From: Caproiciproducens sp. NJN-50
Lineage (GTDB): Bacteria > Bacillota > Clostridia > Oscillospirales > Acutalibacteraceae
NCBI RefSeq assembly: GCF_004103755.1
Contig: NZ_CP035283.1
Span: forward strand, 746,269 to 770,268
Reading direction: 5' to 3'
DNA length: 24,000 bases
Part shown: positions 1 through 24,000 of the stretch, one piece after another
Position numbering within the stretch: position 1 is the first letter of the stretch
How the letters are laid out: each line of letters opens with the position of its first letter
Program-made: the position numbers and the translations under genes
The notes under the pieces: model-generated
Seen by the model: the letters and a program-made list of their open reading frames with translations, nothing else
Told to the model about the DNA's origin: nothing
The model's database searches: none

Positions 1-789
1 CTCGACGTGGAGGGCAATTACCTCATTCTCTTAGCTTACGACAAATATGACGTGCCTTTCTATTCAAAGGACGGAGAAAAACAGGAGGATTCGTCGGAAG
101 TGTTTTCGTACTTCCTGTGCAGCATTTGTCCCGTGAAGATGTTAAAGCCTTCGCTGGGCTTTTATGTATCCGAAAATGAATTCCGCAACATTACATCGGA
201 TTGGATCGTATCGCCTCCCGAACTTGGGTTTATGTTTCCGGCTTTCAGCGATCGCAGCGCCAATCTGTATAATGCTGTCTATTACACCCGCAACCTTGCG
301 GAAAACCATAAGGAATTCGTGGAAGCTGTGTTCAAAAGCGAAATTCCCATGCCCGCTGCCGCCCAGAAGGAAACATTCGAATCCATTTTGGGCGATGCGG
401 TTGCTGACGACTGCAGCATCGACGTGGTGCAGACAGTCCATGAACAGTTGTCCGAAATGATCGAGGAGCACAAAGCGAACAAAGAAGATCCATTGTTGAT
501 TTCCAAAGAAACAGTAAAGGGAATTCTGCAGTCCTGTGGTGTTTCGGATTCCCATATGGCCCAATTTGGCGAAAAGTACGATTCCGAATTCGGTGCCGGC
601 ACGGAAGTCTGTCCGCAGAATATTATCGATCATAAACAATTCGAGATTCGAACCCCCGACGTCACGGTCCGCGTGAACCCGGAGCGAAGCGACCTGGTGG
701 AAACAAGAGTCATTGATGGCACGAAATACATCCTGATTCGTGCGGATGAGGGCATTGAGGTAAACGGCGTGAATATAAATATTTCATAA
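1..789 (+). CDS. Conserved hypothetical protein, C-terminal part (5' end lies left of the window); tentatively DUF4317-like
   Basis: Frame 1 is open from base 1 to TAA 787-789. The ORF-track entry 7..789 is the same frame read from an internal GTG. No catalytic motif was recognised. The family guess rests only on remembered resemblance of stretches such as FLCSICPVK and FPAFSDRSANLYNAVYYTRN to clostridial DUF4317 proteins. Confidence 0.6.
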   Translation, partial: LDVEGNYLILLAYDKYDVPFYSKDGEKQEDSSEVFSYFLCSICPVKMLKPSLGFYVSENEFRNITSDWIVSPPELGFMFPAFSDRSANLYNAVYYTRNLAENHKEFVEAVFKSEIPMPAAAQKETFESILGDAVADDCSIDVVQTVHEQLSEMIEEHKANKEDPLLISKETVKGILQSCGVSDSHMAQFGEKYDSEFGAGTEVCPQNIIDHKQFEIRTPDVTVRVNPERSDLVETRVIDGTKYILIRADEGIEVNGVNINIS

Positions 790-945
790 CGGCGCGTTTC
801 CTTTCCGGCATCCTGCGCAGTCTGTAGATATCGGTACATCGATAGACTTCCTATCGCGATATTCTGCGAGTGTCCGGCTGCTCGGATACAAGCCTAATCT
901 CCTGCGTACTTTATAAATTGATTCTGCAATCAGAATTCCAGTTTC

Positions 946-985
946 ATGCGAAGTTTCAGAGAGCCATCTGAACTTCGCATTTTTC
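946..985 (+). terminator. Rho-independent terminator-like hairpin
   Basis: ATGCGAAGTT (946-955) is the exact reverse complement of AACTTCGCAT (971-980), and TTTT follows at 981-984. It sits 157 nt past the upstream stop codon, so assigning it to that gene is uncertain. Confidence 0.55.
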
Positions 986-1160
986 GTGCATAAATAAAAA
1001 AATGCCCTCGCTCGTACATGCCCCCGGACGGGCATGCCTTAGAACCGGAGAGGGATCATTCTCATATTTTGTACTGATGCTTTTCTGAGGCGGCCCAATT
1101 GGCCGGAAGGCACAATTCTGTGAATCGCGGTATATCTTCGTATAAAGGAGGTCCTTCTTT

Positions 1161-2618
1161 TTGAACTATAATCTCTGCGGCCTTACCGGCCGCGTTGTCA
1201 TACCGGAAGATCCCAGCTATGACGAAGCGAGGCAGAACTACAATCAGGCCATTCAGCAGTACCCGCTGATCATCAATTACTGCCGCGATAAATGGGATGT
1301 CGCCAACGCCGTGATCTGGTCGGAAAAATATCATGTGCCGATTCGGATCCGCAACGGCGGCCACAATTATGAAGGCTACTCGAACGGCGACGGCGTTCTG
1401 ATCATCGACGTGAGCGAAATGATTGACATGGACCTGGATGAGAACAAAAATCTTCTGTATGTTCAGGGCGGCGTGACCAATGGACTGGTGTATGAATTCG
1501 TATCCTCTAGAGGATATCCTTTTCCCGGCGGCACCTGCCCGACGGTTGGAGTCGGCGGCTACGCTCTGGGGGGAGGATGGGGACTCTCCTGCCGGCTTCT
1601 GGGGCTCGGATGCGACAGCCTTGAGGAGATTGAGCTTGTAAATTACAAGGGTGACATCATCAAGGCGAACCGGACCTGCAACGAGGACCTGTTTTGGGCC
1701 TGCCGGGGGGCCGGAGGCGGAAATTTCGGTGTTGTCGTGTCGATGACATTCAGGCTTCCTCCCAAGACGGGGAACGTAACCCTGATCGAAATCGACTACC
1801 TTCATGTAACCTCTGGAGAGCAGGAGGAATTTCTTGGGATCTGGCAGGAATGGCTGAAAAGCGCCGACCCCAGGATTACGCTGATTGCAAGAGTGTATCA
1901 CTCCGTCAACGACGGCCTTGCGATGCTGGCGAGGGGCATCTTTTACGGCGGGCCGGACGAGGCAAGGCAAATGATGAAGCCGTTTCTCGAACTTGCCGGG
2001 GCGGAATCCAGCTTTGAGTTTGTAACGTTTCTTGAAGCGGTTACCATGATCGGGAACACTTATCCGCCTTTTGAAAAATTCCAGTCTGCCAGCCGTTTTG
2101 TGCTTCAGGATTTCAGCAGGCGGGAGATTTCAGGGCTCGTAGGGTTGATCCGCAGCCGTGCGGAAGGCTCCGTCTTTGCGGGTTTGTCCCTGTATGCGCT
2201 CGGCGGCAGAGTCCGCGAAATTTCGACGGACGAGACGGCCTTTTTTTACCGAAAGGCGCACTTTATCATCTGGTTGGAAACCGTTTGGGAGGAAAACCGG
2301 TTTGCCAATGAGAACAGGAGCTGGGTAAACGACCGTTTCCCTGCTCTCGCGTTCGTGACAACGGGCTCCTATGTCAATTTTCCTTACAGCAGACTGCCAA
2401 ACTATCTGGAAGAGTATTATGGAACGCATGTCCGCAGGCTGGAATGGATCAAAAAGAAATACGACCCGGATCATGTTTTCTCATTCCCGCAGGACCTCCG
2501 GGGCGAGCCGCCGTTCCAGGCGCGGATCCCCGAAAATCACAGGGATGAGGTCCCGGCGAAAGCGCCGGGTGACGCGGCTTATCGCGGTTTTCGTTATGTT
2601 GGGAACCACACCGGCTGA
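1161..2618 (+). CDS. FAD-linked oxidase of the berberine-bridge-enzyme (BBE)/VAO family
   Basis: TTG start at 1161, 9 nt after AAAGGAGG (1144-1151). PCMH-type FAD-binding motifs are present (RIRNGGHNYEGYS; GGTCPTVGVGGYALGGGWG). A C-terminal BBE-type segment is present (YVNFPY...YYGTHVRRLEWIKKKYDPDHVFSFPQ). About 40 residues follow the usual end of the BBE domain. Confidence 0.85.
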   Translation: MNYNLCGLTGRVVIPEDPSYDEARQNYNQAIQQYPLIINYCRDKWDVANAVIWSEKYHVPIRIRNGGHNYEGYSNGDGVLIIDVSEMIDMDLDENKNLLYVQGGVTNGLVYEFVSSRGYPFPGGTCPTVGVGGYALGGGWGLSCRLLGLGCDSLEEIELVNYKGDIIKANRTCNEDLFWACRGAGGGNFGVVVSMTFRLPPKTGNVTLIEIDYLHVTSGEQEEFLGIWQEWLKSADPRITLIARVYHSVNDGLAMLARGIFYGGPDEARQMMKPFLELAGAESSFEFVTFLEAVTMIGNTYPPFEKFQSASRFVLQDFSRREISGLVGLIRSRAEGSVFAGLSLYALGGRVREISTDETAFFYRKAHFIIWLETVWEENRFANENRSWVNDRFPALAFVTTGSYVNFPYSRLPNYLEEYYGTHVRRLEWIKKKYDPDHVFSFPQDLRGEPPFQARIPENHRDEVPAKAPGDAAYRGFRYVGNHTG

Positions 2619-2716
2619 AAGCCGTTTGCCGCGGCCATCCGCCAGTGCTCCGAGCGGGCCGGCGTGAAGGTTCAACGCGGAGCTGCCGATCCCCGAAAAT
2701 CCCGGCAAGTCCCGTT

Positions 2717-3793
2717 TTAAACCGCAGAGTACAGCCAGTGCCCGCCGGGCCCCGGCACACATCGGGCTTTTCCCTTGTGAACAAGGTAATCCAAGTGGGA
2801 TTTTGCTTCCCCCAGGGCGAACATTTTCTGCGCGGGCGGAAAATCGGCCCAGCTTTTCGCCCTGATCTTCCACGACATCTGAGAGGCGGTTTCATAACAG
2901 GTCTGTTGAGGCCGGCGGACGAGAATGGAGTGCGTTTCTTCCAGCCGTTTTTCATGATGTGCCAGAAGCTGCTCCACGCGGGCAGCCATGGACATACCTC
3001 TGGTTGTGCGGTGGCCTGGAAGGGGGATCCGCACGTCGTAAGCGGCGATTTTTCTCAGGCTTTCCAGATAGTCTCCAAGGCTGTCCTCCACTCCCGGCCA
3101 ACAGGTGATATTTGGAGTGATGTCAAAAAGGACATGGTCGCCCAGGAACATCAGCCGATTCGCGGCATTGTAAAGGCAGAGATGGCCCGGCGTATGGCCG
3201 GGCGTGGAAATACAGGTGAACTGATAACCGCCATAGAAAAGCGAATCGCCGTCCTGAAGCAACTCGGCCCGAAAAGGGGGAGAAATATATTTCCACGCGG
3301 GCGTGCTGGCCATGATGGCTTCCATTTCCTCATCGGAAGCGCCCAGGCCGACGTACTCCGGGAAACATTCGCGCCATGTCTTGTCATGCCTGTAATTCTG
3401 CTGCAGGCTGTAATCTGTTTTTCCCATAAGGATATGAGCGCCGGCAGCCCCAAAATCCGCGGCGAGGCCGCTGTGGTCGGAATGCATGTGGGTCAGATAA
3501 AGGTCGGTTTTGGACACGTCCGCGTTCAGTTCCCTGAGCCCGTCCCGCAAATCAGACCGGCATTCGTCCATGTTGAATCCGGTGTCGATGAGCAGATTCC
3601 GCTCATCACCCCGTCCGCGGATGAAATAACTGTTCAGGACCCTGAGCGGATTTCGTGGCAGATTGACCGGAATACGATAGATTCCGTCGAATACTTTGGC
3701 GATCATGTTTATGTTTCCAGCTTTCATTTCATGCTGTGGCGCCTGATGCGCAGGCTCCGATGAAAAAGAAGGGATACCCCGGATCTTCATCAC
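2717..3793 (-). CDS. MBL-fold metallo-hydrolase
   Basis: HxHxDH zinc motif (HMHSDHSGL) plus downstream His/Asp-containing segments (TPGHTPGH, LGDHV, LPGH). The start is uncertain: GTG 3793 and ATG 3790, 3727 or 3706 are all in frame and none has a strong SD. Last gene of the minus-strand operon. Confidence 0.8.
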   Translation of the reverse strand: MMKIRGIPSFSSEPAHQAPQHEMKAGNINMIAKVFDGIYRIPVNLPRNPLRVLNSYFIRGRGDERNLLIDTGFNMDECRSDLRDGLRELNADVSKTDLYLTHMHSDHSGLAADFGAAGAHILMGKTDYSLQQNYRHDKTWRECFPEYVGLGASDEEMEAIMASTPAWKYISPPFRAELLQDGDSLFYGGYQFTCISTPGHTPGHLCLYNAANRLMFLGDHVLFDITPNITCWPGVEDSLGDYLESLRKIAAYDVRIPLPGHRTTRGMSMAARVEQLLAHHEKRLEETHSILVRRPQQTCYETASQMSWKIRAKSWADFPPAQKMFALGEAKSHLDYLVHKGKARCVPGPGGHWLYSAV

Positions 3794-3888
3794 GGGATAC
3801 CCCGACGGAAAAAAGACATGCCAGTTTTTTCCGGAGTTGCGGTCTGTTCCGGATCAGGACGGAGAAAATGGCGACGCTTCCAAGCTCA

Positions 3889-4944
3889 TCAGACGGAGGG
3901 TTCCGGAATATTGAAATCCTTGGGTGATTTGGTGGTGGCTCCCGCGCGGTACAGGGTCCAGCAGGTCATGGACTGCCATTTTTCGATGAACGTGTCCGCC
4001 TCGTCGCCGGTATAACCCAGAGGCTGCAGGGAGAGGTTCTGACAGAATTTCTGGAAGGTATCGGTTTGATAAGCCTTGTAGAAAGCGTCCTGAAGTGCTT
4101 TCACTACGGTGTCCGGAGTCCCCTCCTTGACGAACGCTCCATAGAATGGCCCCCAGTTGTCCAGCATTCCTTTATACTTGCTGTTGCATTCCTCCAGGGT
4201 CGGAACGTCGGTAAGCTCTTTGTTTGCACAGCGTTTGTTGGTATAGACTCCGAGGGCTTTCATCTTCCCGGTAGCGATGTACTGGATGGCGGCGGACTGC
4301 GCGATCACAGAAGCGTCCACTTCGCCGCTGATCAGAGCGGGCTGCAGCGTGCCGTCTCCATCATAGGTAATGGAGTTGTATTTAATCCCCTCGACCATGC
4401 AGGTCAGCGCAAAGCAGTTAAAAGGCAGGCCGCCCACACCGGTCGTTCCGACGTTCAGTTTGCCCGGATTGGCCTTGGCGTAGTCGATCAGGTCCTGGTA
4501 GGAGTTAAACTTCGAGTCGGCCGGAACGACTAAAATCCCCACGTTTTTTGCCAAAACGATAACGGGAATATAATTGCTGTAGTCGATGTCACCCAGATTG
4601 AGCAATTTATAGAGGGGCGGATTCTCCGCGTTCAGCAGAAGGTTGTATCCGTCGGCAGGCTGGTCGTGGACATATTTTGTCGCGATATAGCCGGTGCCGC
4701 CGGTCTTGTTGGTAAGAACAATGGTCGTGCCGAGGTTCTTCGCCGCCAGCGGGCAAATGGTGCGCATGACGTTGTCGGTACCGCCGCCGGCTGCCCAGGC
4801 GATGAACCCGTTGATGCTTTTGCCTTTATCGGGATAGGTGCTGTTTCCGCCCGCTGCGTTGCCCCCGCCCGTTGTGCCGCTGCAGCCCGTCGCAAGAATA
4901 AGGATTGTCATGGATGCCAGAATGATGGACAAGATTCTTTTCAT
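3889..4944 (-). CDS. tctC: Tripartite tricarboxylate transporter (TTT) substrate-binding lipoprotein, TctC/Bug family
   Basis: Lipoprotein signal (MKRILSIILASMTILILATGCSG). Length and sequence are typical of the Bug/TctC family. Strong SD AGGAGGGG 7 nt upstream of ATG 4944. It lies directly downstream of tctB-tctA. Confidence 0.85.
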   Translation of the reverse strand: MKRILSIILASMTILILATGCSGTTGGGNAAGGNSTYPDKGKSINGFIAWAAGGGTDNVMRTICPLAAKNLGTTIVLTNKTGGTGYIATKYVHDQPADGYNLLLNAENPPLYKLLNLGDIDYSNYIPVIVLAKNVGILVVPADSKFNSYQDLIDYAKANPGKLNVGTTGVGGLPFNCFALTCMVEGIKYNSITYDGDGTLQPALISGEVDASVIAQSAAIQYIATGKMKALGVYTNKRCANKELTDVPTLEECNSKYKGMLDNWGPFYGAFVKEGTPDTVVKALQDAFYKAYQTDTFQKFCQNLSLQPLGYTGDEADTFIEKWQSMTCWTLYRAGATTKSPKDFNIPEPSV

Positions 4945-5016
4945 ATTTTACCCCTCCTAAAGTTTCACCGGTTCAGTAAAGGATTGCGGGCCGGTCCCGC
5001 CGCCCTCTTCCGCCTT

Positions 5017-6558
5017 TCAGCTTTCTGTGGCGCTTTTTTTGCGGAATAGGGCCAAAAACCGCTGCTTAGTGCTTTTGGGAATCGCTATAAAAATAACGAA
5101 CAGAAGAAGAATCAGGGAAATCGGATGAGTAAAGAAACCGGCGACGAATTCACCCAACTGGCCGTGTGCGATATTCATGGCCCTGCGCCAGTTGGTGTCG
5201 AGAATGTTGGACAGGATAATGCCGAGCACCATCGTTGCGACGGGAAAATCGTGCATTTTAAAGAGATATCCGAGGATTCCGAAGAAAAACATCCAGTAGA
5301 TGTCCGTGACGCTGTTGTTGATGGAGTAGCTGCCGATCACCGACAGAATTACAATGACGGGAATAATGACATGCTTCGGCACCTCGACCACTTTGCAGAA
5401 AAGATGGATGCCCGTCAGGCCGAGAACAAGCAGGAAACAGTTCGCGAGAATCAGAGCGCCGACGATCGTCCAGAAGAACTCCGGCTGATCCTGCATCAGG
5501 AGCGGACCCGGGCGGATGCCGTGGATGGTCAGGGCGCCGATCAGGATCGCCGTGACCGAGTCGCCGGGGATCCCGAGCGTCATCATGGGGATAAACGCGC
5601 CGCCGATGGCGGCATTATTGGCGCTTTCCGGAGCGATCACACCGGCATAGGCCCCTTCGCCGAAGGGGCGGTTGGGATTCTTTACCGAGCGCTTGGCGTG
5701 ATCGTAGGCGATCAGGGCCGCAATGTCCCCGCCGGTGCCGGGCAGCGCCCCCACGAGCGTTCCGAGCGCGGAGCAGCGCATCGCAAGGGGCATATAATGT
5801 TTCATGATTTTCCAGTCCGGCAGAATTCTCTGAATCTGCTGCTTCACCGGCTTCAGGTTAAAATGCAGCTGGTACAGGGCCTCGGACATGCCGAACAGGC
5901 CGATCATGACCACGACAAAATTGATGCCGGCCAGGAGGCTGGGGATGCCGAACGTCAGCCGGGGCTGGGCCGTGACGGAGTCCATTCCGATCATTCCGAC
6001 CACCACGCCGAAAAAGGCGGTGATCAGCGCCTTCGGCAGGGATCCCTTGCTCAGGGAGCCAACCAGGAACAGCGCCATGATCGCCAGCAGCAAATAATCG
6101 CGGGCGGCGAAATTGATGGCGAGGCGGCCGATCAGGGGAGAGAGCAGCGTCAGGCACAGCAGTCCGACGAATCCGCCCAGCACCGATTCGGTGGTGCTCA
6201 GTCCCATCGCGGTCCCCGCCTCTCCCTTCTGGGCCAGCGGATATCCGTCGAAGCCCGTCGCCACAGCCGCGGGGGCCCCGGGGATGTTCAGCAGGATCGC
6301 GGAGCGGCTCCCGCCGTATACGCCGCCGGTGAAGACGCCGATCATCAGCGCCAGGGCCGGATTGGTATCCCAGGAAAAGGTAAAGGAGATCAGCAGTGAG
6401 ACCGCCATCGTCACGGAGAGTCCGGGAATCGCGCCGATGTAAATTCCAAGGAAAACGCCCACTGCAATCCAGAGAATCATCGTGATGGAAGTGTAAGCTG
6501 TAAAAAATCCACCAAAGCCGTTGAAATAACCGGAGAATAAAGATGCCAGAGATGCCAT
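5017..6558 (-). CDS. tctA: TTT transporter large permease subunit TctA
   Basis: Polytopic membrane protein of about 510 aa with TctA-like Gly/Pro-rich helices. I prefer ATG 6558, preceded by AAAGGAG 10 nt upstream, over the ORF-track start at 6579, which is a TTG. Confidence 0.85.
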   Translation of the reverse strand: MASLASLFSGYFNGFGGFFTAYTSITMILWIAVGVFLGIYIGAIPGLSVTMAVSLLISFTFSWDTNPALALMIGVFTGGVYGGSRSAILLNIPGAPAAVATGFDGYPLAQKGEAGTAMGLSTTESVLGGFVGLLCLTLLSPLIGRLAINFAARDYLLLAIMALFLVGSLSKGSLPKALITAFFGVVVGMIGMDSVTAQPRLTFGIPSLLAGINFVVVMIGLFGMSEALYQLHFNLKPVKQQIQRILPDWKIMKHYMPLAMRCSALGTLVGALPGTGGDIAALIAYDHAKRSVKNPNRPFGEGAYAGVIAPESANNAAIGGAFIPMMTLGIPGDSVTAILIGALTIHGIRPGPLLMQDQPEFFWTIVGALILANCFLLVLGLTGIHLFCKVVEVPKHVIIPVIVILSVIGSYSINNSVTDIYWMFFFGILGYLFKMHDFPVATMVLGIILSNILDTNWRRAMNIAHGQLGEFVAGFFTHPISLILLLFVIFIAIPKSTKQRFLALFRKKSATES

Positions 6559-6581
6559 GGACGCATCGCTCCTTTCCAAAA

Positions 6582-7112
6582 TTAAGGCAGAACGACCTGC
6601 ATGAGATAGTGGAAGATCACCAGGATGGCCGCTACCACGCCCACGGAAATAAAAACCTTATGAAGCGGTTTTCTGCGGTCGAGCAGGTACATCGTGCCGA
6701 AAAGAAAGACCAAAGAGGTCACGGTAAAATGCGCAAACGGCAGCAGCACCCCATAGGCCAGAACCATAGCCAGCAGGACGATCACGTCTCTGGAAACCAC
6801 ATGCCTGACGGCCTCTTTCAATCCCCGCTCCCTGAATTTATCCCGGAACAGGATTCCGCACGTCACCAGGATAATCAGGAAGAATATCGCCAAAATGAAG
6901 AGCTGAGGCAGGGAATTGGGGTTCGTCAGGCCGGTAAAAATGCCCTCCAGCTTCAGCGAATCGGCAAACAGCGCCAAAGTGATGAGAAACATCAGTCCCA
7001 GAAGCCAAATTTCACCCGGAGCATGCTTTGGGGTGCCCTCGTCACCCGGCTTGACTGCGGCGCTGTCCTTTTCCCGCTCCGCGGCCTCCGCTTCTATTTC
7101 CTTGTTTTCCAT
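6582..7112 (-). CDS. tctB: TTT transporter small membrane subunit TctB-like
   Basis: A 176-aa protein with a charged N-terminus and about four hydrophobic helices, immediately upstream of tctA. SD GGGAGGAG precedes ATG 7112. Confidence 0.7.
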   Translation of the reverse strand: MENKEIEAEAAEREKDSAAVKPGDEGTPKHAPGEIWLLGLMFLITLALFADSLKLEGIFTGLTNPNSLPQLFILAIFFLIILVTCGILFRDKFRERGLKEAVRHVVSRDVIVLLAMVLAYGVLLPFAHFTVTSLVFLFGTMYLLDRRKPLHKVFISVGVVAAILVIFHYLMQVVLP

Positions 7113-7220
7113 GATACTCCTCCCTTCTTTTAAAACCTTCCCCGGCAGCTTGAAAGTTCTATGTATGCTTCCGCGCTATATTGTTTCCAAGAAAGCGCGT
7201 ACCGATTCAAACATGCCGGA

Positions 7221-9233
7221 TCAGGTGTGGTCCGGGGCCAGAAATCCGAGCCGTTCCAATGTCAGCAGGACGTTGCGCCCCGCCTGAACGCCGCTGATGA
7301 TCTGGCCGGCCTTCAGACTGTCGCCAATATTGAGAATTTCCACGGAGCCGGAAAAATCAGAGCGAAGCCCGTCCAGTACCGGCGCATAAGGGCGCATTCC
7401 CAGACAGATGAATCCATAATCCAGCGGAAGCGCAGACTGCTTCCCATCCGTTTCCACAAGAAACTGCGTTTTCCGGACCTCCAAAAGTCTGGTGCCGGTC
7501 AGCTGCCGCACTTTATATTTTTCCATCATGTTACTGTCGCATACCTTGGTGATCGGATCAAGGTCGCTGCCAAGGGCGGGCAGCAGTTCCACAACCGTCA
7601 CCTCGGCGCCGCGCTGCGCGAAGAATTCCATCATATCCAATCCGACCGCTCCGCCGCCGGCAATCACGACCTTTTTCCCGGTCATATCCGCCGGATAGCT
7701 GTCCACATGGTCGATCATGGAGAAAACCGTATGGATCGGACTGCCCTCCTGATCGGTCGTTTCACGCAGGCCCGGGATATTCGGCAGGACCGGAACGGAG
7801 CCGGTGGCGTTGACAATGACGTCCGGCCGCAGATCACGGATCTTTCCGGTGCTTGCCGGAGTGTTCAGGAGCACGGTCAGATTTTTGAGATTGGAAGCCC
7901 GGCGGATCAGATAGGCTGTAAAGTCGCCGATCCTCGCCTTATCCGGCAGCCGGACAAGGTCCGTCGTGTGGCCTCCGAGATGATCGGACTGCTCCAGAAG
8001 AGAAACGGTGCAGCCGACTTCGGCGGCAGTGCAGGCGGCTTCCAGCCCGGCCGTGCCGCCGCCGGCCACGACAACGTTGCATGGGCGTGAGACCTTCCGG
8101 CTGCGGTAGGCGTCCCCCTCCACGACCGCCGGATTGACCGTGCAGCGCAGAGGGCGGTTCTTTCCGATCCGGTTTCCCGCGCAGCCGATATTGCAGGAAA
8201 TGCATTTGCGAATCTCATCCTTTTTCCCGTTTTTCGCTTTCCAGGCCCAATCGGGGTCTGCGATCAGGCAGCGGCCCAGTCCGATCAGGTCTGCGTCGCC
8301 CCGCTCCAGAATATCCTCCGCCACATGGGGATCACGGATGTTGCCCATGGTGATTGTGGGTTTTCCAAAGCGGTCCCGGACCGCGCGCGCCATGTAGGAG
8401 CGCCAGCCGTCGGGCCGGAAGCAGGAATCGATCTGATATTCCAAAGAGTCGTTCAGGCCGCAGGATACATTGAATACATCCACCAGGCCGGCGACATACT
8501 TTAGGTATTCCAAAGTGTCGTCCAGAGTGTTTCCGCCCGGGACAAATTCGTCCGCAGACAGCCGGAGCATGACCGGGAAATTCGGGCCGACCTGGCTGCG
8601 GATCTCTTCGGCGGCCTCGCGGAGGAATCGGGCCCGGTTTTCGGGAGTGCCTCCGTATTGATCCGTGCGGCCGTTGGTGGTGGGAGAGAGAAATTGGCTG
8701 AGCAGATAGGAATGCCCGCCGTGAATCTCCACGCTGTCGAATCCCGCAATCTGCGCCCGTTTCGCAGCCGCGCCGAAATCCTTCACGATTTTCTGAATCT
8801 CTTCCACAGTCAGGGGACGGGGGATTTCATTCCCCCGCTTGCTGGGGCGGCTGGATGCGGAAACAGGCTGCATTCCGATCCGGGAAGAGCGGGCGGAAGC
8901 GCCCGCGTGATTGAGCTGAATGGAAACGGCGCAGCCCTGGGCGTGAAGGGCTTCGCACAGTTCAAAGAAGCCGGGAATGAAACGATCCTCGTCCAAACGG
9001 AGCTGGGTTGTTCCGTTGGAGCCGGCGGGGAAGGAGACATTGGCGTTCTCGACAATGATCAGTCCGGTGCCTCCCCTGGCTCTTTGAATATAGTAACGCA
9101 TGTGTTCCCGGCTGATAGAGCCATCCGCACAGGCAAAATTTGTTCCCATAGGCATCATAACAGTGCGGTTCTGAATCGTCAAGTTTTTTATCTTAAGAGG
9201 TGAGAAAAGGACCGGAAAGGAACAACCTTCCAT
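7221..9233 (-). CDS. NADH:flavin oxidoreductase of the 2,4-dienoyl-CoA reductase / 2-enoate reductase / BaiCD-BaiH class (OYE FMN domain, 4Fe-4S, FAD/NAD(P) domain)
   Basis: N-terminal OYE-like TIM barrel (LFSPLKIKNLTIQNRTVMMPMG, HGGHSYLLSQFLSP). Cys cluster CISCNIGCAGNRIGKNRPLRC. Two Rossmann GxGxxG motifs (VVVAGGGTAGLEAA; KVVIAGGGAVGLDM). The 670-aa length fits the family. Confidence 0.88.
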   Translation of the reverse strand: MEGCSFPVLFSPLKIKNLTIQNRTVMMPMGTNFACADGSISREHMRYYIQRARGGTGLIIVENANVSFPAGSNGTTQLRLDEDRFIPGFFELCEALHAQGCAVSIQLNHAGASARSSRIGMQPVSASSRPSKRGNEIPRPLTVEEIQKIVKDFGAAAKRAQIAGFDSVEIHGGHSYLLSQFLSPTTNGRTDQYGGTPENRARFLREAAEEIRSQVGPNFPVMLRLSADEFVPGGNTLDDTLEYLKYVAGLVDVFNVSCGLNDSLEYQIDSCFRPDGWRSYMARAVRDRFGKPTITMGNIRDPHVAEDILERGDADLIGLGRCLIADPDWAWKAKNGKKDEIRKCISCNIGCAGNRIGKNRPLRCTVNPAVVEGDAYRSRKVSRPCNVVVAGGGTAGLEAACTAAEVGCTVSLLEQSDHLGGHTTDLVRLPDKARIGDFTAYLIRRASNLKNLTVLLNTPASTGKIRDLRPDVIVNATGSVPVLPNIPGLRETTDQEGSPIHTVFSMIDHVDSYPADMTGKKVVIAGGGAVGLDMMEFFAQRGAEVTVVELLPALGSDLDPITKVCDSNMMEKYKVRQLTGTRLLEVRKTQFLVETDGKQSALPLDYGFICLGMRPYAPVLDGLRSDFSGSVEILNIGDSLKAGQIISGVQAGRNVLLTLERLGFLAPDHT

Positions 9234-9306
9234 GACAACGGCATCTCCTAATTTTAAAAATCATGAAACCTGGAAATAGTACGGGATGGTGTGCTGATAG
9301 GCCTGA

Positions 9307-10434
9307 TTACTTCTTTTCAAGGATTTTGGCGATGGTCATCCGCTGGATCTGATTGGTGCCCTCGAAGATCTGGAAGATCTTGGCGTCGCGCATCAGTTTT
9401 TCCACCGGATATTCGCGGCTGTAGCCGTAGCCCCCAAAAATCTGAACCGCATTGGAGGTAACCTCCTGCGCCGCGTCGGTTACAAATGTCTTGGTAATGG
9501 AACCTTCCATGCGCAGGTCGCGGTGTTCGTCCTTGTCCAGCAGACGCATGGTATTGTTGACCAGGACACGGGAGGCTTCGGTCTTGATGGCCATATCCGC
9601 CAGCATGGACTGCACCATTTGGAATTTGATGATAGGCTGCCCGAACTGTTTGCGCTCCTTGGCGTAGGCCACGGATTCGTCCAGAGCGCGTTGCATGATG
9701 CCCACGGCCAGCGTAGCGACGAAAGCGCGCGAGATGTTCAGGGCGCCGAGGGCGACTTTAAGGCCTTTGCCTTTTTCACCGACAATGTTCGTTGCGGGAA
9801 CGCGGACGTTGTCGAAGATCAGTTCGGTGGTGTTGGAAAGGCGGAACCCCATCTTTTTCTCGTGGGCGCCGACGGAAAAACCCGGAGTGTCACGGTCGAT
9901 CAGGAAAGCCGTAATGCCCTCTTCCGTCCGGAAAAAGCTGACATACAGGGAAGCGCAGGCGCCGTTGGTGGCAAAGGTCTTGGTGCCGTTCAGGATGTAG
10001 TCGTTTCCCTCTTTGGCCGCGGTTGCGCGCAGGGCGCCCGCGTCCGAACCGGCGCCGGGCTCCGTGATGGCGAAGCAGGCGAACTTTCCAGAGGAAAGCA
10101 CATCGGCGAAATACTGCGCTTGCTCTTTGGTTCCATAGAGCATAACGTTTCGGAACGCTACGAAATTCGTTACAAGAGTGTCGGCATAACCGGCGTCGAC
10201 TTTGGCCAGCTCCTCGAAAAGCATTGCGGTCGTTTCAAAGTCGAGGCCCATTCCGCCGTACTCCTCTGGGATTTCCGCCATATGCAGACCCATATCGAGA
10301 GCGGGCTGAAACAGTTCGACGGGGCATTCGCCCTTTTCGTCACATTCCGCGACATGAGGTTTGACCGCCTTTTCCGCCAGGTCGCGGACCATTTCAATCA
10401 GTTCAGTTTGCTCATCAGTATAAAGCAGAGCCAT
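9307..10434 (-). CDS. Acyl-CoA dehydrogenase (short-chain/butyryl-CoA dehydrogenase-like)
   Basis: Full-length ACAD architecture: FAITEPGAGSD, the TKTFATNG-type FAD/substrate segment, and a C-terminal IFEGTNQIQR with the catalytic-base Glu position conserved. SD AGGAAAGGA lies upstream of ATG 10434. Confidence 0.88.
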   Translation of the reverse strand: MALLYTDEQTELIEMVRDLAEKAVKPHVAECDEKGECPVELFQPALDMGLHMAEIPEEYGGMGLDFETTAMLFEELAKVDAGYADTLVTNFVAFRNVMLYGTKEQAQYFADVLSSGKFACFAITEPGAGSDAGALRATAAKEGNDYILNGTKTFATNGACASLYVSFFRTEEGITAFLIDRDTPGFSVGAHEKKMGFRLSNTTELIFDNVRVPATNIVGEKGKGLKVALGALNISRAFVATLAVGIMQRALDESVAYAKERKQFGQPIIKFQMVQSMLADMAIKTEASRVLVNNTMRLLDKDEHRDLRMEGSITKTFVTDAAQEVTSNAVQIFGGYGYSREYPVEKLMRDAKIFQIFEGTNQIQRMTIAKILEKK

Positions 10435-10540
10435 TTTGATAACATCCTTTCCTAAAAAAACTAAAGCGATGGGAAATAGACAATTCGTACAAAGCGGGCG
10501 CAGTAAAACCGGTTTTTTTTGGACCTGCTGGACTTTGTTT

Positions 10541-10577
10541 ATAATATAACACGTTTCATTGGTTTCAACAATTGAAA
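10541..10577 (-). promoter_or_regulatory. Putative sigma-A promoter of the minus-strand operon with overlapping dyad TTTCAA-caa-TTGAAA
   Basis: On the minus strand: -35 TTGAAA (complement of 10563-10568), a 16-nt spacer, and -10 TATTAT (complement of 10541-10546). The -35 is one arm of a perfect 6+6 inverted repeat at 10563-10577. The inner 13 bp fit the LysR-type T-N11-A pattern. Confidence 0.4.
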
Positions 10578-10814
10578 ACGGGTAGCGATAGATAAGTCCT
10601 ATAGGTTCCTACTAAAGCGCAGGATTTTCCGATTAGTATTTTAGAAGAATTGATGCTACAATAAACAAAAAATCAGGTGCTACAGCTTACAGAATCAGCA
10701 TTTTAACAACACTGTATGCCTGCTTTTTTGATCAAAGCATGGGTTGCGGTGAGCGCAGTCCATACGCACACACCTTTGGGTTAAAATTTTCACATTCATT
10801 TTAGGAGGTAAAAA

Positions 10815-12008
10815 ATGAGCAAATTGAGCGATGAGCAATTTCAGGCGTACCTAAAGCAGATTCGTGAATTGGCCGAGGGCCCGTTCGACGAGATGCAGAA
10901 AGAAATCGAGGTCACGAACAAGTTCCCTCAGGAATTTTACGATCTTGCAATCAAAAATGATCTGTACCGTTTTGCACTGCCCGAAAAATACGGCGGGTTC
11001 GGCCTGACCGAGAAGCAGATCCTGATGGTACAGGAAGAGTTTTCCCGCGGCCCCGGCGGCATGCGCATGCATCTTCATCATGCGGCCGACCTCGACTGGC
11101 GCATTCTGGACGACTTTGGCAGCGATGAACTGAAAGCCCAGTATATGGACAAATTTCAGGATAAGACCGTTTACTCCAACTTCGCCCTGACGGAAAAAAC
11201 CGGCGGAACCGGCGCCGACGTTCATACCACCGCGATCAAAGACGGCGACTACTACGTCATTAACGGGGAAAAGACCCTGATTTCCCATACGGACTGCTCC
11301 GATTTTACCTATCTCATTGTGAGTACGGACCCCACCTCCGACAAAGACAGCCGTCTGTCCGCGTTCTTTGTGGATGTTCATACCCCCGGCTACGAGATCG
11401 TCCCGATGCCCCATATGATGGGCTGCCGCGGCGCCGGCCATGCCGGGCTGCGCTTCACCAACATGCGCGTCCACAAGAAATTTCTGCTGGGCAAAGAGGG
11501 TATGGGCCTTGAGATTGCGATGCACTCGCTCGCTGTTTCCCGCGCGCATATCGCCGTCAGCAACCTTGGCATGGCGCAGAGAATGCTGGAAATGACGATC
11601 AAACGCGCAAAAGACCGCGTCACGTTCGGCAAGCCCCTGATCAAGCGCCAGGCGATCCAGCAGACCATTGCCGACATGGGAACCGAAATTCATGCCCTCC
11701 GCCTGATGATTTATGATTTCGCCGAGGACTACGAGGCCGGCCGCGACATTGAAATGAAGGCCGCAATGTGCAAACTGCACAGCATCAACACCGTGAAGAT
11801 GGTTTCCGACGCCATGCTGGAAATCTTCGGCGGCATCGGCTACTTCGAGGACTGCGAGTACGGCCCCACCGAGCGCCTGTACCGCGACTGCCGCGCCATG
11901 TGGCTGGAGGAAGGCCCGCGCACGGTCCAGCGCCTGACTGCATTCCGCGGCCTGGAGAAGAACGGCGGCGTTATTTCCTACAAGGACAACGGATACCGGA
12001 CCGTCTGA
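10815..12008 (+). CDS. Acyl-CoA dehydrogenase family protein (divergent)
   Basis: Excellent SD (TTAGGAGGT) 6 nt before ATG 10815. ACAD-type N-terminal, middle and C-terminal domains are present (FALTEKTGGTGAD, YVINGEKTLISH, C-terminal WLEEGPRTVQR in place of the usual YEGT motif). Confidence 0.82.
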   Translation: MSKLSDEQFQAYLKQIRELAEGPFDEMQKEIEVTNKFPQEFYDLAIKNDLYRFALPEKYGGFGLTEKQILMVQEEFSRGPGGMRMHLHHAADLDWRILDDFGSDELKAQYMDKFQDKTVYSNFALTEKTGGTGADVHTTAIKDGDYYVINGEKTLISHTDCSDFTYLIVSTDPTSDKDSRLSAFFVDVHTPGYEIVPMPHMMGCRGAGHAGLRFTNMRVHKKFLLGKEGMGLEIAMHSLAVSRAHIAVSNLGMAQRMLEMTIKRAKDRVTFGKPLIKRQAIQQTIADMGTEIHALRLMIYDFAEDYEAGRDIEMKAAMCKLHSINTVKMVSDAMLEIFGGIGYFEDCEYGPTERLYRDCRAMWLEEGPRTVQRLTAFRGLEKNGGVISYKDNGYRTV

Positions 12009-12014
12009 GCTTCG

Positions 12015-12039
12015 GGGACGCCGCCCTGGGCGGCGTCCC
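12015..12039 (+). other. GC-rich intercistronic stem-loop
   Basis: GGGACGCCGCC (12015-12025) is the exact reverse complement of GGCGGCGTCCC (12029-12039), with a 3-nt apex. No T-tract follows. It lies between the ACAD stop (12008) and the CoA-transferase start (12068). Confidence 0.6.
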
Positions 12040-12067
12040 GCATCTGGGCAAACAACAAAGAAAGAAA

Positions 12068-13297
12068 GTGATTCCATTGAAGCCTTTGGAAGGAGTCAGG
12101 GTTGTTGATCTGACGACGTTTCTGGCTGCGCCGACCACTGCCCGCGTGCTTGGCGAGTGGGGAGCGGACGTGGTCAAGGTGGAGTCGCCCAAGGGCGACC
12201 CCGGACGCACGCAGGGCGCGGTGTTCGGAATGCCGTATGAGGACGATGAGAACCTCGGCTTTGACATGTCCAATATGAACAAGCGCTTCATCACCCTGAA
12301 TCTTAAGACCGAAAAGGGCCTTGAAGTCATGCACAGGCTCCTTGCGGACGCCGATGTGTTCATCACAAATATCCGAAGCAAGTCTCTGGCCAAGCTGGGT
12401 CTGGACTATGAGACGCTGAGCGCAAAATATCCGAAACTCGTTTGGGCGCAGTGCCTCGGTTACGGTGAGAAGGGTCCTGAAAAGGATTCCGCCGGATTCG
12501 ACGTGACCTGCTATATGGCCCGCGGCGGCGTTTTCGGAACAACTGTGAACAAGGGCGACGCCCCCATGATTCCCACCAACGGCTACGGCGATTTTCAGGT
12601 TTCCATGTGCGTTGCCTCCGGCATCAGTGCGGCGCTGTTCAACCGGACCCGCACCGGCCGGGGCGAAAAGGTTACGGTCAGCCTGCATCACGCGGCCGTC
12701 TTCATGCTGAGCACCGCCGTCGTTTCCGCCCAGTATGGCAACAAATACCCCAAAAGCCGTTTTGAGGTCATTTGCCCCACAAACAATGTCTACCGCACCA
12801 AAGATGACAAGCTGATCGCGATGTGCGCCCCCGAGTACGACCGGGACTACAACAAGGTTATGAAGCTCATCGGCCGCGGGGATCTTGTCGGCCATCCGGA
12901 TTATTCGAATTGCGACCACATGAATGCTTTACATAAGAACGCAGAGGTCGTAAAGATTTTTGATGAGGCGATCGGTCAGTTTAACCGCGCCGAGATCCTG
13001 AAAATCTTTAAGGAGAATGACGTTCCCTGCGAAGCATGCTACGAGCCTCTCGATATGTACGAAGATGAGCAGGTCTGGGCGAACGGGGTTATGACGAAGC
13101 TGGACTGCCCGTCCGGCGAGCGCTGCATTGCGACCAACCCGGTTAAATTCGGCTCTTACGCCGAACCGAGCTACAAAGTTTCTTCCGCGCAGGGGACCGA
13201 TACCGTGGAAGTGATGAAAGGAATCGGGTACAGCGAAAGCGAAATCAGGGAATACCTGACCGAAGGCGCCGTTCAAGGCAAGAAGGCGCTGAAATAA
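12068..13297 (+). CDS. Family III CoA-transferase (CaiB/BaiF/Frc type)
   Basis: Typical N-terminus PLEGVRVVDLTTFLAAPTTARVLGEWGADVVKVESPKGDPGR and about 409 aa. The ORF-track frame opens at 11768, but that part overlaps the preceding ACAD. The first plausible start is GTG 12068, which has only a weak purine-rich SD. Confidence 0.85.
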   Translation: MIPLKPLEGVRVVDLTTFLAAPTTARVLGEWGADVVKVESPKGDPGRTQGAVFGMPYEDDENLGFDMSNMNKRFITLNLKTEKGLEVMHRLLADADVFITNIRSKSLAKLGLDYETLSAKYPKLVWAQCLGYGEKGPEKDSAGFDVTCYMARGGVFGTTVNKGDAPMIPTNGYGDFQVSMCVASGISAALFNRTRTGRGEKVTVSLHHAAVFMLSTAVVSAQYGNKYPKSRFEVICPTNNVYRTKDDKLIAMCAPEYDRDYNKVMKLIGRGDLVGHPDYSNCDHMNALHKNAEVVKIFDEAIGQFNRAEILKIFKENDVPCEACYEPLDMYEDEQVWANGVMTKLDCPSGERCIATNPVKFGSYAEPSYKVSSAQGTDTVEVMKGIGYSESEIREYLTEGAVQGKKALK

Positions 13298-13345
13298 CCG
13301 CTGGAATTACCGACGATTTTTAATTTTGAAGAGGAGTATGAGAAC

Positions 13346-14659
13346 GTGAAAGCAAAAAAGTACTTGTGGGTTTTAGCTACCGTTTATTTGGCTTACTTTA
13401 CCCAAGGCATCCAGGCTTTGGTTCTTAGTCAAAACAAGGTTTCATTTTATACTCAATGGGGATTCACAAACGCCGATGCCGGTGCGGCGGCAGTCAGCGC
13501 AGCCATCGCTTTCACCGGTCTCGGCAAGTTCGTATCCGTATGGGTTTGCGGTGAAATTTCAGACAGGATCGGCCGCAAACCGATGGTATTTGTCGGCGCC
13601 CTGGCCTATGTGCTCAGTTTCTTAGGCCTGCTGGTTACTTCCAACGTTGTGGTTGCTAACGTCTGTGCCTTCGGTTTGGGTGCCGCAACTTCCTGCTTTG
13701 ACGGAGCCAGCTATCCCGCCGTGCAGGAAAGCTGGGTAAAGGCCCCCGGCACCGCGCTGATCCTGATCAAAGGGTTTATCTCCGTGTCGGGCCTGATGTA
13801 CCCGCTTCTGGTCGTTTCCCTGACGCAGGCCGGTAATTGGAAGATGGGAATCATTATTCCACTTATTTTGTCTGTTCTTACTTTCCTTATCGCAATTATT
13901 ACCCCGTTCTCTTATGATGAGGAAATGAAACGTCGCAAAACGGATCCGGCAGCCAAAGCTGCTTATGAAAAGGAGCTTGCCGAAAAGAAGCACGTTCTCG
14001 ATGCGGATGCCAAGAAGGCCGCTGCCCGCTTCAAATCCACCCCGCCCAAATTCGTCGTTGTCGGCTGCGCTGTTTATGGATTTATCGCTATGGCTACCAT
14101 GTACTCTGCACAGCAATACATCAAGGCGTTCGGCAAGGTTGTTGTCGGAATGAGCGACATGAGCGCCGCCGGGCTGACCAGTGTCTATACCGCCGGTTCA
14201 CTGATTGCTGTCATTGTCTGGGGCTTCTTTATGGCAAAATTACGTTGGCGCACTTTGAAAGTTTTGCTGATTGATCTTGCCGGTTCTGTGCTGGGTTATG
14301 GCCTGGTCTGTATCGTCCGCGTTCCCGCCATGGTTTACCTTGCCACCTTCATGATCGGCCTGTTTGCTGCCGGCGGCGCCCTGCAGTGCGGCGTTTCCCT
14401 CATGCAGGAATTCCATCCCGGCAACAAGGGCAGAAACCTCGGTATTTACTACACATTTATGGGAGCTGCATCCTACGCTATTCCCTATATTCAATCTTGG
14501 CTGATTGGTTCAAGCTCCGAGGCCTCTGCTACGGTATCCTGCTTACTGCTCAATCTCGGCATGGCTGTTGTCGGACTCTTCTTCATGATCTATCTGAGTG
14601 TTAACTATAAGAAGTGGTTCGGCGTCAGCGTCATGTCAAAAGCCGGCGGAGACGATTAA
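13346..14659 (+). CDS. MFS transporter
   Basis: GTG start 9 nt after GAGGAG (13331-13336). About 12 hydrophobic helices with a charged central loop (residues about 190-235) and an MFS-like loop GEISDRIGRKP. Confidence 0.8.
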   Translation: MKAKKYLWVLATVYLAYFTQGIQALVLSQNKVSFYTQWGFTNADAGAAAVSAAIAFTGLGKFVSVWVCGEISDRIGRKPMVFVGALAYVLSFLGLLVTSNVVVANVCAFGLGAATSCFDGASYPAVQESWVKAPGTALILIKGFISVSGLMYPLLVVSLTQAGNWKMGIIIPLILSVLTFLIAIITPFSYDEEMKRRKTDPAAKAAYEKELAEKKHVLDADAKKAAARFKSTPPKFVVVGCAVYGFIAMATMYSAQQYIKAFGKVVVGMSDMSAAGLTSVYTAGSLIAVIVWGFFMAKLRWRTLKVLLIDLAGSVLGYGLVCIVRVPAMVYLATFMIGLFAAGGALQCGVSLMQEFHPGNKGRNLGIYYTFMGAASYAIPYIQSWLIGSSSEASATVSCLLLNLGMAVVGLFFMIYLSVNYKKWFGVSVMSKAGGDD

Positions 14660-14746
14660 TTTCGATCAGCTTTCTTTTCGCGATAGCGGTTTGGGTCTGG
14701 TCGGAAATTGACGTTTCTCGTTAAAATTTGAAGAATTCCAACGAAA

Positions 14747-14787
14747 GGCATAAAATCTCAGGGGAAGCTTCCCTGGGATTTTATGCC
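14747..14787 (+). terminator. Long stem-loop after the MFS gene (putative terminator or RNA-stability element)
   Basis: GGCATAAAATC..CAGGG (14747-14764) pairs with CCCTG.GATTTTATGCC (14771-14787) around an AAGCTT apex, giving about 16 bp with one mismatch. There is no clean T-tract on the plus strand. Confidence 0.5.
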
Positions 14788-14928
14788 GTCATTACAGAAC
14801 GTGCTAAGAAAGATTTTCCTCGACTTTTGCCGCAAAAAGGCCGGAATCTGTAAGTTGTTCTCAGCAAAAACAAGACATAGCTTAAATACTTCAAAATCTG
14901 TTTTATTAAAGAGAGGAGAAGATATATC

Positions 14929-15801
14929 ATGGCAGAAAGAATTACCGGACATACGGAACTGATTGGTCTGATCGCTTATCCGATCCGCCATTCCAGTTCT
15001 CCGAAAATGCACAACGAAGCATTTGCAAAATTAGGTCTAGATTATGCCTACCTGGCGTTTGAGGTGGACAACGATACTCTGGAGGATACTGTGAAGGGCC
15101 TTCGCGCGATGAAAGTACGCGGCTTTAACGTATCGATGCCAAACAAGACGGTTATTTCCAAATATCTCGACAAACTGACTCCTGCCGCCGAAATGTGCGG
15201 AGCGGTTAATACCGTCATCAACGACAATGGCGTATTGACGGGAACAATCACAGACGGTATCGGTTATATGACCGCGCTCAAAGACGCCGGCATCGATATC
15301 ATAGGAAAGAAGATGACGATTGTCGGAGCCGGCGGCGCGGCAACTGCGGTCGAGGTGCAGGCTGCGCTCGACGGCGTGTCTGAGATGTCCATTTTCAATG
15401 CAAACGATAAATTCTGGCCGAGAGCCGAGCATAATGTTCAAACAATCAATGAGAAAACGAAATGTAAGGCAACACTGCACAGGCTGGAGGACCTTGACGA
15501 TCTAAAAGCCGAAATTGCGTCGAGCCCCCTGTTTGCCAATGCGACAGGCGTAGGTATGAAGCCGCTGGAAGGCCGGACTTATATCCCGGATCAGTCTTTC
15601 CTGCGCCCTGACCTGATCGTTACCGATGTTGTTTACGCTCCGACAGAAACCGCGCTTTTGAAAATGGCGAAAGAGGTCGGATGCAAAACAATGAACGGCC
15701 TGGGAATGATGTTATATCAGGGTGCCGCCGCGTTCAAGCTTTGGACCGGGAAAGAAATGCCGATCGATTATATAAAAGAAGTCCTCAATATCCATTATTA
15801 A
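14929..15801 (+). CDS. ydiB: Quinate/shikimate 5-dehydrogenase, YdiB-like
   Basis: SD AGAGGAGAAG upstream. Collinear with E. coli YdiB as I remember it (ELIGLIAYPIRHSSSP, NVSMPNK, LTPAAEMCGAVNTVI, GAGGAATA, GVGMKPLEG, CKTMNGLGMMLYQGAAAFKLWTGK). It has ITDG where the family normally has NTDG. Confidence 0.88.
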   Translation: MAERITGHTELIGLIAYPIRHSSSPKMHNEAFAKLGLDYAYLAFEVDNDTLEDTVKGLRAMKVRGFNVSMPNKTVISKYLDKLTPAAEMCGAVNTVINDNGVLTGTITDGIGYMTALKDAGIDIIGKKMTIVGAGGAATAVEVQAALDGVSEMSIFNANDKFWPRAEHNVQTINEKTKCKATLHRLEDLDDLKAEIASSPLFANATGVGMKPLEGRTYIPDQSFLRPDLIVTDVVYAPTETALLKMAKEVGCKTMNGLGMMLYQGAAAFKLWTGKEMPIDYIKEVLNIHY

Positions 15802-15857
15802 GCTGCGGCTGATTGCTGTCAATCCTAGCCAAAATGGTGAAAGGATGAGTAAGCCAT

Positions 15858-16619
15858 ATGAAAACAGTTACTGTAAAAAACGTTGTTCTCGGTGATGGAA
15901 TCCCGAAAATCTGTATCCCGATCGTCGCAAGGACCAAAAAGGATATTGTCGAGGAAATCAAAGGTCTCAAGCAGTACCATGCGGACCTTGTCGAATGGCG
16001 CGTGGACTGGTTTGAAGACGCCGACGATATCGAAAAGATCAAAGAAGTACTGCGAGAGCTTGCTCCTGTTGTTCAAGAGCTTCCCCTTCTGTTTACATTC
16101 CGTACCGCAGAGGAAGGCGGAAACCGGCCGGTCGACCCGGAGTCCTATGTCAGGATCAATCAGGAAGCAGCGGCGAGCGGAGTTGTAGATCTGATCGACG
16201 TCGAGTTGTTCAAGGGCGATGAAGTGATGAAAAAACTTGTCGAAAGCGCTCACCGCTCAGGCGTGAAAGTCGTGGCTTCCAGCCATGATTTTGAAAAAAC
16301 TCCGCCGAAAGATGAAATCCTCTACCGGTTAAGAAAAATGCAGGATCTGGGGGCCGATATCCCAAAGATAGCGGTTATGCCCAAATCCAAACTGGACGTT
16401 CTGGAACTGCTTGAGGCCACCGCCGTTATGTCGGAGAAATATGCCGACAGGCCAATTATCACGATGTCCATGTCCGGCCCTGGTGTGATTTCACGCCTGT
16501 CAGGGGAACTTTTTGGCTCCGCGCTGACTTTCGGCGCAACCAAAACAGCCTCGGCGCCAGGTCAGATCGGCGCAGAGGATCTTTACGGAGCCCTGCACCT
16601 CCTGCACAACAGCCTGTAA
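15858..16619 (+). CDS. aroD: Type I 3-dehydroquinate dehydratase
   Basis: The N-terminus MKTVTVKNVVLGDGIPKI matches the AroD N-terminus. Also present: EWRVDWF, the catalytic-His region SSHDFEKTP, and the Schiff-base Lys region PKIAVMPKS. Confidence 0.92.
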   Translation: MKTVTVKNVVLGDGIPKICIPIVARTKKDIVEEIKGLKQYHADLVEWRVDWFEDADDIEKIKEVLRELAPVVQELPLLFTFRTAEEGGNRPVDPESYVRINQEAAASGVVDLIDVELFKGDEVMKKLVESAHRSGVKVVASSHDFEKTPPKDEILYRLRKMQDLGADIPKIAVMPKSKLDVLELLEATAVMSEKYADRPIITMSMSGPGVISRLSGELFGSALTFGATKTASAPGQIGAEDLYGALHLLHNSL

Positions 16620-16795
16620 GGGCCCCGATGACGGGGGTTCATTTCCTGAGAGCTAGAGTATCGCTTTTACGGAGGAGCCCGTTTCGTCTTTTATCCTGGG
16701 TGCTGGTGGGATAGTCTGCGGCTTTGCGTCTATTTTACCAGCGTCAGGGCAAATGCGGGAATATAAAAAATTACGCATAAAGGAGATTTTCCATC

Positions 16796-17668
16796 ATGGG
16801 AGACTGGATTGACGGCCATACAGTGCCATTCGGGCTGCTCGGCTCGCCGGTGGGACACTCGGGTTCGCCGGCCATGTATAATTATTGTTTTGAGAAAGAC
16901 GGGTTAAACTGCGTTTATCTCGCGTTCGATATCGACCTCAATACGCTGGACGCCGGAATGAGCGCGGTCAAGGCCCTTCATTTCAAAGGAATCAACGTCA
17001 CGATGCCGTGCAAGAGCGCCGCGTTGAAATATGCGGACGAGTGCACCAAAGCCGTTCAGCTGATCGGCGCAACCAACTGCATGGTATGCGAAGATGGAAA
17101 ATGGATCGCACACAATACCGATGGGATCGGTTATGTGAACAATCTGAAGGCGCACGGCGTCGATGTCGCGGAAAAGAAAATCACGCTGATCGGCGGCGGC
17201 GGGGTCGGCATGGCAATCCTGGTCCAGTGCGCGCTCTCCGGCGCAAAGGAAATCTCCGTCTTCAACATCAGGGATTCTTTCATGGGAAATCTGGAGAAGC
17301 ACGCGGAGCTGGTCAACCGCGAAGTTCCCGGCTGCACCGTCCGCGTCCTTGATCTGGCGGATAAGGATAAACTGAGCGCGGAGATCGCAAGCAGCCAGAT
17401 CCTGACAAACGCTACCCGCGTCGGCATGGCCCCGCAGGAACAGTCCACGCCGATCCCGGATGCCGGCGTATTCCACAAAAGCCTTACAGTTGCGGATACG
17501 GTATACAATCCGCGTGAGACCCGGCTGATCCGGGAAGCAAAAGCCGCCGGCTGTCTTGGAATCGGCGGGATCGGCATGCTTGTCCGCCAGGGTGAAGCGG
17601 CGTACCGGATCTTCACCGGAAAAGCTATGCCCGTCGAGGAAATTCAGAAAAAATTCTTCGACAACTGA
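16796..17668 (+). CDS. aroE: Shikimate/quinate dehydrogenase paralog (AroE/YdiB family)
   Basis: SD AAAGGAGA 10 nt upstream. Motifs GLLGSPVGHSGSP, NVTMPCK, IGATNC, HNTDGIGY and GGGGVGMA, plus a YdiB-like cofactor loop VFNIRD. Confidence 0.85.
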   Translation: MGDWIDGHTVPFGLLGSPVGHSGSPAMYNYCFEKDGLNCVYLAFDIDLNTLDAGMSAVKALHFKGINVTMPCKSAALKYADECTKAVQLIGATNCMVCEDGKWIAHNTDGIGYVNNLKAHGVDVAEKKITLIGGGGVGMAILVQCALSGAKEISVFNIRDSFMGNLEKHAELVNREVPGCTVRVLDLADKDKLSAEIASSQILTNATRVGMAPQEQSTPIPDAGVFHKSLTVADTVYNPRETRLIREAKAAGCLGIGGIGMLVRQGEAAYRIFTGKAMPVEEIQKKFFDN

Positions 17669-17711
17669 CCAATGCCCCTATCCAAATATTATCTAAGTTA
17701 AGATCGGCTCA

Positions 17712-17757
17712 TTGTAAAAATCACCTCTATTTGTTATAATAAATAGAGATGATTTTT
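17712..17757 (+). promoter_or_regulatory. Near-consensus extended -10 promoter embedded in a 17-bp-arm inverted repeat, upstream of the LysR gene
   Basis: -35 TTGTAA (17712-17717), 17-nt spacer, then TGT-TATAAT with the -10 at 17735-17740. AAAAATCACCTCTATTT (17716-17732) pairs with AAATAGAGATGATTTTT (17741-17757) with one mismatch. The same element could act as the terminator of the preceding gene. Confidence 0.5.
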
Positions 17758-17819
17758 ATCATGTAGAGATTATTTCTATTTTTCGGGTGTTTAGCGTGGT
17801 GACGGGAAGAGGGACTTTT

Positions 17820-18731
17820 ATGAATTTGTCTCAACTGTATTATTTTAAGAAGCTTGCAGAGGTTCAGCACTATACAAAGGCTGCAAAGGAACTCTATATC
17901 ACGCAGCCCAGCCTGAGCGAGGCAATCTCTTCCCTGGAATCGGAGCTTGGCGTCCGGCTGTTTTTGAAGAACGGGCGCAATATCAGGCTGACCCAATACG
18001 GACAGGAGTTTTATCAATACGTTTCAGCGTCGCTCAACGAACTTGACAAGGGCGTCAATGTAATCCAGGAACAGGTTAAGGATATCGGAGGGACGATTGA
18101 AATCGGCTGTATCGCCACGCTGCTGGTTGGATTCATGGCGCGCGCGATGTATTCCTATCGCGAGTCTGTGAGCGAAAAGACGGTTTTCCACGTTTTTGAA
18201 ACCCCCACCGCGGTGGCGATTGAAGGCCTGAAGTCGGAAATCTACGATATCGCTTTCTGCTCGAAGGTGGAAGATCCCGATCTGCGGTTTACTCCGATTC
18301 TGGAGCAGGAGATCCTGGCGCTGGTGAATCAACAGCATCCGCTGGCAAAATGCGAAACGATCACGCTCAGGGATCTGGCGGGCTATAATCTGATCACTTA
18401 TCGCCCGGATATTCAGATCGGCAGGGATGTGGGCACACTCCTGGCTGAAAACGGCCTGAAGGCGGAACAGCCTTTTATGGAGGAAGGCTCCATAGGAGCC
18501 AGCGTGCAAATGAATCCGATCGTTGGCATCGTTGCCAACACCGTCTGGCTCAGCCAGTATCCGAATCTGGTGAGGATCCATTTCTCCGATGTTCCAAGGG
18601 GGTTCCGGAAAGTCTGCATGGCGTATAATTCAAAGCACTTTATCAACCGGCCGACGGAGCGCTTTATGGACTTTGTGCTGTCCCACCTTGATACGCTGGT
18701 GTCGGAGGAATACAGGCTTGAGAACGGCTGA
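17820..18731 (+). CDS. LysR-family transcriptional regulator
   Basis: N-terminal wHTH MNLSQLYYFKKLAEVQHYTKAAKELYITQPSLSEAISSLESELGVRLF followed by a LysR substrate-binding domain. ATG 17820 is preferred over GTG 17787 because of SD GGAAGAGGGA upstream. Confidence 0.9.
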   Translation: MNLSQLYYFKKLAEVQHYTKAAKELYITQPSLSEAISSLESELGVRLFLKNGRNIRLTQYGQEFYQYVSASLNELDKGVNVIQEQVKDIGGTIEIGCIATLLVGFMARAMYSYRESVSEKTVFHVFETPTAVAIEGLKSEIYDIAFCSKVEDPDLRFTPILEQEILALVNQQHPLAKCETITLRDLAGYNLITYRPDIQIGRDVGTLLAENGLKAEQPFMEEGSIGASVQMNPIVGIVANTVWLSQYPNLVRIHFSDVPRGFRKVCMAYNSKHFINRPTERFMDFVLSHLDTLVSEEYRLENG

Positions 18732-18733
18732 GG

Positions 18734-19270
18734 TTACGGCGACTTTCTGCTGCCCTGGGGAGCCGGCGCTTTCATCTTATCCATGGGAACCTGCAACAGC
18801 CCGAGTTCTCTGTTCCAGGCGAAGAGAGCGAAGCCGCGCTTGCAGCGAAACGTGCATTCCAGACAGGGGTCCTCGTCGCAGTAGCAATAGGCGTCGGTGT
18901 CGGCAAGGGCGAACACAATGGAATGCTTGGACGGCGGGATGTATTTCAGCTGCCCGCCGGTAAAAGTCTTCAGGCAGATCCATTCGGGCGCGAGCGCGTC
19001 CGTGCTGGAGTACCAGGTCACTTTGACGGCATTTTCATTGAACCCGCCGACAATCTCATAATCGATCATCAGACCGCAGCCGGCTTCCAATGGGACCGGC
19101 TGCAGTTTTTTCATCGGCGCGGAACAGCACCGCACCTCCGCGTCCGCGGTTCCGATCAGTTGAAAGACGCTGCCGCATGACTCGCAGAGAAAAAACTGCG
19201 GATCGCCGCAGATCGGTTCCGGCTTTCTGGTTTCCCGAGCACGCCTCGGCCCAAATCTCTTATCCGGCAT
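18734..19270 (-). CDS. Desulfoferrodoxin-like protein: desulforedoxin-type N-terminal FeCys4 motif plus a divergent, Cys-rich SOR-like C-terminal domain
   Basis: C29-x2-C32-x15-C48-C49 followed by APMKKL matches the Dfx centre I pattern CxxC-x15-CC-xxPM. The C-terminal part aligns loosely with the SOR beta-sandwich but lacks the His ligands. It carries C129-x-C131-x4-C136-x2-C139-x3-C143. The start overlaps the ligase stop by 11 nt. Confidence 0.65.
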   Translation of the reverse strand: MPDKRFGPRRARETRKPEPICGDPQFFLCESCGSVFQLIGTADAEVRCCSAPMKKLQPVPLEAGCGLMIDYEIVGGFNENAVKVTWYSSTDALAPEWICLKTFTGGQLKYIPPSKHSIVFALADTDAYCYCDEDPCLECTFRCKRGFALFAWNRELGLLQVPMDKMKAPAPQGSRKSP

Positions 19271-20945
19271 CGTTTGAACTCCTTGCCTGCATCTGCCCGT
19301 GGGAATCCCGCCCCGTTCGGCGGGCCAGTTCCTGCGCGAGCAGATACTTTTTTATCTTTCCCGATTCCGTCATTGGAATCGCGTCTATATTTTCTACCCG
19401 TTCTGGCCAGGCATACTTGGAGACGTTGGATTTGCGCAGGAAATCCGTCAGCATTTGCAGTGTGACCGGCTTGGCCGGATCGGATGGCACCACAAATGCG
19501 CAGATCCTTTCTCCGAGCCGGGGGTCCGGCATACCGATCACGGCGGAGTCCCGGACGGCCGGACAGCGGAGCACGTTTTCGTTTAGGGAATTTGCGTTCA
19601 GGTTCACTCCTCCGCGGATGATGACGTCTTTCATTCTGCCCACGACCCGGATATTCCCTTCCGGATCGCGCGTGCAGATGTCTCCGCTGTGAAACCAACC
19701 CTCGTCGTCCAGAACCTTTTCTGTGGCGGCGGGATCGTTCATGTAGCCGACAAAAACGTTGGGACCGCGGGACCATTCCTCCCCTTCGGTGCCGTCCGCG
19801 GCGTCCCTTCCGTCCCGGCCGATGATGCGGACTTCAATTCCGTCGATCGGTCGGCCGGCGGAGGGCTTGATCTCTGCGGACCATTCGGCCGGCCGGATCA
19901 ATGTGTGTGGAATACTCTCCGTGGAGCCGTAGCATTCACACAGGCGGATCCCATATTCAGATGCTTCCCTGACAAGATAGGACGGCACGGGGGCGCCTCC
20001 GCACATAAATAGCCGAAGAGTCGGCATTTGCTTCCTGGTTGACTGGAGATACTTGAGGATATCGTATACGAACGTGGTGGTTCCCATGGAATAGGTACAG
20101 CGCTCGCGGTTGATCAGCCCGACGGCATCATCGGCGGAAAACTTCTTTTCGAGCACAAGCCCTGCGCCCGCAAGCATGGTTGCCAGCACGCCGTGCGCAA
20201 AACCGGTGGCGTGGTACAATGGAGCCGGCATAAACATAATATCCTCCGGAGTGACCCCGACCGCCCGGTTGAACCCCTGTTCGCAGAAGATCAGGTTATT
20301 GTGGGTCAGCATGGCGCATTTTTTGGCGCCGGCCGTACCGGACGTGCAGATCACCGCAGCGACCGATTCGCTTCCAACGGGACCGGCGCCGCGCAGCGTG
20401 TCCATGTTCTGGGGAACATCGACAATTTTTCGAAGGGTTGGGTAACCGGCAGCGGCCGTCCCCTGAGTTTCCTCCACCTGGATCACGGCGCGGATGCCCG
20501 GATGCCGGGAGTACATCTGCCGCGCAAGTACCGTGTAATCCACGCCTTTATAGGCCGTGGGGCAGAAGTATGCCCTGGTTCCAACGCGGTCAAAGATCTC
20601 AGATAGCTCTTCCGCCTGAAACGAAGGGGACAGAGGGTTTGCAATTGCGCCGATCTTCAGGCAGGCGACCGTGATGATGACGAATTCGCTCCAAACGGGA
20701 ATCTGGAAGGAAACGGCATCCCCGGGGCAGATGCCGGCGGAGAGAAGGTATGCCGCCAGTCTGCCGCTTTTCTCATCCAACGCTCGGTATGTGTACCGAA
20801 ACCCGCGGTCGTCTGCAATGTATTCACGATCCCCGAATCTAACAACGGCGTCGTTCCAACAGTCCAGCAGCGTCCGCGCGGTCCAGTACCCCTTTTTGTA
20901 GTAGAGTTCTTTCTGACGGCCGTTGACCTTTCCCTTGTCTGTCAT
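19260..20945 (-). CDS. AMP-dependent acyl-CoA synthetase/ligase (ANL superfamily)
   Basis: A 561-aa protein with SD GAGGAG upstream of ATG 20945. ANL motifs: ICTSGTAGAKKCAMLTH (P-loop-like), YGSTE, WFHSGD, and RMKDVIIRGGVN with SGKIKK near the C-terminus. Confidence 0.88.
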   Translation of the reverse strand: MTDKGKVNGRQKELYYKKGYWTARTLLDCWNDAVVRFGDREYIADDRGFRYTYRALDEKSGRLAAYLLSAGICPGDAVSFQIPVWSEFVIITVACLKIGAIANPLSPSFQAEELSEIFDRVGTRAYFCPTAYKGVDYTVLARQMYSRHPGIRAVIQVEETQGTAAAGYPTLRKIVDVPQNMDTLRGAGPVGSESVAAVICTSGTAGAKKCAMLTHNNLIFCEQGFNRAVGVTPEDIMFMPAPLYHATGFAHGVLATMLAGAGLVLEKKFSADDAVGLINRERCTYSMGTTTFVYDILKYLQSTRKQMPTLRLFMCGGAPVPSYLVREASEYGIRLCECYGSTESIPHTLIRPAEWSAEIKPSAGRPIDGIEVRIIGRDGRDAADGTEGEEWSRGPNVFVGYMNDPAATEKVLDDEGWFHSGDICTRDPEGNIRVVGRMKDVIIRGGVNLNANSLNENVLRCPAVRDSAVIGMPDPRLGERICAFVVPSDPAKPVTLQMLTDFLRKSNVSKYAWPERVENIDAIPMTESGKIKKYLLAQELARRTGRDSHGQMQARSSNDAG

Positions 20946-21160
20946 CTATTTCCGCCGCTCCTCTCTGGGCATTTTAAACTGTTATCATTATACAATAAGA
21001 TGTACAAAATACACAATGATCATGGTGAAAATAATGTATCGTTTTGTGCTATTTATATCGAAGCAAGCATAGGGAAAAACTATCATTTCTGCGGTAGATC
21101 GATTTGCTTCCGGTTATCCGGAACTTGAGGAAGATGATGCCGTATACTATATATAGAAGA

Positions 21161-21188
21161 AGAGCACTGCATGATTGTGCAGTACTCT
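21161..21188 (-). terminator. Hairpin after the thioesterase gene (weak terminator candidate)
   Basis: AGAGCACTGCA (21161-21171) pairs with TGCAGTACTCT (21178-21188) with one mismatch. On the minus strand it is followed by a T/C-rich stretch, not a clean T-run. Confidence 0.35.
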
Positions 21189-21226
21189 CTCTTAACCTTC
21201 CGGACCCGGCGCGATGACGCCTCATT

Positions 21227-21688
21227 TCAAGCCGGGGTGATTTCGATCCGGTCCAGAACATACAGCAGAACGCTGGCCACAGTGACGACCGTGTCGGACT
21301 CGTCCCGGATGACCGCCCGCACGTTGCACAGAGTTTTTCCAACCTTTTCAGGCGTTGCGGTGCAAATGAGCCTGTCGCCGCCGGCCGGCCGGAAAAACTG
21401 AAGATTCATGGTTGCCGTGGTCACGTCGAGCCCGCGGCTGAAGCAGGAGAACGCCGAAATCACATCGACGAGAGTGCTGAGCGCTCCGCCATGGCAGAAC
21501 CCGTGCAGGTTCCGGTTCTTATTGGAGAGGAGAATCTCGCCCTCTGCCATGCCGTCGCCGAGGCGGGTCAGGTTGATATCGGAGAGAAGGGGGTAGTTTT
21601 CTTCCGTGTTGAATTTTTGATGAAGATACCGGTCCCAGGATTCTTTCGTCCAGGGTTTGCCGCCGTTTGTTCTGTCAAAAGCCATCAT
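21227..21688 (-). CDS. PaaI-family hotdog-fold thioesterase
   Basis: A 153-aa protein with the characteristic segment NLHGFCHGGALSTLVDVISAF and the downstream beta-sheet region TTATMNLQFFRPAGGDRL. Confidence 0.85.
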   Translation of the reverse strand: MMAFDRTNGGKPWTKESWDRYLHQKFNTEENYPLLSDINLTRLGDGMAEGEILLSNKNRNLHGFCHGGALSTLVDVISAFSCFSRGLDVTTATMNLQFFRPAGGDRLICTATPEKVGKTLCNVRAVIRDESDTVVTVASVLLYVLDRIEITPA

Positions 21689-21987
21689 CAGTCATCCTTT
21701 TCTGCATTTGGCAATTCGCTGTTGATTAGAAGCGTGGATTTATAAATTATTCTATAATAAAACACGGGAATAAAGCAAGCGGCAAATGATCGGAGTTTTT
21801 GCGCATTGTAAAAATAGCTATAATTTTTCCCTATGAGTCCGGTTTTATAGCCTTTTAATTTCAAAATCTTGTCGCTGCATTCCGAAATTGCGGCTGCAAT
21901 CCTTCTTAAGGACCTGTTGTGGCCCGCGGCGGGTGGAATTTGTCGGTTTCTTAAAAATAAGACGCAATTGACTGAGGATAATTGGAT

Positions 21988-22026
21988 GTTTCAACAATTG
22001 AATTTAACAATTTAAAGTGCTATATT
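21988..22026 (+). promoter_or_regulatory. Putative sigma-A promoter of the leader/ABC operon, with the same dyad overlapping the -35
   Basis: -35 TTGAAT (21998-22003), 17-nt spacer, -10 TATATT (22021-22026). GTTTCAACAATTGAA (21988-22002) is identical to 10562-10576 and contains TTCAA-caa-TTGAA. Confidence 0.45.
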
Positions 22027-22062
22027 ATATGTAATCTAAAACTAAAAAGGAGGCCCCCGAAA

Positions 22063-22191
22063 ATGCGCGGCAATTTTTCCTCCAAAGTTATCGCTGACGA
22101 TGTTCGCACAAAGGCGGGCCGATTTTATTATGCCTATTATTACTTTTTTACTTTTGCAAAACATAATAGGCATGCCATTACGGGACGATAG
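22063..22191 (+). CDS. Leader peptide, 42 aa, Tyr/Phe-rich (MRGNFSSKVIADDVRTKAGRFYYAYYYFFTFAKHNRHAITGR)
   Basis: ATG 22063 lies 9 nt after AGGAGG (22048-22053). Nine of eleven consecutive codons (22123-22155) are Tyr or Phe. The ORF runs through RNA segments 1 and 2 of an attenuator and stops 20 nt before the terminator stem. Confidence 0.6.
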   Translation: MRGNFSSKVIADDVRTKAGRFYYAYYYFFTFAKHNRHAITGR

Positions 22192-22211
22192 TCTCTTCTA
22201 TATTTTCAGAG

Positions 22212-22255
22212 AAACAGTGGCTTGTCTTAAAAAGGCAGGCCACTGTTTTTATATT
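22212..22255 (+). terminator. Rho-independent terminator (attenuator helix 3:4) upstream of the ABC operon
   Basis: AAACAGTGGCTTGTC (22212-22226) pairs with GGCAGGCCACTGTTT (22234-22248): 15 bp including 2 G-U pairs, with a 7-nt loop. T-rich sequence follows (TTTTT ATATTT). It sits 30 nt upstream of the SBP start codon. Confidence 0.75.
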
Positions 22256-22284
22256 TAAATGGATTGACAAGAAAGAGGGATAAC

Positions 22285-23319
22285 ATGAGAAAGAGAATTC
22301 CGGCATTCCTGTTGGCCGCAGTGATGGCGCTGTCGCTGACGGCGTGCGGAGGCGCTCCAAATTCTTCCAAAGCGGACTCGTCGCCGGCGGCTTCCGATGG
22401 ATCCGCGCCGGCCGCATCCAAGCAGTCGGAAGCAAAAAGCTATACCGTTGGAATCTGCCAGCTGGTGCAGCATCCTGCCCTTGACGCGGCAACAAAGGGC
22501 TTTCAGCAGGCGCTGACCGACAAGCTGGGAAGCAAAGTCACCTTCGATGTGCAGAATGCGTCCGGGGACACGGCTACCTGTGCCGTTATCAGCAATCAGT
22601 TCGTTTCTTCCAATGTAGACCTTATTATGGCAAATGCCACGCCGGCCCTTCAGGCTGCCCAGACGGCGACAAGCAAAATTCCGATCCTCGGCACTTCTGT
22701 CACCGATTACGGCACTGCTCTCGGCATTGACAACTGGACCGGCGCGAGCGGAAAGAATGTCTCCGGTACCTCCGATCTGGCTCCTCTCGACCAGCAGGCG
22801 AAAATGTTGAATGAGCTTTTTCCAAAGGCTAAAAAAGTCGGCATCCTTTACTGTTCCGCGGAGCCGAACTCCAAGTATCAGGCCAAGGTGATTACGGAAG
22901 AGCTTTCAAAGATGGGTTATACCTGCAAAGAATATACCTTCTCCGACTCTAACGATGTGCAGTCCGTCACCAAGACGGCGGCTTCCGAAAGCGACGTGCT
23001 GTATCTTCCCACGGACAACACCGTCGCTTCAAATACCGGAATCATCAAAAACGTCTGCCTTCCTGCGAAAATCCCGGTGATTGCCGGAGAGGAGGGCATC
23101 TGCTCCGGCTGCGGTATCGCGACGCTTTCCATCAGCTATTATGATTTGGGGTACACGACGGGTGAGATGGCCTATGACATTCTTGTCAACGGTGCGGATC
23201 CTTCCACGATGAAAGTAAAGTACGCTCCCAAATTCACAAAAGAGTATAACCCCGATATCTGCAAGGAGATGGGGATTACTCCCCCCAGCGGCTACCAGGC
23301 GATCCAGAAAGCGTCCTGA
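22285..23319 (+). CDS. ABC transporter substrate-binding lipoprotein (ABC_sub_bind / PF04392-like family)
   Basis: ATG 22285 with SD AGAGGGA upstream; the ORF-track start at 22264 is a TTG. Lipobox LSLTACGG. Family-typical YTVGICQLVQHPALDAATKGF and PILGTSVTDY. Confidence 0.82.
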   Translation: MRKRIPAFLLAAVMALSLTACGGAPNSSKADSSPAASDGSAPAASKQSEAKSYTVGICQLVQHPALDAATKGFQQALTDKLGSKVTFDVQNASGDTATCAVISNQFVSSNVDLIMANATPALQAAQTATSKIPILGTSVTDYGTALGIDNWTGASGKNVSGTSDLAPLDQQAKMLNELFPKAKKVGILYCSAEPNSKYQAKVITEELSKMGYTCKEYTFSDSNDVQSVTKTAASESDVLYLPTDNTVASNTGIIKNVCLPAKIPVIAGEEGICSGCGIATLSISYYDLGYTTGEMAYDILVNGADPSTMKVKYAPKFTKEYNPDICKEMGITPPSGYQAIQKAS

Positions 23320-23342
23320 CGAGTTTACGCGAATTGAAGTCT

Positions 23343-23380
23343 GCGGTGTCTCCGAACGGAGGCACCGCTTTGCCCTTTTG
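23343..23380 (+). terminator. Intra-operon hairpin with T-tract between the SBP and permease genes
   Basis: GCGGTGTCTCC (23343-23353) pairs with GGAGGCACCGC (23358-23368): 11 bp including 1 G-U pair, loop GAAC. It is followed by TTTGCCCTTTTG. Confidence 0.55.
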
Positions 23381-23409
23381 ATTTCTCGGCACAAAGAAAG
23401 GAAAACGCT

Positions 23410-24000
23410 ATGGAACCAATGGCCTATCTCTCCTCTCTCGACCCCATGAATTTTCTCACAGCCGTTCCGGGCAATGTCGCGCAGGGCATTATTTGGGGGA
23501 TCATGGCTCTGGGGGTATTCATCACGTTCCGGCTGCTGAATTTCGCGGATCTGACGGTGGACGGCACCTTTGCAACAGGCGGCGCCGTGGCGGTCGTTCT
23601 GATTCTTGCGGACCTGCCGGTTCCGCTGGCTCTCGCCGCCGCTGTGGCCGCGGGGTTTGCCGCGGGGCTTGTCACCGGCCTGCTCAACACCGTTCTGGGA
23701 ATTCCGGACATCCTCGCGGGGATTCTGACTCAGATTTCGCTCTGGTCGGTGAACCTGGTTGTCCTGAGCGGCGCAAACAAGGCGGTAAACGTGGATAAAT
23801 ATCCGTTGATCGTGACACTGCGGAATGTTGAAAGCTCCATTGTCACAGCGCTTGTTTTCGCGGCGGTTTTGATCTGCGTCCTGTACTGGTATTTCGGCAC
23901 AGAGCAGGGAAGCGCCATCCGGGCCACCGGCAGCAACCCTCAGATGGCAAAGGCGCAGGGAATCAATATTGATTTTATGAAAGTGCTTGCAATCAGCTTA
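23410..24000 (+). CDS. ABC transporter permease (BPD_transp_2-type), N-terminal part; runs off the right edge
   Basis: Absent from the ORF track because there is no stop in the window. My translation from ATG 23410 is open for 197 codons: MEPMAYLSSLDPMNFLTAVPGNVAQGIIWGIMALGVFITFRLLNFADLTVDGTFATGGAV... The sequence is hydrophobic and typical of the permease partner of PF04392-type binding proteins. Confidence 0.8.
   Translation, partial: MEPMAYLSSLDPMNFLTAVPGNVAQGIIWGIMALGVFITFRLLNFADLTVDGTFATGGAVAVVLILADLPVPLALAAAVAAGFAAGLVTGLLNTVLGIPDILAGILTQISLWSVNLVVLSGANKAVNVDKYPLIVTLRNVESSIVTALVFAAVLICVLYWYFGTEQGSAIRATGSNPQMAKAQGINIDFMKVLAISL

Follow-up and report, generated by a model that had tools for sequence, protein, structure and literature searches.

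A clostridial gene cluster that may reduce a ring carboxylate as its CoA ester, with a putative quinate/shikimate funnel

The 24-kb stretch of Caproiciproducens sp. NJN-50 DNA analysed here, referred to as the window, may contain a lineage-specific expansion, supplied by a quinate/shikimate funnel, of a widespread clostridial CoA-loop operon in which a ring carboxylate serves as the electron sink. We assign this reading, which is derived from sequence comparisons, a probability of about 45%, and we infer the substrate and product of the cluster. A preliminary description had interpreted the genes as a reductive pathway for hydroaromatic acids. Co-conservation of a core set of genes, the adjacency of shikimate-dehydrogenase-family (SDH) genes to this core, a QuiR-like regulator, a shared putative operator, and a bifurcating-type EtfB speak for that interpretation. 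Against it, most of the related loci lack an SDH gene, no curated cyclohexanecarboxyl-specific threshold is reached, the similarity of the cluster regulators to QuiR is 22–43%, and the window has neither a ShiA-type transporter nor an Etf gene. All of the genes named in the description were located (Table 1), and Pfam and NCBIfam matches at the domain level agree with the functions assigned to them. Two genes had been overlooked, encoding an MBL-fold hydrolase and the protein s180. The reported absence of a dehydroshikimate dehydratase and of ring-cleavage genes was confirmed for the window with the same profile collections. The window contains no Etf gene, whereas EtfBA is present in most of the related clusters.

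Table 1 Features of the window (positions count from its first nucleotide).
Feature	Position	Strand	Evidence
MBL-fold metallo-hydrolase	2717–3793	-	Pfam Lactamase_B, E=2e-17; NCBIfam Strvi_7410-like, 158 bits, under cut-off
TctC	3889–4944	-	Pfam TctC, 134 bits
TctA	5017–6579	-	Pfam TctA, 494 bits
TctB	6582–7112	-	Pfam TctB, 51 bits
OYE/4Fe-4S/FAD-NAD(P) flavoenzyme	7221–9233	-	Pfam Oxidored_FMN, 257 bits; Pyr_redox_2
ACAD1, canonical butyryl-CoA-dehydrogenase-type	9307–10434	-	Three ACAD Pfam domains
Putative LTTR-type operator ATAGA-TAAGT-CCTAT	10588–10602		In 380-bp divergent ACAD1/ACAD2 promoter region
ACAD2, atypical ACAD fold	10815–12008	+	ACAD Pfam domains; best solved ACAD only 193 bits
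Perfect 11-bp GC-rich hairpin without U tract	12015–12039	+	-27 kcal/mol; between ACAD2 and CoA-transferase
Family III (CaiB/BaiF) CoA-transferase	12068–13297	+	Pfam CoA_transf_3, 298 bits
MFS transporter	13346–14659	+	Pfam MFS_1
SDH1, YdiB-like	14929–15801	+	NF001313 shikimate dehydrogenase, 529 bits (cut-off 431); YdiB model, 345 bits (cut-off 349)
Type I AroD	15858–16619	+	53% identity to E. coli AroD
SDH2	16796–17668	+	41% identity to E. coli YdiB
QuiR-like LysR-type regulator	17787–18731	+	Pfam HTH_1, LysR_substrate
s180, Cys-rich 178-aa protein	18734–19270	-	Overlaps ligase stop codon by 11 nt
FadK-family ANL acyl-CoA ligase	19260–20945	-	Pfam AMP-binding; NCBIfam FadK model, 668 bits (cut-off 736)
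Putative LTTR-type operator, second copy, ATAGG-GAAAA-ACTAT	21069–21083		124–138 nt upstream of ligase start
PaaI-type hotdog-fold acyl-CoA thioesterase	21227–21688	-	Pfam 4HBT; TIGR00369, 62 bits

The gene grouping is not a chance juxtaposition, because the whole gene order is repeated in two loci from Oscillospiraceae/Clostridiales (L001 and L026, with CoA-transferase identities of 89–91%) and the genes acting on CoA esters stay together in about 70 of the 80 related loci, which were gathered with the family III CoA-transferase as the anchor. The core consists of ACAD2, the CoA-transferase, ACAD1, usually EtfBA, the FadK-family ligase, s180, and LysR, and this order is kept in about 67–71 of the 80 loci, which span Oscillospiraceae, Lachnospiraceae, Clostridium, Acetobacterium, and Halanaerobium. 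ACAD1 is present in 69 loci and s180 in 67, every time after the ligase. The entire 19 kb does not form one co-conserved unit. Next to the core, the OYE enzyme occurs in 8–10 loci, Tct genes in about 13–15, and an MFS gene in 21; of 81 regions compared, only the window and three loci contain AroD. In 19 of the 80 loci, SDH-family genes lie inside or adjoin the core, and their arrangements comprise at least six gene orders. The MBL-fold hydrolase, the final gene of the leftward operon, is an accessory gene; homologues are located between LysR and ACAD2 in four loci (L016, L017, L019, L024), and one is also present in L001.

ACAD2 is the signature of the system. Over 72 sequences, invariance of at least 97% is seen at 200 of its 397 residues, including seven histidines and two cysteines, compared with 87 of 375 invariant residues in ACAD1, and its identity across Clostridia families is 77–95%. 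The canonical pocket motifs are replaced in ACAD2 by His/Cys-rich ones. The gap noted in the preliminary description, a missing dehydratase, is plausibly filled by ACAD2, possibly together with s180, and we propose that ACAD2 is an FAD-dependent dehydratase or a dienoyl-CoA enzyme. The FAD-dependent dehydratase of actinomycete cyclohexanecarboxyl-CoA biosynthesis is said to have the ACAD fold. ACAD1 retains the canonical I-F-E-G-T motif with the catalytic glutamate, reaches 314 bits against solved ACADs, with CarC among its best solved relatives, and is proposed to be an enoyl-CoA reductase. Its top NCBIfam match is the acryloyl-CoA reductase AcrC. For cyclohexane-1-carbonyl-CoA dehydrogenase, the curated threshold is 650 bits and the two ACADs score 338 and 184 bits, and both are closer to generic butyryl-/acryloyl-CoA enzymes than to that dehydrogenase.

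The s180 of the window matches the hypothetical protein EQM14_03720 from Caproiciproducens sp. NJN-50 with 100% identity and has no Pfam family apart from Desulfoferrod_N at E=8.5e-4. Its AF2 model (pLDDT 78.5) has superoxide reductase and desulfoferrodoxin as its best Foldseek matches (E=3.5e-6), which indicates that s180 is probably a desulfoferrodoxin-fold protein. Six of its eight conserved cysteines are invariant and two nearly so, and a conserved His4 site was not found. On the Sporomusa plasmid pSPTER, s180 directly follows ACAD2 with no ligase in between, and the pair is coupled there with SDR, alcohol dehydrogenase, and UbiD decarboxylase genes. Therefore, the ACAD2/s180 module may serve several substrates.

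The OYE flavoenzyme resembles enoyl- or dienoyl-CoA reductases in sequence. It contains a CxxCxxxC..C motif within residues 344–364 (C344-C347-C351-C364), and among solved structures it is closest to 2-naphthoyl-CoA reductase (6qkg, 228 bits) and FadH (1ps9, 227 bits). Since these enzymes reduce naphthoyl-CoA and dienoyl-CoA, we count the similarity toward a hydroaromatic link. The same applies to the ligase, since its nearest solved structures, salicylate- and 2,3-dihydroxybenzoate-AMP ligases, activate ring carboxylates. The ligase is 37% identical to E. coli FadK, its next NCBIfam family is cyclohexanecarboxylate-CoA ligase (336 bits), and it falls under both the FadK and the cyclohexanecarboxylate-ligase cut-offs. 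The OYE enzyme scores 445 bits against the BaiCD cut-off of 825, and no enzyme of the window reaches the cyclohexanecarboxyl-, Bai-, or YdiB-specific curated thresholds of NCBIfam. The CoA-transferase, the start of which is placed near position 12068 instead of the ORF start at 11768, is generic within its family (best PDB match 146 bits). Hairpins of unrelated sequence occupy the position of the hairpin preceding it in loci L003, L070, and L082. EtfB of the related loci is predicted to be of the electron-bifurcating type, based on one locus tested (Hungatella, L070), in which it matches CarD, Bcd-Etf, and other bifurcating Etfs with 241–198 bits and non-bifurcating ones with less than 100. 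A bifurcating-type Etf fits the reductive direction.

SDH1, AroD, and SDH2 appear from sequence to be a reversible module connecting quinate, 3-dehydroquinate, 3-dehydroshikimate, and shikimate. The module matches TIGR01093 with 247 bits, above the cut-off of 139. SDH1 is 49% identical to E. coli YdiB. The SDHs conserve the catalytic Lys/Asp and the SxS motif, as well as a YdiB-like Asp that follows the Rossmann strand, and the SDH-family genes at the core of other loci also have intact catalytic residues. TctABC (3889–7112) is predicted to be a tripartite carboxylate uptake system. The MFS transporter is 29% and 27% identical to E. coli YdiM and YdiN; sequence comparison showed that it is not ShiA-like, and the window has no ShiA-type transporter. 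A terminator-like hairpin (21189–21160) separates the PaaI-type thioesterase from the ligase. At least 32 loci, and L082 as well, have hotdog thioesterases of other subfamilies beside the core.

The regulator, the true start of which is probably an ATG near position 17820, is classified as QuiR-like by its putative effector domain. The best solved match of this domain is Listeria QuiR/Lmo0488 (5TED, 70 bits), followed by BenM with 33 bits, and the QuiR effector domain is matched by all 73 cluster LysRs with 22–43% identity. QuiR is a shikimate-dependent activator in Listeria, whereas protocatechuate is what a paralogue of QuiR senses (bioRxiv 10.1101/2025.04.08.647683), which we count as a caution against the shikimate link. 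An alignment of 17 intergenic regions shows conservation of the consensus ATAGG-N5-CCTAT upstream of ACAD2, and 25 of 81 loci contain the exact box, mostly immediately upstream of that gene. With at most one mismatch, only two sites are present in the 24-kb window, against 0.27 expected. We count this putative operator, common to the ACAD genes and the ligase, as a sign of co-regulation.

Based on these features, a mechanism can be proposed. Quinate or shikimate would enter through the Tct and/or MFS transporters. The YdiB-like SDH1 would oxidize quinate, type I AroD would dehydrate the product, and SDH2 would reduce it again to give shikimate, if the module runs in this direction. Such a detour would be redox-neutral overall and would remove the alpha-hydroxyl without radical chemistry. 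The FadK-family ligase may prime the pathway with ATP to give an enoyl-thioester, after which the CoA-transferase would move CoA from the finished product to the incoming substrate. ACAD2 may eliminate the remaining ring hydroxyls, with the Cys-rich s180 probably as its redox or metal partner. The resulting dienoyl- and enoyl-CoAs could be reduced by the OYE/FeS flavoenzyme with NAD(P)H and by ACAD1 with a bifurcating-type Etf, which is cluster-encoded in most relatives and would be encoded elsewhere in the Caproiciproducens sp. NJN-50 genome. CoA transfer would free the end product, cyclohex-1-ene- or cyclohexane-carboxylate, and the hotdog thioesterase may act as a safety valve. Through the ATAGG-N5-CCTAT boxes, the QuiR-like LysR would activate both the ACAD operons and the operon of the ligase.

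It is conceivable, but rather doubtful, that the core serves as a CoA-loop enoyl-CoA reductase system acting on another acid and that the quinate/shikimate genes are a separately functioning neighbour. Phenylacrylates (caffeate, cinnamate), short acids that are unsaturated or carry a hydroxyl group (acrylate, crotonate, 5-hydroxyvalerate), and dicarboxylates are candidates for this acid. SDH and AroD would in that case equilibrate hydroaromatic compounds, as E. coli ydiB-aroD, or contribute to aromatic amino-acid biosynthesis. No SDH-family gene is present within 10 kb in 61 of the 80 core loci, model acetogens included, which together with the rarity of AroD implies that the core either uses shikimate directly or usually has a different substrate. 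We know of no use of quinate or shikimate by the acetogens bearing the core. The caffeate-respiration architecture, the kinship of ACAD1 and EtfB to CarC and CarD, the AcrC match of ACAD1, and the other accessory enzymes in the Sporomusa variant also favour a different acid. Furthermore, the SDH1-AroD-SDH2-LysR unit has its own promoter-like sites and an upstream hairpin, and no operator match was found before it. However, SDH genes are embedded in the operon itself in several unrelated orders (for example, MFS then SDH, or SDH then EtfB), whereas chance alone would give about one such locus in 80, as estimated from 1–3 SDH genes per 3–6-Mb genome. The QuiR-like regulator is common to all loci, SDH-AroD-SDH with MFS and LTTR is a catabolic or conversion layout and not a biosynthetic aro operon, and the hyper-conserved ACAD2 and s180 would have no role in simple one-step enoate reduction.

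Less probable still is oxidative or fermentative catabolism, in which quinate or shikimate, once activated to the CoA ester, would undergo dehydration or oxidation toward an intermediate of the cyclohexadienoyl-CoA or benzoyl-CoA type. Enzymes with genes elsewhere would then open the ring, and the acids would be a carbon and energy source instead of an electron sink. Brune and Schink reportedly isolated, in 1992, fermenting bacteria growing on quinate/shikimate without aromatic intermediates. In Geobacter, a CoA-transferase and two ACADs act on cyclohexane(ene)carboxyl-CoA oxidatively (PMC9795900), and ACAD/Etf systems are reversible (PMC8805022). Nevertheless, dienoyl-CoA hydratase, hydroxyacyl-CoA dehydrogenase, ring-cleavage hydrolase, and thiolase genes are conserved in none of the about 85 loci compared, the bifurcating Etf kind is typical of enoyl-CoA reduction, and a product-releasing CoA-transferase with a thioesterase fits an excreted end product. 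That beta-oxidation-type, aromatic biosynthesis, and transporter genes merely lie together by chance or lineage, with no common pathway, is highly improbable. The accessory Tct, OYE, AroD, and MBL genes do differ among loci and the annotations are generic, but the core order is kept across families, an identical operator type fronts two window operons, the SDH association recurs in independent arrangements, and synteny is complete in L001 and L026. We give the least credence to a biosynthetic role like that in Alicyclobacillus and Streptomyces, in which endogenous shikimate would be turned into cyclohexylcarbonyl-CoA to start omega-cyclohexyl lipids or a secondary metabolite. The two or three uptake systems, product-recycling CoA-transferase, thioesterase, and substrate-type LTTR are catabolic features, the adjacent genes include no fatty-acid or polyketide synthase, and a ChcA-type SDR reductase is absent.

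The precedents of the preliminary description that could be checked hold, including the Geobacter enzymes (PMC9795900). Syntrophus runs the same ACAD type reductively and excretes cyclohexanecarboxylate (PMC8805022), and gut flora turn shikimate into cyclohexanecarboxylate (PMC7558350); the host of the window is a caproate-type Caproiciproducens, not established as a gut organism. An assignment of this cluster was not found in the literature searched. Microbial reduction of quinate/shikimate to cyclohexanecarboxylate has long been known without genes, and the window provides a testable candidate. Actinomycete cyclohexanecarboxyl-CoA biosynthesis involves an FAD-dependent dehydratase and a shikimoyl-CoA synthetase (Skyrud 2020). 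The core of ligase, CoA-transferase, ACAD, and bifurcating Etf matches the architecture of caffeate respiration. The two SDH paralogues flanking AroD, with MFS and LTTR, are laid out like the Listeria qui operons, and the E. coli ydi locus contains a parallel set of MFS, YdiB, AroD, CoA-transferase, ACAD, Etf, and FadK.

The genes of the window were defined by a six-frame listing of open reading frames (ORFs) and profile scans against Pfam and NCBIfam. Each gene function named in the preliminary description was confirmed, and the gene list was extended by two members that it had missed, an MBL-fold hydrolase and s180, a small cysteine-rich protein. The earlier exclusion of the aerobic protocatechuate route also stands, since no window ORF contains a domain of a dehydroshikimate dehydratase (QuiC/QsuB/AsbF type) or of a ring-cleavage dioxygenase. 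The ORF and profile scans detected no crotonase, BaiE-like or Etf genes in the window. Genes for a 2-hydroxyacyl-CoA dehydratase, a crotonase or a BaiE/SnoaL-like protein were neither found in the window nor conserved across the related loci, which agrees with the absence of an obvious dehydratase remarked on before.

Genes and predicted operator boxes of the window
Feature	Position	Strand	Remarks
Leftward operon: ACAD1 (canonical acyl-CoA dehydrogenase); OYE enzyme (OYE/4Fe-4S/FAD flavoprotein)	9307-10434; 7221-9233	-	intergenic gaps ≤108 nt
Leftward operon, continued: TctB, TctA, TctC; MBL-fold hydrolase	7112-3889; 3793-2717	-	
Divergent region ACAD1/ACAD2			380 bp between the two ACAD genes
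Predicted operator box	10588-10602		ACAD1/ACAD2 divergent promoter
Rightward unit: ACAD2 (atypical ACAD-fold protein); family III CoA-transferase; MFS transporter	10815-12008; real start ~12068; 13346-14659	+	
SDH1 (YdiB-like), type I AroD, SDH2, LysR	14929-18731	+	after 269-nt gap with hairpin
s180	19270-18734	-	178 aa, Cys-rich; 11-nt overlap with ligase stop
FadK-family ligase	20945-19260	-	convergent with LysR gene
Predicted operator box	21069-21083		upstream of ligase-s180 operon
PaaI-type hotdog thioesterase	21688-21227	-	upstream of ligase, terminator-like hairpin between
ABC_sub_bind (PF04392) solute-binding protein	22264-23319	+	

Eighty related loci were collected from species-representative genomes using the CoA-transferase as an anchor, each with 10 kb on either side, and were compared by tblastn and clustering of called ORFs. 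Such a comparison of gene neighbourhoods, proposed earlier as a check, showed that a core is kept across loci of Clostridia and that the full layout of the window recurs in two of them (L001 and L026, CoA-transferase identity 89-91%). The core is conserved in approximately 67-71 of the 80 loci in the order ACAD2, CoA-transferase, ACAD1, EtfB, EtfA, ligase and s180, followed by one or two transporters (MFS, GntP-like or an unknown 12-TM protein) and then by LysR. A hotdog thioesterase gene is often divergent from that of ACAD2. The hosts include Oscillospiraceae MAGs, Lacrimispora, Hungatella hathewayi, Enterocloster bolteae, C. clostridioforme, Halanaerobium and Acetobacterium tundrae, to which a protein search added A. 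bakii, other Acetobacterium species, the C. autoethanogenum/ljungdahlii group and C. saccharobutylicum. The remaining genes are patchily distributed: shikimate dehydrogenase family (SDH) genes accompany 19 of the 80 loci and Tct genes about 15; the OYE enzyme is encoded in 8-10 and the MBL hydrolase in about 8. AroD was found in four of the 81 regions, the window included. Therefore, of the contiguous 19-kb pathway put forward in the preliminary description, the part that holds together is the co-conserved CoA-ester core, and the other genes are lineage-specific accessories.

The solute-binding protein adjoining the cluster is kept beside it in L001 and L026 (78-79% identity) and may provide a third means of uptake; no permease or ATPase genes for it are visible before the sequence of the window stops. 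A BBE/FAD_binding_4 oxidase-type flavoprotein (1161-2618, forward strand) directly adjoins the cluster, and its best NCBIfam match, a weak one, is the bagremycin/ferroverdin oxygenase BagK. Neither this gene nor a DUF4317 gene has a match in the related loci, L001 and L026 included, and both were therefore left outside the system. The genes upstream of the Lacrimispora core (f15-f22) look unrelated on inspection of their sequences. A variant operon with three ACADs is present in L054, L057 and L074, which derive from Lachnospiraceae/Eubacteriales MAGs. Its order is SDH, EtfB, EtfA, an extra ACAD that is 41-42% identical to ACAD1, ACAD1 and an unknown ORF, followed further along by ACAD2, CoA-transferase and ligase. 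An FKBP-type PPIase is embedded just before ACAD2 in two of the three variant loci (L054 and L057), and s180 comes after the ligase in L057 and L074, whose contigs extend further. A strong hairpin without a U tract was observed in the gap between the ACAD2 and CoA-transferase genes of the window (12015-12039), L003 (~9945-9985), L070 (~9930-9975) and L082 (~11200-11240). The structure of the hairpin is conserved and its sequence is not, and it may act in stabilising or processing the mRNA and in this way determine how strongly ACAD2 is expressed relative to the genes downstream.

Both ACADs contain the N-terminal, middle and C-terminal Pfam domains of the superfamily together with its catalytic glutamate. 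ACAD1 is canonical, with an IFEGT motif and 314 bits to solved ACADs. ACAD2 keeps the glutamate in the divergent context LEEGP, and its best score to any solved ACAD is only 193 bits. ACAD2 surpasses all other proteins of the system in conservation, with 77-95% identity across families; between the window and the C. autoethanogenum-type locus the identity is 82% for ACAD2, as compared to 63% for the CoA-transferase and 47% for the ligase. Over 72 sequences, 200 of the 397 positions of ACAD2 are at least 97% invariant, as opposed to 87 of 375 in ACAD1. Seven histidines and two cysteines are among the invariant residues of ACAD2, at the pocket-motif positions of ordinary ACADs. The alignment shows that the invariant segments MRMHLHH, ISHTDC and HMMGCRGAGH replace ordinary ACAD motifs, which we take to line the flavin and substrate pocket. 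This substitution suggests that the active site of ACAD2 is metal- or acid/base-dependent, unlike those of known ACADs.

The s180 protein belongs to no Pfam family; its sequence is 100% identical to a hypothetical protein of Caproiciproducens sp. NJN-50 (Acutalibacteraceae), which establishes the host of the window. Its homologues, 172-212 residues long, are present in 67 of the 80 loci and are always encoded right after the ligase there. The AlphaFold model of s180 (pLDDT 78.5) was matched by Foldseek to desulfoferrodoxin/superoxide reductase (E=3.5e-6, probability 1.0). The protein has two Cys4 sites, one of the desulforedoxin type (CxxC...CC), in which C28 and C31 are invariant and C47 and C48 nearly so, and another made up of the invariant C130, C135, C138 and C142. 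It has no conserved histidine and lacks the catalytic Fe(His)4Cys centre of superoxide reductase. The protein database held about 207 clusters at 90% identity, all of them named hypothetical or desulfoferrodoxin-domain protein.

In the plasmid pSPTER of Sporomusa termitida (locus L086, NZ_CP036260.1 60234-73791), s180 (13367-13897 of the locus) is the gene next after ACAD2, without an intervening ligase, which indicates that ACAD2 and s180 travel as a pair. The locus continues with LysR, two MFS transporters, an SDR and an MDR alcohol dehydrogenase, and then a CaiB/BaiF CoA-transferase, a UbiD-family decarboxylase, ACAD1 and EtfB. The occurrence of the SDR, the alcohol dehydrogenase and UbiD beside ACAD2-s180 suggests substrate diversity. 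The pairing of CoA-transferase and UbiD resembles anaerobic phthaloyl-CoA decarboxylation, and the variant may mean that further ring acids are handled by the ACAD2-s180 module. Plasmid carriage was not adopted as a general sign of mobility, since pSPTER was the only relevant match.

In Pfam scans and alignment, the SDH proteins show both domains of the family (Shikimate_dh_N, SDH_C) along with its catalytic Lys and Asp and the substrate motif SxS. Alignment with E. coli YdiB showed that HSxSP, (S/T)MPxK and TDGxG are conserved in SDH1, SDH2 and six SDHs of related loci, the latter also keeping the YdiB-like aspartate after the dinucleotide-binding strand. SDH1 scores 529 bits with the shikimate dehydrogenase model NF001313 (cut-off 431) and marginally misses the YdiB equivalog NF009390, with 345 bits against a cut-off of 349 (238 for SDH2). 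AroD is a type I enzyme above the curated cut-off (TIGR01093, 247 bits versus 139; Pfam DHquinase_I, 268 bits).

The enzymes of the cluster are related to known families without reaching the curated thresholds for cyclohexanecarboxyl-CoA dehydrogenase, cyclohexanecarboxylate-CoA ligase, FadK, YdiB or BaiCD. The ligase scores 668 bits with the FadK model, below its cut-off, and 336 bits with the next family; its nearest solved relatives are salicylate- and 2,3-dihydroxybenzoate-AMP ligases. The OYE enzyme has the OYE TIM barrel, a 4Fe-4S motif (C344/C347/C351/C364) and a C-terminal FAD/NAD(P) domain, and is closest among solved proteins to 2-naphthoyl-CoA reductase (228 bits) and to the 2,4-dienoyl-CoA reductase FadH (1ps9, 227 bits). 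The substrates of these solved relatives are ring carboxylates and ring or dienoyl CoA esters. The CoA-transferase is of family III (CoA_transf_3, 298 bits, profile positions 1-350 of 366) and reached none of the Frc, CaiB, YfdE or mesaconate equivalogs of NCBIfam. Searches of NCBIfam and PDB gave generic matches only for the CoA-transferase, MFS, TctC and the unknown 12-TM protein. A ShiA-type shikimate transporter was also considered and rejected, as tblastn with E. coli ShiA had no match in the window or any locus even at E=0.01. Ligase, CoA-transferase, ACAD and EtfBA occur together in about 52 related loci. The EtfB of Hungatella L070, the one locus tested, is CarD-like: it scores 198-241 bits with bifurcating Etfs (the closest being CarD, C. 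difficile Etf, Acidaminococcus Etf, T. maritima EtfB and LctB) and below 100 with non-bifurcating ones. By analogy with caffeate respiration, the combination of ligase, CoA-transferase and thioesterase without genes for beta-oxidation or ring opening would be a CoA-loop electron-sink architecture.

The best solved match of the LysR effector domain is that of the Listeria regulator QuiR (Lmo0488, PDB 5TED, crystallised with shikimate; 70 bits, E=1.6e-18, 29% identity), followed by BenM with 33 bits. QuiR is a shikimate-responsive activator of the Listeria qui operons (YdiB, AroD, SDH), and a paralogue of QuiR binds protocatechuate (bioRxiv 10.1101/2025.04.08.647683). When 17 LysR/ACAD2 intergenic regions were aligned, the dyad ATAGG-N5-CCTAT, which fits the T-N11-A rule, proved to be conserved. 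Exact copies are present in 25 of the 81 regions, Lachnospiraceae included, most of them immediately before ACAD2. With at most one mismatch, the window contains two boxes as compared to 0.27 expected, and the presence of the predicted operator at both sites supports common control of the CoA-ester genes. TTCAA-N3-TTGAA was rejected as the LysR operator in favour of ATAGG-N5-CCTAT, since it is upstream of ACAD2 in only two of 76 loci. An identical 15-mer that contains it, GTTTCAACAATTGAA, lies at 10562-10576 upstream of ACAD1, overlapping the predicted -35, and at ~21989-22003 upstream of the ABC substrate-binding gene. By our estimate, two short intergenic regions would share such a match by chance with a probability of about 4e-4; the 15-mer is not conserved in other loci.

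The evidence from the SDH genes, the LysR regulator, the ydi locus of E. coli and the relatives of the ligase and OYE enzyme is independent and points the same way, towards hydroaromatic acids, although it does not amount to proof. In the main rival reading, the CoA loop of the core serves a different acid, either unsaturated or a hydroxy acid, and the aro-type genes are a functionally separate neighbour. It would accord with the roughly three quarters of core loci that have no nearby SDH gene, and with the lack of an ATAGG-N5-CCTAT box before the SDH1-AroD-SDH2-LysR unit of the window, which weakens the case for a single regulon of funnel and core. A merely incidental neighbourhood is difficult to reconcile with the recurrence of SDH genes inside or beside the core in Oscillospiraceae and Lachnospiraceae, where by our estimate (one to three such genes per genome) about one match per 80 windows would be expected by chance. 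The recurrence comprises at least six gene orders: MFS, TctA, OYE or LysR followed by SDH, as well as SDH-AroD-ACAD2 and SDH-EtfB-EtfA-ACAD. Furthermore, the QuiR domain is matched by each of the 73 LysR-family ORFs of the loci, with 43% identity for that of Halanaerobium. We consider the rival reading less likely than a hydroaromatic substrate. Even if the substrate does differ, ACAD2 and s180 merit study as a pair of enzymes that is uncharacterised and under unusual constraint.

Based on the predicted functions, we favour quinate/shikimate-type acids as the physiological substrates of the cluster in the window, with a probability of about 0.45-0.5; cyclohex(en)ecarboxylate is a more tentative proposal for the product. 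Quinate would be converted to shikimate by SDH1, AroD and SDH2 with a net redox change of zero, and this detour would remove the alpha-hydroxyl, which would otherwise need radical chemistry. ACAD2, a predicted ACAD-fold flavoprotein with a His/Cys-rich pocket, possibly together with s180, its putative desulfoferrodoxin-fold, double-Cys4 partner, may supply the missing dehydratase by eliminating unactivated ring hydroxyls from shikimoyl-CoA-type thioesters. Flavin-dependent dehydration of shikimoyl-CoA was reportedly described by Skyrud et al. in 2020 for actinomycete cyclohexanecarboxyl-CoA biosynthesis, and ACAD-fold radical dehydratases such as 4-hydroxybutyryl-CoA dehydratase are a further precedent. 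The resulting dienoyl- and enoyl-CoAs would be reduced by ACAD1 with Etf and, in the window, by the OYE enzyme. We know of no reported use of quinate or shikimate by the acetogens that have the core. The enzyme families, the CoA loop, enoyl-CoA reduction by ACAD/Etf and the conversion of shikimate to cyclohexanecarboxyl-CoA are already known, whereas ACAD2 with s180 is potentially a new enzyme system. We regard as rather improbable the joint proposition that ACAD2-s180 is a two-component ring-dehydroxylating enzyme and that the operon, working as an energy-conserving hydroaromatic respiration by means of bifurcating Etf in common gut Lachnospiraceae and model acetogens, encodes the route by which quinate and shikimate become cyclohexanecarboxylate.

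Few plant acids arrive in anaerobic habitats, including the gut, in larger amounts than quinate and shikimate, either free or set free from chlorogenic acids. The preliminary description stated that gut microbiota make cyclohexanecarboxylate from them, and the literature bears this out for shikimate, which gut flora convert to cyclohexanecarboxylate, the precursor of hippurate (PMC7558350). The reduction of both acids to cyclohexanecarboxylate, with aromatisation by the host, has been in the literature for over 40 years (Brewster et al., cited by PMC7558350). In agreement with the earlier impression that no gene cluster had been assigned, a full-text literature search found no paper describing the operon or assigning genes to this conversion, and the database names of the cluster proteins are generic, such as "acyl-CoA dehydrogenase family protein" and "hypothetical protein". 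Through this analysis, an idea drawn from one genome has become a defined, widespread operon for which the pair of ACAD2 and s180 is a diagnostic marker and for which both an operator and a class of effector are predicted. Its hosts are cultivable and partly genetically tractable (Hungatella hathewayi DSM 13479, Enterocloster bolteae, Lacrimispora spp., the Clostridium autoethanogenum/ljungdahlii group, Acetobacterium spp.), so that a decades-old observation on shikimate becomes directly testable. If the proposal is true, hippurate, a co-metabolite of diet, microbes and host, gains a gene marker, and a new electron-sink metabolism is added for acetogens and chain-elongating bacteria; new flavoenzyme chemistry may also come to light.

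The cluster can be compared with several known systems. The Listeria qui1/qui2 operons share a YdiB-like quinate dehydrogenase, type I AroD, a second SDH and a LysR-type regulator; however, they lead to protocatechuate through the dehydroshikimate dehydratase QuiC, absent here, and no CoA chemistry is described for them. The likeness to the bai operon holds for the parts list, namely a ligase, a family III CoA-transferase, MFS and OYE/FeS flavoenzymes acting on an alicyclic acid, but not for the individual enzymes: among the NCBIfam models the OYE enzyme fits BaiCD best, at 445 bits, far below the cut-off of 825, and profile scans of the window found no homologues of BaiA, BaiE or BaiI, nor SnoaL/BaiE-like or SDR BaiA-like ORFs. 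Conversely, ACADs, s180 and SDH/AroD are not bai components. The comparison with Geobacter and Syntrophus is likewise borne out in the enzyme set, a CoA-transferase and two ACADs with Etf (PMC9795900 for Geobacter, PMC8805022 for Syntrophus, where the ACADs run reductively and cyclohexanecarboxylate is excreted). These routes join benzoyl-CoA metabolism and not that of quinate/shikimate, and ACAD1 and ACAD2 score 338 and 184 bits with the cyclohexane-1-carbonyl-CoA dehydrogenase model NF043006 (cut-off 650), 185 and 122 bits with TIGR03207 (cut-off 575), and 187 and 93 bits with PDB 7xp7, below generic Bcd enzymes. The biosynthetic route of Streptomyces and Alicyclobacillus provides, by its description, the proposed precedent for the missing dehydratase. 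In it, a CoA ester of shikimate, made by a shikimoyl-CoA synthetase, undergoes flavin-dependent dehydrations (FAD-dependent dehydratase) alternating with C=C reductions and ends as cyclohexanecarboxyl-CoA. This route lacks transporters, CoA-transferase, Etf and an LTTR, and its SDR-type reductase ChcA has no counterpart in the window, where the profile scan found no SDR reductase.

Caffeate respiration in Acetobacterium woodii (carABCDE), a CoA loop whose caffeyl-CoA reductase-Etf is electron-bifurcating, has in common with the cluster a priming ligase, a recycling CoA-transferase, an ACAD-EtfBA enoyl-CoA reductase and the logic of using an organic acid as an electron sink; CarC (270 bits to ACAD1) and CarD (241 bits to core EtfB) are among the best solved relatives. 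The cluster differs in its family III CoA-transferase, ACAD2, s180, the QuiR-like regulator and frequent SDH/AroD neighbours, and the window has the OYE/FeS enzyme and no Etf. The ydi locus of E. coli K-12 (1772512-1784677, L081; ydiN-ydiB-aroD-ydiF-ydiO-ydiP-ydiQRST-fadK) shares MFS, YdiB-type dehydrogenase, type I AroD, CoA-transferase, ACAD, Etf and FadK-family ligase, with identities to the window of 49% for YdiB, 53% for AroD, 37% for FadK, 31% for YdiO and 27-29% for YdiM/N. It has the extra YdiS/T and lacks ACAD2, s180 and OYE. YdiF is annotated as an acetate-CoA-transferase, which we take to be of family I and not family III, and YdiP, presumably an AraC-type regulator, is not annotated as LysR-type. 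The genes ydiB, aroD and ydiN are co-induced in E. coli, and their products interconvert quinate, dehydroquinate, dehydroshikimate and shikimate (PMC4585142). No paper linking the ydi CoA genes to shikimate was found in the literature search. The shared parts list raises the possibility that these CoA genes also act on a shikimate-derived acid, and, if the proposed function of the cluster is true, it may offer a physiological rationale for the enigmatic ydi locus.

Follow-up and report, generated by a model that had tools for sequence, protein, structure and literature searches.

The closest described counterparts of the leader analysed here are those of pheL-pheA and pheM-pheST in Escherichia coli, with which it shares a short ORF preceded by a Shine-Dalgarno (SD) sequence, an aromatic codon run ending in an FFT-like motif, regulatory codons in segment 1, the alternative helices 1:2, 3:4 and, as proposed, 2:3, and an intrinsic terminator. 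In Corynebacterium glutamicum, the aroR-aroF leader uses F-Y-F regulatory codons and ribosome stalling to govern a DAHP synthase, only Phe limitation being reported to act (Neshat et al. 2014, as summarised in PMC11802643). It resembles our locus in the mixed Phe/Tyr codons that govern aromatic amino-acid supply, and differs in being actinobacterial, in having three regulatory codons against nine, and in its biosynthetic target. In Firmicutes such attenuation is rare, as the original prediction for this locus had held, but examples from Firmicutes and Mollicutes have already been described: His leader attenuators in the Bacillus cereus group, Peptostreptococcaceae and Erysipelotrichales (PMC9413887), leuL in Streptococcus (PMC5314783) and uORFC-13-1 of aroF in Acholeplasma (PMC8632094). 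These belong to the same mechanism class and are lineage-specific and patchy, as here, and differ in amino acid or target. Among the described Firmicutes and Mollicutes leader attenuators, we found none for Oscillospiraceae and none for a PF04392 importer with a Tyr/Phe run.

Two other modes of control are relevant. Importers of the TrpXYZ family may be preceded by a T-box, as is S. suis trpX (PMC9382623) and one ortholog collected here (L050); these have in common with what is proposed for our locus the ABC family, the choice between terminator and antiterminator, and activation when charged aromatic tRNA runs short. A T-box reads the uncharged tRNA directly, whereas in the present leader, which has no T-box, the translating ribosome would be the sensor. 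HisR sites on hisXYZ are 20-bp palindromes of the form TTTA-N6-TAAA that overlap the promoter of a Clostridia ABC amino-acid importer (PMC9413887), and a palindrome of the same form is found here in the same situation.

The window, meaning the whole 24,000-nt stretch of Caproiciproducens sp. NJN-50 DNA that was analysed, contains the following elements.

21998..22026, + strand: sigma-70-type promoter, TTGAAT-17 nt-TATATT, with TG upstream of the -10 (promoter scan)
22000..22019, no strand: 20-bp palindrome GAATTTAACAATTTAAAGTG, candidate operator, between the -35 and -10 hexamers (pattern match)
22049..22053, + strand: SD sequence GGAGG of the leader ORF, with the ATG at 22063, 9 nt further (read from the sequence)
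22052..22120, + strand: helix P0/P0b (MFE fold; RNAalifold consensus)
22063..22191, + strand: leader ORF (P0001), 42 codons, stop TAG at 22189-22191 (MRGNFSSKVIADDVRTKAGRFYYAYYYFFTFAKHNRHAITGR), annotated publicly as a gene
22123..22155, + strand: regulatory run F-Y-Y-A-Y-Y-Y-F-F-T-F, 5 Tyr and 4 Phe in 11 codons
22125..22180, + strand: helix 1:2 (anti-antiterminator), core 22130-22140/22163-22173, outer extension 22125-22129/22176-22180
22168..22227, + strand: proposed antiterminator 2:3, AGGCAUGCCAUU (22168-22179) with AGUGGCUUGUCU (22216-22227)
22210..22255, + strand: intrinsic terminator 3:4, 19-bp stem 22210-22228/22232-22250, AAA loop, U tract to 22255
22285..23319, + strand: substrate-binding lipoprotein (PF04392; Pfam 5.4e-62, 210 bits against a cut-off of 25.9)
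23410..24000, + strand: start of the permease gene (BPD_transp_2; translation), running off the window, ATPase gene next

We consider it reasonably probable, with moderate confidence, that these elements constitute a ribosome-mediated leader-peptide transcription attenuator which senses Tyr and Phe and acts on a three-gene aromatic amino-acid ABC importer. It is most likely a regulator of a known kind that is uncommon in Clostridia. Compared with the E. coli leaders, it is without sequence or Rfam similarity, its run contains Tyr as well as Phe, Tyr predominating, and its ORF has 42 codons instead of 15. An importer is controlled rather than biosynthesis or a tRNA synthetase, the host belongs to the Clostridia, and an additional helix covers the leader start site.

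In the proposed sequence of events, transcription would start at about 22033, from the promoter that also bears the TrpR/HisR-family operator, and a ribosome loading at GGAGG/AUG would translate the 42-codon leader. With Tyr-tRNA or Phe-tRNA scarce, the ribosome would stall at 22123-22155, i.e. on the 5' strand of helix 1:2, and leave segment 2 (22163-22180) free, the 3' half of which would pair with 22216-22227 before the terminator right arm is transcribed. With this antiterminator formed, RNA polymerase would continue into the genes for the binding protein, the permease and the ATPase. With charged tRNAs plentiful, the ribosome would proceed to the stop at 22189-22191 and cover segment 2; the 19-bp terminator would form and transcription would end at about 22255. 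With zero translation, P0/P0b, 1:2 and 3:4 would all form, again giving termination. Read-through would thus change with the supply of Tyr and Phe.

The SD-preceded 42-codon ORF and its F-Y-Y-A-Y-Y-Y-F-F-T-F run had been predicted, and both were found exactly as placed, with GGAGG at 22049-22053, the ATG at 22063 and the run at 22123-22155. Nine aromatic codons out of 11 are expected with P ~2e-8, given the aromatic codon frequency of 9.1% in the window, and the leader run is the sole case of at least 7 aromatic codons in 10 within the 24 kb, both strands and all frames considered. The aromatic reading is confined to the ATG frame, the other two frames having 2 and 3 aromatic codons per 11. 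Gene callers already predict the peptide; a protein search with its 42 residues returned only the query itself. Reading the ORF as a small membrane protein was rejected, the hydrophobic stretch being too short and the sequence too variable. On sequence grounds, the leader is probably translated.

The 256-nt leader folds with z = -4.3 relative to dinucleotide shuffles. Helix 1:2, the 5' strand of which is overlapped by the aromatic run, was confirmed as a perfect 11-bp core and is lengthened by RNAfold to 12 bp (-11.7 kcal/mol). For helix 2:3 the possible pairing was also as predicted, 22169-22179 matching 22216-22226 at 10 of 11 positions, including two G-U pairs, with one U-U mismatch; its 5' strand mimics the terminator right arm, and the 2-3 region yields -18.6 kcal/mol. 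The terminator with its U tract is present (-27.6 kcal/mol), but its stem, given as 15 bp in the original prediction, is longer, with 19 bp starting at 22210. The energy hierarchy of 1:2, 2-3 and 3:4 resembles the values for the E. coli trp leader.

Compensatory changes had been proposed as a check on all three helices. In an alignment of seven sequences, helix 1:2 and the terminator covary, whereas helix 2:3 is without compensatory change. In helix 1:2, C-G is replaced by U-A in 3 of the 7 sequences; the terminator stem is 94.6% paired, with 3 pairs changed on both sides. Taken together, the two show 89% pairing, 5 of their pairs being altered in both partners, and their covariation score is 0.170 versus 0.126 in shuffles (1/500) and at most 0.095 with slid partners. 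The core of helix 2:3 is compatible with all 7 sequences without any pair changed on both sides, its three outer pairs are broken in 4-5 of them, and shuffles behave likewise; a single compensatory change, in L125, was identified by eye. Testing the antiterminator duplex against shuffles gave significance only in the window, L001, L112 and L044, and is uninformative for GC-rich or split helices. An alternative antiterminator, with the GGCGGGCC box (22111-22120) paired to the terminator left arm (-15.1 kcal/mol, z = -2.9), was rejected as a conserved partner since G-to-A changes in L002 break this pairing (checked by hand) and yet are compensated in helix P0.

The original prediction did not include a further covarying helix, in which the start region of the leader is sequestered. 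In P0, the SD-AUG spacer GGCCCCC (22052-22058) pairs with GG.GGGCC (22113-22120), and in P0b, UGCGCGG (22064-22070, start codon included) pairs with 22104-22110. Compensatory changes, e.g. G-C/A-U and C-G/U-G/U-A, appear in the RNAalifold consensus, which independently recovers P0, 1:2 and the terminator. According to the fold, P0 and P0b would occlude the translation start when no ribosome is present. As the leader spacer and start codon thus lie within a covarying helix, translation would be hindered, which counts against an attenuator.

For an in silico view of the switch, the transcript was cut before the terminator right arm and folded with the ribosome footprint masked. With the footprint on F21-F31, 11 of the 17 positions of the terminator left arm were paired to 22168-22179; without a ribosome, only 6 of 17 were paired. 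Placing the footprint on the stop codon of L044 and the L006 clade disrupts the left-arm pairing seen with the stalled ribosome. These folds reproduce the predicted release of segment 2 to the terminator left arm by a stalled ribosome; helix 2:3 may form in vivo. The MFE structure of the full-length leader always includes the terminator, so that the switch would have to be kinetic, another point against an attenuator. The poor coupling of transcription and translation in Bacillus subtilis also counts against it.

Leader ORFs with SD and ATG occur at this position in at least 8 lineages, at the same distance to the binding-protein gene (window, L111, L115, L001, L002/L112/L117, L123, L124, L125, L003, the L006 clade and L044). 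The SD lies 7-11 nt ahead of the ATG in all related leaders, and ORF length is 41-42 codons in the window, L111, L115, L001, L124 and L125. Frame 0 is free of stops and the other frames have 0-4, the chance of an open ORF after shuffling being 5-15% each. SD, ATG and ORF length are maintained despite ~50% sequence divergence, the N-terminal half diverging. In-frame aromatic runs are found in the window, L111, L115, L001, L003, the L006 clade and L044, and are of four types: FY[YD]AYY[YC]FFT, FSFAYFYFYFFF, FYFFVFFFT and FQFYFRFFT.

The run is not universal. L124 has LDSLIVVHV and L125 LDALIAHI in its place. In L002, L112 and L117, two single-T differences shift the frame so that 2-3 Phe codons are left and the stop falls inside segment 2, the RNA segments being conserved despite the frame change. 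A long-read homopolymer error as the cause of the out-of-frame run in L002 was rejected because the independent assemblies L112 and L117 share this frame. The close orthologs L113, L114, L119 and L120 have no leader ORF at all. The original prediction had named a missing or non-conserved run in orthologous leaders as evidence against itself, and this is partly the case: we found in-frame runs in four leader types, and none or a reduced one in the homologous leaders just listed. Overall, the classical-attenuator interpretation draws support from the ORF, the covarying helix 1:2 and terminator, the mask folding and the aromatic-type protein. The patchy run and the non-covarying helix 2:3 are among its weaknesses.

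This patchiness bears on a different reading, in which a translation-dependent attenuator reports general translation or ribosome loading, or amino acids that vary by lineage, without specific sensing of Tyr or Phe. The aromatic run of the window lineage would then result incidentally from the AU-richness of helix 1:2 in its 5' strand, and indeed AUAAUA of segment 2 is directly complementary to the UAUUAU Tyr codons. The Leu/Ile/Val-rich or Phe-poor centres accompany a conserved segment 2, stop region and terminator, and P0/P0b over the start site could make ribosome loading the regulated step. Against this, four leader types have an aromatic run in their SD-ATG frame, and three of these types (L003, the L006 clade and L044) cannot be aligned with the window leader. 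The window run is aromatic in the ATG frame only, and windows of at least 7 aromatic codons in 10 are concentrated at the leader position (17 of 28 in 1.08 Mb of loci). The aromatic-type transporter and the Phe T-box at a distant ortholog also speak for Tyr/Phe sensing, and we regard the non-specific reading as unlikely.

Alternatively, the leader might be a structured RNA with its terminator under the control of a protein, small RNA or ligand, the ORF being incidental and untranslated. The conservation and covariation of P0/P0b, 1:2 and the terminator are compatible with this, as are the base-paired start codon and spacer and the GAACGAUAAAGCC box, which is conserved even outside the ORF in L112 and L117. 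The 27-nt run of the L006 clade is nucleotide-invariant with zero synonymous changes, which leaves room for constraint at the RNA level and to that extent counts against the attenuator. However, the leader matches no Rfam family close to or above threshold: none of the Rfam leader families (Phe, Leu/phe, Trp, His, Thr) nor a T-box was found in 21700-22500 at E <=10, nor was a leader family or T-box found in the whole window at gathering thresholds, the best match being caiA RNA over the promoter with 27 bits against a cut-off of 55.5. Rfam over all 55 genome loci gave no leader family, and a T-box in L050 only. Moreover, the apical region enclosed by P0 is large and sequence-variable, unlike an aptamer, SD, ATG and ORF length persist at the stated divergence while stops are confined to the other frames, synonymous substitutions in Leu, Asp and Ser codons distinguish L124 from L125, and gene callers recognise the peptide. 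We therefore judge an incidental ORF to be quite unlikely.

That the nascent peptide, rich in aromatic residues, arrests the ribosome by itself, responding to a small molecule like TnaC and not to tRNA charging, appears highly improbable. Composition alone points this way, through aromatic residues across leader types and a recurring FFT motif. The peptide is, however, conserved in composition only, the run can disappear or change frame with the RNA elements retained, and beyond what RNA pairing demands, no C-terminal arrest motif is conserved.

For the attenuator favoured here, the substrate of the downstream importer is of importance. The gene after the terminator codes for a substrate-binding protein as predicted, which belongs to PF04392, but starts at 22285 instead of 22286; it has its own SD, GAGGG, at 22275-22279. 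The order binding protein-permease-ATPase was read from the genes called at locus L106 of the same chromosome, and Pfam match and gene order together define the importer as PF04392/TrpXYZ-type. This ABC family had been called poorly characterised, which does not hold for aromatic amino acids, since binding proteins of the family have been crystallised in complex with Tyr, Phe and Trp (PMC6816091). The nearest solved structures bind Tyr (CD0873, 6HNI, the closest), Phe (VC_1101) and Trp (SP1069). With C. difficile CD0873, the binding protein shares 41% identity over 297 aligned residues, and its E269 and Y285 align gap-free to Glu-263 and Tyr-279. By this alignment, both the Glu that specifies Tyr and the Tyr that excludes Trp in the CD0873 tyrosine importer (PDB 6HNI; PMC6816091) would be conserved here. 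Every ortholog with 40% identity or more retains GE...Y, and the position of the Gln in the Trp binder SP1069 is Tyr in the window protein. The score against the TrpX equivalog NF041285 is 236.7 bits, below the cut-off of 390. The T-box preceding the L050 ortholog has the specifier loop GAA-UUC-G, i.e. Phe. The conserved tyrosine-pocket residues support aromatic amino acids as the predicted substrates.

A HisR/TrpR-type operator inside the promoter is a further feature absent from the original prediction. Promoters of the form TTGACT/TATAnT are present at the equivalent position in L001, L002, L003, L006, L044, L111 and L115. The candidate operator GAATTTAACAATTTAAAGTG fits the published consensus cacTTTAnnnnnnTAAAgtg of HisR, a TrpR-family regulator (PMC9413887), and the strict form TTTA-N6-TAAA is found upstream of 26 of 65 orthologous operons versus 0.04 expected per 350 nt. 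Judged by its sequence, this candidate operator would be a second regulatory layer outside the attenuator proper. Its fit to the HisR consensus would indicate histidine rather than Tyr/Phe, which counts against the attenuator model and leads to the last alternative, namely that a TrpR/HisR-type repressor at the promoter regulates a histidine importer (hisXYZ) and that the hairpins are a constitutive partial terminator or an mRNA-stabilising structure. The enrichment of the operator is in agreement with this, and L113 and L119 keep the operator or the hairpin without a leader ORF. On the other hand, a His codon run occurs in no leader, all solved relatives of the binding protein bind aromatic amino acids with the Tyr-pocket residues conserved here, and the L006 clade has the attenuator with only half an operator. 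The inner positions of the operator (TTTAAnnnnTTAAA) are also unlike those of most published HisR sites (TTTAGyrtgrTAAA), so a paralogous regulator may be involved. Eleven hisX operator sequences from the literature were compared with all collected loci for a link between hisXYZ and this operon; none occurs there exactly, and one fuzzy match was the only result. A phmmer search with E. coli TrpR against all ORFs of these loci revealed no adjacent repressor gene. We consider control by such a promoter repressor alone, on a histidine importer, decidedly improbable.

Tentatively, the operator and the attenuator could be combined into a two-input switch peculiar to Oscillospiraceae, made up of the TrpR/HisR-family promoter site, the Tyr/Phe sensor in the leader, P0/P0b as a timing element and rewritten sensor codons; we regard this as possible, if rather doubtful. 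By holding the start site, P0/P0b would act as a timing device that could let attenuation work where RNA polymerase tends to outrun ribosomes. The sensor codons would have been rewritten repeatedly in close relatives, from aromatic to Phe-poor to Leu/Ile/Val-rich. If true, the leader would be an instance from nature of a leader-peptide sensor that can be re-programmed while serving one and the same transporter.

In practice there is only a modest gain, the mechanism being textbook and the aromatic specificity of the family having been shown structurally. If confirmed, the locus would nevertheless clearly exemplify classical ribosome-mediated attenuation in Clostridia, where T-boxes and repressors are usually credited, and the attenuator would act on an uptake system, not a biosynthetic operon. 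It would also provide an independent regulatory argument for the carriage of Tyr and Phe by this subgroup of PF04392 importers, which is relevant to gut and fermentation Oscillospiraceae as converters of aromatic amino acids to bioactive products. Depending on the lineage, one importer family is associated with three controls (leader peptide, Phe T-box, TrpR-family operator), and hence offers a compact model for the replacement of one regulatory device by another.

The original prediction of a Tyr/Phe leader-peptide attenuator in front of an ABC uptake operon drew on a Shine-Dalgarno sequence (SD), a 42-codon ORF, a run of aromatic codons, two alternative helices and a terminator. All of these were found where they had been placed, although the terminator stem, at 19 bp, is longer than had been given.

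Features of the leader and its operon in the window
21998-22026, + strand: sigma-70-type promoter, TTGAAT-17-TATATT, TG before the -10 (promoter scan)
22000-22019: 20-bp palindrome GAATTTAACAATTTAAAGTG between -35 and -10, fitting the HisR consensus cacTTTAnnnnnnTAAAgtg (PMC9413887)
22049-22053, + strand: SD GGAGG, 9 nt before the ATG at 22063 (from the sequence)
22063-22191, + strand: leader ORF, 42 codons, stop TAG at 22189-22191, MRGNFSSKVIADDVRTKAGRFYYAYYYFFTFAKHNRHAITGR (from the sequence)
22123-22155, + strand: aromatic run F-Y-Y-A-Y-Y-Y-F-F-T-F, codons 21-31 (from the sequence)
22130-22140 with 22163-22173, + strand: helix 1:2 (anti-antiterminator), perfect pairing; 12 bp and -11.7 kcal/mol in RNAfold
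22169-22179 with 22216-22226, + strand: helix 2:3 (proposed antiterminator), 10 of 11 pairs including two G-U, one U-U mismatch
22210-22228 with 22232-22250, + strand: terminator 3:4, 19 bp, followed by a U tract; -27.6 kcal/mol
22285-23319, + strand: binding lipoprotein, PF04392, 344 aa, first gene after the leader
Second of the three genes after the leader: permease, BPD_transp_2, 317 aa
Third of the three genes after the leader: ABC ATPase, 264 aa

That these leader features lie beyond chance is indicated by the z-score of the fold (-4.3 against dinucleotide shuffles), by the aromatic run (9 of 11 codons, P ~2e-8, given that 9.1% of codons in the window are aromatic) and by its uniqueness, as no other stretch of 10 codons in the 24 kb reaches 7 aromatic ones, both strands and all frames included. 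The two alternative frames of the run hold 2 and 3 aromatic codons per 11. The 42-aa ORF is present in public gene calls as an unnamed protein, and the leader has no counterpart among the Rfam families, T-box and the amino-acid leaders included. A sub-threshold match to caiA RNA over the promoter and SD (21989-22065; 27.1 bits against a cut-off of 55.5, E 0.032) is probably due to chance.

For comparison, 125 related loci were collected via the binding protein, and leader ORFs were recognised by an SD and ATG at the same distance to the binding-protein gene as in the window.

Leader ORFs and in-frame aromatic runs in related loci, with binding-protein identity to the window
L111, L115, L001: 81-86%; 41-42 codons; run FY[YD]AYY[YC]FFT, a type that includes the window
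L002, L112, L117: 76-78%; 34 codons
L123: 71%; 26 codons
L124, L125: 70% and 66%; 42 codons
L006 clade (eight distinct sequences, rumen samples): 68-69%; 49-54 codons; run FYFFVFFFT
L003: 66%; 37 codons; run FSFAYFYFYFFF
L044: 58%; 35 codons; run FQFYFRFFTVRF

Translation of the leader ORF appears well supported by this comparison. The ATG frame is open in all of these ORFs, while the two other frames contain 0-4 stops and the chance of an open frame after shuffling is 5-15% per ORF. L124 and L125 carry a coding signature, since they have in common the peptide LD.LI..H.KQN....LSER despite synonymous changes in codons for Leu, Asp and Ser. The N-terminal halves of the leader ORFs are strongly divergent, and an arrest peptide seems to us highly improbable. 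A structured RNA in which the ORF is incidental would find support in the box GAACGAUAAAGCC, kept in homologous leaders even where untranslated; with the ATG frame open in these leaders, we consider this reading improbable. L113, L114, L119 and L120 have no leader ORF. What the close ortholog L119 retains (~1400-1470) is a terminator-like hairpin alone, directly 3' of the promoter and with a weak U tract, as though the sensor portion had been lost by deletion.

Conservation of the run, on which the prediction had been staked, is partial: runs recur in four leader types, but run or ORF is lost in several relatives. Three of the four types align with the window's leader only at the terminator. 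A count over 1.08 Mb of related loci, in three frames on each strand, gave 28 ten-codon stretches with 7 or more aromatic codons, of which 17 fall at the leader position. L002, L112 and L117 have two single-T differences in common which shift the frame, the ORF reading RFMLS(I/M)(I/F)(T/A)F with 2-3 Phe left and a stop within segment 2. In L124 (1283-1411) and L125 (1275-1403) there is no aromatic run and the central region is Leu/Ile/Val-rich. Because the run is shifted in the former group and missing in the latter, and four loci lack the ORF, the sensor region is evolutionarily labile. Leaders of this kind would suit an attenuator dependent on translation without being Tyr/Phe-specific; set beside the recurrent runs, this is unlikely.

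The importer itself bears on specificity. The solved structures closest to the window's binding protein are C. difficile CD0873 (6HNI; 41% identity, tyrosine bound), V. cholerae VC_1101 (3LKV; phenylalanine bound) and S. pneumoniae SP1069 (3LFT; tryptophan bound). Both residues reported as specificity-setting are conserved: E269 aligns with CD0873 Glu-263, which hydrogen-bonds the Tyr hydroxyl, and Y285 with Tyr-279, a position occupied by Gln in the Trp binder. Every ortholog with 40% identity or more retains GE...Y. As the score with the NCBIfam TrpX equivalog model (236.7) is under the cut-off of 390, the protein is a TrpX relative, not TrpX. In L050, a T-box (2610-2851, 98.8 bits) with the specifier loop GAA-UUC-G, corresponding to Phe, lies upstream of a distant binding-protein ortholog (43% identity). 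Pocket residues, solved relatives and the Phe T-box are independent lines that agree with a putative Tyr/Phe sensor.

Covariation was assessed in the seven alignable leaders. Helix 1:2 and the terminator are 89% paired, with five pairs changed on both sides, and score 0.170 against 0.126 in shuffles (1/500) and at most 0.095 with slid partners. RNAalifold independently predicts both, plus two helices missed before, P0 and P0b (22052-22120), each with compensatory changes. In P0 the partner of the SD-AUG spacer is a GCGGGCC box immediately 5' of the aromatic run, and in P0b the start-codon UG and codons 2-3 pair with 22104-22110; since spacer and start codon are paired, the leader start would be occluded in the ribosome-free fold. 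Of the predicted alternative helices, 1:2 and 3:4 thus covary, whereas no pair of 2:3 is changed on both sides in this alignment. Its core (8 positions, conserved central mismatch) is compatible in 7/7 sequences; the outer three pairs are disrupted in 4-5. In L125 one compensatory change was seen by eye (A-U in the window to G-C, AUACGAGCC vs UGCUCGUCU). Helix 2:3 therefore appears less well supported than 1:2 or the terminator. The L006 clade has a different predicted antiterminator, CCCAUCUGxAAGAACUG at the 3' end of the ORF with the terminator left arm and loop, in which variation falls on a bulge or yields wobble pairs.

The proposed release of segment 2 by a stalled ribosome was reproduced in folds of transcripts ending just before the terminator right arm. 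A 30-nt footprint on any aromatic codon (F21-F31) left 11/17 left-arm positions paired with 22168-22179; without a ribosome, 1:2 formed and only 6/17 were paired. For the L006 clade and L044, placing the footprint on the stop codon disrupts the left-arm pairs that form with the stalled ribosome. Since the terminator was present in every full-length fold, the choice would have to be kinetic, as in classical systems. The energies (1:2 -11.7, 2-3 region -18.6, 3:4 -27.6 kcal/mol) follow an order similar to that of the E. coli trp leader.

HisR is a TrpR-family histidine repressor; Clostridia ABC importers under its control have been named hisXYZ, and HisR paralogs dedicated to tyrosine metabolism were proposed (PMC9413887). 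Strict TTTA-N6-TAAA precedes 26/65 orthologous operons, where 0.04 occurrences per 350 nt would be expected, and the inner positions (TTTAAnnnnTTAAA) are unlike most published HisR sites. In view of these inner positions and the proposed paralogs, either a paralogous aromatic-responsive repressor may act here or the operon may combine histidine and aromatic signals. Control by the repressor only, the leader being a passive terminator, would draw on this operator; we judge it slightly less probable still than an incidental ORF.

The genes divergent from the operon (minus strand, 19260-21688) encode an AMP-binding acyl-CoA ligase and a 4HBT-family thioesterase; the ligase is also upstream in L111 and L113, the thioesterase in L111. 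A 178-aa ORF (18734-19270, minus strand) sharing 11 nt with the end of the ligase gene showed just one match, Desulfoferrodoxin_N-like, weak and under the cut-off (E 8.5e-4). The neighbourhood at 3889-18731 has a flavour of aromatic or quinate catabolism, with TctABC, an enoate-reductase-like flavoprotein (7221-9233), two acyl-CoA dehydrogenases, a CoA-transferase, an MFS transporter, two shikimate dehydrogenases, a type I dehydroquinase and a LysR regulator. Unrelated Rfam matches in DNA flanking related loci were Clostridiales-1 RNA (L029, 5817-5980, 80.8 bits) and a guanidine-II riboswitch (L052, 5727-5775, 35 bits).

On balance we lean towards a real Tyr/Phe-sensing leader-peptide attenuator. 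Its mechanism, that of E. coli pheL/pheA and trpL, is textbook, and the aromatic specificity of the transporter family was shown structurally before. A mixed Phe/Tyr leader is described for C. glutamicum aroR (PMC11802643). Firmicutes leader-peptide attenuators are rare yet described, namely the His leaders of Peptostreptococcaceae, Erysipelotrichales and the B. cereus group (PMC9413887), Streptococcus leuL (PMC5314783) and Acholeplasma aroF (PMC8632094). S. suis trpX, of the same ABC family, is under T-box control (PMC9382623). New here is a leader family in Oscillospiraceae that is Tyr-dominated and controls an importer, as is its combination with a TrpR-family operator and a helix predicted to occlude the leader's own start.
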